Shown here one piece after another: positions 1 through 64,000 of a DNA stretch of 64,000 bases. The stretch is taken from positions 62,001-126,000 of the IMG/VR virus record IMGVR_UViG_3300008255_000103; one strand, 5' to 3'. The notes below the pieces were generated by a model. It made no database searches and was not told the DNA's origin. It saw nothing but the letters and a program-made list of their open reading frames with translations. The stretch's first letter is position 1, and each line of letters opens with the position of its first letter. The translations under genes and the position numbers were made by a program. Source of the DNA: an uncultured virus (IMG/VR IMGVR_UViG_3300008255_000103). Taxonomy: Duplodnaviria > Heunggongvirae > Uroviricota > Caudoviricetes.

Positions 1-2
1 AT

Positions 3-3000
3 CATTGGTAAGTTTCTTGTAGATAAATTCATTGTGTTATTCTGTGTTGATGGTAAAATAAACTCAGAGTTCTGCAATGATGAATCTGCCAATGTATCTA
101 ATAAGTATAATAAATTATTTTGTATTGTTGTGTTTATAACATCATACGTTGATAATGCTGATAATACTTCACTACTATTTGCACTAACAGTTGATACTCT
201 TTCTAATTTGATTAGCTTTGCTAATCTTACATTAGATGGTACAGATGTAGAAGAACTAATATCTAAAGCTTTACGTAAAGCTTCTGACAAATTTAATTGT
301 AATCCATTAGCGGTTGCAGTAAAGATAATATCAGTAGCCTTTGTGATAGATGTTCCACTTACAGACATAACTCCAGTGCTAACTACTTGATCAATAGTTG
401 TACAATTCAATCTGGTTTGTGCCCTACGTAAGTTGTTAAAATTATAGAACATAACAAAAACACCATCATTATTATTAGCGCTAATACTGCTAGGTAACAA
501 CAATCTATTATTAGAAATTTGTATTGTTCCTGAATAATTCCATATTTCTTTTCCGTCTAAAACTCTAATAATTGAGATTTGATCGTATGTTATATGATCT
601 AATTCATTAGATATCGTTATTTTATTATTTGTTGAGTTATACGATAAGATATCATATAATCCGTTATTATTTGGATCTGTTGCACCAGAAATTATTAGCT
701 TCTTAGATGTTAAATCTGCTTGTGAAGCAAAACTTATGGTAGAACTACTTACAATACCTGTACCAGTTCCTACAGTTAAATATCCATCAGTTACTGAAAA
801 TAGCTCTATATCTGTATTAGGTTCTATTATAGTGAATGTTAAACCAGATGCTTGAGCCACAAATTTATTTATAGATACCATAAATCTACTGGTAAGAGGC
901 TCAATAGATAATGTATCTACTCTATTTTTAATTATTATATTACTAAAACTATATGGCTGATATCTTCTTAAATCTGTAGCATAATATACAACTAAACATT
1001 TATCATTAAGCGCGGGAATGTTGTATCCAGTAAAAATAAGCTGATAATTACCCGGTGTACTTGTTGCAATAGTTCCTGGATTTTCAGAGTTCCATAACTC
1101 TAGATTATCTGATAACCTAATAACAGAAATTATTTGACCAGTAGATAATGAAAATTCTGTACTGTTAATAGCTAATTCTACATAAAATTGACTGCTTAGG
1201 TTTTGCTGTACTGTAGCATTTTCTCTTCTAGATATATTTGTAATACTAAAGTTATTAAATCCCGTATTATTTGATAATGTAAACCCATTTCCAGTTCTAC
1301 TACATGGTAATGATGTTGTGGCTGAAGAAAACAGATCAGTTACTGCAGCTACATATGTTACTTTTAATAAAATAGATGTGGCTAATGTATCAATTAATGA
1401 TGCAGGTATAGTTATCTGTGTTCCGCTAATACTTCCATTAGTTGTGTCAGAATAAAATACATCGATGCTATTCATATAAACAGTTACAATGTCTCCAACT
1501 TCTACTACACAATCAGTTGGTAAGATAATAGTAATATTATATAGAACTTGAATTCCAACGACAGTTGTTTCATTAATAATAGTTCCATTCCCCTCAGAAG
1601 TATTATATAGTTCTATATTGCTATTTTTAATAGTTATAGAATCTATAGTCTCTGCTGATACTGAATGATTTCTTACTATTACCGCTAGTCTATTAACATA
1701 TACGCCTGATGTAATAGTTTCTACATACGTATCTGCACTAACAAATGTTTTTGCGGATACAATTGAGCTTATACTGTGTGTAGATGTTCCTACAAAAAAG
1801 TTATTACTAACATTTTTCTCAAACCAAATATTTTCATCTGTAATCATTGAGGAATATCCCCAATCAACGCTGTCAGTAACTGATCGAGGATTAGATGTAT
1901 ATTCTAAGCCATCATAGTCAGAATATTGATCATAAGTTATTATCCAATTATAATCAACCTGTAATACATCGCTTGGAGATGGTAATGTATTTCCTGATAT
2001 TTTTATTCTACCAGTTGTATTATATGTTCCTGTAGCATCTAGATTTTGATTTGTGATAATATACCTTTCACCAGTATTAACATTAAATACTCTAGTAACA
2101 TTTGTTGCAGGATAATGTAATAATTGTATTACTGACCTATCATAAGTAATTGTACTATTCTCATTATTTATTGAAATAAACTGTTGAGCTTTAGGTATAC
2201 TTGAAACATCTGGAAAAGATACATTATCTTGACCATTAAATTGAGATTTTACCCTATCTTCTTGATATAAAGATACACGATCTGAAATCCAATGAAAAGT
2301 ATCAAATCCCCAAGGACCACCACTATAAGCCCCAGTATCTTTAAGGAGTTCATAATTACCAGAAATACGACCATAGGAATCTACTGTTTTCTCTTTAAAA
2401 TTTGAACCACTAATTGAGCCTGTAACTTGTAGCAAATTTTCTACTGGCTGTTTTGGTAAAACTCCATTTGCAATATTATCAAGTCTTTTTCTATTAATAG
2501 TTTTATTTTTATCTCCCGTAATCTGTCCTAATACAATATTATTTTTAGAACTAGACTGGTCATTATTGTTGCTTTTATCAACATAAATAATACTATCTGT
2601 GTTTTCAACTAAAGTAGATCCTAAGACGACAACATCAACTTTTCCACCAGAACCTTCTGACACTACTGTTCTAGAGCCGTCTGCATTAACAGTTACGGTT
2701 GTTCCGTCACGAGTCATTAATGAATCACCGGGCTCAATAACTACAGCATCAGATACTCCTGTTGTGCTTAGCGCTGTATTTAAATATCCTAATGCAGTTC
2801 CAACACTAGATCCGCTAAACGCCGCCAATACTCTGTTTCTAAAAGAAACATCATCTTCTTGGTCTGCGCCGCCGTTAAATGCACTAATATTTGTAACATT
2901 ACTAACACCAGGAATAGATGTTCTATTCAAATAATAACTACCTATATTACCAATTGAACCCGCAGAAGATGCAGCAACAGTAACTTCAACAGCATATTCA

Positions 3001-3452
3001 TCAGAAATTCCTAAAAGATCTAATTGTGTTCTATATTTTGTAGCTACAGATCTATAGTAATTAGAAGCTAAAGGAGTAACAGATAAGCCATTTGATACTG
3101 AGAAAGAAAATCCATTAGATGCGATTATGACATCACCAGAATTAATGTTAACGGGTGCATTTAAGCTAGAAAATGTTAGTAAAGCGATTCCGGATGATGA
3201 TGTTGATCTTTTTCTTACAATTCCAAAATTTTTAGCTAATTGGTTAAGTTCATTACCAATAACTAACCTAAAAGATTGTTTATTAGAAATCCCAGATAAT
3301 TCATCATATAATAAAGATAGCTGCGTTGCCGGTGCTTCTACAAATAAATCTCTAGCAACAGAACCAGGTGTAATATCTAAATCTGGTTGAGCAATTCTAT
3401 AAAAATCGATTAAACTTAATATAATCTCATTAACGCTACGGATCGTTACCAT
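3..3452 (-). CDS. Baseplate J / wedge (gp6-like) protein, large, 3'-truncated by the window edge (missing from the ORF track)
   Basis: Manual translation from ATG at 3452: MVTIRSVNEIILSLIDFYRIAQPDLDITPGSVARDLFVEAPA...LNQLAKNFGIVRK...AGSIGNIG...NGGADQEDDVSFRNRVLAAFSG...GVSDAVVI...GGKVDVVVLG, typical of Baseplate_J. GAGGA Shine-Dalgarno just upstream; follows the gp25-like gene. Confidence 0.88.
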   Translation of the reverse strand, partial: MVTIRSVNEIILSLIDFYRIAQPDLDITPGSVARDLFVEAPATQLSLLYDELSGISNKQSFRLVIGNELNQLAKNFGIVRKRSTSSSGIALLTFSSLNAPVNINSGDVIIASNGFSFSVSNGLSVTPLASNYYRSVATKYRTQLDLLGISDEYAVEVTVAASSAGSIGNIGSYYLNRTSIPGVSNVTNISAFNGGADQEDDVSFRNRVLAAFSGSSVGTALGYLNTALSTTGVSDAVVIEPGDSLMTRDGTTVTVNADGSRTVVSEGSGGKVDVVVLGSTLVENTDSIIYVDKSNNNDQSSSKNNIVLGQITGDKNKTINRKRLDNIANGVLPKQPVENLLQVTGSISGSNFKEKTVDSYGRISGNYELLKDTGAYSGGPWGFDTFHWISDRVSLYQEDRVKSQFNGQDNVSFPDVSSIPKAQQFISINNENSTITYDRSVIQLLHYPATNVTRVFNVNTGERYIITNQNLDATGTYNTTGRIKISGNTLPSPSDVLQVDYNWIITYDQYSDYDGLEYTSNPRSVTDSVDWGYSSMITDENIWFEKNVSNNFFVGTSTHSISSIVSAKTFVSADTYVETITSGVYVNRLAVIVRNHSVSAETIDSITIKNSNIELYNTSEGNGTIINETTVVGIQVLYNITIILPTDCVVEVGDIVTVYMNSIDVFYSDTTNGSISGTQITIPASLIDTLATSILLKVTYVAAVTDLFSSATTSLPCSRTGNGFTLSNNTGFNNFSITNISRRENATVQQNLSSQFYVELAINSTEFSLSTGQIISVIRLSDNLELWNSENPGTIATSTPGNYQLIFTGYNIPALNDKCLVVYYATDLRRYQPYSFSNIIIKNRVDTLSIEPLTSRFMVSINKFVAQASGLTFTIIEPNTDIELFSVTDGYLTVGTGTGIVSSSTISFASQADLTSKKLIISGATDPNNNGLYDILSYNSTNNKITISNELDHITYDQISIIRVLDGKEIWNYSGTIQISNNRLLLPSSISANNNDGVFVMFYNFNNLRRAQTRLNCTTIDQVVSTGVMSVSGTSITKATDIIFTATANGLQLNLSEALRKALDISSSTSVPSNVRLAKLIKLERVSTVSANSSEVLSALSTYDVINTTIQNNLLYLLDTLADSSLQNSEFILPSTQNNTMNLSTRNLPM

Positions 3453-3454
3453 AA

Positions 3455-4222
3455 TTATCCTCTATTCAAGTGCCTATTTCTATATGTACCATCTATCCAA
3501 TTTTGTTTTGAAGATAGCGGTCTTAAATTACTTAAACTCCAACAACTTTTAAACTTTTCATCTTCCATAGTCGTATATTGAAATTCACTATGAGGAATTA
3601 TATGATCAATTTGCCAAGTCCAGGTTGTCTGATCATTATCGTTCCATGTTAATGCATTATATTTGCCCCAATTATTCCAAGTCATCCAGTTCTCAAATTG
3701 TACCTCTAAATGTAGCTTCAATTCATCTATAGAATAAGGTAATTTAGCGAGAATAGATAAACCATTCTTGCATTTACCATTCTTTTTAATCATAGAATAT
3801 ACCATATTTGAAACTCGTCTTCTTAGTTTAAAAATCGGATTAGATCTTTCTCGATTTTTTTGATATCCTAATTTTCTTTTATTTATTATATCTTTATTTT
3901 TTCTATAAAACTCTTTCTTTTTTTCAGATATTTTTTCATTATTATCGAAATAATATTCTTTATACTTTTTGAGGATTTGTTCTTTGTTGATATTATAGTA
4001 CTCTTTCTTTTTAGACTTTATTATACTATCATTATCTATTCTATACTTATTTACTTTAGATCTTATTGCAGCGGCATGCTGTTCATAATATATTTTTTTA
4101 GACTCTTTCTGACACATTTTACACATAGAACGATAATATATAGTTCCAATTTTAGTTTTTCTAATATTAAACTCAGACAAACATTTATCTAAACCGCATT
4201 TTTTACATATTTTAGTATTCAT
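3455..4222 (-). CDS. HNH homing endonuclease (CxxC N-terminus, Lys/Tyr-rich repeats, C-terminal IDHIIP...NLRPL...N)
   Basis: CKKC and CKMC pairs; WQIDHIIPHS...CWSLSNLRPLSSKQN. Confidence 0.85.
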   Translation of the reverse strand: MNTKICKKCGLDKCLSEFNIRKTKIGTIYYRSMCKMCQKESKKIYYEQHAAAIRSKVNKYRIDNDSIIKSKKKEYYNINKEQILKKYKEYYFDNNEKISEKKKEFYRKNKDIINKRKLGYQKNRERSNPIFKLRRRVSNMVYSMIKKNGKCKNGLSILAKLPYSIDELKLHLEVQFENWMTWNNWGKYNALTWNDNDQTTWTWQIDHIIPHSEFQYTTMEDEKFKSCWSLSNLRPLSSKQNWIDGTYRNRHLNRG

Positions 4223-4650
4223 ATTGTTGATACCCTGAAATTAGTAGTAATAGGTTTAGACCCTTTTGTTAAAGCTTTAATTCTTACATCAAACAATCTT
4301 GGATCTATTTGATTTCTAACTATAGATATATCCAAAATAGCACCAAGTTGTTCATCAGCACTTACTCTTTGAAAAGATTTTACTTGTAAATCTTGTATTG
4401 TCTTTAAATTATTTAATGCTTTATTTAATTGAGCTTTAGACATTTGGACTAATACTGAATTTTGATTTGGATTACCAACAATAGTTCTGGATAGAAATGA
4501 TCCATACCACGGATGCTGAGGATTTGACCCAGCAGTGGTTAAACACATTTTTAGGATACCTTGAATTAATTTTTCAGAATCAATTACAGTTTGTAATTTA
4601 CCCTGATTAATAACTAAATCTCCCTTATTTACCTTTAGATCAAAAGACAT
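4219..4650 (-). CDS. Baseplate wedge protein, gp25/gpW-like
   Basis: 143 aa; FDLKV..GDLVI..G.L..V...KL.Q...K..LT..GSNP.HPWYGS pattern; position just upstream of baseplate J. Confidence 0.75.
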   Translation of the reverse strand: MSFDLKVNKGDLVINQGKLQTVIDSEKLIQGILKMCLTTAGSNPQHPWYGSFLSRTIVGNPNQNSVLVQMSKAQLNKALNNLKTIQDLQVKSFQRVSADEQLGAILDISIVRNQIDPRLFDVRIKALTKGSKPITTNFRVSTI

Positions 4651-4672
4651 TCGACGTTCTCCTACCTTTCCT

Positions 4673-4687
4673 AATGCGGAAATATTA
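4673..4687 (-). promoter_or_regulatory. Recurrent upstream motif (AATATT-N3-RYAT class), putative phage late promoter
   Basis: TAATATTTCCGCATT about 23 nt upstream of ATG 4650; related copies precede several other structural genes. Confidence 0.45.
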
Positions 4688-4713
4688 GATAAATCTACCA
4701 GTTAGAAGCGGAG

Positions 4714-6396
4714 TTATATCGAACTATTATTTTGACGTTTATCTAAATAGAGTTTATCCATCAGGTTAAAAAAGTCTTTTACTGTATTCGTTAAAGTTCC
4801 CATACATTGAGATAAATTATCTGTTCTTACAGCATCAGGCTTATTTAACAGGGTTTTCATTCTTTCAAAAGCATCTTTATCTAAAAATCCTAACAAATCT
4901 TCTATTGGCATGATATACAAAGATGCAATAATTGCTAAAATATCACATAAACCAAGACCGCTAAATTCTCCCATTATCATTTCAATAATTTGTAGAGCAT
5001 CACAAGCTTTTTTCATAGTATTATTGCGTGCGAATGTTAATGATTTAACAGTATCATCATTAATATCTCCACAAGAAGCGTTCACTTCAGGATTAAATAT
5101 CATTGCATTACTTGGAAATATGGGTTTTCTCGTAATTGATTCATATCCTACGCTTGCAGCTGTTTGACCTATAAATTTTTCTATAGAAGCTCTAATAAGA
5201 TCTGCATCATAACTTGTAATAAATTTTGGATTATTAGCTAATTCTTTAGTTATAATAATAGGTCTAACAGAAGACCCTCCTTCTGGACCAGTCGTTGATG
5301 GTATTGGTATCCAATAATAGAACTTTTGAGCCTCTTCTATAGTATTTTGAGCTTGCACTAATTTATTAATCATAGCTCGCATAATATTTAAATATTGAAT
5401 AAATCTTTGTTGCTCAGTTAATTTATAATCTTTAGTTATTCTTTCAATAAGACTTTCATCAGCAATAGACGGTACATTTTCTATATAATCTTTTATATTT
5501 TGTAATTCACCAGTAATATTAGATGTATCATCAGTGACACGATTATAAATTATCGTTTCTAACATTGGTATTTCAACTGTAACAGTTTCCGATGCAATTA
5601 GATTTTTAGTATCTAAAACAAATGGGACTGCCAACATTTTATCTATATTTACACTTTCAGAATATCTTGGATCAACTAAAAATGGATATAAAATATGAGT
5701 TCTATCAAAAGCAGTCTTAGGTAATGTTGGCGTAACCCCATCATCTCCAATATATTCTGTTAAACTTGGTTTATTATTACCAACATGCCCATTTTTATCT
5801 ATTGTATATGTTTGTTTTAATGAATCTAAATCAGCAGAAAAAACTTCTGGAGTTGTTACTTTATCTAATGGATCTATAAAATCTCTTTTATTCATACTCG
5901 ATAAAGCTAGAACTGAAGCATTTATAGATGTATTAATATTGAAAATATTAGCAAAGGTTTGATATGTCGATTCTCTAGTATCAAATAACTTAATTAATGA
6001 TGAAGTATATAATACCGTTGATGCAATTTTGATTTTATCTATTTTTTTGATTTTTTTTGTTTCATCAAAAATAGAATCATAACCAGGATTATAGAAATCT
6101 GTACCATCATATACTGGAAACCCAATCATTCTATAAAATGCGTGACATCTACTCTCTTGATATGTATTTTCTGCTTTTAATGAATTTCGTAATGAATTAT
6201 CTTTTATAGCCTTTACTATATTTGTAGGGGTTATACCATTAATACTCTTTTTACTCCTATAATTATCAATTCCATTTTGTTTAACTTTACTCGGTTTATT
6301 AGGGTTAACAAAACTATAGAACGCATCTTTAACATTAAAATCGAATCTTTGACGATTTTTATAGTTATTTTGATTTGTTTTATTTGAATCAACCAT
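4714..6396 (-). CDS. Hypothetical virion/baseplate-region protein
   Basis: 560-aa ORF coupled to the upstream gene (1-nt overlap) within the baseplate cluster; no recognisable motif. Confidence 0.6.
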   Translation of the reverse strand: MVDSNKTNQNNYKNRQRFDFNVKDAFYSFVNPNKPSKVKQNGIDNYRSKKSINGITPTNIVKAIKDNSLRNSLKAENTYQESRCHAFYRMIGFPVYDGTDFYNPGYDSIFDETKKIKKIDKIKIASTVLYTSSLIKLFDTRESTYQTFANIFNINTSINASVLALSSMNKRDFIDPLDKVTTPEVFSADLDSLKQTYTIDKNGHVGNNKPSLTEYIGDDGVTPTLPKTAFDRTHILYPFLVDPRYSESVNIDKMLAVPFVLDTKNLIASETVTVEIPMLETIIYNRVTDDTSNITGELQNIKDYIENVPSIADESLIERITKDYKLTEQQRFIQYLNIMRAMINKLVQAQNTIEEAQKFYYWIPIPSTTGPEGGSSVRPIIITKELANNPKFITSYDADLIRASIEKFIGQTAASVGYESITRKPIFPSNAMIFNPEVNASCGDINDDTVKSLTFARNNTMKKACDALQIIEMIMGEFSGLGLCDILAIIASLYIMPIEDLLGFLDKDAFERMKTLLNKPDAVRTDNLSQCMGTLTNTVKDFFNLMDKLYLDKRQNNSSI

Positions 6397-8612
6397 TAGC
6401 TACCATCCCTACCATTACCGCCATCTCTCGATGCATCCCCCTCATCTCTTCTTGGTTGACCAGTTTCATCACCAACAGAAACAGATCCAAGTCCAGCTGA
6501 AGCATAGATAAATTGATAATCTAGCTCTTGTAATGTATGCGTTGGTGGTAAGTTAATATCACTCGGAATATCATTGGTACAGAAGATATTATCGTCAAAA
6601 GAAATCATTAACTTACCTTTACCAGGTGTTTTGCTTGTAATGTCAGCAGTAAATACTTGATAGCCATCATAATTAAAACTAGTAATCTTACCAAAAGTAG
6701 AATGTGGTTTTATCTTTAAAGCAATATCAGATGCAACTTCTGGCGTTAATCCAGAAGTTATTGGATATCCATTTCTTTCATTAAGATTTACTGTAACCTT
6801 AATTGGCTTTGTTGTAAACTGTTTTTGTGGTTCCAAAGTAAAATTACTTTGGCAAGGATCAAACCCTAATCCAACCATAGTTCCAAGAGTTTTGTTTGTA
6901 TCATCTTTTAATTTTTGAAGACATGTTAAACTCGTTGCTTGGAATTCTGCAACACCAAGAACTGTAAAGTTACTTCTTAATGCAGATACCGCCGTTAATA
7001 AACATTCTTGAGCTTTATTTGGATTAGGAAATCCATTTTCTTCTTTCAATGCATCATTTAATATCGCTAATTTAAGCCCAGCATCACCAGCAATAACATT
7101 AGATATAAATTCTCTATCTACTGCTAATTCAGGCAAACAACCAAGGGTTACTAAATCCTTAGCAATTAATACAGATCTATTTGGTTTAAATGTATATTCA
7201 ACATTAGAGTATAGATAACCGTCTGTTGGCTGTGGGTTAGGAGAAATTAATGTAAGCTCTTGAGGCATATGTAAGAAATTACCTAGTGTAGCTTGAATTG
7301 TTCCAGGTGTTATTCCATCAGGAAGATATACTTTCAAAATGGTATTACCATCATCTTCATATCCCTCACCTCTAACTAATTTCATTACACCATTTGTAAT
7401 TGTAGAACTATCATTTTTATAATCTAATAGATTTCTAGTTGGAGCCATAACAACAATACAGTCTTTAAATCTAATGTAACGAGCAGCTCCTGCGCTCTCT
7501 CCATAACGTCCCCAATTTGCAGGTTCATAAAATAATCTTAAGTCTACTGTATAGGCAGCTTGTTTAGGAGATGTTGTATCATTATATGATGAGTCTGTTG
7601 GGAAAAACACTGGTTTAGGAGTATTAATAACCTTACCATCAGAGTTTACTGTTGGAATATCATAACCATCTACTATATTAATAAACGCCTGAGCAATAGA
7701 TTGATCTGGATCATATATTTGCCAGCTTTCTGTTCTATAATCAACGGTAAAGAATGGGTTTGGACCAGGTAATGCCAAAGATGTTTGTATACTTAATTGA
7801 TTATAATATTGTAATTTACCAGTAATTCTAGTATAATCATTCTTAACAATGACTGGACATACATCTGGAGTACAACAACCATCTTCATCTGTTGAATCAG
7901 TATCATCACAAGGAGGAATTGCAAAAACAAGACTTAGCATATCTCTAAAAATATCGATTATAATATTAAATATAGCTAATAGAACAAACAGGTTTTGGAA
8001 GATACAAAGTAATGCTCCAAGTTTTTTAGCAATCGCCAATATAGAATTCTCATCCACTCTAGTAGCAGCTTTATATAAAGCTTTAAGATTTCTCAAAATC
8101 ATCTTAATAAGCTTTATAATCTGTTGAATAATATACTCAATCAAAGCTAAAAGCAATAACAATAACGATATGATCATAATAATTAAAGCAAATAACGGAA
8201 ATAGATTTAGGAAATCTGGAAGACAATTTCTAAATAATCTTTTTAATGCTCTAGTCAATTTAAAAGGATTCTTAATTGCACATAACACTTCAATAATACA
8301 TAAAAGTAATTTCAATATTGGTAAGAAAAACTTATACATCATTAAATAAGGCATAAATTGATCTAGCAATTTCATTATGGCATCAAAGATATCTTTACCA
8401 AAATTTGGATTCAATGATGGTTTAAGAGCACCTGGTGGAATAAGCATTTGAAGCTTATTTAATAAATCCAACAAATCTTCTGGAAATCCTTCAGGAAAAG
8501 GATTAATATTGGGAAGTTTTAAAGAAAAGGGTGTCCCAAAACCAGGAATGGACGGACCGCTAGGACCATCTGGGATATCAAAAGATACATCGTTTGGAGA
8601 ACAAGGACTCAT
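6396..8612 (-). CDS. Baseplate-region protein with N-terminal hydrophobic helices
   Basis: 738 aa; long hydrophobic stretches (LFPLFALIIMIISLLLLLLALIEYII); Cys cluster PPCDD...GCCTPDVCP; three DGY motifs. Confidence 0.6.
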   Translation of the reverse strand: MSPCSPNDVSFDIPDGPSGPSIPGFGTPFSLKLPNINPFPEGFPEDLLDLLNKLQMLIPPGALKPSLNPNFGKDIFDAIMKLLDQFMPYLMMYKFFLPILKLLLCIIEVLCAIKNPFKLTRALKRLFRNCLPDFLNLFPLFALIIMIISLLLLLLALIEYIIQQIIKLIKMILRNLKALYKAATRVDENSILAIAKKLGALLCIFQNLFVLLAIFNIIIDIFRDMLSLVFAIPPCDDTDSTDEDGCCTPDVCPVIVKNDYTRITGKLQYYNQLSIQTSLALPGPNPFFTVDYRTESWQIYDPDQSIAQAFINIVDGYDIPTVNSDGKVINTPKPVFFPTDSSYNDTTSPKQAAYTVDLRLFYEPANWGRYGESAGAARYIRFKDCIVVMAPTRNLLDYKNDSSTITNGVMKLVRGEGYEDDGNTILKVYLPDGITPGTIQATLGNFLHMPQELTLISPNPQPTDGYLYSNVEYTFKPNRSVLIAKDLVTLGCLPELAVDREFISNVIAGDAGLKLAILNDALKEENGFPNPNKAQECLLTAVSALRSNFTVLGVAEFQATSLTCLQKLKDDTNKTLGTMVGLGFDPCQSNFTLEPQKQFTTKPIKVTVNLNERNGYPITSGLTPEVASDIALKIKPHSTFGKITSFNYDGYQVFTADITSKTPGKGKLMISFDDNIFCTNDIPSDINLPPTHTLQELDYQFIYASAGLGSVSVGDETGQPRRDEGDASRDGGNGRDGS

Positions 8613-8633
8613 ATTAACCTATTATATATCAGA

Positions 8634-8993
8634 TCATTCAGTTTCGCCAGGAAGCTTAGGTTCTAAGGGACCTTTTACCACCTCACCAACTTCTAAAGTA
8701 TTTTCAATTTCATCAATTGTTTTAGTCATCCATGATGCTACAGCTGTATCAACCTTTAAAGCATCAACACTATCTAAACCATAGAAACCTATCAATTTTG
8801 TAGCTATTTTCCATAAATCTCTATGGATATCTTCTTGAAGACTGGAATAAGTTTGTCCCTCTTGTTTATTATTTGACATTGAGCCAATAGCTTCAGTAAT
8901 AGCATCTGCTAATTTAACCATTCCTTGATCTCTTGCTTCTTCGGCTTGAAGAAGCAATTTGTTATAAATAATTGGATCTAATTTGCTCATCAT
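8634..8993 (-). CDS. Hypothetical protein
   Basis: 119-aa ORF with AGGAG Shine-Dalgarno. Confidence 0.6.
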   Translation of the reverse strand: MMSKLDPIIYNKLLLQAEEARDQGMVKLADAITEAIGSMSNNKQEGQTYSSLQEDIHRDLWKIATKLIGFYGLDSVDALKVDTAVASWMTKTIDEIENTLEVGEVVKGPLEPKLPGETE

Positions 8994-8999
8994 GTCTCC

Positions 9000-11090
9000 T
9001 TATATTGATCCGCCAGTTTCCTTTTGAACGAGTCTATTTTGAAGAAACAAACTCTCTGCTTCAATTGAAATATCAGCATCACTTGATAATCTCATGCCTT
9101 GTGATGCATGCATTCTAATAAATGCTGGTGTTAAAATTTGTACACCAGTTTTATCTATTCTAATCATTGTGGCTTGTAATCCATCATGCAACACTCTAAT
9201 ATCTATTACTGCGCCTCTGTAACTATTTGTAGGTGAATTTGGACCATTAAATCTACTGTCTGAAGATACTCCAATACCACCAATTTGAACATAAACATCA
9301 CCATCCATATTCATAGCTAAACTTCTGTTTTTAAGGTCTCTACCTACATTAGCAACTATACCTCCAGCAGTATCAAGCCATAATGATTGCCTATCTATAG
9401 TATTTGCTCCAATATTAAATTCTAAAGAACCATCCAGGTTTATTGAACCACTACGACCACCAGCGTTTGCATCATCTCCACTAATTTTAATAGTATCACT
9501 AACAATATGATTCAAGTCAGGTCCAGTTTCTAAATTATTTTGAAAAGTAATATCGGCAGTATCAATTGTACTTAATGGTAAATCATCATTTTGATATTGA
9601 AGAAAACCTACTTCTGAAAGAGAATAACAAGTATTTAAAATATCATGATATGCTGTTCCATGTTTTACTGGCTTTTCTGTTATACGATCTGTTGGTGTTG
9701 CAATTGCGTCTCCATTCATTATTGTAATAGACCCTCTATTTTTACTATCTAAAGGAATAGGGTCTTTAGAAGACCTCCATGACATAATTGATTGTTGAGC
9801 TGCAAATGAATCTAAAAAGATATCTAAATTATCTTCCCTATATTCTAATGCGTCTGGATTATCAGTGCCAAATGTAGAATAGTTCTCATATCTTGTCAGT
9901 AATGGTATGTTTCCCTTTTCACTTGATGCAGGAACATTAATCTTAAACTGACCTTCTTTATCAATATCTATAAAAAAACGACTTCTATTTCTTGCATAAT
10001 CAGCATTGGAGTTAATATCTAATAAAGCTAATATTCCCGTATTTGCATCATTTATATTTCCAGAAAGATCCTTACGTGCATTTAATTCAAAATGATATGC
10101 GATGCTTTTTCTTTCAAGCTCTCTAATATTTAAAAATGACTGAACCTTATCCGTACTTTGCTTAGTATTTATAGTATTTTGTTCTTTACCAATAGGTAAT
10201 GGAACTCTATTTAAATCTAAGATATTGCCAAAAATATCAACAACAGTTCCCTTTACAGTTTCTATTAAATAGTTTGGAGAAGCAAGAGTTAAACTTAATG
10301 TATCTGAACGAGAGGTTCTACGATTAATAAAATTATGAGATGTTGGAGACGGATCTTTATCACTATATAAAGATGATTCATATAAGTCATCTGCTATATC
10401 TGAATAATATTGAAATTCATAAATCATCTCTCGATGTTCTACAAAAGGAGGATTTTTTGCAGAACCAGATGAAATATTAGGTGATGTAGACGGATCCATT
10501 CCAATCACAAATAATTGAGAATGATAAAGATCATCTTCTAATTTTAATGATTGTGAGACTATATCATTTATTTGCATATCACGTCTAACTAAACCATTAA
10601 TTTGCCTTGTAGCTTGCGTAAAATGATATTCGTCTTGAAAATTAACACTATATAAGCTATTATCAGTATTTAAATGTATTCTGCTTTTATCTGATCCAAT
10701 AACAATATTTTCTTTGTTATCTAACGTTATTTTGGTAACACCATAATTACTTGTGATTAATAATTTACCCCAATCTAAATCAGGAACATATCTATCAACA
10801 TTTTCTGCTAAAAATGATACGAAATACCATTTATTACCACTTCCCTGAGCAATAATTACTGGTGTTTCTGGATCTGGAAATGTACCCATAAACAAACCAT
10901 TATTATAGAACATACTATGAGGGCATTGTACAGGTACAGTAGGATTATTACTCATAGCTGGAGAAATATGTAATTCAACCTCCATATCTCCAGTTTTTTC
11001 ATTATATCCTTTAATAGTTCCTCTTTTTAATAAGCCCACTGACTCATCAAATAAGTTTGTACTATTATCATCTCTATACATTGTTGGCAT
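9000..11090 (-). CDS. Putative baseplate central spike/puncturing protein (gp5/gpV-like)
   Basis: N-terminal OB-fold-like segment (RGTIKGYN...MEVEL...PVIIAQG...YFVSF), beta-repeat-like C-terminus, directly downstream of the hub. Confidence 0.5.
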   Translation of the reverse strand: MPTMYRDDNSTNLFDESVGLLKRGTIKGYNEKTGDMEVELHISPAMSNNPTVPVQCPHSMFYNNGLFMGTFPDPETPVIIAQGSGNKWYFVSFLAENVDRYVPDLDWGKLLITSNYGVTKITLDNKENIVIGSDKSRIHLNTDNSLYSVNFQDEYHFTQATRQINGLVRRDMQINDIVSQSLKLEDDLYHSQLFVIGMDPSTSPNISSGSAKNPPFVEHREMIYEFQYYSDIADDLYESSLYSDKDPSPTSHNFINRRTSRSDTLSLTLASPNYLIETVKGTVVDIFGNILDLNRVPLPIGKEQNTINTKQSTDKVQSFLNIRELERKSIAYHFELNARKDLSGNINDANTGILALLDINSNADYARNRSRFFIDIDKEGQFKINVPASSEKGNIPLLTRYENYSTFGTDNPDALEYREDNLDIFLDSFAAQQSIMSWRSSKDPIPLDSKNRGSITIMNGDAIATPTDRITEKPVKHGTAYHDILNTCYSLSEVGFLQYQNDDLPLSTIDTADITFQNNLETGPDLNHIVSDTIKISGDDANAGGRSGSINLDGSLEFNIGANTIDRQSLWLDTAGGIVANVGRDLKNRSLAMNMDGDVYVQIGGIGVSSDSRFNGPNSPTNSYRGAVIDIRVLHDGLQATMIRIDKTGVQILTPAFIRMHASQGMRLSSDADISIEAESLFLQNRLVQKETGGSI

Positions 11091-11091
11091 A

Positions 11092-14000
11092 TTAGGATCC
11101 AGTCTGCGGTACGTCTTCGTATACTAACCAGCAATCTACTATGGTGGTAAAAAGAGCAACTCTTAATTGATCCTTTTTTTGCTTATTAGTGCTTTGATTT
11201 GCCGATGGAGGTAGATGTGAAAGATATTCTTGATGATCAGGAGAGCTTTGTGTTGCCACAATATCTCGTGCAGCATTTATTGCTGCTTGAGATGGTGAGT
11301 GCGGATCATCTTCATTACTCATATCTATGATTTTATATGTCAAAGCGTTTGGGTTTTTTATCCAAGGAACTGTGGCATTTACATTTTCATTATTTCCATA
11401 GGATATTTTAGGTCCCCAATCATTCTCTCCTCTTAAAGTTTTCATGATTGTATCTATAAACATAGCTAAATTAGCATCAAAAAAGTGATCTTTGTCACAA
11501 TACATACGAAGTTCAACTCTAGTTATTTTCTTCTCTGTACTAGAATCATTTTTATTTACAAATTGTTGAACAGAATACAATATATTGTTAATTGTTCGTA
11601 AATTTTGCTCATCATATTTAGTAGATGTAGCTTCGGATGTAGAACCCTCATTATTTATAGCTAATCTACTATTTTGATCAAGCATAACAATTCCCAATGG
11701 AGTTTCATTTAATGAGCTGGTTTGCCTATTGATTATAATATTTGCCAAGTCTCTATTATTATAAAGCATTTTACCCATCATATCAAGAGTAGTTGGAATA
11801 TATTCGCCTGGAGCGTGTCCATATGTAAGCTCTAAAGATGTAGTAAATGAACTTCCAAAAGTAAAATTATGTCTAACAGATTGAACATAATATAATAAGC
11901 CTCTATCTTCAATAAATACAACTTCTCCAGGTTGCATATATTCATTTCCAGATATAGTGACGTTCCCTCGTAAAATTTCTTTACGAGCACGACTCAAAAT
12001 CATACTTGCAAAAGGAGCGCATTGACGATTAGGATCTTGTAAAAATGGCACGTTAATAGGAGATTGATTTCTAAAACCATAATTACGCCATGTATCATAA
12101 TCAACTGCTTGAGCAGTTGTCATAGCATTACCTCCACTAGGAAAACTATTTAATCCTTGTGGTAAACCATTAGGAGCATATGGGTTTAATGTTCCTTGAA
12201 CCTCTACAATTGTATAGGGTGGTGGAGTTTCCGTAAAAGATAAACTCTGTATCTGACTTCTTTTAATAACATATCTTTTACCCGAACCAGGTCCTAAATC
12301 ATCATAAGATTCATCTTCAATCATATGTTCAAAAATCTCTGGTATATTTGAGTTATTAAAATTACCAGCAGTAAATAACCTATTACTGGTACTATTATTA
12401 CCATCATCTAAAGAGCGGGATTCACCATAATTTTTGATTAATGAATAAAATAATTTAACTGCCTTTTGTCTTTCTGCAATTCTTTCAGATAAATCATTAA
12501 ATATCTTAAAGGTATCTATTGTATAAGCTTCAGATTGTACCACACCAGATATTACAACAGGTCTAGTATCAATATAATCTGTTAATTTAATTTTCATTCC
12601 AGATTTATCAGATATTCTTTCGGCTAAATCTTGTGCAACAGTGTTCTCTAATACTTTATCAGTTTCATTGATACTGTATCCTGCTGCTGCTAATTTTTTA
12701 CCAGACAATACTTCTAATAAAGCTTTTGTTCTACCAGCAGTATTAAAAACATTTCTCTGTAAAGCTGCTTGAGAAGTAATGTTATTATATACTTCTAATG
12801 TACCATCTGCTCCAATTAAATCAGGATTAGCGTTTTTTACAATTTCATCTATATCTACAATAACTCCATCATCATTAGATATGAATGTAAAAAATCCATT
12901 ATTACCTTTTTTAGAATCTACAGAATAATTACCAATAAACATATAAATATCAAAATCTGTATTATAACCCAATACAGCACAATTAAGTCTAATATAGTCT
13001 TCGATAATCTCAATTTGTAATTTAAGAGTTTCTAATTGATTTTTAAATAAATCATTTAGGAAGTCTGGGAACACCTGTATGCCCATAGTGTCCTTCATGT
13101 ACATCATTCTATAAAATACCGAGCTGGGCACCCTATTATATTGCGGAGACCTTATTCTAACATGTCCTTGTGTATCACAAAATACTTCTAAATTTAATAA
13201 AGATGCAGTAGACCTAATATTTTCTTTAACACTAACATATGAGTTGCTAAACAATTTAATGTTATTTAACTCTTTATTATAAGCCATTATATCATAATCT
13301 TTATCATACTGATCATCAACTATAAATAGATTCTTATCATCATTAGCTCTAACATTATATGACATTCTTCTAGTTAAGTGATTTAGTTGTCTACGCAACT
13401 TTTTTCTATACATATTTTTTGTAGCAACCTGTTTAGAATCATCAGAAAAATCAGGGTTATCTGGCATATCAAATTCAACATAGTTTCCCTGAATTGAATA
13501 TTCCTTTTCAGTCTTTTTAATTTGTTCTTTAACAAGCGTATTAATTTCTTTTTCTATTTTTTGTGCTTCTGATTTCAATGACTTATATGTACTGGAATCT
13601 ACTTTAATCATAATTTCAGCAGTTCCTTCTTTAAGAATATCAGCAACACCATATATCTTCAATCTATCATAGATTTCTTGTAACTTCTTTAGTTTGTCAT
13701 TTATTTGATTATTTTGATTTTCAATATCAAATTGACCTTGTAGTTTTTTAGCATATTCTGATTCATTAACAGATAAACTTTTAAATGGAATAAAGTTACC
13801 CCATAGTAAGTTATTCTTAGATAATGAGGTTCTTATAGATTCATAAAATGTAGATGCTGCATTTTTATTGGCATTAGGATCCCCAGTATAATTAGGTGCT
13901 CCAATAGCTTTCCAATAAGTAGCGAAATTATATGGTACGCCAGTAATTAATAATGAAATAACATTCATTATATCTTGTCCAGCAAATGGATCCTTAGAGA

Positions 14001-16062
14001 TATTAGGCGCCCCAACCTTATTAGGACCGTTTAATTCAGAAGAACTACCATATTGTACTTGAACACCAATACCTTCTTTCCATCTATAAACAAGACCATC
14101 TGTAGCATAAAATGTTCTGGTTAATAATCCAGAAAGAGGATCTACACTTTTATCCTGTATAACAGATTTTTCAGTTATCGGCAATCCTACACTTGGTCCA
14201 CTTTTATGCTTTGCTATAGGAGATCCTTTATCTGTAGGATCTCCAGATAGAAGCCACTTATTTTCTTCTAATAACTCTGGATTTTCACTTTTAGCATTTG
14301 ATGTAATTGTATCAAAATTAGTTTTAAATGGTGTAAGTGGATCAAAAATCGCTCCATTAAATACATCAACACCAGGATTAAAATTAACTTTTCCTAAATC
14401 AAAATATTTAGAATTATCGCTGCAATTAACATCTATAGTATATTGACCTTCTTGCCAATTATCAGTAGCATTATCTATAATACCAGCAAATATGTGAACG
14501 CCTTCTTTTTCATTTATAAATTGAGAACGAACCATATTCCATAACCAAGTTGGAAATTCTCTTCCTACATATATTGATTTTTCTATTTGGCTGTCTATAC
14601 TACCACCCTGATCACTAAACATAGATCCAACATCTGCAAATGCGTTTTGTAAATCTGTAAATGATTGAGCTACTTTTTGCAAAACACCGCCACCATTAAA
14701 CATATTTGTTAAACCACCCAATAAATGATTATCAAATTTACTTTTAGATGACACATAAACATGCGCAATATCCATGGGTTGAATTAATAGCTTTCCTAAA
14801 AAGTTAAAACGTAATTTTCTTCTTGTATAATTAGTTTTCTCATTCGTAGTTTGAAAAGCGTTATCAGAATTTGCTATTAATGTTAATCTATCGAATATAG
14901 TTTTAATTAATCTACCAAATATAGTCAATTCAGATTCAGGAACAGCCATTCTAATTCCATTTTCTGATTTTTCTTTTTGTTCATTTAATCCATCTACGCC
15001 AGCTATAGTAAATACTGACCCAGAACCATTATATATGTATTCCTGCGGCACTTCTACACCAGAATTACCTTTAAGCCCAAAACTCAACAAGGATCCAATA
15101 GAATCATATGTAAATGGAATTTCAATCCCTTGTCTATCTATAATTGCTCTAACACGCTTACTTAACAATGTGTCTGGATTAATTTTAAATGTTATTGGAC
15201 TAGCACCTCTAATAGATCTTAAATTATTAAGCCTTGTTTGTAATTCACCAATTAAAATTGATGTACTTTCTTTTCCTAATTGATAAGTTTTGCTATTATA
15301 AAATACATTTGTCGCATCAGCAATTGCTTTTTCAATATCATATTCGGTAATAAGCATAGCTTCATAAGGATCCATTATAGTAAATCTACATGAACCTGGA
15401 CTAGACATATCTGTTGATACACTACTGCTAATATTAGTAAAATTTGTAATTTCTAATACTCCAGTTCCTTCAGCATATTGTGATTTTAATAAGTTAGTGC
15501 TATCAACAATCCAGTTAGTATATGGACTGGTAATATTGTATCCATATATTCTTTTTAATCTATCTGATACTTTAATCAGACTATCTGTTTCGCCAGTTGA
15601 ATTAAATTCATTACCTTCATAATCATCTTTTAATGATTCTGCAACGCTAAGAATTAATGGAATCATATAGTTATCAACTTGACCAACTATAGAAGTAATC
15701 TTTTGTATTTTTGCTAGAGTTTCCAGTTTAGCAATTTGATTACATTTATTTTGAAATAATACCTTTATCGTACGATAATATAATTTTTCATCAGCATCCA
15801 TAAAATCAGGTCTGAAATTTTCTGCTATTGATGAAAACATTCTTTTTTTAATTAGAACGGTTGCATCTGGTTGCTGTGTTAAAATCTCAAACTGTTTTGG
15901 AGTAGTATTATAAGGGTCCTTACGTAGATAGCCCTCTTCTACATATCTGCGCTCAGCAGATTGATCATATTTAAAATCACCCAAATCTAATGTACGGTTA
16001 GTATTTTCTCCCAATGAAAATTGGGAGTTCAACTGATCTGTTAATGCGCCTAAAAATCCCAT
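11092..16062 (-). CDS. Baseplate hub protein (gp27/gpD-like) with large insertions
   Basis: 1656 aa; hub-like segments FAGIID...IDVNCSD, LEVFCDTQGHVRIRSPQYN, GNVTISGNEYMQPGEVVFI...YYVQSVRHNF...TTSLELTYG; synteny. Confidence 0.65.
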   Translation of the reverse strand: MGFLGALTDQLNSQFSLGENTNRTLDLGDFKYDQSAERRYVEEGYLRKDPYNTTPKQFEILTQQPDATVLIKKRMFSSIAENFRPDFMDADEKLYYRTIKVLFQNKCNQIAKLETLAKIQKITSIVGQVDNYMIPLILSVAESLKDDYEGNEFNSTGETDSLIKVSDRLKRIYGYNITSPYTNWIVDSTNLLKSQYAEGTGVLEITNFTNISSSVSTDMSSPGSCRFTIMDPYEAMLITEYDIEKAIADATNVFYNSKTYQLGKESTSILIGELQTRLNNLRSIRGASPITFKINPDTLLSKRVRAIIDRQGIEIPFTYDSIGSLLSFGLKGNSGVEVPQEYIYNGSGSVFTIAGVDGLNEQKEKSENGIRMAVPESELTIFGRLIKTIFDRLTLIANSDNAFQTTNEKTNYTRRKLRFNFLGKLLIQPMDIAHVYVSSKSKFDNHLLGGLTNMFNGGGVLQKVAQSFTDLQNAFADVGSMFSDQGGSIDSQIEKSIYVGREFPTWLWNMVRSQFINEKEGVHIFAGIIDNATDNWQEGQYTIDVNCSDNSKYFDLGKVNFNPGVDVFNGAIFDPLTPFKTNFDTITSNAKSENPELLEENKWLLSGDPTDKGSPIAKHKSGPSVGLPITEKSVIQDKSVDPLSGLLTRTFYATDGLVYRWKEGIGVQVQYGSSSELNGPNKVGAPNISKDPFAGQDIMNVISLLITGVPYNFATYWKAIGAPNYTGDPNANKNAASTFYESIRTSLSKNNLLWGNFIPFKSLSVNESEYAKKLQGQFDIENQNNQINDKLKKLQEIYDRLKIYGVADILKEGTAEIMIKVDSSTYKSLKSEAQKIEKEINTLVKEQIKKTEKEYSIQGNYVEFDMPDNPDFSDDSKQVATKNMYRKKLRRQLNHLTRRMSYNVRANDDKNLFIVDDQYDKDYDIMAYNKELNNIKLFSNSYVSVKENIRSTASLLNLEVFCDTQGHVRIRSPQYNRVPSSVFYRMMYMKDTMGIQVFPDFLNDLFKNQLETLKLQIEIIEDYIRLNCAVLGYNTDFDIYMFIGNYSVDSKKGNNGFFTFISNDDGVIVDIDEIVKNANPDLIGADGTLEVYNNITSQAALQRNVFNTAGRTKALLEVLSGKKLAAAGYSINETDKVLENTVAQDLAERISDKSGMKIKLTDYIDTRPVVISGVVQSEAYTIDTFKIFNDLSERIAERQKAVKLFYSLIKNYGESRSLDDGNNSTSNRLFTAGNFNNSNIPEIFEHMIEDESYDDLGPGSGKRYVIKRSQIQSLSFTETPPPYTIVEVQGTLNPYAPNGLPQGLNSFPSGGNAMTTAQAVDYDTWRNYGFRNQSPINVPFLQDPNRQCAPFASMILSRARKEILRGNVTISGNEYMQPGEVVFIEDRGLLYYVQSVRHNFTFGSSFTTSLELTYGHAPGEYIPTTLDMMGKMLYNNRDLANIIINRQTSSLNETPLGIVMLDQNSRLAINNEGSTSEATSTKYDEQNLRTINNILYSVQQFVNKNDSSTEKKITRVELRMYCDKDHFFDANLAMFIDTIMKTLRGENDWGPKISYGNNENVNATVPWIKNPNALTYKIIDMSNEDDPHSPSQAAINAARDIVATQSSPDHQEYLSHLPPSANQSTNKQKKDQLRVALFTTIVDCWLVYEDVPQTGS

Positions 16063-16063
16063 T

Positions 16064-16954
16064 TTATCCTACAGTAGATATTTTGTTTCCATCATTTGAA
16101 AATGGACTATTATACTGGCTAGGTCCATCTTTAGCACTTCTTGTCCATGGAAAGTAATTCTGTCTATAACCACGTCTTTGAACTGCATTAAATACTAATG
16201 TATAATCCAGTAAGAAATTTTCAGCTCGTTCATTTATTGACATACTTTCAAAATAACCTTTATACACCCATCCATTATAATACATCTCAACAGAACATGC
16301 CAATTCTCCGAGTGAAACGATGTTTTTAGAAGACATTGCATTTGCATTTGGAGAATCTGCGCCTAATATTCCACCCAGTAAACCACCGCCTAATGCACTA
16401 CCAGTTGCTGCACCAGAACTACCAAATAAACCACCAACAACCCCACCAACAACCCCACCAACATAATCAACACCAGCCGCTGCTGCATCAGCAGCAGCAT
16501 TACTTGCTGCTAATGATAATCCAACAGAATCAAAAGCATATTGTTCGCCACGATAAATTTCATATAACATATTCATACCTTCAATTCCAGAACTTCCTGT
16601 TGTTCCTTGAAGATTAATTGTAGTTATATCTTCTCCCCAATATTGAATCGTGAATCCACCCTTTGTTCTTGATTTATTAATTAATTTCTTATGTTGATAA
16701 GTAATCAATTGAGGATTAATATACATTCTTACTAAACCAAATTCAGGAACAAACCAAGTAATTATATTTCTTTTTATTTGTGTTGGTTTTCCGCTTGGAA
16801 CTTTTGTATAAGGAAGACCATTTCCATCAGAAGAAAATGATGATGGGATCATAAATCCATCGCTCTTAAATTGACTTCGTTGTTCCTCTGTAAGAGGATT
16901 ATTTTCATTTAAGAAGTCTTGAACTGAGTTGGCGGCATCTCCAAAAAATCCCAT
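16064..16954 (-). CDS. Putative tail tube initiator / baseplate (gp48/gp54-like) protein
   Basis: MYINPQ.ITY..KK......T.GG....YWGE....INLQGTTG and YKGYFESMSI.E......DYTL.F; directly after the tape measure; Gly-rich hydrophobic insert. Confidence 0.6.
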   Translation of the reverse strand: MGFFGDAANSVQDFLNENNPLTEEQRSQFKSDGFMIPSSFSSDGNGLPYTKVPSGKPTQIKRNIITWFVPEFGLVRMYINPQLITYQHKKLINKSRTKGGFTIQYWGEDITTINLQGTTGSSGIEGMNMLYEIYRGEQYAFDSVGLSLAASNAAADAAAAGVDYVGGVVGGVVGGLFGSSGAATGSALGGGLLGGILGADSPNANAMSSKNIVSLGELACSVEMYYNGWVYKGYFESMSINERAENFLLDYTLVFNAVQRRGYRQNYFPWTRSAKDGPSQYNSPFSNDGNKISTVG

Positions 16955-16963
16955 AACATTTCC

Positions 16964-19273
16964 TTATTGCTTAGGTACTGGTAGTCTTGCAGTATCTTGA
17001 TGTGATGATCTAATCTTTGTTCCACAATTTACACAAGCTGTTTCAATATGAAGATTAATATCAATAGGTTCAACTGCTTCTGTTGTAGTTGTTTCCATTG
17101 CTTTCCTTTCACTTGCTTCTGCCGCAGCTACTTCGGCAGATCTAACATTAGATGTATTTTGAACGGCTGTCTTAACTGTAGATGCAGAGGTTGTACCTTC
17201 GGCAAATTCTCTAGTATTTTCACCAGCCTTTTTAATTCTATCCATTTCTTGCTGATATCCTTTTACACCAGTAAGAACAGTTTCAAATCTATTTGCTCTA
17301 TCATGTAAAGCTTGTTTTTCTTGTTCTGTTTCTGCTCTAGCTTCTTCTTCTCTTATCCTTGCTAAATTATCTTGAAGTTCTTGCATTTTTTCTGCAGATT
17401 TACCCTTATCTCCAGAATCTATTAATGACTTGATTCTGCCTACTGGAGCAGTTAATGCCGCAGGTAATCCTTCAAAAAATTCTGACCAACTCTTCATAGC
17501 TTCACTAGTTACCTTACCTAATGAACCTATTCCACTTTGATTAGCTAAATCTTTTCCAGTAACTCCAATTTCAAGACCTCTTTGTCCACTAAGATTTCTA
17601 CCTCTCTCCATAGAACGTTTTGTGTTAGCTCTCATTTCCTCTTCAGCAGGAATAGACGTCCCTACAAAATCTCGCGTTCCAACTCTTGCCGCCATCGTCT
17701 GTTGTAAAAGTCCCAAAGAACCTTGGTTAGCTGCGCCGCGCGTAGATTCTGCTATACCACGTAATACACCTAAATGTGTTGCAGATAATTCTTGAAATTT
17801 TAAACCTTTATCCATTGTTTCTTGAACAATAGTATCAGATAATTCTTTTTCAGATATTTTTCCTTCGCTTCTTGCAGAAAATGCTTCTAAAATTCTAGCA
17901 GCATCTTGCTCTGATTTAGCAAATGCTCCAAGTGGTCCTTGTTGCAACATCTGTCTTTGCATAATTGCACGAGATGCAGCAGATTCACTTTTAGCCGCCT
18001 CTTCTCCAGTAACAATCTTACCAAATTGTTGTTGCATTGTACTTTGTACTTTTCTCATAACCTCATCAATATTACCTGACTTAATCATATTTTCAATTTG
18101 GAATGCCCCTCTTAAGCCGCCTGCACCACCACTTCGTTGAGATAAAAATGCCCTTTGTGCAACATCAAGATTAGCTATCTTATTTGTCATGTCTTGTACA
18201 ATACCAATAGCGGAGGCGCCACTAATACCTGTAGATTTTAATGCTTTTGTATAATCATTCATCATTCTGGCAGCACCTTGAATAATATCTCCATTCTTCA
18301 TTCCTTCGCCACCAAACTTTTTTAAATCTTCTGTTGCTGCTTTTAATGATTGACGAACTACTGATAATTCAACACCAAACTTATTGGAGATCTCACCCAT
18401 TCTTGCAGTAAACTTTAAAGCATTCTCTCCCTCTAGACCCATATTTGTATAAGCTAACTTTAAATCATCAATTACTTCAGAATAATCTCTACCACTACCA
18501 ATAGCATAACTCATTGTAGCGCTTAACATACTAACCTTTGCACCACCCTTTTCTGCCATATCTACAGTGCTTTCTAGTGCGCCAGGAACCTGTCCTAATT
18601 TCATATAATACTGTTCAGCAACATCTGCTGATACTTGCATACTTTCAGCCGTACTTCTAATCATAGCATCATGAATTCCAGACAGTTCATTCATTCTTTC
18701 AAATTCAGTTCCAGCAGCATCAGTAACTTTAGTTAAAGAACCAGTAACTGCTGACATTTGAAATAAACCTGCTTGTAATCTAAGGGCATTATCGGCACTT
18801 TTAGCCATTTCTAAAGCAAATGTTTTAACAGCGCCAGCACCTTCTTTTATTTTCTCTTTAGGAACATTTACACCTGCTCTAGATAGAGTTTCTACTAATG
18901 TACCAACTGGAGCATTTTGAGCAGTTAATAATGCGATAGTATCAGTAATTTGTCCAGTAAACGTATTTAATGTTGGTGTTGCTGTCTCAAATACTTTAAA
19001 AGATTCTCTTGCGCCCAAAACACTTACACTTAAAGCTGAAAACGCTGCAGATTGTCTAATTCCTAAATCTCCAGTTTCTGAAAGTGCAGCTTTCATCATA
19101 TGTAATTTGTTTTCCAATTGACCCATTACAGATGTTACTTCCATACCTGCAGTTCCAAAATTAACTAATGCTTCAGTTGCATTAGAAGCTTGGATATGAA
19201 CATTCCCTAAAACAGACGCACTATTTTGGATAGCATCAGTATCTAATTTGGTTGGATCTATTGTATCTGCCAT
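16964..19273 (-). CDS. Tail tape measure protein
   Basis: 769 aa, Ala/Gly/Gln-rich and helical, immediately downstream of the frameshifted tail chaperone pair. Confidence 0.75.
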   Translation of the reverse strand: MADTIDPTKLDTDAIQNSASVLGNVHIQASNATEALVNFGTAGMEVTSVMGQLENKLHMMKAALSETGDLGIRQSAAFSALSVSVLGARESFKVFETATPTLNTFTGQITDTIALLTAQNAPVGTLVETLSRAGVNVPKEKIKEGAGAVKTFALEMAKSADNALRLQAGLFQMSAVTGSLTKVTDAAGTEFERMNELSGIHDAMIRSTAESMQVSADVAEQYYMKLGQVPGALESTVDMAEKGGAKVSMLSATMSYAIGSGRDYSEVIDDLKLAYTNMGLEGENALKFTARMGEISNKFGVELSVVRQSLKAATEDLKKFGGEGMKNGDIIQGAARMMNDYTKALKSTGISGASAIGIVQDMTNKIANLDVAQRAFLSQRSGGAGGLRGAFQIENMIKSGNIDEVMRKVQSTMQQQFGKIVTGEEAAKSESAASRAIMQRQMLQQGPLGAFAKSEQDAARILEAFSARSEGKISEKELSDTIVQETMDKGLKFQELSATHLGVLRGIAESTRGAANQGSLGLLQQTMAARVGTRDFVGTSIPAEEEMRANTKRSMERGRNLSGQRGLEIGVTGKDLANQSGIGSLGKVTSEAMKSWSEFFEGLPAALTAPVGRIKSLIDSGDKGKSAEKMQELQDNLARIREEEARAETEQEKQALHDRANRFETVLTGVKGYQQEMDRIKKAGENTREFAEGTTSASTVKTAVQNTSNVRSAEVAAAEASERKAMETTTTEAVEPIDINLHIETACVNCGTKIRSSHQDTARLPVPKQ

Positions 19274-19275
19274 AA

Positions 19276-19590
19276 TTATCCTTTAATAGCGCGGTGTCTT
19301 CTTCTTCGTTTTATTGATTGATCTTGAGAAAGCTTATTATTCATTTCTCTTACCATTCTACTAGATTCTTCAAATTCTTCATCTGTAGATTCATGGACAT
19401 TACCTTCTCCCATTAATTGCTTAACAGCATCTGGGTGAGAAAAGGATGCTAATAGATATGCGTGATTTTTAGCTAGTTCAGCATCATCATTTTGATCTGC
19501 TCGCCAATTTTCGTACATCCAAATTTTTTGAACCGGATCCATATCTGTAATAAACGGATCATCTGGTAGTTTTTTATATTCTTTACACAA
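19276..19590 (-). CDS. Tail assembly chaperone, frameshift extension (lambda gpT-like part of gpGT)
   Basis: Frame is open back to the A7 slippery site at 19626-19632 and is the -1 frame of the upstream gene; only a weak TTG start. Confidence 0.7.
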   Translation of the reverse strand: MCKEYKKLPDDPFITDMDPVQKIWMYENWRADQNDDAELAKNHAYLLASFSHPDAVKQLMGEGNVHESTDEEFEESSRMVREMNNKLSQDQSIKRRRRHRAIKG

Positions 19591-19622
19591 ATACCAAATA
19601 AAACGATGTTCCGGCTCATATA

Positions 19623-20279
19623 TTATTTTTTTAGGTCATCTACAATGACCGCCGCCTCCTCACTATTTTTGATTGTAAACTTCTCACGAGCCTCTTTAGC
19701 TAATTTAAGATATTCATCATACAATCTATTTAGTAAGGCGTCATCTAACTCTTCAATAAAGATTAACTTTGCTTCTAACGAATCAGAGCCTATGAACTGA
19801 GCGAAGTCGACGCCAGCAACAGTGGTAATAGATCTGGCTAAGAATTGTTTTCTAATTTCAAATGGAGATTGAACGGTATTATCATATTCTGCTGCAGCTA
19901 TAATAGCCTCTCTCATCTCTTTTGCTTTTAACGATTGAAAAATAAACTCATTTCCACCAACATCTACAGTATGTGTAGTTCGAGTCATTCCTAAAAGAAT
20001 TTCAAGTCTACGCCTAGCGCCTTCATTCAGTCTTTCTTTTCCTGTTCTACGAGCTTCTTTTGCTGACCTAATTTCTCTTTCTATCTCACCAGGATCACGT
20101 TGTTGCTCCTGCTGCATTCTCATCTGCATTTTATGTATAGATGCTTCATCTACAGCATAACGCTGTTGTTGTGATTGATAAGGCTCACTCTCATCTGGAA
20201 CATCAAACTCTTTCATTGGTGTTCCTGAAAACTTCTTACTACCTATTGGACTATCAAAACTTGGCATATTTAACTCCAT
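19623..20279 (-). CDS. Tail assembly chaperone (gpG-like)
   Basis: Lies between tube and tape measure; ends CTA AAA AAA TAA. Confidence 0.75.
   Translation of the reverse strand: MELNMPSFDSPIGSKKFSGTPMKEFDVPDESEPYQSQQQRYAVDEASIHKMQMRMQQEQQRDPGEIEREIRSAKEARRTGKERLNEGARRRLEILLGMTRTTHTVDVGGNEFIFQSLKAKEMREAIIAAAEYDNTVQSPFEIRKQFLARSITTVAGVDFAQFIGSDSLEAKLIFIEELDDALLNRLYDEYLKLAKEAREKFTIKNSEEAAVIVDDLKK
19626..19632 (-). other. Programmed -1 ribosomal frameshift slippery site A AAA AAA
   Basis: A -1 slip gives ...DLKK-IIYEPEHRFIWYLCKEYKKLPDDP, fusing the two ORFs. Confidence 0.75.
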
Positions 20280-20302
20280 ATATTAAAACTATTACCTATG
20301 TA

Positions 20303-20313
20303 ATTATATATCA
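20303..20313 (-). promoter_or_regulatory. Recurrent TGATATATAAT upstream motif (putative promoter)
   Basis: Identical 11-mer at 8621-8631 and a one-mismatch copy at 37075-37085, each shortly upstream of an ATG; lies just after the tube terminator. Confidence 0.4.
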
Positions 20314-20334
20314 ACAAACATTATATATAGTAAA

Positions 20335-20370
20335 TAGAAAAGCGTCTGAGGTTTTATCTCAGACGCCTTT
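20335..20370 (-). terminator. Rho-independent terminator after the tail tube gene
   Basis: Stem GCGTCTGAG (20342-20350) / CTCAGACGC (20358-20366) followed by TTTTCTATTT on the minus strand. Confidence 0.8.
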
Positions 20371-20394
20371 CATTATTAGGGAGTTACTTAAAAA

Positions 20395-21099
20395 TTAGAA
20401 TAATTGACCAGAATCACCTATATCAATTAATCCAGCTGCATCTAGAGAACCTCTACGACCAGCCGCTCCTGTATCAACTAATTGCTCAATATTCTTGACA
20501 ATACCGTTATCACCAGAGCTAATTTCTAAGATACCATTTGGATTTCCATTTCCACCCATGTGTACTACGCCAAGCTCTCCACCAACCGCTACTGGGCTTG
20601 AAGAAGAACCATTTAATACGCTGAAAATTGCTTCAGCTTCCCATGTCATAGAATCAGAAATAACCCAATCACTGACTTGGTATGTATAATCAATACCAGA
20701 AATCCATACATTCTTAATAACTGTAGAAATTTGATTTCCTGTATTTTTCTTTTGCTTATCGAATATCATGATATCAAAAGGATATACTTGAGAAGCAACA
20801 TGGATAAATCCTCTACTAAAAGCCTCTGCAATACGAAGTCTATCAAAACGGATTCTCTGACAAGTTCCAGTTATATTAGTAGATTGATTTGGTACAGAGT
20901 CAATATGACCATCATTGCCAACTTCATCAATCATTTTAATGGATCTCTTTTCAGAGATTGCCAAAGATTGAACTGCTCCAACAGCCTGATTGTGAACCAT
21001 TATAATGATATTGGTCGAAATTGCGGTGCTTGTTTTATTTATATTGGCATACGATGGTGTGCCGAATAATGTAGAACCTGTGTTAGGTGCATTAGCCAT
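20395..21099 (-). CDS. Tail tube protein
   Basis: Directly after the sheath; VGAVQSLAISE.R....IDEVG.DG.ID.VP......TGTCQR...FDI.I......IKNVWI....YTY. Confidence 0.8.
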   Translation of the reverse strand: MANAPNTGSTLFGTPSYANINKTSTAISTNIIIMVHNQAVGAVQSLAISEKRSIKMIDEVGNDGHIDSVPNQSTNITGTCQRIRFDRLRIAEAFSRGFIHVASQVYPFDIMIFDKQKKNTGNQISTVIKNVWISGIDYTYQVSDWVISDSMTWEAEAIFSVLNGSSSSPVAVGGELGVVHMGGNGNPNGILEISSGDNGIVKNIEQLVDTGAAGRRGSLDAAGLIDIGDSGQLF

Positions 21100-21113
21100 T
21101 TATATCTCCCTAA

Positions 21114-23918
21114 TTATAGCTGTCCAAGACTAACTTTGATGTAAATGAAGTTAACTGGATATGTTGGCTGTACTCTTACGGTTATATTCCATTGTGTTGG
21201 ATTTGTTTCATCTTTCTTAACTGAGAAGTCTTTATATGCTGTGATTAATCCTTGTGATACCAAAGCATTCAATAAGATGACTCCGCGAGTATTTAATACT
21301 GCTTGTGTTTCTTGGCTTTCTGGCAACCCAATGAATGGCGCAAATCCGGCTCGCAAAACCTTAGCAACTCTATCTCTAATAAATACTATTGAGATTTCTT
21401 GTTCTTCAGAATATCCACTCTGTGATGTTGTAAGACCCCAAACAACTCTTCCTCCACCAGAAACTGGTTGCAATGTAGTTACACCTGCTTGTGCTAAAGA
21501 CTCTAGAACTGATTGTGAGAATTGCTTATTTCTAAGAATTGTAAATCCACCTAATGTCTTATTTGTTAATGGATTTTCAAGTCTTACATCAGCTGACTCA
21601 TAACCTGCGGCTGCGGCTGCAATGTAGAACCCATCAATTAATACATTTTCAGTTCCTGCTTGAACAACAATTTGATCTGGGTAGAAGTATACACATCTAA
21701 ATGTATTTCCAAATGCATCTGCTACAGAGTAATTAGCTAAGTCTTCAATATTTCCAGCTAATACTTCTGTAATATTATCTCCTTGAATTCCTTCAAGAAC
21801 TCCGATATCTTCTACTGCAGCATCTTCAACACCAGTTAGATTATCCGGAGTTAATCCTGAGATAGCTCCACAAAACATGACTCTTTCCTTCTTATTTCTG
21901 ATATTACTCATAGCCTTGCAGTGAGCTAATGTATTCTGAAAAATTACGGAAATTGTTTGTTTTGGAAGAGGAACTACGATATCACATTCTACTGCCTCTA
22001 ATGATTCTAGAGCATTAATCCATCCAGCATCATAGAATGAAGCGTCTTTATCGTTAATTACCGTTACTCTTAATCTATATCCGTTAGGAACAACGTTATG
22101 ATTCAATACTATGTATGAACTTTGATCTGCTAAATCAAGAACTTCATAACGCATATCGTCTTCATTAACAACAGCCTTCTTAATTGTTACTTGATTTGCT
22201 CCCACTGCTATAATATCATACAATCCATTTTGATTCTCAGCAGAACCATTAATCTGTAACTTATATAGAGCTGTAACACTTGGTACTGTACTAAAATCTA
22301 CAGTTACACTATCTACTGTAGCTGTTGCAGTTCCAGTAATAATTACTAATTCACCATCTGTTCCAGAATAACCATCTAATGCTAATCCACTTGAATTACT
22401 AATTAATTCGAAAGTGACAGGATCTTCGTTAGTAAAATCTGAGAAATAAGGAGATGCTAATGTATGGAAACCTTGAGGGTCATCACTAGTCTTTACAGAT
22501 AGTTTGCCATCAGATACTCCAGTTATCTCATAGTAACCAATATTTGCAGAATTTGTTGCATCAATAAGGCTTAAAGTCATTCCTACATAACTAGAATCAA
22601 ATTCAACTGAAGAACTGAATGTGCCTCTGTTATTAACTGCAGTATCGCGACCGATATATCCATCAAGTCCAGTAGCTAATGATTCATATCCAAGCTTAAC
22701 TGTATAATAGTATGAATATCCACTAGGAGCGGGGACATCATCAAAGATAAATTGATTAGTAGTTGGTTCACCAACAGTATCTAACAAATAATAATCTAAT
22801 TTATTTGGAAGAATCTGAGTTTCAACATTTGTTGTATTATTAGTTACAAAGAAGTGAATGTTAGAATTAAAATCTAAGGTTACACCAGCTGGTAATGGGA
22901 AGATAAAATTATCTGGATTTGTTGAGGTTGCCGTAACAGAGTCCTCTAATATATAAGAGGTTCTTCTTGGCATAGATGGAGCAGTTTGAACTGTCATAAT
23001 AGCTGGGGCAGCATTAGCAAAAGCTAATTGACAACCTAAGCTTAAATTATTATCAACACTTGGGAATCCATGACGAGTAGCCACATCACCAAGACCCTGT
23101 AATAAAACTGGGTCATTAAGATTTTCTGTTGGGATATAAGTTGCAGTTAAAGAATCGCTACGAACTAAAACTCCACTTTCTACCATGACAGTAAAAGCGT
23201 CGCCTTCTCTAAATGGAGTTACAGAAACTCCACCAACTTTACGTTCATAAATTCCAAAACTCAAGATACCATTCGAAACTACATTTCCATTTGCAGTCCA
23301 GATTATTGGATTACCATTTGCATCTAATTGAGCACCAGATACAGAACCAAATGCAATAAACTTAGCTGTATTTTGAATAGGAGCATTTAAGGCATCACGA
23401 ACAACAGAAACGCATCTGATAGACCAGGTTTCAGAGGGAGCATTTGCATCTACTAATGTTAAAGCTGTAAAATAACCATCACCGACATTTGTTGTTAATG
23501 GAACATAAAAAGCGCCGCCTTGATCAACTAAATGAGCAGTTTGTAATTCAATTTGACCAGAAGCAATATCAATTCTATAATCATATTTATTACTAAATGA
23601 TCCTGAACTAATTAGTTCTTCTGTTCCGACCAACGGAATGCCATTTTTAAATAATTGGGTTCTATTTGAAATGACAGGATATGTTCCAAGCTGGAAGTGT
23701 CTGCCATCTGCACCAGAAACTGATGTGTAGGTTGGATTAAATCCATCTACACCACCACCCAATGCTTGGGAAACTAGAGTTTCATCAGCAGCACCTTCTC
23801 CCATTATTGCTGCTATGCGAGAACCGCCAGGAATCGAAACTCCACGAGATTGGGTTACTACATCAGTAAAAACACCTGGTAGAACATTTGTTGCGCCTGG
23901 AATGTTAGCGTTAGCCAT
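21114..23918 (-). CDS. Contractile tail sheath protein with large inserted domains
   Basis: N-terminal PGVFT...; C-terminal sheath core (PLTNKTL.GF...L..AGVT.L......RVVWGLTT...EISIV.IRD...V.P.YPVNFIYI). Confidence 0.9.
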   Translation of the reverse strand: MANANIPGATNVLPGVFTDVVTQSRGVSIPGGSRIAAIMGEGAADETLVSQALGGGVDGFNPTYTSVSGADGRHFQLGTYPVISNRTQLFKNGIPLVGTEELISSGSFSNKYDYRIDIASGQIELQTAHLVDQGGAFYVPLTTNVGDGYFTALTLVDANAPSETWSIRCVSVVRDALNAPIQNTAKFIAFGSVSGAQLDANGNPIIWTANGNVVSNGILSFGIYERKVGGVSVTPFREGDAFTVMVESGVLVRSDSLTATYIPTENLNDPVLLQGLGDVATRHGFPSVDNNLSLGCQLAFANAAPAIMTVQTAPSMPRRTSYILEDSVTATSTNPDNFIFPLPAGVTLDFNSNIHFFVTNNTTNVETQILPNKLDYYLLDTVGEPTTNQFIFDDVPAPSGYSYYYTVKLGYESLATGLDGYIGRDTAVNNRGTFSSSVEFDSSYVGMTLSLIDATNSANIGYYEITGVSDGKLSVKTSDDPQGFHTLASPYFSDFTNEDPVTFELISNSSGLALDGYSGTDGELVIITGTATATVDSVTVDFSTVPSVTALYKLQINGSAENQNGLYDIIAVGANQVTIKKAVVNEDDMRYEVLDLADQSSYIVLNHNVVPNGYRLRVTVINDKDASFYDAGWINALESLEAVECDIVVPLPKQTISVIFQNTLAHCKAMSNIRNKKERVMFCGAISGLTPDNLTGVEDAAVEDIGVLEGIQGDNITEVLAGNIEDLANYSVADAFGNTFRCVYFYPDQIVVQAGTENVLIDGFYIAAAAAGYESADVRLENPLTNKTLGGFTILRNKQFSQSVLESLAQAGVTTLQPVSGGGRVVWGLTTSQSGYSEEQEISIVFIRDRVAKVLRAGFAPFIGLPESQETQAVLNTRGVILLNALVSQGLITAYKDFSVKKDETNPTQWNITVRVQPTYPVNFIYIKVSLGQL

Positions 23919-23956
23919 ATTGAATCCTTATCACTCAGTTATGTAGCTTGTATCAT

Positions 23957-24004
23957 TAAAATGTATTAATATTCCTATTCCTGATGATATATTAATACAT
24001 TTTA
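23957..24004. repeat. Perfect 16-bp inverted repeat upstream of the sheath gene
   Basis: TAAAATGTATTAATAT (23957-23972) and ATATTAATACATTTTA (23989-24004), 16-nt spacer. Confidence 0.8.
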
Positions 24005-24046
24005 TTGTCTTCCCGTCTTTTCATCGGCTACTTAGAACCTGTTAAT

Positions 24047-24871
24047 TTACGAGTTTAGTAGCATATCTAACATATTTACTTCTGTATTGATTGTAATATT
24101 TGGTGAAACTGGTGCGATTGGGTTAGACAAATCTTCAAAAGTAGCAGTAAAAAAGATTGCGTCAATAATATTACCGACAGGTATTTCTCTTCTCCACTCC
24201 GTCCTTATATCTAATGTGATACTTTGCCTAAACAACTTATCATTTCTATCATCTGTTTCAGATGGAGCACCAATAATTGGTGGTTTTACTATAATACCTA
24301 CATCATATAATGAATCAACAGATATTTCAGCAAAACACATTCCTATTAATTGTGCTAAATCATCTCTTGCTCTTAAACTTCTTGACATAATATCTATTAT
24401 AATTTGACCTTCCCAGGCTCCCGCAGTTACAAAATATGCAGGAGAATGTACTATTGTTTTATTTCCATATCCATCTTCAAATACAACATCTTCATATTGA
24501 ATTGCTCCTTTTTCTCTATTTATTGAAATTGGAACATATTTAATACCGCCATTTTTTACTAAAATAGCAGGGTAATAAATGCCATCATGTCTATAATTTT
24601 CTCCAATAAACAATCTTGTACTTAAAAGATCGCCTAATAATGCAGAAGATCCATAAGAACCAGCAGGTATATCCGCGCCTGGTGGCAAATTTGTATGATC
24701 TGTTGTGTTTGGAAATCCCCATTGATCTCTGGAGAAATGATAATAACTATCTTTAGAGAAAAAATCCCTTAATGTAGCCAAAATTGTTTCTTTCGGATAC
24801 ACAATCATAGATGCTTGAATGATACTATAAATATCATATAAGTCTGATCTAAAAAAATTGTTACTTGCCAT
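24047..24871 (-). CDS. Putative tail completion / terminator protein
   Basis: Immediately upstream of the sheath; YPAILVK...IIIDIMSRS..ARDDL...I pattern; likely start is ATG 24871 (MASNN) rather than GTG 24892. Confidence 0.6.
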   Translation of the reverse strand: MASNNFFRSDLYDIYSIIQASMIVYPKETILATLRDFFSKDSYYHFSRDQWGFPNTTDHTNLPPGADIPAGSYGSSALLGDLLSTRLFIGENYRHDGIYYPAILVKNGGIKYVPISINREKGAIQYEDVVFEDGYGNKTIVHSPAYFVTAGAWEGQIIIDIMSRSLRARDDLAQLIGMCFAEISVDSLYDVGIIVKPPIIGAPSETDDRNDKLFRQSITLDIRTEWRREIPVGNIIDAIFFTATFEDLSNPIAPVSPNITINTEVNMLDMLLNS

Positions 24872-25721
24872 AATGTGCCAATCTGACACCATCTAATATA
24901 TTTTGTTTGGCAGAGAGTGGTCTCAAATTATTCAATGCCCAACATATCTTAAAATTATCATCTTTCATAGAAGTATATGGTAATTTACTCTGCGGAATTA
25001 TATGATCAATATTCCATTTCCAAGTAGAATCGTTATTATCATCCCAACTTTTATTATCATATTTACCCATATTATCCCAATTCATCCACGACTCAAACTG
25101 ACTCTCTAAATGAGATTTAAGATCATTTATAGAATATGGTAGATAATTCATAATAGATGTGTCCTTTTTAGATTTTTGTTTTCTTAATGCAGAATATATT
25201 TGTGTTGATATATATTTTCTCATCCTATATACTGGATCAGATTTCCTTCTATTAATTTGATATTTTCTTCTAGCTAATCTTATTGAATCTTTAGCATAAA
25301 CCAATCGTTTTTTTTGCAAATCGTTGGCTTCTAATCTATCACAATCAAGGCACACTCTTCTAAGATATTTACCTTGAGTTAATCTAAAATTATCTTTATT
25401 TAACGGTTTATTTTTGCTACACTTTTTACAAACTCTATGTCCCGTTAAGGTTTCTGTCTGTTTTTTAGAAAACAATTTACCAGATTGTTTTTGATCATAA
25501 CAAATACATGCAATACAATATGTACTAAATACTGGAAAATATAGATTTTCTTTACTTCTAATCATTTTCAAGTAAAAATTATCAGTATCTTGATGTTTTA
25601 TCTTCATACATTTAGTGCATAATTTATCTCCAATATCTTCTAAAGAAATTTTACCTTCTTTTAATAACTTTTCATATTCTATAGATTTCCGCTTCAATAT
25701 TTTATAGTTTCTCATATCCAT
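24861..25721 (-). CDS. HNH homing endonuclease, paralogue of 3455..4222
   Basis: Four CxxC pairs; WNIDHIIPQS...CWALNNLRPLSAKQN. Confidence 0.85.
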   Translation of the reverse strand: MDMRNYKILKRKSIEYEKLLKEGKISLEDIGDKLCTKCMKIKHQDTDNFYLKMIRSKENLYFPVFSTYCIACICYDQKQSGKLFSKKQTETLTGHRVCKKCSKNKPLNKDNFRLTQGKYLRRVCLDCDRLEANDLQKKRLVYAKDSIRLARRKYQINRRKSDPVYRMRKYISTQIYSALRKQKSKKDTSIMNYLPYSINDLKSHLESQFESWMNWDNMGKYDNKSWDDNNDSTWKWNIDHIIPQSKLPYTSMKDDNFKICWALNNLRPLSAKQNILDGVRLAHYGK

Positions 25722-25770
25722 AATACTAAAATATAGACAGATTTGAAGAAGTTATTAGATCCCATTTATA

Positions 25771-28700
25771 TTACCAACGATATTTAATTTCTATTTCATC
25801 AATTTCAAAAATCATATTTTGAGTAGAACTCTGGAACCAAGCACCTATCGTTAATACTAAGTATCCATTAACACTATTAACATAATCTGTTAATGTTCCG
25901 GCTGTATCATCTAATGTCATAACATATGTTTCACCAGTATATGGTAGCAAATGACCAAACAATGCTCCTGCTGGATAATCATCTGATTTTGGTGTTCCTG
26001 TATTGATCTTATTTTGTACACTTAAAAATATAGACATAGTAGATGTATCATTAGCATATGCGTTTCCAGTTGCTGTAGCTTTAGCGTAAACCAATTTTAC
26101 TTCCGGAGGGATAATGTCAGTTAATTCGAATATTAACTGATAAGCTTTTATGTAATTAGGTGCTGCTGCTGTGTAAAAATATACAACTTGCAAAGAAGAA
26201 TATGTATAATCTACTGGTTTTGTTGCAACGCCAACTGTCATTTGATTAATGTATCCATCAACAGTTGATACACCATCTAAAAGTCTTAATTTTCTGGTAA
26301 TAGTTTGATTGATGTTTCTCTCTACAAGCCATCTTGCCGACACGTCAGTAGGCGCATATATTAGGTTTGTACTTGTTCCATTCTTATATGGACTATCTAA
26401 ATAATTTTCAGTAATTATACCTGCAGAATTACTTCCATTCCAAGAGTTTGACTCATAGTAAGCAAATCCTATGTAATAATAGATATCGCTATCTTCTCTA
26501 TATAGCTTATTGTGTGTAATAATCATATTAGTACCACTATAAGCAATTAATCTTGTAGCAGTTGTACTAGAACTTACGCCCTTAACAGTATTGTTGGTAA
26601 TAATTGCTGATGCCTTGCAGAAAATACCTCCACGACCATATTTGTAGATATTTAATGTTGGTATGTACCAATAACCAGCACCAATTATATTTCCAGAGAT
26701 CACACAATTAGAATTGTTACCATTTAATGGATTTCCATAACCGTCTACAGCAGGAGTGTCTGTATAAGTATTTGCATTTACAAATATAGCAAATTGGCTT
26801 CCATAAGCTTCACCATCTGTAGTTCCACCACTAACTTCTCCATATGGAGTAAGATATGAGTAATAATATGCATTTAGATGGTTACCTATAATAGATAGCT
26901 TGCTATTATCTTCAAACGCAATACCAACATGTATCCAGCTTAACTTATTATCTTTTATCGTAACAAATCCAGATGGGTAGTTACTCATTTGAGTAGATAC
27001 GCCAGAAACTCTCTCTGATGTTACAAAATACTTTCCAAGATGATCTTGTGTTGCTATGTAATAACAAGTATTGTTTTGTATTGTTAGATTTGTTGACTTG
27101 CTATTAAAATTGTTTGGATTATATGTTGGAGGTGTATTGGCAAACTTAGATCCAGACCCAATCCAATATCCAATGGTGCCAACAATATTGTTAGAGATAA
27201 CACAATTGATAGCCATTAATCCTGGGTATACCATTCTATCATTAGCCGTAACAGATGTCATTACAATAGATTGGCTTCTATTAAAAATATTGTTTGAGAT
27301 CAATACATTAGACGCTATTGGTTGTGGTTGATCTGCATCTTGTTCAGTCGATGAATTAATAATAGAGATTCCGTTTCTATTATCTTCAGATGAAGTATTT
27401 ACATTAAGATTATTGAATCTACATCCGGTTACACGAACATTATCTAACACAGAATTATATGTTGTTAATTCGAAGTTAACAAATGGGAATCTATTAGAAC
27501 TTGCCGTTACTGGATTATAATTAAACGTATTGTCTTCAATAAAAATATCTTGAAGTGTAGTAGTAATTGAAGATTGAATATATCCATATCCACTATTAAC
27601 TAAATTAGATGATGTATAAATACTTGTATTTAATTGTGGATCATATGTTGATGTAACATTACAATTACGAACCGTAGTAGAATTTGATGCATTACTTAAC
27701 TTTACTAATCTAATAAAATCTCCAGTAAACCAAGAATCTTTTATAACATTTTTTGTGCTATTTACAAAATTAAACACATCACCAGGATAATAAGTTCGTG
27801 TTGGATAGAACATTACATCAACAGAACTGTTTATAAATTGGAAGTCTTCACAATTAGTTAATCTAAATACAGACCCACCACTACTTGTCAGTGTTGGGTA
27901 CATTATATTTAAAGAACAATCTTTAAATACTATATTATTTGCATTTGCTAAATCTATAGCAATATTATTAGTCATGGCTATGCCAGGATCAATTGTAATA
28001 TTACAATTTTCAAATCTTAACAAATTAGATTCTGAAGAGAATGTTAGTAAGTTAGAGAAATATAAGTTGATATTCTTAAAAGTTACATTAGATCCAATGT
28101 TAACTGTTCCAGTAAATTCTAAGTTTGCATCATCTTTTCCATCTATAACTATTAATCCTCTATCATCTGTTCCAATTTTAAGATCTTCTGTAATTATAGT
28201 GCCATTTGGTTCTGCTAATGTAATAGCAGCGCCTTTAATAACTACAGACCCATTATATGAATTATTATAATTCAGCCAATTGAATATTGATGATATACTC
28301 TTAAAATTGCTCTGACCTTCTCCAGCATTGTATCTTAATGGTAAGTTGGCATCAACATCAGTCACATATTTTCTTACATCACGCATTACTAACGTAGATG
28401 TTGCTACGCTCATAGTTACAGACACACTGCTGTATACCACATACAATAACGTCAAATCTTTTCTATTATTTACGATATCAGAAAAATATGCAGCATCTAA
28501 TTTATATGTCTGACCATTTAATGGATTATATGCTAAGAAAATTCTATCAGCATTTGGTGTACCATTAACATCATCATAATCTAATAATGGTATTGGCTGA
28601 TACTCGCCCTTATCATTAACACATAGCGCCCAATTTATATCATATTTATTCCCACCATAAGATTCTTTAATCTTTGGTATAGCTACAGTTTCTCCATTTT

Positions 28701-31653
28701 TATAGATGACCTTGCCGCTTACAAGCGCTGCACCACCCTTAAAATAAATTTGGTTATCAGTTGGATTAGTTCCTACAAGAACTGTTTGTAAGCCAAATCC
28801 TCTTATTACTCCATTTTGATGAAGTAATTTATCTGATAGAGAGATGTAACTTAAAGCGGAAGTACTTAAATCTTTTTCACTAATATTTCCAAATTGTCTT
28901 TCATCACGTACATAATTAACTAAATTTGAAACAGTATTATGCTGACATGTAGCAATCATCATGATTTCATCATCTAATGCTAATGATGGGAACAATTGTA
29001 TATCAATTAGTTCATCAGCTATAGGTAGAGACAATGTAGAATTAGCATCAAACATAATATCAATATAATCAACATGAGTTTCATCATAAAATCTAACTAT
29101 TTCACCAATTCTACCAGAGACTAATGGACCATATTTTGTATAATTAGAACCGTCATATGATACAAGGTATCCATCAAAATTTCCATAAATATCAAACGAT
29201 AACATTCTTAAAGAAATTTTTGTTACAGAACCAAATTGATATCCTCTTAATTTAGTAGAAATTCTAACTAAATCTAGTTTTGCTAGATTTGTTGTAGAAT
29301 ACAATGTTACACCATTAACGGTTGTTCCTCCATTAATATGGATTCTTCCTCTTTCATGAGTAAATGTATTGGCATTTTCATCGATAAATACTTCAAAATG
29401 TCTCTTAAAAGATGTGACTAAAGAAACATCAGTTGCGGTTTCTGCATTAAAAGATACCGAATCTGAATTGAAGTATAATGCAAATTCACCAGAACTGGAT
29501 GTAGTTGCTGGAGAAGAACCATATGCATGTACGCCGTCATAAACAGTAATATCAGTATCTGATCCACTTCCACAACCAAATGCAATTGATTTTATTATAA
29601 ATCTACCAAAATCTATTGTTGCACCAGTGCCAGCAGATTGTATTACTAATGTTTTGCCTGGCTTTAATCTAGTTGCCGATAAATCGATTCCAGCAATACG
29701 ATATGTAACTTCTACTCTATCACCATATGGATTTCTTGCAGTAATATCTGCTAACCAATATCCATCACCATAGCCATCTAATAATTGACCTGTTTCAAAA
29801 GTTAATTTATCTTTTTCAGTACCATTAACATAATAATTTGCTTTTGTTACAGGTACAAAAATTTTTGTTGGAATTTGAGCTGATTCAGTTGTAGTATAAG
29901 GTGTCATATAAGGTGGGCTTGCTATAGCTGCTCCTGAACCTCCAAATCCAAGTGGGTCTGGAGCGACAAGTGGAGAAGATGCAAACAATCCTACAACATT
30001 ATTTGGGAATGCCACACCAGTTGCAGTTTGATCATAACTTCCAGATACAACAATTCCATTTAAAATAGAAAATGATGCATTATTATAACAATCAGACATC
30101 ATTATACCAATTTCACCCTGATATGAATAAGCTATAAATCTATAATTAAATCCTGGTTGTCTAAATTGGTTGTTAATAGCTTCAACTACAGATTCTAAAG
30201 TATAAGAACCTGGTGTAGCTCCTGCATTACCTGTAACATCGATAGCGGGAAGAATAATGTATCCATCTTGAGGGAAACCAGTAGGATATAAAGCTAAATA
30301 TAATAGATAATGGGTACTGTCTAATAAATCAGGATTAAATCCGAGACCTAATGCCATAGCATTACGAGGGTTGCCAACAATTAAGCTTGGCATAATTGAT
30401 GTACCCATATCATGATTGACTGCTGCAGATGCTAATACACCAAATTTATTATTATTGAATAGTGATTTATCAATTCTTGCACTTGCATATCCATCAGAAG
30501 AATAGAACATATTCTTTCCAAAAATTCTAACAATATATGTTGTTCCTGCTACAAATTTTTTCTCTTTTATAACATAAGGAACTTCAACTGCACCATGCTC
30601 ACTGGTTGCAGTATAACTAATACGAATAATATCACCTGGTTTTACTAAAGAAAATTGTGTATCAAATTCAAACGTAGTTAATACACTAGTAGATGGTTTA
30701 AATTCTATAATATCATCACCAGTATCAATATCATCAACGGGAGCGCTGCCAGGAACTATTGCAAGAGGATCGTAAGTGCCCAACAAATATACTCTTACTG
30801 GAGTTGATGGAACGATAGCCGGACCTGCAATCTGAGAGCCTAACTTTGCAGATCTTGATATTCTAGAAATTCCATTAGAATATAAGTTTTGAATTCTTGT
30901 TCCATATAGGAAAATGCTAGATTCATCTATAAATTGTGCAAATAATTGTAAATCATTGGCTGTATCAGGAATTACAGCAAACCTACTGGTATTTAGAAAA
31001 ATACCTTCAGCAGGATGTGAATAATTGGCAGAATAAGAGGAACCATTATTAGTAGTAATTGTATTGCTGGTAACATCTGTGCCGTCCGCAAATTGATGAA
31101 CAAGTAATTCTGTATTCATATCATTAACTAAATCATATGAATCAGAATTATCTCTATAAGTACCATATCTATTTTTTAGATATTTAATAGGATCCGCATT
31201 AACATCTATATGAGTAAGATCGTGACGATATATGGCGCCACTCATATGTGGTTCTAATTTAATACCGCTAACTGAAATCCATCCTAAAGCAGTATTAATT
31301 CCAGTAACATTGTCTCTGATATAATTAAATAAATCTCCAGTTCTATAATCAAGTCGTAATTTAGATTCTGGGATGTTTGCATTGTTTTCAATTTGACTAT
31401 TTGTAATTGGTAATGTTACTAATCCCAAACTTGTTATAGCTGATGGATTTATAGCACCACTAGGAAGAAGAGCTACACCAATTCTTTGAGCAAGTGAGCC
31501 TGCAGTTCCTGATGCGCCTAAACCTATTTCATTTTCTATATTAAAAACAGCATCACGTACTGCATTTATAGCTTCACCACCAATTTCCGTTAAGTTATCG
31601 TTTACAAATGGTAAAGTTGTATCATCATCAAAATCTGAAGGAAAATTACTCAT
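25771..31653 (-). CDS. Large tail fibre/spike-like protein with C-terminal parallel beta-helix region
   Basis: ~1960 aa; repeated F.NC.I / I.NN.. beta-helix rungs in the C-terminal ~800 aa; seven DGY motifs; likely start is ATG 31653 (MSNFP). Confidence 0.65.
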   Translation of the reverse strand: MSNFPSDFDDDTTLPFVNDNLTEIGGEAINAVRDAVFNIENEIGLGASGTAGSLAQRIGVALLPSGAINPSAITSLGLVTLPITNSQIENNANIPESKLRLDYRTGDLFNYIRDNVTGINTALGWISVSGIKLEPHMSGAIYRHDLTHIDVNADPIKYLKNRYGTYRDNSDSYDLVNDMNTELLVHQFADGTDVTSNTITTNNGSSYSANYSHPAEGIFLNTSRFAVIPDTANDLQLFAQFIDESSIFLYGTRIQNLYSNGISRISRSAKLGSQIAGPAIVPSTPVRVYLLGTYDPLAIVPGSAPVDDIDTGDDIIEFKPSTSVLTTFEFDTQFSLVKPGDIIRISYTATSEHGAVEVPYVIKEKKFVAGTTYIVRIFGKNMFYSSDGYASARIDKSLFNNNKFGVLASAAVNHDMGTSIMPSLIVGNPRNAMALGLGFNPDLLDSTHYLLYLALYPTGFPQDGYIILPAIDVTGNAGATPGSYTLESVVEAINNQFRQPGFNYRFIAYSYQGEIGIMMSDCYNNASFSILNGIVVSGSYDQTATGVAFPNNVVGLFASSPLVAPDPLGFGGSGAAIASPPYMTPYTTTESAQIPTKIFVPVTKANYYVNGTEKDKLTFETGQLLDGYGDGYWLADITARNPYGDRVEVTYRIAGIDLSATRLKPGKTLVIQSAGTGATIDFGRFIIKSIAFGCGSGSDTDITVYDGVHAYGSSPATTSSSGEFALYFNSDSVSFNAETATDVSLVTSFKRHFEVFIDENANTFTHERGRIHINGGTTVNGVTLYSTTNLAKLDLVRISTKLRGYQFGSVTKISLRMLSFDIYGNFDGYLVSYDGSNYTKYGPLVSGRIGEIVRFYDETHVDYIDIMFDANSTLSLPIADELIDIQLFPSLALDDEIMMIATCQHNTVSNLVNYVRDERQFGNISEKDLSTSALSYISLSDKLLHQNGVIRGFGLQTVLVGTNPTDNQIYFKGGAALVSGKVIYKNGETVAIPKIKESYGGNKYDINWALCVNDKGEYQPIPLLDYDDVNGTPNADRIFLAYNPLNGQTYKLDAAYFSDIVNNRKDLTLLYVVYSSVSVTMSVATSTLVMRDVRKYVTDVDANLPLRYNAGEGQSNFKSISSIFNWLNYNNSYNGSVVIKGAAITLAEPNGTIITEDLKIGTDDRGLIVIDGKDDANLEFTGTVNIGSNVTFKNINLYFSNLLTFSSESNLLRFENCNITIDPGIAMTNNIAIDLANANNIVFKDCSLNIMYPTLTSSGGSVFRLTNCEDFQFINSSVDVMFYPTRTYYPGDVFNFVNSTKNVIKDSWFTGDFIRLVKLSNASNSTTVRNCNVTSTYDPQLNTSIYTSSNLVNSGYGYIQSSITTTLQDIFIEDNTFNYNPVTASSNRFPFVNFELTTYNSVLDNVRVTGCRFNNLNVNTSSEDNRNGISIINSSTEQDADQPQPIASNVLISNNIFNRSQSIVMTSVTANDRMVYPGLMAINCVISNNIVGTIGYWIGSGSKFANTPPTYNPNNFNSKSTNLTIQNNTCYYIATQDHLGKYFVTSERVSGVSTQMSNYPSGFVTIKDNKLSWIHVGIAFEDNSKLSIIGNHLNAYYYSYLTPYGEVSGGTTDGEAYGSQFAIFVNANTYTDTPAVDGYGNPLNGNNSNCVISGNIIGAGYWYIPTLNIYKYGRGGIFCKASAIITNNTVKGVSSSTTATRLIAYSGTNMIITHNKLYREDSDIYYYIGFAYYESNSWNGSNSAGIITENYLDSPYKNGTSTNLIYAPTDVSARWLVERNINQTITRKLRLLDGVSTVDGYINQMTVGVATKPVDYTYSSLQVVYFYTAAAPNYIKAYQLIFELTDIIPPEVKLVYAKATATGNAYANDTSTMSIFLSVQNKINTGTPKSDDYPAGALFGHLLPYTGETYVMTLDDTAGTLTDYVNSVNGYLVLTIGAWFQSSTQNMIFEIDEIEIKYRW

Positions 31654-31700
31654 ATTCCACACCGTTTAGTATAATAATTCTGATTAATATATAACCAGAA

Positions 31701-32111
31701 TTATTCTTTGGTTTCTGTATCATCTACTATGCCTGCTGATGCACCATCGGCAGAAGGTGGTTGGGATGGTGAACCAAGTGATTTCATTTTACTACTAATA
31801 ATTGCTTTTACCCATCTCCAAGCAAAACCTGATAAAAGTCCAGCAACTAATCCAAATGCAAATCTACCACTTGCAGAAGTTATTTCTAATGGATATGGAT
31901 ATTGTACTGCAATAACCGCACCAAGAGAACCTAAAATTAATGGTAAAATAGGCAAAATCAATTCAGACCATAAATGATTTTCTTTTGCATCATAACCTTT
32001 AATATGAAAAGCATAATTTACTACCATTGTGACTACATATGTAAATGCAGACACGGCTAAGCAAAATAAAACGAACTGATAACTAAAAAGAGCTTGTAGT
32101 GCAGTATCCAT
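31701..32111 (-). CDS. Small membrane protein, possible holin
   Basis: Three hydrophobic segments and a charged C-terminus; AAGGAG Shine-Dalgarno. Confidence 0.5.
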   Translation of the reverse strand: MDTALQALFSYQFVLFCLAVSAFTYVVTMVVNYAFHIKGYDAKENHLWSELILPILPLILGSLGAVIAVQYPYPLEITSASGRFAFGLVAGLLSGFAWRWVKAIISSKMKSLGSPSQPPSADGASAGIVDDTETKE

Positions 32112-32158
32112 AGATTTCTCCTTATGGAGTATACGAAAGAATTAATATATTGTAGTAA

Positions 32159-33505
32159 TTATGGTCTTATAACTTCTATAATTAATGATGCTCCACCATA
32201 CATATACATTGTTCCAAGATCATCACTATCAGCTTTCATAGCTACCACAGCCCTTATAGTATCAGGAACTATTATAGTATATATACTTGTTAATGTTATA
32301 TACGATGGATCTATTGATGGTAAATCTATATAGATTTCACCACCAGGCATAATAGTATCACCTAATAAACCATTTATTAAAATACAGGCATATCCGGAAT
32401 TGCTAGAAGAATTAGCTACATACCCACTAAATGTTATTTTAACAACATCTCCTATTTGAGCAACATGATTTCCAGTCCACATAGCATATTCATAATCTTC
32501 TAATGTTGTACTAAAAAATTCATTCCATCCACTAAATGCACTACTAATATTTGAAGAATATGAAATATCTTGAAAAACCAATTTATTACTATTATTTATT
32601 TGGAAATTGGTTCCACCTGATTCTTTTATCCAAAGGCTACCGCTATCAGAATATAAAATAGTACCACTTGTAGGACTACTAACTGGTACAGAGTCTGCAT
32701 TAGCAATATAAATTACTTTACCGCCACTATCTATTGGCATCTCTGTATCAGTAACAGGTCCACATAATGATAGAACAAAACGTCCCTTATCATTTGGTTC
32801 CGTTATTTGTAACATTTTTAGAGCACCAGCGCCCGTTGCTAATGACAAAGTTCCTTGCTTATATATTGTTGGGGCATATGTATACCCTGCTGATAAAACA
32901 AGATCTCCTGCATTATTGGCTGTAGAGTTTTGTGCCTTAATAGTCATGCTATTACCAGCCGCAGCAATATTAGGCATAGAAATCACTGCTGGATTTAAAC
33001 TAGTAAATGAAACGATTGGACATCTCATTTCAACATAACCAGTTGGTCCAGTTCCTGTTCCTGTAATTGTTATTACTTCTTGACTTAAAAAATCTCCATC
33101 TAAATCTCCACCAGGCTCAAATTCATTTATTGTTCCTGGCGCCCAACTTGTACCACCCCATATTAATATTTGTCCTGATGTTGGAGCTGTGGATAATACT
33201 GTTCTGCCCTGAATTCTAGAAGCAGAACACCTAACATTATCAATATCTACAGAATCTGATAAGTCTCCAGATAATTTAATAACACCTTTGACTGTAGATG
33301 TTGCATCAGGCACTGTAACTGCAAATGGTGCTAATTCTTCAATTGCATCCTGAACATTTGTATGTGTCACAGAATTTATTACCACAGAAGGCTCTAATGT
33401 AATAATTCCTGCTTTATGATGAGGTGGTTTTCCATCAATATGATCTTGAAAATCATATCTATCTGCTGCTAACCTTCCTACGCCTTTTCTAAATGTAGTT
33501 GTCAT
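32159..33505 (-). CDS. Tail fibre-like structural protein
   Basis: NVQDAIEEL...PDATSTVKGVIKLSGDL fibre repeat; PTSGQILIW..TSWAP motif. Confidence 0.6.
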   Translation of the reverse strand: MTTTFRKGVGRLAADRYDFQDHIDGKPPHHKAGIITLEPSVVINSVTHTNVQDAIEELAPFAVTVPDATSTVKGVIKLSGDLSDSVDIDNVRCSASRIQGRTVLSTAPTSGQILIWGGTSWAPGTINEFEPGGDLDGDFLSQEVITITGTGTGPTGYVEMRCPIVSFTSLNPAVISMPNIAAAGNSMTIKAQNSTANNAGDLVLSAGYTYAPTIYKQGTLSLATGAGALKMLQITEPNDKGRFVLSLCGPVTDTEMPIDSGGKVIYIANADSVPVSSPTSGTILYSDSGSLWIKESGGTNFQINNSNKLVFQDISYSSNISSAFSGWNEFFSTTLEDYEYAMWTGNHVAQIGDVVKITFSGYVANSSSNSGYACILINGLLGDTIMPGGEIYIDLPSIDPSYITLTSIYTIIVPDTIRAVVAMKADSDDLGTMYMYGGASLIIEVIRP

Positions 33506-33514
33506 AATTTGCCT

Positions 33515-35083
33515 TTATGGTAAAATGATAGTATGTATATGTCCAACAGCAGATAATATCTGTCCATCTTTAACTACATGATTATGTCCCTGAACAACAT
33601 CTGTTGTTTGATTTATTTGTGAAACAGATGTAATATTCTCATTAATAACGATCTTGTGTGTATGTGGAAGAATTCCTGTTGTAAATCCAATACTTGTATT
33701 AAGTTGAGAAGGAAACATGCTGGTATCACTAAAAACACGTATTTGATATGCAGGATCTGTTTTTCTGATTCTTTGTGCTTTTATTTTTTGACCGCCCTGT
33801 AATTCTAATACAGTATTATTTCTTGTTACAGATAAAACTTCATATCTATAATCTTCATTTCCATCCATATCATATAAAATCAAGATATCTCTATCTTTAA
33901 TGGTAGGAACAGTTAGCGTCCAAAATTCTACAGGAAATTCAGATTCTAAACCAGCTTCCGTCATTTTTACATCTTCATCAGTTGGTCCTGGTCTAACCAT
34001 TATTCTTCCATCTGATCTGCGAGGATTAAAATATTGCTCATATCCAAACACAAATTTAGTTCCATAACATAATGGACATCTGTCATCTGGATATTCGCTT
34101 GAAGGTTGATAACATGAACATGTAATTCCAGTTCTAACTCTTTTAATTAAAACAGCAGGTTTTGCAGTAACACTTAAACCAAGCTCTTGTCTCTGTGTAT
34201 TATTGTCTTGTAATGAAAATCCTCTTAACATTTGAAAATTGCCATATTGATCTATACATCCATGTTCGCCACCAATATAACTACCAACACATGTTCCATT
34301 TAATAATTGTACAGGATCTGTCCTATGCCACCCAGCATAATCATAAGCAGGAAAATCAACATTATATTCATCACTAACAGATAAATCTGACGTTAATAGA
34401 TCTTTAGTAACTTGATGATATCCATCTTCATTTGTTCTTTGAAATTGTGGATATTCAAAACGACATTGACATTGAAAAACTTGATCCCAAGCACGGTCTT
34501 CTCCAACTACCCAAAAATTAATAGTAGGATTCCAAGTTCTATAGCCATCATATCCATCTACATTATGAATTCTTGGATCTGTGTTATTGTATCCTCGCAA
34601 ATATCCATCAAGATTATTTAATATAAAATCTACAGACATATATTGAATTAATTCAACACCCACTTTAATGATACCATCATTAGGAAAACCATAAGCATCT
34701 AATAATGGTATAGTTAAATCTGTAGCGGTAATATTACCCCTTAATAAACTAGATGGAATAAGTCTTAAATTATCATAGGCTACAGGAAGATTTGTTAAAT
34801 CATATAGACTAGGGTCATATTCAACAGGTCTAACACAAAAGAAATATAATTGACCAGGAATTAAGTTAATAATATTTGCTTCTAATGAATCGTCAATAGA
34901 AACATATTTTACACCTTCAGTAAAAACGGTTTCTTTGATAGTAGAATAATAGATATTATATGCAATTCTATTTGGTGGAGTATTTCTATACGCCTGATGC
35001 CAGCGTAAATTGACAGTATATCCATCACCTAGTGAAGATACTAAGTCTAGACCTGATCTTACTGGATTAGGATAGAAAACCAT
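33515..35083 (-). CDS. Putative neck/head-closure protein with FN3-like N-terminus, Zn finger and His-rich tail
   Basis: VNLRW...AYNIYY...NLIPGQLYFFCVR (FN3-like); CSC...CPLCYGT; PHTH/GHNH/GHIH; five DGY motifs. Confidence 0.5.
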   Translation of the reverse strand: MVFYPNPVRSGLDLVSSLGDGYTVNLRWHQAYRNTPPNRIAYNIYYSTIKETVFTEGVKYVSIDDSLEANIINLIPGQLYFFCVRPVEYDPSLYDLTNLPVAYDNLRLIPSSLLRGNITATDLTIPLLDAYGFPNDGIIKVGVELIQYMSVDFILNNLDGYLRGYNNTDPRIHNVDGYDGYRTWNPTINFWVVGEDRAWDQVFQCQCRFEYPQFQRTNEDGYHQVTKDLLTSDLSVSDEYNVDFPAYDYAGWHRTDPVQLLNGTCVGSYIGGEHGCIDQYGNFQMLRGFSLQDNNTQRQELGLSVTAKPAVLIKRVRTGITCSCYQPSSEYPDDRCPLCYGTKFVFGYEQYFNPRRSDGRIMVRPGPTDEDVKMTEAGLESEFPVEFWTLTVPTIKDRDILILYDMDGNEDYRYEVLSVTRNNTVLELQGGQKIKAQRIRKTDPAYQIRVFSDTSMFPSQLNTSIGFTTGILPHTHKIVINENITSVSQINQTTDVVQGHNHVVKDGQILSAVGHIHTIILP

Positions 35084-35605
35084 TTATATTTTCTCCATTA
35101 ATACATCTTCTAATTTATCGCGTTTCTTATCATCATCTACTTCGTGATGTTCAAGTAGTCTATCAACATATTCTTCAGCCTCATCATCACCAAATTGTTC
35201 TGCAATATATTCTACTTGATTCTGAAACCCTTCTTGTTCAAATGGATTTTCTAAATAGTCACCATCATCTGAACTTTGAGTTGGTTTATCTCCAGTAGTT
35301 TGCTGAAGCCAATGCGTCATCTCATGAACACCATAGGAAAAATCTTTAAAAAAATCACCATCGGTTAACAGTTTGTAATTATAGATGATTACACCATGAT
35401 CGGTTTTAGCTGAAACATCTATTTTACCAAACGTCATCGGGATATGATCGATTTCATCAAGATCGACACCATATTCTTTGAACATGTCTTGAACCACAGG
35501 GTCTTTTTTTAAATATGCCCTCAACTTCTTAATCAGTCGATTAAGAGTCTTATAAGGGAACTTTTTCACCACAGATAATGGGATCTTTTCTTGATCTTTA
35601 GACAT
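35084..35605 (-). CDS. Putative zinc metallopeptidase (HExxH)
   Basis: VHEMTHWLQQ...YLENPFEQEGF. Confidence 0.6.
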   Translation of the reverse strand: MSKDQEKIPLSVVKKFPYKTLNRLIKKLRAYLKKDPVVQDMFKEYGVDLDEIDHIPMTFGKIDVSAKTDHGVIIYNYKLLTDGDFFKDFSYGVHEMTHWLQQTTGDKPTQSSDDGDYLENPFEQEGFQNQVEYIAEQFGDDEAEEYVDRLLEHHEVDDDKKRDKLEDVLMEKI

Positions 35606-35644
35606 ACTTCAATGATAAAATAATCATATTGTTATATATAATAC

Positions 35645-35865
35645 ATGGCTCTTATAAGAATAAAAATACCAACATCGTTGCATCGTTTTCTTAAAAAGAT
35701 TGATGTGCTAGACAAAAAAGAAGATAGCTCAGATTATCATATAACCTTATTTATTATTGAAAATATATGCCCATTCATGATGTCTCTAAATCAGTTGAAG
35801 CAGTATGCAACGCAATCAAAAATACAAAACCAATCAAATTAAAAATAAATAAAGTCATAAATTTT
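35645..35865 (+). pseudogene. Frameshifted, truncated 2H-phosphoesterase (2'-5' RNA ligase / Acb1-like) remnant
   Basis: YHITLF motif; the plausible continuation (MPIHDVSKSVEAV...KPIKLKINKVINF) is in another frame; second HxT motif absent. Confidence 0.45.
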
Positions 35866-35904
35866 ATGAATAACAAGATAATTATACTAGGACATATATT
35901 TTGC

Positions 35905-36459
35905 ATGAAATATGGGCAACAAATCATAAATGTTAATCCAGAATTTCAAAAACAAATTAACTATTTTTTAAACAAAGGTAATCTAGGATATCAAATCACT
36001 GTTGATGGAAAATGGGGACCAAAAACTACCAAAGCTTTACAAGATATAAATTCAAAATTATTACATAATGAACTTAATTTAAATAATTCAAGTGAAACTA
36101 TAAAAGATTTAGACATTGCTTATAGTAATTATACTCGTGGAGATCAAGGATTAAATAAATGGAAAACTATATCACAAACAAGTAAAGCAATGCAATCTAT
36201 AAAACAAATAGCTGATAAAATAACACAAAATGGTAGTCTAAAAGATACTGGCTTGATAATTATGCACTCTCATACAAATATGGGTGGACCATCAGAAGAT
36301 AATTTAACTAAAATATATGCAAATAATCCACGAACAGATATTACCAACAATGTTATACAGCATTTTGGAAATTTATTTGAACAATTAGATAAAGAACTCA
36401 ATGATAATGGAATCCATATATTACCTTGGTCTGTATTATATCAAAAACCTGGAAGATAA
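35905..36459 (+). CDS. Hypothetical protein with peptidoglycan-binding-like motif
   Basis: FQKQIN...ITVDGKWGPKTTKALQ; AGGA and ATG at 35905 suggest this start rather than 35767. Confidence 0.5.
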   Translation: MKYGQQIINVNPEFQKQINYFLNKGNLGYQITVDGKWGPKTTKALQDINSKLLHNELNLNNSSETIKDLDIAYSNYTRGDQGLNKWKTISQTSKAMQSIKQIADKITQNGSLKDTGLIIMHSHTNMGGPSEDNLTKIYANNPRTDITNNVIQHFGNLFEQLDKELNDNGIHILPWSVLYQKPGR

Positions 36460-37061
36460 TTTTTAGATTTTATTGCTTTTTGATATTTTCTGTCTAGATA
36501 AATAGTGGCATCTTTATAGAGATAATCTACAATATCATTCACATCAGACTTCGCGCAAAATTCAAAATCTGCAGTTTTTCCTGATTTTCTAATATAATAA
36601 GAACCGCTTCCTATACAACATTCATCTTTAATTATATCAAACATCTCTCGCACAAACACTGGTGTCCCACACATACCAATACGAATTTCTGTCGTATAGT
36701 CTTTTCCATTATTTCTGTGTTCTCTCCACCAACCATCTCCATCTAAACATCCTCTAATAAAATGTCGAATTCCAGGATGATCTTTTAATTGTTCTGGAAA
36801 CCTATATGTATGAGTTTTATTTGGCACAATATTAAACTCCGCTAATCTGTTGAATATTTTTTCTGATGTAATAATGATTTCATTAGCTAAATATTCATTT
36901 TTTATAAACCCATTTTTACCAGCAGTTTTCTTTTCAATTTTATTACTAATAGGCGATTGACTATCCAAATCTTTTTTGAATAATTTAATATGATCTAAAT
37001 CTTTATGTGCTAATTTTAATTTTATTTGATAAGAATATTGATGTTTTGCAACATTACCATC
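36441..37061 (-). pseudogene. LAGLIDADG homing endonuclease remnant, 5'-deleted
   Basis: Frame reads DGNVAKHQYSYQIKLKLAHKDLDHIKLFKKDL...HFIRGCLDGDG...YLYKDATIYLDRK; first LAGLIDADG helix is truncated and the SD-linked ATG (37060) is out of frame. Confidence 0.7.
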
Positions 37062-37148
37062 TGTTCTCCTGCTAACTATATATCAGCATATGCGTATGTT
37101 GCGACAAGCGCGTCAACTAATTTGAAATCTTCATAAGCACTTGATTTA

Positions 37149-38048
37149 TCAGTATAATCTGCGGGCACGGAGGTGTCGTAATTTTGAGAACGCTGGATTT
37201 ATTGCAGAATTCATACTGAATACACCTAATCCCTTTGGTGCCGGTCTCAAACTATTCTTGATATACTTTAGTTTTTCCCAATAATGTGCTAACAAGGAAG
37301 AATATTGAGTCATCATCAATTCACTAATTGTTGGTAAATTAAAATTGATACCATTATCAGTAACCTGAAATTCTCTACCACGTTCAATTAAAGCTTTTGA
37401 AGCTAATGCATAAAGCGTTGCTCCTTCTACTAAAATTTCTCCAAATTGTTCAACGAAATTATCATCATCAAATTGAAAAAATGTAAAATAAGGAACTTGA
37501 TTAAAATCCCATAGAGCTGTTGCTATTATAGTTGTTAAAGTTTCTACTGAAAAATAAGCACAATCTACATAAATTACATTTCCATAAGAATCTGTAGCTT
37601 TTGCTTTACCATCACTATTTAATCTATGTCTTAAAGACTTCATTAATTTATTTATATTTTTGGTTGCAGCTTGAGAATAATCAAAGCCGGGATCATCTCC
37701 AAGATGAACATAACCATCTAAATTAATAGCTGGAATTTGTGTATGTAATACAATAAAGCCAAATTCTACTTCTACTCTAAAACCATTTACATATCCAGTC
37801 CATACATCACGCCATTCACCATAAGGTCCATTAATTGGGATAGTAAATATATAAGAATATTTTCCAACTCCAACTTGAGATACATTGGAAGAGGTTGGAG
37901 ATAAGGCAACTAATCCGCTTGGCTGAATTAAAGAAATTTGTGGATATGAATCAGTATTTATAGGAGTTCCACTACCATCTTTGAATTGTACAGTTAGATT
38001 TACCTGATCGGTTACATCAATTAATTCGCCTCTCGCTTTGATTGCCAT
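37149..38048 (-). CDS. Putative head-tail adaptor/neck protein with N-terminal Ig-like domain
   Basis: Beta-rich N-terminus (VGKYSYIFTIP...GEWRDVW) and helical adaptor-like C-terminus; located in the neck block; AGGAG Shine-Dalgarno. Confidence 0.5.
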   Translation of the reverse strand: MAIKARGELIDVTDQVNLTVQFKDGSGTPINTDSYPQISLIQPSGLVALSPTSSNVSQVGVGKYSYIFTIPINGPYGEWRDVWTGYVNGFRVEVEFGFIVLHTQIPAINLDGYVHLGDDPGFDYSQAATKNINKLMKSLRHRLNSDGKAKATDSYGNVIYVDCAYFSVETLTTIIATALWDFNQVPYFTFFQFDDDNFVEQFGEILVEGATLYALASKALIERGREFQVTDNGINFNLPTISELMMTQYSSLLAHYWEKLKYIKNSLRPAPKGLGVFSMNSAINPAFSKLRHLRARRLY

Positions 38049-38059
38049 TGTATCTCCTA

Positions 38060-38428
38060 TTAAAATGAGGTTGCTGAGTATAATCCAAACGGGGCACTAA
38101 CTAAAATCTGATATGATTGAAATTTTAACAGATATGTATTTGGTTCTCGATATGCCAGATCTACAAAATAACTTCCTACAGATGTTGCTCCTGTAGGTAA
38201 CGTAAATTTGTAATAATAAATTCCAGTATCAAACTGAGTCATAGGATATGGATAATATCCATCTAAAGTCATATCTGGATAAACAATACGCTGAACGACT
38301 GGCGATTCATAGCCATCAATAGTATAGCCATCAGCATAATAACCGTCAGCATAATAGCCATCGCTATTTTTGGTCTCTAAAAATAGCGTTACTGTCTGAC
38401 CTGGAGAGTGGGATAATATCTGTACCAT
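38060..38428 (-). CDS. Small Ig-like structural protein with tandem DGY pentapeptide repeats
   Basis: SDGYYADGYYADGYTIDGYE; DTGIYYYKFTLP...GSYFVD resembles the N-terminus of 37149..38048. Confidence 0.6.
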   Translation of the reverse strand: MVQILSHSPGQTVTLFLETKNSDGYYADGYYADGYTIDGYESPVVQRIVYPDMTLDGYYPYPMTQFDTGIYYYKFTLPTGATSVGSYFVDLAYREPNTYLLKFQSYQILVSAPFGLYSATSF

Positions 38429-38502
38429 ATAACCTCTTTTAATATACGCAAATATTAACTACAATTTTATGTATATGTTAACATATTAAATGAAGGTTTA
38501 TC

Positions 38503-38922
38503 ATGAATAAAAAAGAATACTGGGTTACTAACATTTGTAAAAAAAATGTGAGTTTGGCGGATTTAAATCTGACTATCAAGTCATTTACATCTGTTAACCT
38601 TCTAGATTCTAAGCATTATTATTATACGTTTGAGGAATTAGAAAAATCTAGAAAGAATGGTTCAATATTTAAAAAACGAGATAAAATAAAAGTACGAGAA
38701 TTTCCTCCAGAAATGATAAAAATGGATATGCTATGTACTCATGATACGTTTATTCCGACAAGACAGCGATCTATTTATGAGGTATCTGAACAGAAATACG
38801 AAGAATTATCTTTTATTGATGGTCAAGATAATCAGTTTGCAGAAGATGAGCGATTTGCAGAAGAAAACGCTGAATTAGCAGATCTTGACACTAAACCATT
38901 AGTTATAAAAGGAACGAATTAA
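38503..38922 (+). CDS. Hypothetical protein
   Basis: 139-aa ORF with GAAGG Shine-Dalgarno; first gene of a small plus-strand cluster. Confidence 0.65.
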   Translation: MNKKEYWVTNICKKNVSLADLNLTIKSFTSVNLLDSKHYYYTFEELEKSRKNGSIFKKRDKIKVREFPPEMIKMDMLCTHDTFIPTRQRSIYEVSEQKYEELSFIDGQDNQFAEDERFAEENAELADLDTKPLVIKGTN

Positions 38923-39110
38923 TGTCACCACAAAGGCAACTCAGCAATTTTATTGATACTCTTCTGTTAGCATATGTATTAACTAATAATACTAAAATGC
39001 AAGAAGTTAAGAAGACAATTATAGAAGATTATAGACAACTTAATGATAAATGTGACTCTATAATACTTAAAATACAAGAAAGAAAATCGAAAGCCCCACC
39101 AAAATCATAA
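38922..39110 (+). CDS. Small hypothetical protein
   Basis: TAATG coupling to the upstream gene; AAGGA Shine-Dalgarno. Confidence 0.5.
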   Translation: MSPQRQLSNFIDTLLLAYVLTNNTKMQEVKKTIIEDYRQLNDKCDSIILKIQERKSKAPPKS

Positions 39111-39126
39111 AAATAGGTAACAAATT

Positions 39127-39432
39127 ATGTCTGAACCAAAGATCTCCAGCCATGATCTGAGCGAACAACTCAACAAAAGAGACTTAGAAATTATTCTAGA
39201 AGTCAATAAGAAAGCTATTGAGATCGAAACTAATGTTGCCGATCAAAATGAAGAGATAATTTCTGAACTTTCTGATTTAAAAGATAAACAAAAAGAAACT
39301 AATGAAAAAATCGATAAAATCATTAAACAAAATGATGATTTAAGTAAAGATATCTTTAAACTTCAGGTTTTATTTGTTACCGGCTTAATTAGTCTTGTAA
39401 TCCAGGTGATACAAATCTTTTTGAAGAAATGA
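39127..39432 (+). CDS. Coiled-coil protein with C-terminal transmembrane helix (holin/XhlA-like architecture)
   Basis: Heptad-rich body and LQVLFVTGLISLVIQVIQIFLKK tail. Confidence 0.55.
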   Translation: MSEPKISSHDLSEQLNKRDLEIILEVNKKAIEIETNVADQNEEIISELSDLKDKQKETNEKIDKIIKQNDDLSKDIFKLQVLFVTGLISLVIQVIQIFLKK

Positions 39433-39483
39433 GTTTTTAAAGAATATCTGTGCATAATACTATATTTTCTTTAAGAGGTAATT

Positions 39484-40173
39484 ATGCAAACACAAGAAGA
39501 AGAAAAAAGAGAGAAAGCCAGACTGGCGGCAAAAAAATATAGAGAAACTCATAAAGAAAAGATTAAACGGGATCAAAAAAAATATAGAGAAACTCATAAA
39601 CAACAATCTAAAGAATATCACGATAATTATTATCAAGAAAATATAGAAAAATTTCAAGAATATTCTAAACAACAATATGAAAATAATAAAGATGAGATTA
39701 TTGGTAGATCTAGAGAATATTATCTAAAAAATAAGCGGCTAATTAAAGAGCAAAGAGATTTACATAAAGGTGAAAAATCTTTATACAATAAAAAACACTA
39801 TTTAAATAATCGTGATGAGTTACTTGAATATCATAGAAAACAAAATAAAACCCTACGTGGCAGATTTAGAACTACAAAGGGACATGCCAAGAAAAGAAAT
39901 TTAGAATTTAATTTAACATTTGAACAGTATTCAGAAATTGCCATTAAACCATGCTATTATTGTAATGATCATTTTAGAATCGAAATAGGTACAGGTTCAG
40001 GAATAGATAGAGTTATTAATACAGAAGGTTATCATATTAATAATATTGTTTCTTGTTGTGCTCATTGTAACTACTTAAAGAGAAATATATACAATGTAGA
40101 ACAAACTAAAGCAATGGTAGATACACTAATAAAATTAGAGGTATCTATGACATCTTTAGATACCTCTAACTAA
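39484..40173 (+). CDS. HNH endonuclease
   Basis: PCYYC...GIDRVINTEGYHINNIVSCCAHCN; Lys/Tyr-rich N-terminal repeats. Confidence 0.85.
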   Translation: MQTQEEEKREKARLAAKKYRETHKEKIKRDQKKYRETHKQQSKEYHDNYYQENIEKFQEYSKQQYENNKDEIIGRSREYYLKNKRLIKEQRDLHKGEKSLYNKKHYLNNRDELLEYHRKQNKTLRGRFRTTKGHAKKRNLEFNLTFEQYSEIAIKPCYYCNDHFRIEIGTGSGIDRVINTEGYHINNIVSCCAHCNYLKRNIYNVEQTKAMVDTLIKLEVSMTSLDTSN

Positions 40174-40181
40174 ATAAGTTT

Positions 40182-40415
40182 TTAGTGTTTTAATACTATA
40201 ACTTCTGTGGCTTTAGGGTCTCCATTTTTATTGGTTCCTAAGCCAAAGGATACTTTTTGCCCTTTGTAAAGCGTTTTAAATCCTTCACATTCTACATCTG
40301 AAAAGTGAACAAACAAATCTTTTTGCTTAGTTCCATTTTGTTCCCATTCAATAAAACCAAAACCACGCTTAGGGTCGAACCAAATTACTTCACCTAGTAT
40401 TTTATTATCAGTCAT
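40182..40415 (-). CDS. csp: Cold-shock (CspA-family) RNA-binding protein
   Basis: GEVIWFDPKRGFGFI (RNP1) and DLFVHFS (RNP2), GFKTL..GQKVSF. Confidence 0.92.
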   Translation of the reverse strand: MTDNKILGEVIWFDPKRGFGFIEWEQNGTKQKDLFVHFSDVECEGFKTLYKGQKVSFGLGTNKNGDPKATEVIVLKH

Positions 40416-40424
40416 TGTGTTTCC

Positions 40425-40706
40425 TTAATCATCTTTCGCTACAAGCTCACCGTTTACAAACAATTCGCCACCGCCCCCAAGGAGTCTATAAACTTCATAA
40501 GCCCCAAGTTTACCAATATCTATTCTTTCTTTTTCATTAGTACAATTACGTAGTAATTTATCATATTTTTCAAGCAGTAATTTCATATCACCTTCGCACC
40601 CAACTAATCTTGCATGCTTTAGTAATCTATAACGTGTTTCTTTTTCAGGCAAAATCTTATCACTTAAATTTTTGGGATCTGTTGCATCAATTTTATAACT
40701 CATCAC
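40425..40706 (-). CDS. Hypothetical protein
   Basis: 93-aa ORF overlapping the upstream stop codon. Confidence 0.6.
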   Translation of the reverse strand: MMSYKIDATDPKNLSDKILPEKETRYRLLKHARLVGCEGDMKLLLEKYDKLLRNCTNEKERIDIGKLGAYEVYRLLGGGGELFVNGELVAKDD

Positions 40707-41032
40707 TTCTCTCCATCAAATAACTTAAAAGATTTTGGTTTAAAAGTAACAATTGGGCTATCAATACCTTCTATATTTCTTTTCCCATCTAATTCATATA
40801 CTAAAGTTCTTTTATTGGGTGGTTTTGTAGATGGAAAAACACCAATTATCTTTAAACGACCACTATGCAAATACGCATGATGGTTAGCACATAAAATAGC
40901 CAAATTAAATTCATGATTTGTAGTATTTTCTTCTGTTCGTTCAATAATATGATGAAAATGTAAAAGATTAGGATCGTTTACTTCACACGACTCTATCTCA
41001 CATTTATTTTTAATTAACTTACTCTTTCTCAT
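40703..41032 (-). CDS. Small HNH endonuclease
   Basis: CEIESC...LHFHHII...NHEFNLAILCANHH. Confidence 0.8.
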   Translation of the reverse strand: MRKSKLIKNKCEIESCEVNDPNLLHFHHIIERTEENTTNHEFNLAILCANHHAYLHSGRLKIIGVFPSTKPPNKRTLVYELDGKRNIEGIDSPIVTFKPKSFKLFDGEK

Positions 41033-41050
41033 ATACTTACTTATATCAAG

Positions 41051-41368
41051 TTATCTAATGCCCCACGCCTCAATTCGCACAACCCCAGTTCCTCTAAACC
41101 AAATTTTAGAAATTACTCTATTTTCAAACACAAGACTCTCACTAGAATACGTTGCAGTCATATCTCCATGCAATGTGTCTCCATTAAATGAGTATTCTAA
41201 TGGTCCATCACTCTCTAGCTGAAATGTTACCGAATAAGTTGAAAATGGAATTAAAACTTGACAATTAGTTGGAAAATAACCATCTGTTATTGCAACACTT
41301 AATTTGTTGAAATAATTAAAATCTTTTCCGTAATCTATTTTTCCATAAGGATTTGAAAAATCTGACAT
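41051..41368 (-). CDS. Hypothetical beta-rich (probably structural) protein
   Basis: 105 aa; one DGY motif; AGGTAGGA Shine-Dalgarno and upstream class-A motif. Confidence 0.55.
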   Translation of the reverse strand: MSDFSNPYGKIDYGKDFNYFNKLSVAITDGYFPTNCQVLIPFSTYSVTFQLESDGPLEYSFNGDTLHGDMTATYSSESLVFENRVISKIWFRGTGVVRIEAWGIR

Positions 41369-41415
41369 TGTTCCTACCTTGAGTATGTATAAGTATTACT
41401 ATTTATTAGCTGATT

Positions 41416-42285
41416 TCACAATATAATTGGAGTTGCTGATTCTTCATATCCAACATTAAGTAACATTTCTACATTATTTGGATCAAAATCTAATGAACTA
41501 TCTATATTAAACATTTTATGTGGTTGTAGCAATCTAATCTTAATGTTTTTATATGTCTCTCCTAATTTTGCTAAATCATTTTTCAACCCACAAACCTTCA
41601 AATCTGCCCTAATTATTTCATCACTCATAATATCAACCGCTCGTAAAGCATAATCTGGTAATGCATGTTGTTTTTCTGTATTCCAATTAGATGGTAAATC
41701 TGGATTGCTACACATTATAATATCTATTTCTGTAGCACCTAAACGAATAGCCTCTCCTAATGGAGTTACATTTCTTAAACCACCATCAGACCATAGTCTT
41801 CCATTAATTTCTACTGGTAACATAAATACCGGAAAACTTGAAGACGCCGCTACCCATTTATCAAAATCTGGATCATTTTCACTTGCCATATAATATTCAC
41901 CAGTATCCCAAGCAACTGCTCCAACCCTTACCGATCTCCCTGATTCACTAATCGCCTTATTATCTAACTCTAAATTAATCCATTTTAATAAAGGACTAGA
42001 ATCATAAACAGACGGCTTCCATAATGATGCCAACCTCCCCCAAAATATCCAATCTTTTCTTACATTATCATTATTAACCCTACTCCATAATTTTGATAAA
42101 ACATTTATAGATTGTTCTGGATTGCCATATGGAATCTGAGATAAACAAGCTACATTTATCGCTCCAACACTGACTCCACATAATATTTCATAATCAATTT
42201 TATCTTCACCCATCCATCGTTTTAATGCACCAACTTGATATGCTCCCTTAACCGCACCGCCAGATAATACTAACGCTTTTTTCAC
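41416..42285 (-). CDS. Patatin-like phospholipase/acyl hydrolase
   Basis: LSGGAVKGAYQVG, GVSVG nucleophile elbow, ASSSFP, DGG. Confidence 0.92.
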   Translation of the reverse strand: MKKALVLSGGAVKGAYQVGALKRWMGEDKIDYEILCGVSVGAINVACLSQIPYGNPEQSINVLSKLWSRVNNDNVRKDWIFWGRLASLWKPSVYDSSPLLKWINLELDNKAISESGRSVRVGAVAWDTGEYYMASENDPDFDKWVAASSSFPVFMLPVEINGRLWSDGGLRNVTPLGEAIRLGATEIDIIMCSNPDLPSNWNTEKQHALPDYALRAVDIMSDEIIRADLKVCGLKNDLAKLGETYKNIKIRLLQPHKMFNIDSSLDFDPNNVEMLLNVGYEESATPIIL

Positions 42286-43064
42286 AGAAGACTCCGTTTC
42301 GAATATTGTTCCAAAATCTTGATTATTCTAAATGATAACTTTAATCCCAATCTATAGTCATCAATACCATTAATAACATCCATAAATACCTCTAAAGCAT
42401 TTGACAATGGTTTTGATGAGGACGGAATAGAATCATCATAAACATATCTTGGATACGAATCTATTGACAATTTTCTTTGTTTAAATAACCCCCCATTACC
42501 AACAATACTAATAGTTTTTAATTTATCAAACAGTAATTCAATACTATAAATCTCTCCATTTAGATATGGATACTTATTAATGTAAACTGATTTAGGATCT
42601 TTGTTTAACAAATCCAATATCATAGATAAATCATGAGGACCATAATCCCATAAACTAGAGTAATCTCTATAAGGACCAGTATTAAATCCTGCTGAAGAAA
42701 TACTCTTAATAGAATTAATATCAATTACGTTTTTTATATATTGATATTGTTTAGAAAACAAATGAATATGATTTACCAATATTGGTGCTGAAAATTTCTC
42801 TAATTCCATAGCTTCAGATAAAGATAAGCTCAATGGCTTTTCAATCATAGTTGGAATATCTTTTTCTAATGAATAACTGGCAATCTCTATATGAGATTGC
42901 GGAGGCGTACAAACAATCACACCATCAGGATTTTCATCTATTAATTGCTTCCAGTTATGTCGGTTTGCAACAGTTAAATTAACATTAAAATCTTCTAATG
43001 TTTTAATATAGTTTTTACCCCAAACTCCAGAACCAATTAGCAATAATTTAGTGCTTGGCATCAT
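42282..43064 (-). CDS. Gfo/Idh/MocA family oxidoreductase (NDP-sugar ketoreductase candidate)
   Basis: IGSGVWGKNY, VCTPPQSH, IEKPL, WDYGPHD. Confidence 0.88.
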   Translation of the reverse strand: MMPSTKLLLIGSGVWGKNYIKTLEDFNVNLTVANRHNWKQLIDENPDGVIVCTPPQSHIEIASYSLEKDIPTMIEKPLSLSLSEAMELEKFSAPILVNHIHLFSKQYQYIKNVIDINSIKSISSAGFNTGPYRDYSSLWDYGPHDLSMILDLLNKDPKSVYINKYPYLNGEIYSIELLFDKLKTISIVGNGGLFKQRKLSIDSYPRYVYDDSIPSSSKPLSNALEVFMDVINGIDDYRLGLKLSFRIIKILEQYSKRSLL

Positions 43065-43983
43065 CTAAATACCAATTAACACATTCTTCCAAACCTTTTT
43101 CAAAAGTATAGCTTGGTTTCCATCCTAATTCTAAAATCTTAGAGTTATCTATAGAATATCTAAAATCATGTCCGGGTCTATCCGCAACATGTTTTATTAA
43201 ATCTCCACTATACCCTATAAGATAACAGATATTAGTAACCATCTCTACATTAGTACACTCATTGCCAGATCCAATATTGTAAATTTCATTTACTTTACCA
43301 TTATTTATTAAAAACATAATAGCGTTACAATGATCATTAACATACAACCATTCTCGTATTTGTTCTCCGCTACCATGTATAGGTATGTTTTGGCGAGCCA
43401 AAACTGATGTTATTATTTTGGGAACAAGGTTCCTTGGTGGCTGGCGCGGTCCAAAATTATTACAGCACCTGGTAATAATATAATTTAAACCATGGGTTTG
43501 ATTGGCTGCCTTAACAATTAATTCACCAGCTGCCTTAGATGCTGAATATGGATTCCTTGGATTAATTGGATCTTTTTCCGTCCACGATTTATCATGTTGA
43601 GATTCTAATTGTCCATATACCTCATCTGTGCTAACATACATTAGCTTTTCAACATGAAACTTCATACACATATCAACAACAATTTGGGTTCCAAGAACAT
43701 TTGAATGTATAAATGGCAATGCTTTTTTAATGGAATTGTCAACAAACGATTCTGCAGCACCATGAATAACAATATCTGGTTTTTCTATCGCAAATACTCT
43801 ATCCATAAAATGAACATCAGCAATATCACCAATATGTAGTTTATATTTCGGATCAACATTTTTTAAATTATGTTCTTCAATAAGCTTATCAACGCCTACA
43901 AATTCATAATCTACATTTTTAATTGTTCTAACAAAATTAGAAAATATAAAACCACAGGTACCAGTTACTAATACTTTCTTCAT
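43048..43983 (-). CDS. rmlB: dTDP-glucose 4,6-dehydratase
   Basis: VLVTGTCGFI, AAESFVDNSI, STDEVYG, YSASK, TRCCNNFGPRQ, DRPGHDFRY; likely start is ATG 43983 overlapping the upstream TGA. Confidence 0.9.
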   Translation of the reverse strand: MKKVLVTGTCGFIFSNFVRTIKNVDYEFVGVDKLIEEHNLKNVDPKYKLHIGDIADVHFMDRVFAIEKPDIVIHGAAESFVDNSIKKALPFIHSNVLGTQIVVDMCMKFHVEKLMYVSTDEVYGQLESQHDKSWTEKDPINPRNPYSASKAAGELIVKAANQTHGLNYIITRCCNNFGPRQPPRNLVPKIITSVLARQNIPIHGSGEQIREWLYVNDHCNAIMFLINNGKVNEIYNIGSGNECTNVEMVTNICYLIGYSGDLIKHVADRPGHDFRYSIDNSKILELGWKPSYTFEKGLEECVNWYLDDAKH

Positions 43984-45191
43984 ATTTTTATGTACTCCGT
44001 TATTTGTGGTAATGGTATAATCCAATTTCCCTCAAATTTTTCATGATTAGACATTATAGATTCTGCAAAATTCCAACCCAATATTAAAACCCAGTCTGGT
44101 TTTCTTTTATACAATTCATCTGGAGAGTAAATTGGTATCTGCTTGCCTGGAGTAAATAATCCTTGTTTCAAAACCGCATCATCAACAGCAAAATCAATCA
44201 ACGATTCATCTAAATCAAATCCATACAGCAATGTTGTGGCTTTTGCTGGAACACCATATATAGCAATAGAATATCCTTTTTCTTTTAATTTTGCTAATCT
44301 TTCAGTTAATGTCTTTTTAATTCTAGAAAACTTATTTACAAAAAATTCTTGTTTTAAATTTATATCTTTTTCTAATTTTAATAAATCAAGAACACTATTT
44401 TCTATTTGTCTATCATCTTGACACACATACACTCTAATAGACCCGCCATGATTTGGAAGCCTCTCTACTCTATAAATATTCATTCCATGTTTTTCAAAAA
44501 AATTAGATAATGGAGTAATTGAATGTTGATGTATATGCTCATGATAAATAATATCAAAAATACACTTTTCATACATATCAACAAGATACGTGTTTTCAAA
44601 TATAAATGTACCATTATTTTGTAATAACTGTTTTACCCCAATAACAATGTTATGTAAATCTTCATTATGAGCAAACATATTATTACACGTTATAACTTTC
44701 GCCTTCCCTAAACTTGAAGATATTGTATGTGCTAAATCTGGATTGAAAAAACTACATTCAGTAGGAATCCCATTTTGTCTTGCTATTTCAACTATATTTT
44801 CAGCAGGATCAATACCCAACACATTAATTTGATATTCCAGAAATGGTTTAAGAAAAGTACCATCATTGCTACCAATGTCAATAACTAAATCTTCTTGTGT
44901 AAGATCAAAATCTTTAATAACACCCTTAGCATAATCTTCAAAATGTTTTACATTAACTGAACTTGTTCCAGATACATATAGATATTTCTTAAACATTCTG
45001 TCTAAGCTTACTACACAATCTAATTGAACATGTCCGCACTCCTGACATTTTACAAGATTCAATGGAAACAAATCTTGAGTTTCTTTTTTATCAAGAAACT
45101 CATTTGCTAACGGCGTACTACCCAGAGAAAATATCTCTTCCACATTACCTCCGCAAAGAAGGCATCGTTTTAATATATTACAATCTTTCAT
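43980..45191 (-). CDS. NDP-hexose C-methyltransferase (N-terminal Zn site, SAM domain, C-terminal domain)
   Basis: CLLC...PLAN...CQECGHVQL, DIGSNDG, IYHEH, HGGSIR, YGVPAKATT, KQGLFTPG, LGWNF. Confidence 0.9.
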   Translation of the reverse strand: MKDCNILKRCLLCGGNVEEIFSLGSTPLANEFLDKKETQDLFPLNLVKCQECGHVQLDCVVSLDRMFKKYLYVSGTSSVNVKHFEDYAKGVIKDFDLTQEDLVIDIGSNDGTFLKPFLEYQINVLGIDPAENIVEIARQNGIPTECSFFNPDLAHTISSSLGKAKVITCNNMFAHNEDLHNIVIGVKQLLQNNGTFIFENTYLVDMYEKCIFDIIYHEHIHQHSITPLSNFFEKHGMNIYRVERLPNHGGSIRVYVCQDDRQIENSVLDLLKLEKDINLKQEFFVNKFSRIKKTLTERLAKLKEKGYSIAIYGVPAKATTLLYGFDLDESLIDFAVDDAVLKQGLFTPGKQIPIYSPDELYKRKPDWVLILGWNFAESIMSNHEKFEGNWIIPLPQITEYIKI

Positions 45192-45192
45192 T

Positions 45193-45612
45193 TTAAAATT
45201 CTACTCTTACTAAATCTTGTTCATGATGCTCATGATCTCTAATATTTTTTGCAAATGAAACCATAACAGTATCTTCTAAAAATTCAGTTTTATGAACTTG
45301 CATTGGTGGAGTAAAAACCATTTGTCCAGCTGTAACTAATAATGGATCAACATCACCAGAACCTTCAACATCTCTTTCATAATAATTCATAGAACCAGAA
45401 ATAATATATAAATAATGCCAATCTGTTTTATGATAATGATTTGATCTTACCGTTCCCGCTTTACTTGTAATTATTGCAACGCTATTAATTGGTATTAATA
45501 ATAGATTTTGAATAACCCCTCTTTTATCTATAAAAGGAGCATCTAAAGGTATAATTTTTTCTACAGGATAATAACCTTTATCGATTGCTTCTGTAATTTC
45601 TCTGTTATTCAA
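45193..45612 (-). CDS. Cupin-fold NDP-sugar isomerase/epimerase (FdtA/RmlC-like)
   Basis: FIDKRGVI...VRSNHYHK...HYLYIISG...PPMQVH. Confidence 0.75.
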   Translation of the reverse strand: MNNREITEAIDKGYYPVEKIIPLDAPFIDKRGVIQNLLLIPINSVAIITSKAGTVRSNHYHKTDWHYLYIISGSMNYYERDVEGSGDVDPLLVTAGQMVFTPPMQVHKTEFLEDTVMVSFAKNIRDHEHHEQDLVRVEF

Positions 45613-45613
45613 A

Positions 45614-46744
45614 TCATCCTACTTTCTTGTTTGCAGAAATTACATCCTGCATTTTTAAAGCAATTTTTTCCCAAGAATGTTTATAAGCAAATATTCTGCA
45701 CTTATCTATAACACTATCTGCAAACCTTTTGTCTGTAAGACCTTTGATAACTGCATTAGTAAATTCTTCTAAATGATCCCTAACTGGACTTTTTATAACA
45801 ATTGCTCCAGAATTATTATAGATTGAGCCTAAACAATCAGCATCCGTAATAACTGGCACCGAAAACCCTGCTAAATTTTCAAGTGTACTTACTGAAAATC
45901 CTTCACTAAATGTAGCGAGATCGGCTGGATATGCAAATACAGACGCTTCACTTACTTCTTGAGCTAATTGCCTCCTATTTACTGATCCTACAAATTCAAC
46001 ATCTAAAGGCTTTAATTTTTTAATGGCTTCTCTAACATATCTAACTCTATTTGCTATTTCAACCATATAAGGTTGCAATGTTGTACAATTAGGTTCGATT
46101 GACATAAGATTATCAAACTCAAAATGATAAAAAATACGCAAATTAGCTTCTGGTACGGCTGCTTTTATCTTAGACCATTCTTGAAGTAACCAATGAAGTC
46201 CTCTATCAGCAGATGACGTCCAAATCACTCTACCAGGAACTCTTTTATCAGAATAAATAGAAGGATCGCACCCTAATGGAACAACTCCCCATTTACCAGG
46301 ATTTACTAATTGCTTGGTCAAATGTTCTAAAAGCATTTGACTAGGAGCCAACCATAAATCTACAACTTCATCAAATCCAGCTTGACAAAAATTAAAATCA
46401 TTCAAGAATTGCCAACATACTTTTAATGCATTTGTTTTTAATGCTCTCAAAGCATCAGGTTCATTAATAGATAATACAACATCAAAACTATCATCAATAA
46501 TTTTGGTTCTTTCACCATAGTTATAGAGTTTTACATTTTCCCAAACAGAAGGTTTGTTATGTGGTTCTGCATGCACTGTAAATAAAGACACATCATTGCC
46601 TAATTTCTGTAATTCCTTACTAATCATGACAGTGCTAAGATCTGTACCTGTTAAACCTCTTGGATTTATCCAAATATTCTCATAATGAAAATCTAATGGA
46701 CGAGAACCAACACTAAATATACCTAAGATAATGGCAACTTTCAT
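45614..46744 (-). CDS. Glycosyltransferase (GT-B, GT4-like)
   Basis: GLTGTD, SSADRGL, FAYP...SEGFSVSTLE. Confidence 0.8.
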   Translation of the reverse strand: MKVAIILGIFSVGSRPLDFHYENIWINPRGLTGTDLSTVMISKELQKLGNDVSLFTVHAEPHNKPSVWENVKLYNYGERTKIIDDSFDVVLSINEPDALRALKTNALKVCWQFLNDFNFCQAGFDEVVDLWLAPSQMLLEHLTKQLVNPGKWGVVPLGCDPSIYSDKRVPGRVIWTSSADRGLHWLLQEWSKIKAAVPEANLRIFYHFEFDNLMSIEPNCTTLQPYMVEIANRVRYVREAIKKLKPLDVEFVGSVNRRQLAQEVSEASVFAYPADLATFSEGFSVSTLENLAGFSVPVITDADCLGSIYNNSGAIVIKSPVRDHLEEFTNAVIKGLTDKRFADSVIDKCRIFAYKHSWEKIALKMQDVISANKKVG

Positions 46745-46747
46745 AAG

Positions 46748-48046
46748 TTATTCCTTTGGAAAAGCATATAACATAACACAAGGATCTCTTTGTATTTCTT
46801 CGAATTCATAATTTCCTAAAGACGATATCATCTTTTTTATATTAGGAACTATTTTAGAATCTAAAAATATATGGCATTCAACAAATAGTTTTGGTTTAAA
46901 TCTACTAATTGTTAGCATGCCGCCTTTTATAACATGCTCTTCTGCGCCCTCAACATCTATTTTTATCCAATCAAGCTTATTAATCATGTTTGTTTTAGTA
47001 AGTTGATCTAAAGTTTTCATGCTATAATCTTCTGAAATAGAGAACTTTGGCCAATGTGGAGCATATTCCTTCATATCAACCGTTGTTTCTGAACTCCATA
47101 AGCCAATATTAAAAGCAAAACATTTATCTTGCCAATTATTTAATTCTATATTTGAAACAAGATCGCAATATACTGATTTTTCAGGTTCAAATGCATAAAC
47201 TGTTGCTCCCATTGCTCTCGCAGTTAATGCATATGAGCCATATGATGCCCCAATATCAAAAACAACATCATCCGATTTTATTTTCCAATATTTATCTCTC
47301 AATTCTGCTTCTTCTGAATCAAAAGTAAAATAAGAATAATCTGGATGAGTGCTGCCCTTCATTATTTCAAATTGATTGCCATTAAAAATCTGTTTTTTAG
47401 TTTCCATTTGTTTTCCCATAGCATTTAAAGCATTTTGTATCTGCTCTCTGGAATAAAGATTCATTTTTCTTATTGGAAATTTGCCATTTTGATCTGAATC
47501 ATCAATAAAATCTATTGGGTCTGGAAAATTAAATGGTTCCAACTTCCAATTTATCTCTTTAAAATCACCATCTGCTAAAAGATTAATATTTTTAATACAA
47601 TTAGGATGATTACTCATCAAAATATAAGGTATATTACTTCTTACAAAATTTGATAATGCAGCGACTTTATTTTTTGTTGATAAATGAAACAAACAATCTC
47701 GGCAAAATAATAAATCTGCCATTGGCAAAACATCTTCTGTTATATCTAAATGAACAAACTCTTTATCTGGATAATTCTGTTTATTAAATTCTATTTGACT
47801 AAGTACAATATCAGCTCCAATATATTTAATATTGCCAAATTTTAAAGTACTCATCCAGTTAAAATTACCACATGGACAATCAAAAATACTTTTGATATTA
47901 TGTTTAATTAAAAATGGAATAAAACCATGTCTAATACTAAATGTATAATCTAATGTACTGCCAGGTCCACAATGACCGTCTGCTTTATAGTCTTTAGTTA
48001 TATCATATTTTTTGGATATTTGTTCTAGAATCTTATTCATTACCAA
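46748..48046 (-). CDS. Two-domain methyltransferase (class I SAM domain + FkbM family)
   Basis: GPGSTL...FDCPCGNFNWM...YIGADIV; second half VFDIGASYG, AFEPE, KIDVEGAE. Confidence 0.85.
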   Translation of the reverse strand: MVMNKILEQISKKYDITKDYKADGHCGPGSTLDYTFSIRHGFIPFLIKHNIKSIFDCPCGNFNWMSTLKFGNIKYIGADIVLSQIEFNKQNYPDKEFVHLDITEDVLPMADLLFCRDCLFHLSTKNKVAALSNFVRSNIPYILMSNHPNCIKNINLLADGDFKEINWKLEPFNFPDPIDFIDDSDQNGKFPIRKMNLYSREQIQNALNAMGKQMETKKQIFNGNQFEIMKGSTHPDYSYFTFDSEEAELRDKYWKIKSDDVVFDIGASYGSYALTARAMGATVYAFEPEKSVYCDLVSNIELNNWQDKCFAFNIGLWSSETTVDMKEYAPHWPKFSISEDYSMKTLDQLTKTNMINKLDWIKIDVEGAEEHVIKGGMLTISRFKPKLFVECHIFLDSKIVPNIKKMISSLGNYEFEEIQRDPCVMLYAFPKE

Positions 48047-49143
48047 TTAATTCCATTCTTAATCATTTCATATTCTGCAAGATAAGATTTTGCCATAACA
48101 TGTCGATCAAAACGAATAATCGCATGCTCTCGGCAAACTTTAGGATCAATATTATCTATCAACTTAATTGCAGATACAAAATCTTCTACATTAGAGTCGC
48201 ATAAGTAACCAGTTACACCATGTGTTATTGTTTCTAGTAAAGCCCCAATCCTAGTACATATAACTGGAGTTCCACAAGCCAAAGCTTCTGGTTGTTGTAA
48301 TCCAAAAGGCTCTTGAAATTGAACTGTATTTATAAATGCTTTTGCTTGTTGATATAATTCTCGTTTAGCTTCATGATGATAAGGGTCGCCAGGAAGCCAC
48401 TCAAAAGTTATATTTGGATAATCTGATGCTAAATCAACAGCTTGATAAGCGCATTTTTTTTGATAAGCACATGAGATTCTATCTGGATGATCTCCTGCCA
48501 TAATCAAATTTATTCCTGATTTCTTAGCAACCTCAATTGCTAATCTATAACCCCTAACTTCATGCCACCTTCCTAACCACAAAAAATAGTCTTTTTTGTC
48601 ATAAGTTGGAGTATACCAGTCTGTATTTATTCCATAATAACTTACATGTGCATTTTTAACTGGTTCATAGCTTTGCTTTCCAAAATAAGGCACATTGGTA
48701 TTTTCATAATCTGTAGCACCTCTTAATGCTCGGTCTCTCATATTAACTGATGAACATACAATATTATAAGCTGGATTTGGATGATCCCAAACACCACCAA
48801 GAGGAGATGATATAACATTTCGTTTTCCTTCAGCATATAATATTTCTGCAATACGTTTTTTTATGCTAAAATCATGAATAACATCTAAGTTACGTAACAC
48901 TTCAGCATGCATTTCAAAACACTGTTGTTCACATGTCTCACCAGTAGGAACATCTTGTCCATCAGAGCACGGCATCTCAAATAATTTAACACCATCAATA
49001 CATTTTGTTCCAAATGGAGCAAATAAACTAATTTCATGTCCCATTTCAACTAAACAATATACAAGGTCTAATATAAAGAACTCTCCTGAATGTTTAGGAG
49101 ATGGTATTGGATGAAAATGTGTTGCAATTATTCCTATTTTCAT
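48040..49143 (-). CDS. Glycosyltransferase family 4
   Basis: GHEISLFA, LWLGR...RG, EPFGLQQPEALACGTPVI. Confidence 0.9.
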   Translation of the reverse strand: MKIGIIATHFHPIPSPKHSGEFFILDLVYCLVEMGHEISLFAPFGTKCIDGVKLFEMPCSDGQDVPTGETCEQQCFEMHAEVLRNLDVIHDFSIKKRIAEILYAEGKRNVISSPLGGVWDHPNPAYNIVCSSVNMRDRALRGATDYENTNVPYFGKQSYEPVKNAHVSYYGINTDWYTPTYDKKDYFLWLGRWHEVRGYRLAIEVAKKSGINLIMAGDHPDRISCAYQKKCAYQAVDLASDYPNITFEWLPGDPYHHEAKRELYQQAKAFINTVQFQEPFGLQQPEALACGTPVICTRIGALLETITHGVTGYLCDSNVEDFVSAIKLIDNIDPKVCREHAIIRFDRHVMAKSYLAEYEMIKNGINW

Positions 49144-49829
49144 TTGATTGCTTCCGAAATAAAACTATGCGTCATGCCTGCATCTACTATAACGTTAGCC
49201 ATATTGGGATCTTTACTTTTGCCAGACATATTGTAAAATTCTATTTTCTTAAAATTTGCTTCAGACAAAAATTTGGTCATAGAACTTTTATTATACATAC
49301 ACATATGTCCTTCATAGAAATCCCAAGTACAATTCTCGCCACAAGCGCCAAACATTAAATAAGATAACTGTAATGAAGGCTCTGCGTTACTATAAAATAG
49401 TGGTTGCTCACTAGCAAACTTATACATTTTATTATTTATGTAAGCATCTATTAAAATATCTAAATCTGGAGTTGTTATCCTGATAACTCCACCAGGCTTT
49501 AGCATTCTATAACATTCTTTTAATAATCTTGGCACTTCAAAAATTGGATTTAAATGTTCAATTACTTGACCAATATAAATAGAAGTAATACTATTATCTT
49601 CATGTTGCGCAAATCCTTGTCTTAAATCATGAATGCGGAAATCAAAATCTTCGCCATTTTTAAGAAATTTTACACATTGTTGAACACTTTCGGCATACAT
49701 GCTCAAATCACTATTTACACTTGTTCTTAAAAAATGTAAATAAGTTGCGAAATCAGCACGATCATAGTTAATCCATGTTGTTGGTAACATAATTGGACCA
49801 CAACCAATATTTAATCTTACTTCTTGCAT
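49140..49829 (-). CDS. Class I SAM-dependent methyltransferase
   Basis: LNIGCG, HDLR, VIEHL...ECYRMLKPGGVIRITTPD. Confidence 0.85.
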   Translation of the reverse strand: MQEVRLNIGCGPIMLPTTWINYDRADFATYLHFLRTSVNSDLSMYAESVQQCVKFLKNGEDFDFRIHDLRQGFAQHEDNSITSIYIGQVIEHLNPIFEVPRLLKECYRMLKPGGVIRITTPDLDILIDAYINNKMYKFASEQPLFYSNAEPSLQLSYLMFGACGENCTWDFYEGHMCMYNKSSMTKFLSEANFKKIEFYNMSGKSKDPNMANVIVDAGMTHSFISEAIK

Positions 49830-49830
49830 C

Positions 49831-52278
49831 TTATTTTCTATATGGAGTTGTAGGATAATATGGAATCATTGGATCAGTTTTTGATTTTTCAATCATATCA
49901 TAAAACATCTTTTCCCAATCTTTAGCTAAAGAATCTAATCCAAAATTCTCTTTTGCATATTCCTGTAATACTAATCTATCATCTTCACTATTATTAAACA
50001 TTGCATTAATGACTGCGCTGATAAAATTATTCTTATATTCTGAAGTTGTCCAATCACCAGGTATTAATGTCCCTCGTTCTCCTACTGTTTCATTTAAAGC
50101 TGCAATACTTGATGTAACCATACGCAATCCAGCAGCTTGAGCTTCCATTGCAGTAATACAACTTGTTTCAGTAAACCAAGTAGGATGTATCCAACAACCT
50201 GCACTTAAAAATTCAATTGCCAATTCATCTTGATTTACTCTATCATGATAAAAAACACCCAATGACTCCATATCTTTTATTTGTTTCTTAAGTCTACTAA
50301 TTAAATCAGCCTGTCCCTGATCATATTGTGCAGAATATTCCCAATTTTTGAAACCATAAAATAAATGTAATTCTGCCTTTGGAACATGTGCCTTAATAGT
50401 TGTCCAACATTCTAGCAAAATTGGCCAACTTCTATCAGGACTACTACTATTAACTGCTTTAAATCTATTTCTTGGAACTTTTTTATTAAATCTGTTTAAA
50501 TCAATTCCATTTCTAGTAACTGATACTTGTTCTGGATTAATATTATGTACTCTAATGATATTATTTTTATGCCAATCAGATAACGCTAATACCTTATCTG
50601 TTTTTAATAATAATTCACTGGTCGCACCATTAGCAATTACATCATGAACCCATAACAATGTTACTTTTGCTTTTACATTATACTTATCTGCTAACATAGA
50701 TGCATGACGTGATACAACCAAGATATCGCATTCTAAATTAGCATATTTTTCAGTTCTATAATATTCAACACGATCATAAATTCCTTCATTATTTCCACAA
50801 CTATTATAAACACGAACTCTATGACCTAAAGCAGCTAATCTTTTAGCCTGCTCAATTAACATTGTTTCGCTTCCACCAATTCCAAACTGTTTTACACTTA
50901 TTGGTGTCCAAATTTCAACTCCATTACCTGCAAAAAAGATAATATCAAGCTTACCACCAATAGGTTCGGCAATTGGTTCATCAACTTTTTGAGGCAATAA
51001 TGCATCTTCATCAGCTTTGTTTTTTATTATAACCTTTTTATCTATTATACTGGTCATTAATGATATTGATGCCGCATCTAATTCACCAATTTTTTCTAAT
51101 TCTTTTATAGATTTGTAAATTTGACGATGTAATAAGTTTATTTCATAAAGACGTTTATTTAACAAAAATGCCGGCTCAGTTGGTTCATATCTTAATCCTC
51201 TATTTACGCTATCTAAAGCCTCTTCTATTCTTCCAAGCTTATTTAATGCAAAATTATAGTATTTATGAATTTCATATTCTCTATCTGCAGGATTTATGAA
51301 CAAAAGTGTTTTAGTTTCAGAACAACCAAGACCTAATTTAATGAAATAAACACATCTTTCCCAATTGCGTATTTCATCTCTTCCGCCCTGCTGTGCCAAA
51401 TAATAGAATATTCGACCTAAAGCAAGATAGCCTTCTGCCCAAGATTCTTTAATAGCTACCGTTTTAAACGCCCACTTAAGTGCAGATTCATAATCTTGAC
51501 GCATTTGATAAATATCAATCAATTTTAAGCAAGCCATTGCTCGCTCATCATCCCAACCAGATACATCTATATATTTTGATAAACGCTCAATTGCCTCATC
51601 CATTAAATTAGCATTATAGCACTCAAGACCTAAATAATATAATTGGCGAGGGTCAGAATCTCCATGCTTTTCAAAATATGAACGTAAGATCCTTAAATTA
51701 CGACCAAATTCTTGTACTTTTTTACTAAGATATCTTTGATGTTTAAATAAAACATCTTCTACTGTTTGGAAAAAACAAGAAGGATCTTTATTAATCAATA
51801 CTTCATGAACTGGATTTACCCAATGAAATCGATCTTTATTATAAACTAAACGCTCTCTATAATGATAACATGTACATTTTCCATTGCTATCATATGCGTA
51901 TTCATATGGAAACATTAAACATACTGATTTATCTTCACTATCTGGAAGATAATCTTGGATTATTTTTAATAGATTTTCACCTTTAGTAATAATATCATCT
52001 GCATCAACCCACAATACCCATGGTTGAGTTGCTAAATCAAATGATCTTTGTCTCGCTTGTGAAAAACTTTCAATTAATCCAGTTTCAGAATTATTGCAAT
52101 CTGTATATACTTCAAAAATATCAGCATATTTTTTCGCAATTTCAGGAGTATTATCTGTTGAACCAGTATCAACAATAACAATTTCTGAAACATAATCCTT
52201 TATTGAATTCAAACATTGTTCTAATAATGGTTCATCACGAACAATTAAACATAGTGAAATAGGCGCGCGTTCAATCAT
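49831..52278 (-). CDS. GT2-TPR-GT4 fusion glycosyltransferase
   Basis: ISLCLIVRDE, IVDTGSTDNT, FSQARQ, WVDADD, VHEVL (GT2); TPR-like helices (YYLGLEC, YLALGRIFY); GIGGSE...ETSCITAMEAQAAG (GT4). Confidence 0.9.
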   Translation of the reverse strand: MIERAPISLCLIVRDEPLLEQCLNSIKDYVSEIVIVDTGSTDNTPEIAKKYADIFEVYTDCNNSETGLIESFSQARQRSFDLATQPWVLWVDADDIITKGENLLKIIQDYLPDSEDKSVCLMFPYEYAYDSNGKCTCYHYRERLVYNKDRFHWVNPVHEVLINKDPSCFFQTVEDVLFKHQRYLSKKVQEFGRNLRILRSYFEKHGDSDPRQLYYLGLECYNANLMDEAIERLSKYIDVSGWDDERAMACLKLIDIYQMRQDYESALKWAFKTVAIKESWAEGYLALGRIFYYLAQQGGRDEIRNWERCVYFIKLGLGCSETKTLLFINPADREYEIHKYYNFALNKLGRIEEALDSVNRGLRYEPTEPAFLLNKRLYEINLLHRQIYKSIKELEKIGELDAASISLMTSIIDKKVIIKNKADEDALLPQKVDEPIAEPIGGKLDIIFFAGNGVEIWTPISVKQFGIGGSETMLIEQAKRLAALGHRVRVYNSCGNNEGIYDRVEYYRTEKYANLECDILVVSRHASMLADKYNVKAKVTLLWVHDVIANGATSELLLKTDKVLALSDWHKNNIIRVHNINPEQVSVTRNGIDLNRFNKKVPRNRFKAVNSSSPDRSWPILLECWTTIKAHVPKAELHLFYGFKNWEYSAQYDQGQADLISRLKKQIKDMESLGVFYHDRVNQDELAIEFLSAGCWIHPTWFTETSCITAMEAQAAGLRMVTSSIAALNETVGERGTLIPGDWTTSEYKNNFISAVINAMFNNSEDDRLVLQEYAKENFGLDSLAKDWEKMFYDMIEKSKTDPMIPYYPTTPYRK

Positions 52279-52333
52279 ATCTTTCTCTTTTCACTTTTAA
52301 TATATCAATGACAAGCGCTAATTAATTTTTATA

Positions 52334-53182
52334 TTATGCTGCTTTTGTAATCGTCAAACCGCTGCCATTAGGATTCATTATTATTGGTGTTCCTCCAGAA
52401 TTTATAGCGGCTTGAATCTTAATCTTATCTCCAGATGAAATATCCATTATTATAGTAGCTCCACTAGTAGCTTTACCCTGAGTCGCCTGACGATTATACA
52501 TCCAAACAACAGTACCTCCAATTAACCCATAACCACTACCAGTATCTATCATCAATTGTGCATAGCTGTCACTTCTGGTAGTACCAGTAGTAAGATTAGT
52601 AGTTACATAAAAACTAATTAAATATGTACCAGTTGTATTTATTGTTACTTCAGCAGAAGAAGCTGTGTGTGTAAAATCAGAAGTTTTATTTCTTTCTGTA
52701 TCCAACGGCACATCAGTTAAACCTGCACTAATATTTGTACTACTAGCCGCATCATATGCATGAAAATAAGCAGGAGTAATACTAGCCGGTCCAGTAGGAC
52801 CAATTGGTCCCGTTGCTCCCGTTACGCCTGGACTACCTTGAGGTGCTCCAGCAGGACCTGTAGCTCCAGTAACACCAGCAGGACCTGTAGTGCCAGCAGG
52901 ACCTGTAGCTCCAGTTACACCGGGTGAACCTTGAGGTCCAATAGGTCCAGTTACACCTGTAGCACCGTCTGCACCAATAACTTTAAGAATAACTTCATCA
53001 ACAATTGTTCCGCCATATGGAGCAGTACCTTGATAAGCACCATCAGGAGTATCAGTTTGCCAATATACATATGCAGTAGGAACAGAACCATTATCATCAC
53101 GACCACGCTTATAATAAGTCGTAACTGAAGGCGCTCCCGCACCACCAAAAGTTACTGTCCATTCTCCACTATAATCAACCAT
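52334..53182 (-). CDS. Short collagen-like fibre protein with C-terminal C1q/BclA-like domain
   Basis: ~20 Gly-X-Y triplets then AYFHAY...[13 protein letters not shown]...GDKIKIQ. Confidence 0.75.
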
Positions 53183-53185
53183 CTG

Positions 53186-56100
53186 TTATCCATCCTCTAC
53201 TTCAATAAATGCTGAAGATACCTGTACAAAATCAGTATCATTTGCGCCCGTATCTAATTTAGCATGTAATTCTACAGAACGCTCTCCAGCAGTTATTGTA
53301 AGTGGTCCAAGAGTCTTTGATTGTAATGTAGTATTATTGTCAGTAATGTACCCGTCGATATAATATCCATCATAAACATCATATAACCTGATTGTGTATG
53401 TTTGTGCATTATCTACTTCACACGCTACTCTTAATGTATATATAGCACTTCCAGAATAATCTGCAGTATTTAATATTCCAGAACCTAATCTACTATAAAT
53501 ACTAAGATTTGTAGCAAATAAACCAGCTGCTAAACTTATTATTGCATTTCCTGCAGATCCAGTTGCTGATCCTGCTGGTCCCGTAGCTCCTTGAGGTCCT
53601 GTAGCTCCAGTTACACCGGCAACACCAGTGGCTCCTTGAGGTCCTGTTGCTCCAGTAACTCCCTGTTCACCTTGAGGTCCTGTTGCTCCAGTTACTCCGT
53701 CTATACCCGTAACTCCTTGTGGACCGGTTGCTCCCGTAACTCCATCTTGACCTTGTGGACCTGTAGCACCGGTTACACCGGGACTTCCTTGAATACCTTG
53801 AACTCCAGTAGCTCCCTGTGGACCAGTAGCACCCGTAACTCCGTCTATACCCGTAGCTCCTTGCGGACCAGTTGCACCAGTTACTCCGGGTGAACCCTGA
53901 ATGCCTTGAGGTCCTGTAGCACCAGTTACTCCAGGACTTCCTTGAATACCTTGGAGACCTGTAGCACCCTGAGGTCCAGTTACACCATCTGCACCAGTAG
54001 CTCCTACTGATCCTGTAGCTCCTTGTGGACCAGTAGTTCCGGTAACACCATCAATACCAGTTGCACCTTGTGGTCCTATAGCACCTGTTACACCTGGTGA
54101 TCCTTGAATACCTTGTATACCAGTAGCTCCTTGAAGTCCTGTAGCACCAGTTATACCAGGACTTCCCTGAATACCTTGAGGTCCTGTAGCTCCTTGTGGA
54201 CCAGTAGCTCCCGTTACACCAGGAGATCCTTGAATGCCTTGTGGACCAGTTGCTCCAGTTACACCAGGAGATCCTTGAATGCCTTGTGGACCAGTTGCTC
54301 CAGTTACACCAGGAGATCCTTGAATGCCTTGTATACCAGTAGCTCCTATTGGACCTGTTGCGCCCGTTACACCAGGACTTCCTTGAATACCTTGGGGACC
54401 TGTAGCTCCTTGTGGTCCAGTCGCACCCGTAACGCCAAGAGCAACATCCAAAATATCTAATGCAATTTGAACATTTGATGCAGCCGTTCCAACAAGAATT
54501 CCAGTAAATCCAGTGGTATCAACAGAAATTGATGTTGCTGGATGAGCATTCGTTGCATCTCTATTAATTAAAGAATTATGATCTGTAGGAGAATAACTAC
54601 CTACTGGTGTTGATGCATCATTTCTATAATCTACAACATCCCTTAGTGCAGAATATTTTATAGTAGAAGAATATGCAGCCTTATATTGATAAATTAATCT
54701 ATATATAAGTTTCATTTCCGGAGTAATTAACCCAGAAACAAATATAGATGCTGGGCTTGCTGCCGTTTGAGCATCAAATAATGATCCATAATAATTATCA
54801 TGAGGAATAGATATAATTGGATCATAACTATCATTTGATGCAAAAATCCAAACAACAAAAAAATCTGTGATAGGAACATCAGTTAATTTCCACCCAGTTC
54901 CACCACCAACATTCTCATTATATTGAGGAATATTAGATACAGAACCCCATGGGAATGGGAATGAATTTGAGGCTATTTTTCTCCATGCAGGAGTTGTCCC
55001 AAATTTATATAGTACAGGGATTTGTCCAGGATTTGCTGGTAAAGTTCCGCCCAAATTTTGTTCATAAGGATCTGTGCCAGTTCCATTTATTATATCATGT
55101 TCTAAATCTTCATCATCAACTGTTCCGCTAGTCATAGACACATAAGTATTAGTACCATCTGAGGCTGGAGTTCCCGTAGTAATTGCATTACTATCTAATC
55201 CTAATCCAGTTTCCCATCTCATTCCAAAATTATCATGTAAATATTCATGAGTTGCGTTGGACATTACAATTCCATGACGCTCATCTCCAAATATAGTAAC
55301 TGCGCCAGTATCATCTATATAAAGTAACGCTATCAATGCGTCATCTAATATATTAGCAGTTGTATTTTCCGTTAAATATCCATCAACTGAAGAATAATAA
55401 ACCCAATGCACACCTACAGAATTAGTTACTGGAATAGATTCTGTACTCTTTATATATTTAACAGCACCAGCATAAATAACAAAGTTAGTTCCAGTTATCG
55501 TTAATGTCAGTCCAGACATTGATATTGAAGATTGTGTTCTGTCTTCAAATCCATTATTTATGACTTGAATTGGTCCTGTAGAACCAGTAACACCAGGAGA
55601 TCCTTGGTTACCTTGCGGTCCTGTTGGTCCAGTAGCTCCTGTTGCACCTTGTGATCCTGTGGCGCCTGTAACTCCATCTGTTCCAGTTACACCTTGAATA
55701 CCTTGAGGTCCAGTAGCTCCTTGTGGACCAGTAGCTCCTGGTTGACCTTGAGGTCCAGTAGCACCTGTAACACCATCTACACCTGTAGCGCCTTGCAAGC
55801 CAGTTACGCCTTGAGGTCCTGTAGCTCCAGCAGGACCTGTTGCGCCTGTTGCGCCTGTTACACCATCTGCTCCCGTTGGTCCAGGTTCACCTTGAGGACC
55901 TGTAGCTCCAGCGGGACCAGTTGCACCAGTAATTCCTGGGGAACCAGTTGGTCCTGGTTCACCTGTTGGTCCAGCAGGACCAGTTACACCATCTTGACCA
56001 GCAGGACCTGTTGCACCAGCGGGACCAGTTGCTCCAGTTACACCGTCAACACCATCAACTCCTTGTGCTCCAGTTGGTCCAATTGGACCTGTAGCTCCAG

Positions 56101-56443
56101 CAGGACCGGTTGCTCCAGCGGGACCAGTAGCTCCTGTTACACCATCAACACCATCAATGCCTTGTGTTCCAGTTGCGCCTTGTGGACCTGTTACACCGGC
56201 AGGACCTGTTGCGCCAGCAGGACCGGTTGCACCGGTTACACCGGGAGATCCTTGAGGTCCACCAAAAGGACCAGTAACACCAGGAGATCCTTGTGGACCT
56301 TGCAAACCAGTAGGTCCAGCAGGACCAGTAGCTCCAGCAGGACCTGTTGCGCCAGTTGCGCCAGCGGGACCTGTAGGACCTGTGATACCGCCACCAGATC
56401 CAGATGGAACTCCTTTTATTTGGTTTGCATTAACTTTGCTCAT
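53186..56443 (-). CDS. Long collagen-like fibre protein (two Gly-X-Y blocks around a globular domain)
   Basis: GAT/GPT/GVT/GPQ/GSP triplets in two blocks of ~90 triplets; central ~380-aa non-repetitive domain; three DGY motifs. Confidence 0.85.
54190..54332. repeat. 45-bp tandem repeats encoding [15 protein letters not shown]
   Basis: Three near-identical CCTTGTGGACCAGTWGCTCCMGTTACACCAGGAGATCCTTGAATG units. Confidence 0.8.
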
Positions 56444-56450
56444 TGATTGC

Positions 56451-57053
56451 TCACGTATTATCTAAGTAATAATCGGCAGTAATTATATCGTCTGGAGGAG
56501 GAACAGTTGTTGGTGGAACAGTTAAAATAACAGTATCATAACCAGATCCAGGTCCTCCACTTTCAGCAATAAAATAATCATCTAAGAAAAATTGTTTTAC
56601 TCCATTTTTATACACTATTATTCGGTATAAATCGTTTTGAATAAATTTTCCGAATGGAATAGAATAAACAGTATTTGAGTCATCAACAACTCCGACCAAT
56701 TCAATATCTTCTTTTTTCAAAACTGATAGATTCTCACTGGTTACTTGCAATCCGTTTACTATTCCGGCATCTTGTAAAAATGATTTTTGATCAAGATTAA
56801 ATTGAAGCAAATCAATATCACTACATTCAACAACTATATCTTTTGCTAAAATTTTATGACGCAATTCACCTTTTAATAATGAAGCACGAATATCTTGCTC
56901 TGCTACGCCAGGTATTTGCAGTAAATCTCGTGTTTGATTAAAATTAATAGGATATTGAAAAATTGTAATTGTTTTATTGCGATCTGAAGTAATATTTCTT
57001 ACTATAAAACAACCGTATCTTTTTAAATAAGGAGCAAATTGATCTACAGTCAT
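56451..57053 (-). CDS. Hypothetical, probably structural protein
   Basis: C-terminal GVVD..NTVY...IVYKNGVKQ...DY...P...DIITADY module typical of phage virion proteins; directly upstream of the collagen genes. Confidence 0.55.
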
Positions 57054-57057
57054 AATC

Positions 57058-57933
57058 TTACTCCTCTATTGAAATTACATCATCTTTATCATCATTAGGT
57101 TGATCATCTGATATTATTTTTTGATCAGTAGCAGTTTCTTCTGAGCTAGATTTACTAATGGGTTTTTCATTAACAATCTTATCTTTAATGGTAATCATTA
57201 CAGATCTTTCTACTTCTGGATTATCTTTTGTTGCTTTAACATCAAATAACTTATTAGTTAAATTATCATCTGGAGCGGCTTGTTTCTGATTTGCCATAAC
57301 AGTAGCTAATGTAGTTAACATCTTATCTACTAAAGTATCATAACTAAATTTAGAAACGTCCATAGGAGTTATTTGCTCATAATTTTTATCGCCATGAACT
57401 AATAGTTCATCCTTTTGTAAAATAGCTTCTTTTAATGTTTCCGGTGACATAGCTAATAAATTATCTGGTGTTAATCTGTAACGTACATACATTAACTCTT
57501 CTAAATAATCTAAACTTCCAACTGATGGTTGGGTATCACTATAATCGCCATCTTTAATATTAGTGCGTATACCTTTATCAACAGATGATAACAATACTCT
57601 TGTATAACTATCTTGCCAAGCTGGTTGTTTTCCAAATTCTCGTTTTAATTGTGTCAAAACATCAGCTAATTTTGTGAATGCTTCTAATTTATGAGACATA
57701 GATTCTGATAGAAACGCCTCACTTCTATGATAATTTTGCAATCCTCGTCTTGGAATATAATCAGTTTCTTGATTAATTCTTCTTGTATCAAAAGCATTCT
57801 TAGTAAAACCAAAACTGTTTGATAAAGAATTTTTACGAATAGAAAACGAACGTCTTCTTTGTGCAATATCATCGGCACTTTTTATAATGACACAGTATAT
57901 GTCTAATACATCTAACAATTCCATTTTTACCAT
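57058..57933 (-). CDS. Hypothetical protein
   Basis: 291-aa ORF heading the collagen operon; class-A motif upstream (57969-57983). Confidence 0.6.
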   Translation of the reverse strand: MVKMELLDVLDIYCVIIKSADDIAQRRRSFSIRKNSLSNSFGFTKNAFDTRRINQETDYIPRRGLQNYHRSEAFLSESMSHKLEAFTKLADVLTQLKREFGKQPAWQDSYTRVLLSSVDKGIRTNIKDGDYSDTQPSVGSLDYLEELMYVRYRLTPDNLLAMSPETLKEAILQKDELLVHGDKNYEQITPMDVSKFSYDTLVDKMLTTLATVMANQKQAAPDDNLTNKLFDVKATKDNPEVERSVMITIKDKIVNEKPISKSSSEETATDQKIISDDQPNDDKDDVISIEE

Positions 57934-58018
57934 ATATTAAGGTTGCAAGTGACATTACAGGCTATTATGATACAGAAATATTACCCAAAGAAATATAATG
58001 TAACAAATATTAACGGGC

Positions 58019-58047
58019 TTGACAGGATTTTTTTTTGATATTACATT
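58019..58047 (+). promoter_or_regulatory. Sigma70-type promoter for cca
   Basis: TTGACA (58019-58024), 17-nt spacer, TACATT (58042-58047); ATG begins 7 nt after the -10 element. Confidence 0.6.
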
Positions 58048-58053
58048 TTTACC

Positions 58054-60298
<2,245 letters not shown>

Positions 60299-60327
60299 AT
60301 TTAGATTTTAATCAGCGTTCTAATAAA

Positions 60328-61341
60328 TTAGACACCGACTACTACAGACTTACGTCCAGCAGCAACACCACGTGGGTTTACGATTGCGATTCCGATGATT
60401 TCGGAAACAACCCAACCTAGCTTCAATTGCTTTGGTTCATCAGCTGGCAAGACTTCAATGTCTTGACGGATAGGCATAACACCTACGAATTCAGGATCAG
60501 CAGCGCCATAAATTGTTCCAGGTGGAACGATCTTGGAAACCATAATATCAGTTCCCCAAATGTGTGCATATAGACCGGTTTGTAGAACTTCTCTCATTGT
60601 GACGGGATCGAAATCTCCGCCGCCTGTGCCCTGTCCACCGCCTGCTCCCCACTTAAGGATATCGGTGAATTCATTAATGTTCATGAAATACTTGGTAGTC
60701 ACAAGGTCCCAGCGGTCGATCTGTTGCTTGATTTCAACAAGGTCTCTCTTCAAAAGACCAGCGTCAGCGATGTCAGTCAATGTATTTTCGACAGAGGCTG
60801 CTGCATCTAATGCTGCGAATACGTTTGCGTCTTCTTGTGCCATCATTTCCTGGCGAGCCTTTTGGACTGCACGGTCAATGACGTTGAATCTACGACGCTT
60901 TACTTCAGCAATACGTACTGTTGGGTTTGCGTAGATTTCGAATTCAGGAACTACAACACGGTCACCGAATACACGGGATTCTGGACCAGTACCGTTGCTG
61001 GAAATAACAACAGCGGCTACATCGATATCTCTATCGTAAGTAGGCGTTGCACCTTGTGGCAAAGGATCTACAACCAATGCTCTACGGGCAATTCCATGGT
61101 AGTCTAAGTTTCTGCGGATTGGGTTTGCCATAGCCTGAGCTAAAGCAATCTTTCCGTCTTGAGTCATAATAGCGCGGGAAATCAATTCATCGCGTCTTTC
61201 GTCACTTAATGCAGTTTGTCCAGCCATACCCATATTTGATGGTTGATTCTCTTCGAGAATAGCAGCATATTTAACAAGTGTTTGAAGGGCATCTTTGAGT
61301 GAGCTTGCATTCATTTGCCCACCATTATTAAACATATTCAT
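60328..61341 (-). CDS. Major capsid protein (HK97 fold)
   Basis: LAQAMANPIRRNLDY.GIARR.L.VD.LP.G..P.YD...EFEI..NP.V.I.EV..RRFNVIDR...QED...F; GGAG Shine-Dalgarno, highly expressed codon bias, own terminator. Confidence 0.88.
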   Translation of the reverse strand: MNMFNNGGQMNASSLKDALQTLVKYAAILEENQPSNMGMAGQTALSDERRDELISRAIMTQDGKIALAQAMANPIRRNLDYHGIARRALVVDPLPQGATPTYDRDIDVAAVVISSNGTGPESRVFGDRVVVPEFEIYANPTVRIAEVKRRRFNVIDRAVQKARQEMMAQEDANVFAALDAAASVENTLTDIADAGLLKRDLVEIKQQIDRWDLVTTKYFMNINEFTDILKWGAGGGQGTGGGDFDPVTMREVLQTGLYAHIWGTDIMVSKIVPPGTIYGAADPEFVGVMPIRQDIEVLPADEPKQLKLGWVVSEIIGIAIVNPRGVAAGRKSVVVGV

Positions 61342-61492
61342 ATGTTATCTCCACAATTAAAGGAATTGTTTGCCAATTTCTTAGCAATACACATTATGTG
61401 TATGATAAAATATGATAATATTAGCTTTTTTAGAAAAAAAAAATACTGCACTTACTATACATATTATGATATAGTATAATCTGCATCTTAAT

Positions 61493-62644
61493 TTGGAAAT
61501 AATTATGAATTTAATTGGTAAAAAATTTAATAAATTAACAGTAATATCTAAGGCTGATAGTATTTTAGGCGGACAAAAAATAAAAAGATATTGGGGTGCA
61601 TGGAATTGTCAATGTGATTGTGGAAATGTAATTATTGTAAAAACTATTGATTTAAATAGAGGTAGTGTTAAGTCTTGTGGATGTTTGTATAAATTACACG
61701 GCAAATCATATAAACCAGGACAAAAATTTAATAGGTTAACATTAATATCATATAAAAAAGGTAAATGGTTATGTTTGTGTGATTGTGGTAATCATATTGA
61801 AGTATTAACTGAAAATATAAAAAGAAATACCAAATCTTGTGGATGTTTAAAATCAGAAATATCATCAAATAATTCTATAAAATTAATATCTGGAAGGCGT
61901 AAATTTGAACCAAAAATTGCATCTGCTAGAAGAATTTGGAAAAATTATTGTTATAAAGATAAATTATGTAATATTACATTTGAACAATTTCTAGTAATAT
62001 CTAAAGAAAATTGTATTTACTGTGGCACTTCTCCAAATACTCAATATAATTATTTCAATACTTTATCAAGCAATAGTTCACAAAAATCAAAAAATGAAGG
62101 ATTATTTATTTATAACGGATTAGATCGTATTGATAATACAAAACCACATACACTAAATAATAGTGTTCCATGCTGCCAAATATGTAATAGAGCCAAAAAT
62201 AATAGGTCTGTCATTGATTTTTTATCATGGGTTAACTTATTAAAAATTAATTCATTTGAACAACTAAAAATAATTCCAATTCAGCTACCCAAAATATCTC
62301 TATCTATAAAATGTATTTATAACTCTGGATATAATGATGGAGATTTAAAAATAGAAGAATTCTATTTTTTATCTCAACAACAATGTTATTACTGTGGTTC
62401 CTATCCACAAAATATCTTTAATAAAGCAAAAAATGATAAAAAATCATCTCAATATGCAAAAGATAATGGTAATTTTATTTATAATGGGCTAGATCGTATT
62501 GATAATACAAAGCCACATAATAAAAATAATGTTGTACCTTGCTGTAAATACTGTAATTTTACAAAAAGCAAACTCATATTAATAGAATTTCAAATTTGGA
62601 TTAATAAAATTCAGCAATATCAAAAAGAAAAGCACGGCTATTAA
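61493..62644 (+). CDS. HNH endonuclease with duplicated domains
   Basis: Two CDCG...SCGC modules and two C.YCG...YNGLDRIDNTKPH..NN.VPCC..CN modules. Confidence 0.85.
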   Translation: MEIIMNLIGKKFNKLTVISKADSILGGQKIKRYWGAWNCQCDCGNVIIVKTIDLNRGSVKSCGCLYKLHGKSYKPGQKFNRLTLISYKKGKWLCLCDCGNHIEVLTENIKRNTKSCGCLKSEISSNNSIKLISGRRKFEPKIASARRIWKNYCYKDKLCNITFEQFLVISKENCIYCGTSPNTQYNYFNTLSSNSSQKSKNEGLFIYNGLDRIDNTKPHTLNNSVPCCQICNRAKNNRSVIDFLSWVNLLKINSFEQLKIIPIQLPKISLSIKCIYNSGYNDGDLKIEEFYFLSQQQCYYCGSYPQNIFNKAKNDKKSSQYAKDNGNFIYNGLDRIDNTKPHNKNNVVPCCKYCNFTKSKLILIEFQIWINKIQQYQKEKHGY

Positions 62645-62655
62645 GCCGTGCTTTT
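62628..62655. terminator. Bidirectional intrinsic terminator between the HNH and decoration genes
   Basis: AAAAGCACGGCT-ATTA-AGCCGTGCTTTT. Confidence 0.85.
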
Positions 62656-62656
62656 T

Positions 62657-62686
62657 AGATTATTCAATCAAAGATTATTCAATCAA
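62657..62686. repeat. Perfect 15-bp tandem duplication
   Basis: AGATTATTCAATCAA x2 abutting the stop codon of 62687..63352. Confidence 0.85.
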
Positions 62687-63352
62687 TTAGAACTGTGGAT
62701 TGAAGTGGAATACTGCCCATGCATAAGTTCTAGTACCAAGAGCCGAAGCTAAGTAATTTGGAGTATTTACCAAAGAACCATTGGTTTCGAAGCTTACAAA
62801 GTGACCGACTACGATTGTGTTACCACCAGCAGCAGTACTTCCAACTGGAGTTAACTTTCCACCTACGGTTGCGGATGCTGGTACCCAAGTTAATGAAGTT
62901 CCAGTATCAAGAGCTGCATTTCCAGGGACTAAGCCGTCTGCTGCTTGGTCACAAGCTGCATCTAAGGTTACTGCATAAAGTCCTGGCTTATCCCAAAGAG
63001 TGACTTTGCCAGATCCAGTAGCGGTGTGAGGACCTAAGACTGCGCCACCAGTTGCTACTTGACCAACTGTTCCACCGACTACAGATCCAAATAGAGTTCC
63101 ATATCCAGTGATACCATCATCAGCTAACATCAATGGACGAGCAGAGGTTGCTACGTTACGAGTAACAACAACTCTCTTTAAAGAATTAACATATCCATCA
63201 AATACATCATAAGCAGCTTTATCAGTTGCAGAAGTTGCGACAACAGATGCAAAAGTAACGACTTCGCCGCCCATAAGGGTTAATACTTCTGTATCAAGTC
63301 CATCGAACTGACCTAATGGTTGAACACCCGGTTGTAAAAGTTTTAGAGCCAT
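62687..63352 (-). CDS. Putative head decoration / capsid stabilising protein
   Basis: Gly/Ala/Thr-rich, upstream of the MCP, GSGKVTLW...G.Y.V motif, own terminator. Confidence 0.65.
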   Translation of the reverse strand: MALKLLQPGVQPLGQFDGLDTEVLTLMGGEVVTFASVVATSATDKAAYDVFDGYVNSLKRVVVTRNVATSARPLMLADDGITGYGTLFGSVVGGTVGQVATGGAVLGPHTATGSGKVTLWDKPGLYAVTLDAACDQAADGLVPGNAALDTGTSLTWVPASATVGGKLTPVGSTAAGGNTIVVGHFVSFETNGSLVNTPNYLASALGTRTYAWAVFHFNPQF

Positions 63353-63559
63353 TTTGTTTTCCTATAATCTCTAATGCTGTTAAAAACAGCATCGTTACTT
63401 ACACCTTAAACTTACTAAATATAACATATATTTTTTTATGCCCATATAACAAACGATTATTTAATTAATGTACTGGATTAAAGTGAAAAACCATATATTC
63501 ATAAGTTTTTATGCTTGATAATGAAGATAACGTATATTTTTATGCCTATGGATATACTG

Positions 63560-64000
63560 TTATAGTGCGAATTTTAGTCCACTAAGCTCTTCTTCTAATT
63601 TACTAGCCATTTCTTCTGTAGATTTTCGTACAGATTCTGGTGTTTTTTCTGGCATTGGACCTGCGCCTTCAGGAACTGTAGAAGGTTCATTTATAATAGT
63701 ATTATTCTCTGTAGCAGCCTTATCAATTTGTCTTTTTGCATTTGCTTCAATACTTTTAGCACGATATAATATAATAAGTATATATTGAAGTGATGCTTTA
63801 TATGGAGGAAATGCTCTTACTATATCTTCAAAATCATTAGCAATTAATCCTTTACCACCCTCTAATATTTGTGTCTTATCAACAAATTTGTTCAAATACC
63901 CCTTATCTTCTATTTGTTCTGCTTGATAAGTTTGTGAACTTAAATTTTCTGTAGCTTGATTTATTAATGTAGCATTTTCATCAACTACCGTTTTAAATAG
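63560..64000 (-). CDS. Hypothetical protein, 5'-truncated by the window edge
   Basis: Frame stays open from 64000 (LFKTVVDENATLINQ...) into the tracked ORF. Confidence 0.6.
   Translation of the reverse strand, partial: LFKTVVDENATLINQATENLSSQTYQAEQIEDKGYLNKFVDKTQILEGGKGLIANDFEDIVRAFPPYKASLQYILIILYRAKSIEANAKRQIDKAATENNTIINEPSTVPEGAGPMPEKTPESVRKSTEEMASKLEEELSGLKFAL

Follow-up and report, generated by a model that had tools for sequence, protein, structure and literature searches.

DGY in the window and in the clade

Why one exact tripeptide, Asp-Gly-Tyr (DGY), recurs in the outer virion proteins of this locus is the question addressed here. The window, which is the whole stretch of 64,000 nucleotides analysed, was translated as 51 non-overlapping ORFs (20,621 aa). 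These ORFs contained 31 DGY, against 4.4 expected from composition (Poisson p 1.9e-16) and 6.55 expected under a first-order dipeptide model (Poisson p 4.4e-12). The most frequent tripeptides were those of collagen repeats (GAT 77, TGP 67, and GVT 41), and outside these repeats DGY was the top tripeptide. Control tripeptides were all at chance, with observed (expected) numbers of 3 (4.1) for DGF, 3 (4.6) for NGY, and 4 (3.4) for EGY; DGW occurred once, and the five remaining orderings of D, G, and Y had observed/expected (O/E) ratios of 0.5-1.7. A first-pass annotation of the window had counted about 31 DGY between positions 780 and 63199, with only a handful expected and the controls rare. 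The translated ORFs reproduced this count exactly, together with its distribution over 11 proteins (1, 3, 3, 1, 7, 5, 1, 5, 1, 3, and 1), and both ends of the span were the outermost DGY codons.

On the minus (coding) strand of the window the nucleotide pattern GAYGGNTAY had 32 copies; the plus strand had one. In-frame DGY codons accounted for 31 of the 32 minus-strand copies, and six codon combinations were in use. Because the copies are in frame and the codons mixed, DGY is a protein signal and not a DNA motif.

The whole 139-kb record contained 89 DGY against 9.8 expected. Virion-module proteins of the record held 86 (6.76 expected), and enzyme, replication, sugar, and homing genes held 3 (2.40 expected). 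Furthermore, 1099 DGY were found against 81.9 expected in 76 related loci around orthologues of the ORF at 33515, and 871 against 87.0 in 79 other loci around a GT4 gene (both described below). DGF, NGY, EGY, DGW, DGS, DGT, and all D/G/Y permutations had O/E ratios near 1 in the clade loci. Across the clade, the outer tail, neck, fibre, and decoration proteins carry the exact DGY about tenfold over chance, and both Asp and Tyr are required in the motif.

No DGY was found in the hub, tape measure, tube, capsid, and 696- and 560-aa proteins of the window; the probability of such DGY-free inner proteins was ~2e-5 (expectation ~0.84 × 12.7-fold enrichment). The earlier list of proteins with none (sugar/patatin operon, HNH proteins, CCA enzyme, capsid, tube, tape measure, and 1656-aa hub) also held. 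Among 946 DGY sites, 873 distinct 19-residue contexts were counted, and the information content was at most 0.36 bit per flanking position. Our literature searches found no description of this DGY motif, which looks like a previously undescribed tag that something reads.

DGY-bearing proteins of the window

All window genes named here and below lie on the minus strand. The Baseplate-J-like protein (3-3452; cut by the window, full ORF of 1365 aa in the record) matched Pfam Baseplate_J (E 3.8e-17) and phrog_6, and its one DGY, at residue 889 (window 780-788), was kept in the closest relative, G001. A 738-aa baseplate-region protein of unknown family (6396-8612), with no Pfam or PHROG match, carried DGY at 315, 464, and 649, and all three sites were kept in G001. 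The tail sheath (21114-23918; 934 aa) had DGY at 147, 419, and 515. Its Pfam matches (Phage_sheath_1 and 1C, sub-threshold) covered residues 729-930 and phrog_23 covered 541-928; as first proposed, all three sites are N-terminal of this core (~541-930). In the 281-aa sheath-adjoining protein (24047-24892), initially labelled tail completion, DGY was at 140, a column more than 80% occupied in a family of 40 members.

The large fibre protein (25771-31662; 1963 aa) carried DGY at 390, 466, 629, 633, 830, 1640, and 1802. Its 55-member family had a mean of 5.1 DGY (range 2-11) over 43 site columns, 38 of them with less than 20% occupancy, and its G001 counterpart had 5 DGY (vs 7) with two positions in common. 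The 522-aa conserved protein (33515-35083) carried DGY at 20, 159, 176, 179, and 220, the last being nearly invariant (72 of 77 family members). This protein, for which 837 homologues were found, has two N-terminal FN3/Ig-like domains, a Cys-rich middle, and C-terminal His-x-His motifs; its AlphaFold model matched the phage 812 neck and FN3 arrays in Foldseek, and it is probably a neck or whisker protein. The site at 111 of a 299-aa protein (37149-38048; formerly "adaptor") was occupied by DGY in 43, DGF in 4, and DGH in 4 of 52 family members. The 122-aa Ig-like protein (38060-38428), with weak matches to Ig V-like folds, carried DGY at 23, 28, 33, 38, and 56. A 105-aa protein (41051-41368) had DGY at 29, and its orthologue in the DGY-poor locus L050 had none. 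The 221-aa Gly-rich protein adjoining the capsid gene (62687-63352), first called a decoration protein, had DGY at 52 (window 63191-63199), which was kept in G001 at 87% identity. The eleventh protein is a long collagen-like one described below. Doubled copies ([21 protein letters not shown]) do exist, as does a fourfold array; however, close pairs in this genome (8) were not clearly commoner than under random placement in the same proteins (5.4 ± 2.0).

Placement and turnover of DGY sites

The AlphaFold model of the 122-aa protein (pLDDT 86; strands 3-7, 12-18, 44-49, 64-67, 70-76, 85-94, and 101-110) placed the DGY at 23, 28, 33, and 38 in one long loop and that at 56 in the next loop. In the model of the 33515 ORF (pLDDT 82-91 over residues 1-210), site 20 and sites 176-181 were in loops or bridges, but site 159-161 was modelled within a beta-strand, which counts against a loop rule. 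Alignment of the 122-aa family indicated that DGY copies enter as variable-length loop insertions, in three loops. Existing turns have also been converted in place, e.g. SNGAR to SDGYR. With the exception of 159-161, the two models thus put the sites in loops or loop insertions, and DGY is predicted to be located mostly in such parts of Ig/FN3-like domains.

Between G000 and G001, 48 of 64 DGY were conserved, against an overall tripeptide identity of 46.6%. Two diverged protein pairs had 10 vs 9 and 7 vs 5 DGY with only 4 and 2 shared positions, respectively, and across the 33515, large fibre, and 38060 families, the richest three, 81 of 93 site columns had less than 20% occupancy. These results suggest that the number of DGY per protein, rather than their position, is under selection. 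DGY arose by multiple routes (DGS/DGT, DAY/DQY/DKY, or SGF/AGF to DGY), and the orthologue comparisons indicate independent gain and turnover of sites, with a persistently high number in each protein. In this clade of uncultured ~450-kb phages, DGY appears to be kept under selection as a short surface tag on the neck, sheath insert, baseplate rim, fibres, and decoration.

A syntenic sister lineage (L050 and L077) retained the proteins with nearly all DGY exchanged for other turn residues; therefore, the fold does not need DGY. In phage G, 9 of the 14 DGY came from paralogous repeats (6 DGYWYVRG and 3 DGYLVKIGG), and its apparent enrichment is an artefact of these repeats, not genuine.

The sugar operon and collagen-like genes

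The DGY-free patatin gene and sugar operon at 41416-52278 (Pfam) encode an oxidoreductase, an NDP-sugar epimerase/dehydratase, a C-methyltransferase, a cupin, a GT4-like protein, an FkbM methyltransferase, a GT4, a methyltransferase, and a GT2...GT4 fusion of 815 aa. In NCBIfam, the GT2 domain was matched best by a SunS-type peptide glycosyltransferase (E 6.6e-15; 54.9 bits vs a cut-off of 350), and Pfam gave no TPR where one had been annotated between the two transferase domains. Next to the operon are a collagen-like protein with a BclA-C-like head (52334-53182; Pfam Collagen E 5.6e-8, BclA_C E 3.4e-7), a 1085-aa collagen-like protein with Gly-X-Thr-type repeats (53186-56443; Collagen E 4.5e-83) and DGY at 354, 1025, and 1030, and a third collagen-like protein with a BclA-C-like head and no DGY (59219-60253; Collagen E 6.3e-18, BclA_C E 2.8e-5). 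Both BclA_C scores (30.6 and 24.4 bits) were below the Pfam cut-off of 38 bits.

The first-pass annotation had read DGY as a tag in loops of unrelated outer virion proteins and as the acceptor sequon of this neighbouring operon; the former part stood, and the latter did not. Its setting among late structural genes speaks for the operon, and the SunS match hints at a protein or peptide acceptor. However, between the patatin and capsid genes of G001, four unrelated ORFs stand in place of the operon and collagen genes, with no syntenic orthologue of the 52334 ORF, and G001 orthologues had the same DGY counts (e.g. 5/5, 3/3, and 3/3). The 815-aa transferase had no orthologue in G002, G003, and G004 (97-100% complete) or phage G, and in G001 only a 23%-identical GT2 at another locus. 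SunS-like GT2s had a patchy distribution in the clade (matches in 10 of 22 records, 3 of them true orthologues), and DGY was equally enriched in relatives lacking the cluster. With the SunS score far below its cut-off and the TPR missing, we consider it very improbable that this operon reads DGY. Judged by their distribution, the sugar operon and collagen-like genes are one accessory cassette and not the clade-wide DGY reader. Because G001 keeps its DGY counts without the cassette, the operon probably serves the collagen repeats: it most likely decorates the Gly-X-Thr proteins of its own cassette, the 52334 ORF being a likely substrate.

A clade-core glycosyltransferase as the candidate reader

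A different GT4 gene (G000 47428-48555, outside the window), directly after two big fibre genes, was the only glycosyltransferase universal in the clade. All 8 records of 90% completeness or more contained it, and among all 45 records 32 did (the remaining 13 being 4-52% complete); it adjoined both fibre genes in 61 of 61 loci with full flanks and had an invariant E-x7-E motif; phage G and four other capsid relatives lacked it. In most genomes it was accompanied by two GT2s, a sugar epimerase/dehydratase, and an unknown 335-aa protein. Apart from the outgroups, no genome with this GT4 and without DGY, or the converse, was found, but the co-occurrence does not discriminate because the GT4 is clade-core like many other genes. 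In G012 and G035 the gene appeared to be divided between two frames, yet their loci were DGY-rich (L024, 21 vs 1.2; L078, 12 vs 1.2).

G003 and G007, both 100% complete and without any GT2, showed ~8-fold DGY enrichment; therefore, the GT2s are dispensable for keeping DGY. Loci without GT2 had fewer DGY on average (8.8 vs 13.1, Mann-Whitney p 0.0009), but this link was not significant when phylogeny was considered (4-6 independent pairs, sign test median p 1).

In the reading that we tentatively favour, DGY may be a Tyr-directed glycosylation tag on outer virion proteins, read by the clade-core GT4 as the candidate enzyme in place of the GT2...GT4 operon of the window. In such a scheme, DGY would occupy beta-hairpin turns and inserted loops in Ig/FN3-like and fibre domains, the phage glycosyltransferase would recognise the exposed D-G-Y turn while virion proteins fold in the cytoplasm, the tyrosine would be O-glycosylated, and the particle exterior would become sugar-coated. 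To our knowledge, no GT4 glycosylates tyrosine.

Alternative explanations

An unmodified DGY might instead form a distributed weak binding site in which the Asp carboxylate and Tyr ring grip host glycans or a metal ion through avidity, a role proposed for Ig-like domains of other phages. The outer-protein and loop distribution would be identical, the need for both Asp and the Tyr hydroxyl (DGF and NGY being at chance) would fit, DGY is abundant on fibres and lectin-fold-containing proteins, and DGY persisting without GT2s or with a split-looking GT4 would require no reader. A three-residue linear word is, however, a poor stand-alone pocket; binding surfaces usually tolerate F/W or N/E swaps, which were not enriched, the weak flanking preference (at most 0.36 bit) points to no pocket, and the neck and sheath sites are distant from the host-contact end, so we regard this as somewhat unlikely. 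A docking or assembly signal for a non-transferase phage protein (a decoration or collagen-like fibre head, a fibre chaperone, or a cross-linking partner) would share the tag-like traits of exact word, loops, and copy-number selection, and collagen-like proteins with globular heads are numerous in this phage. Yet collagen-like genes differ among close relatives and DGY does not, no conserved candidate reader was identified, and the very diverse symmetry and position of the DGY-bearing proteins ill suit one partner; such a signal is improbable.

DGY as the favoured beta-turn "dialect" of the lineage, structural, without a reader, and spread by descent and fibre domain shuffling, would accord with D-G being a classic tight-turn pair, with the many sites that supplant N-G or x-G turns, with nearly invariant sites such as residue 220 of the 33515 family, and with the repeat-derived enrichment of phage G, which is precisely such an artefact. 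It is nevertheless quite unlikely: the enrichment survived dipeptide correction with NGY, DGF, DGW, and DGT not enriched, contexts were almost all distinct, within this genome neither the enzymes nor the beta-rich inner virion proteins exceeded chance, and L050/L077 lost almost all sites but kept the proteins. Other Tyr/Asp chemistry (sulfation, phosphorylation, nucleotidylation, oxidative Tyr cross-linking, or Asp-Gly isomerisation), by a phage enzyme, a host enzyme, or spontaneously, is likewise of low probability. Tyrosine sulfation sites have a Tyr with an acidic neighbour and a turn-former, which DGY recalls, and Asp-Gly is the dipeptide most prone to isomerisation, aspartimide formation being the subject of reviews. 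Against this, a search of 9 clade genomes covering two modifying-enzyme families gave Sulfotransfer_3 in 0/9 and Pkinase in 3/9, with every match below the cut-off, and nothing in the 139-kb record suggested a conserved oxidase.

Comparison with known systems

Mycobacteriophage virions are reportedly glycosylated by phage-encoded glycosyltransferases, and capsid and tail-tube subunits are said to be modified on their Ser/Thr-rich C-terminal extensions. Here, too, cytoplasmic phage-encoded glycosyltransferases adjoin structural genes and the particle exterior would be sugar-coated. Unlike in those phages, whose modification is reportedly demonstrated, it is predicted here, capsid and tube carry no DGY, and an exact tripeptide in loops of over 25 different proteins is the putative acceptor. 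HMW1C-type cytoplasmic N-glycosyltransferases use the sequon N-X-S/T, and the general O-glycosylation motif of Bacteroidota is D-(S/T)-(A/I/L/V/M/T). The existence of this Bacteroidota system is stated in PMC8698959. DGY is similarly a three-residue linear word with many sites per protein in many unrelated proteins; it differs in its putative Tyr acceptor (not Asn, Ser, or Thr) and in being statistically visible only in virion proteins of one phage clade, and neither a GT41 nor a lipid-linked pathway was identified here.

Phage virions are assembled in the cytoplasm; the glycans of S-layers are made on a lipid carrier, and an O-oligosaccharyltransferase attaches them to protein outside the membrane. 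Tyrosine O-glycosylation is described for S-layer proteins of Paenibacillus alvei and Thermoanaerobacter, and the putative acceptor here is likewise a tyrosine of a bacterial-world surface protein. Pfam scans of this record gave no oligosaccharyltransferase family of the S-layer type, and no DGY sequon is known to us from S-layer glycosylation. The toxin glycosyltransferases Yersinia Afp18, YeGT, and their relatives are described as glycosylating Tyr, a precedent for the use of a protein tyrosine hydroxyl as acceptor by a soluble glycosyltransferase; unlike the GT4 and GT2s here, they are toxins aimed at one host GTPase residue and are presumably unrelated enzymes.

The BclA-type collagen-like glycoproteins of the Bacillus exosporium, which have dedicated deoxy-sugar operons, are the closest match to the sugar operon of the window, not to DGY. 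Unlike in BclA, the BclA_C matches here are sub-threshold and glycosylation of the phage proteins is predicted. As in BclA systems, Gly-X-Thr repeats and a BclA-C-like head lie beside a sugar dehydratase/epimerase, C-/O-methyltransferases, and several glycosyltransferases, and the collagen and sugar genes are inherited together as one cassette.

Results

DGY in the window

Translation of the window as 51 non-overlapping ORFs (20,621 aa) gave 31 copies of the tripeptide Asp-Gly-Tyr (DGY), against expectations of 4.4 by composition and 6.55 under a first-order model in which the numbers of DG and GY dipeptides are preserved (Poisson p of 1.9e-16 and 4.4e-12, respectively). Collagen-repeat words aside, DGY was the most over-represented tripeptide in the window. 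The near-neighbour words stayed at chance level, with three DGF (expected 4.1), three NGY (4.6), four EGY (3.4), and one DGW, and the remaining five orders of D, G, and Y had observed/expected ratios (O/E) of 0.5-1.7. The first-pass annotation had put the count at about 31 and described the control words DGF, NGY, and EGY as rare; both statements were borne out, and the copies were distributed among the proteins exactly as it had reported, including the zero counts in the sugar operon (41416-52278), the HNH proteins, the CCA enzyme, the capsid, the tube, the tape measure, and the 1656-aa hub. A composition or turn artefact was ruled out by the first-order model together with the near-neighbour words. 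At the DNA level, the degenerate pattern of DGY had 32 matches on the coding strand and a single one on the opposite strand, and 31 of the 32 coding-strand matches were in-frame DGY, written in six codon combinations. A DNA-level motif was ruled out by these strand-specific, in-frame matches with mixed codons. DGY is an exact short word over-represented past composition and dipeptide content, as an acceptor sequon requires.

The virus record and its clade

The window corresponds to positions 62001-126000 of a single-contig virus record of 138,879 bp (G000). Its G+C content is low (30-42% in 4-kb windows), and almost all of its long ORFs lie on the minus strand. Pfam and PHROGs matches in the window included a baseplate-J-like protein, the sheath initiator, the tube initiator, the tail sheath, the major head protein (phrog_2522, E 5e-78), a CCA-adding enzyme, several HNH-type endonucleases, and three collagen-like proteins, as well as the patatin gene and, after it, a sugar operon of ten genes, the last of which encodes an 815-aa GT2...GT4 fusion. 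The capsid protein showed 53% identity to that of Bacillus phage G. The 522-aa product of 33515-35083, probably a neck or whisker protein, had no match in the phage collection; however, 837 homologues were found among metagenome proteins, many of them on contigs of 440-490 kb, and 76 loci were found in IMG/VR. The capsid likeness to phage G and the homologues on long metagenome contigs indicate that the record is a fragment of an uncultured huge phage belonging to a large clade. A scan of genome contigs found no relative and hence gave no hint of the host.

The observed/expected calculation proposed in the first-pass annotation was carried out on the whole record and gave 89 DGY against 9.8 expected. 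When the proteins of the record were divided by annotation, the 59 enzyme, replication, sugar, and homing-endonuclease proteins (16,128 aa) contained 3 DGY (expected 2.40), whereas the 62 others (28,686 aa), comprising virion-module and unknown proteins, contained 86 (expected 6.76). The densest proteins were encoded outside the window, with 10 DGY each in an 815-aa protein and a 600-aa beta-roll protein, seven each in a 401-aa collagen-headed fibre and a 2387-aa fibre, and five in a 1348-aa fibre. The large and presumably internal virion proteins, namely the hub, tape measure, tube, tube initiator, capsid, and the 696-aa and 560-aa proteins, had no DGY at all, for which the chance is about 2e-5 given the enrichment elsewhere.

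The enrichment was also observed across the clade. In a first sample of 76 loci of about 21 kb each around the orthologue of the 33515 protein (G+C 27-45%), 1099 DGY were counted against 81.9 expected, with O/E of 0.7-1.3 for the controls DGF, NGY, EGY, DGW, and SGY. After removal of identical proteins, 946 DGY remained against 76.7 expected, and DGY was the top tripeptide of the sample. An independent second sample of 79 loci, taken around the GT4 gene discussed below, contained 871 DGY against 87.0. The DGY enrichment is therefore genuine and strong, and it holds for the clade in general. The first-pass annotation had also described the copies as often doubled. Pairs do exist, but their excess over random placement within the same proteins was not significant in this genome (8 close pairs vs 5.4 +/- 2.0); the excess in the clade sample was significant (108 vs 36.8), but the members of that sample are non-independent.

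Counts of the DNA pattern over whole genomes, with the reversed pattern as the control, were too noisy for genome-to-genome comparison. In the closest relative, the 354-kb G001, the pattern clustered in the structural modules. Bacillus phage 0305phi8-36 gave a count of 49 vs 13, yet its sites lay on both strands, scattered and unclustered. Phage G appeared at first sight to be enriched, with 14 DGY in gp420-431 against 3.0 expected. However, 9 of these 14 were copies of two paralogous repeat motifs, and phage G was therefore dropped as a sharer of the phenomenon. The first motif, ...NGRHT-DGY-WYVRG..., occurs in six copies in gp424-gp427 (NC_023719, 326-343 kb; locus L003) and the second, ...LV-DGY-LVKIGG..., in three; both are paralogous domain repeats in large tail proteins.

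Location of DGY in the proteins

In the AlphaFold model of the 33515 protein, residues 1-210 formed two FN3/Ig-like domains (pLDDT 82-91), for which the best Foldseek matches were the neck of phage 812 and FN3 arrays. According to DSSP on this model, three of its five DGY were in loop or bridge positions, including DGY 20-22 in the hairpin joining strands 12-17 and 24-28 and DGY 176-181 within a stretch of loop or bridge; DGY 159-161 was within a strand, and DGY 220 fell in a low-confidence part. The 122-aa protein (38060-38428) was modelled as an Ig-like sandwich (pLDDT 86) with all five DGY in loops by DSSP, the long loop 19-43 holding four of them and the loop 50-60 the fifth. In an alignment of 33 members of this family, the copies came as insertions of variable length in three loops; DGY also arose by in-place change of a turn, e.g., SNGAR or ASGVR to SDGYR.

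The 33515 protein additionally carries invariant Cys pairs at residues ~320-340 (C322, C324, C336, and C339) and, near the C-terminus (~470-520), three invariant His-x-His motifs (H474/476, H500/502, and H515/517), which are similar to metal-binding repeats of this type in trimeric phage fibres.

Evolution of the DGY sites

Between G000 and G001, 48 of 64 aligned DGY were kept (75%), compared with 46.6% identity over all aligned tripeptides. The two DGY-rich proteins that have diverged most kept their number of DGY but not the positions: one has 10 vs 9, of which 4 are shared, and the other has 7 vs 5, of which 2 are shared. Clustering of the proteins of the 76 loci gave 20 families with at least 8 members, and DGY was concentrated in few of them. 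The large fibre family (55 members) had a mean of 5.1 DGY (2-11) spread over 43 site columns, 38 of which were under 20% occupancy; the corresponding values were 4.1 (1-10) and 24 of 29 columns for the 33515 family (63 members), and 2.3 (0-10) and 19 of 21 columns for the 122-aa family (45 members). Families of similar size without DGY were also present, i.e., the 35084 family (57 members), patatin, and the HNH proteins. These patterns suggest that selection keeps the number of DGY rather than their position.

The routes to DGY differed by site: from DGS or DGT; from DAY, DQY, or DKY; and from SGF, AGF, or NGF. In one column, loss of D was accompanied by a change of Y to F (SGF 15, AGF 5, DGF 1 or fewer), although this single column may represent few events. 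Where D-G was kept and Y was replaced, the replacement was mostly Ser or Thr by sequence count (117 of 173); the tendency was modest when counted by column, with T in 10, S in 8, and F in 5 of 107, and overall DGS and DGT were not enriched. Conservation of a hydroxyl at the Tyr position is accordingly only suggestive.

Two loci of a sister lineage, L050 (16.8 kb) and L077 (11.6 kb), are syntenic with 33-42 kb of the window and the hub region, and hold 2 and 1 DGY, respectively, with 0.7 expected in each. At the DGY sites, the counterparts of the 33515, 38060, 37149, and 41051 proteins in this lineage carry NGT, NGF, DGT, and similar turns, and a scan with one L050 orthologue found only itself. 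This lineage is a natural negative control for DGY.

The sugar operon of the window

The first-pass annotation had proposed that DGY is read by the neighbouring operon, described as GT2-TPR-GT4. The GT2 and GT4 domains were confirmed in the 815-aa protein (49831-52278), whereas the TPR was not found by Pfam. No orthologue of this protein was found in three relatives that are 97-100% complete (G002, G003, and G004) or in phage G, and its only match in G001 was a GT2 with 23% identity located elsewhere. Between the patatin gene and the capsid gene, G001 lacks a block of about 18 kb (window 42282-60253, vs G001 213935-219795) that comprises the sugar operon, the CCA gene, all three collagen-like genes, and two ORFs of unknown function; four unrelated ORFs occupy its place. 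The comparison of orthologues with and without the operon went against the proposal: the proteins shared with G001 have the same DGY counts, an outcome that the annotation itself had named as refuting the link. We regard it as very improbable that the operon reads DGY.

The operon encodes a dehydratase/epimerase, a C-methyltransferase, a cupin, FkbM-type methyltransferases, and several GTs, and it travels with Gly-X-Thr-rich collagen-like proteins, some with BclA-C-like heads. The most economical reading is that these genes may together form a cassette of collagen fibre plus glycosylation; this reading presumes an analogy with BclA. The collagen repeats (E 4.5e-83), the adjacency, and the joint presence or absence relative to G001 are observed here, whereas the BclA_C match was below the cut-off and glycosylation of the collagen-like proteins is predicted. 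Two GT2 domains had the SunS peptide S-glycosyltransferase (NCBIfam TIGR04195) as their best NCBIfam match over the GT-A domain, that of the 815-aa protein (54.9 bits, E 6.6e-15) and one at G000 12673-13749 (61.3 bits, E 7.5e-17), both far under the family cut-off of 350 bits. Collagen-like fibre genes adjoin both of these GT2 genes, and such SunS-like GT2s are sporadic in the clade. The patatin-like phospholipase gene (41416-42285; Pfam E 6.9e-30) lies at the border of the structural block, a place that it also has in G001 and in the DGY-poor L050, and it forms a 22-member family across the loci.

A GT4 gene shared by the clade

Directly after two large fibre genes outside the window, G000 encodes a 375-aa GT4 (47428-48555), two GT2s, an epimerase/dehydratase, and a 335-aa protein of unknown family. 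The GT4 was found in 32 of 45 records, including all eight that are at least 90% complete; the 13 records without it are 4-52% complete. Its E-x7-E motif was invariant in 21 sequences. Among 61 loci with full flanks, the GT4 adjoined both fibre genes in all 61, and the GT2s and epimerase were beside it in 51. It is a core gene, and within the clade no case separating it from DGY was found. In G012 (165175-166292) and G035 (51725-52721), the GT4 matches lay in two adjacent frames and the loci are still DGY-rich, a point against the GT4 as reader; the split could be due to sequencing error, decay, or recoding.

A second point against the GT4 as reader is that two 100% complete records, G003 and G007, have no GT2, yet their fibre loci are enriched in DGY about 8-fold. 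Loci without GT2 had 8.8 DGY per locus vs 13.1 with GT2 (raw p 0.0009); on the GT4 tree, this comparison gave 4-6 independent contrasts and a sign test that was not significant. A dose effect of GT2 on DGY number was dropped as unsupported by these independent pairs.

Discussion

The behaviour of DGY is that of a tag, in that the word is exact, confined to outward-facing virion proteins, placed mostly in loops in the two modelled proteins, and repeatedly gained. Our preferred reading, held tentatively, is Tyr-directed glycosylation by the candidate clade-core GT4 module. The GT4 was not found in phage G or in four other capsid relatives; GT4 and DGY thus have a common phyletic range, although such co-occurrence does not discriminate for a core gene that is never separated from DGY inside the clade. 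Other chemistry on the Tyr or Asp seems improbable: a search for Sulfotransfer_3 was negative in all nine clade genomes, and one for Pkinase gave matches in three of the nine, all below the cut-off.

Readings without a modifying enzyme also have to be considered. A purely structural dialect of turns is likewise improbable; the L050 and L077 lineage kept the proteins and replaced the DGY turns, so the folds do not need DGY. The sequence flanking DGY was little informative (at most 0.36 bit per position), with Lys, Glu, and Arg depleted around it and Trp, Gly, and His favoured right after the Tyr, and the 946 sites fell into 873 distinct 19-residue contexts. DGY might be bound as it stands, as an unmodified distributed motif, which we consider rather unlikely, or might be a docking signal for another phage protein, to which we give little credence. 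If no enzyme reads DGY, selection for one exact tripeptide in over 25 unrelated proteins would make it an unusual motif for binding or chemistry, distributed as it is.

Returning to glycosylation by the GT4, the closest published system is virion glycosylation in mycobacteriophages. The likeness lies in phage GT genes in or next to the structural block (the GT4, two GT2s, and epimerase after the fibres; the operon in the window). In the mycobacteriophage type, the acceptors are the major capsid and tail-tube subunits, whereas the capsid (60328-61341) and tube-region proteins here are without DGY, so that any glycosylation would use other proteins. Tyrosine O-glycosylation of the S-layer type uses a lipid-linked glycan and a membrane O-oligosaccharyltransferase; a Pfam scan of 112 proteins from this 139-kb fragment found no such family. 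In its fullest form the proposal is more speculative and, taken as a whole, somewhat unlikely: DGY would be the first linear Tyr O-glycosylation sequon, read by the soluble GT4 encoded after the fibre genes, with sugar on the neck, sheath, baseplate rim, and fibres of a globally distributed phage clade of ~450 kb, and with the number of sites under continuing selection like the glycan shields of animal viruses.

The literature searched contained no description of a DGY motif. Among the matches listed for Asp-Gly-Tyr, none concerns phages by its title or the start of its abstract; the matches listed for tyrosine glycosylation with phage were all on toxins or contractile injection systems, and those found for jumbo-phage glycosylation were not on this subject. 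If an enzyme reads DGY, the result would be a new protein-modification code with a three-residue word and tyrosine as the acceptor, and huge phages would remodel their outer surface systematically, with consequences for how they recognize hosts, how stable the particle is, and how they escape adsorption traps. The 122-aa Ig-like protein with its five DGY would be a compact testable substrate. DGY is also specific enough that it could serve as a sequence-only marker of virion-exposed proteins in this uncultured clade. The window further contains what may be a mobile cassette, in which collagen-like fibre genes are joined with a sugar operon of their own, parallel to the BclA glycoproteins of spore surfaces.

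Some other features of the record deserve mention. Like other very large phages, this one has a TubZ/PhuZ-like tubulin gene, which lies outside the window at G000 40152-41507 (Pfam Tubulin E 7.7e-14, TubZ-like_C E 1.2e-6). The structural genes are interspersed with an unusually high density of HNH and GIY-YIG homing-type endonuclease genes, at 3455-4222, 24861-25721, 36441-36968, 39484-40173, 40703-41032, and 61493-62644 of the window and at 2332-3048, 41877-42611, 48552-49262, and 132359-133141 of G000, and several of them are missing from G001. In the window the capsid gene is uninterrupted, with an HNH ORF just past it (60328-62644). In G001 (219795-221869; loci L084/L085), the major capsid gene is in two pieces of 239 aa and 95 aa, both 95-99% identical to the capsid protein of the window, with a 276-aa ORF between them, which suggests insertion of an intron or a homing element.
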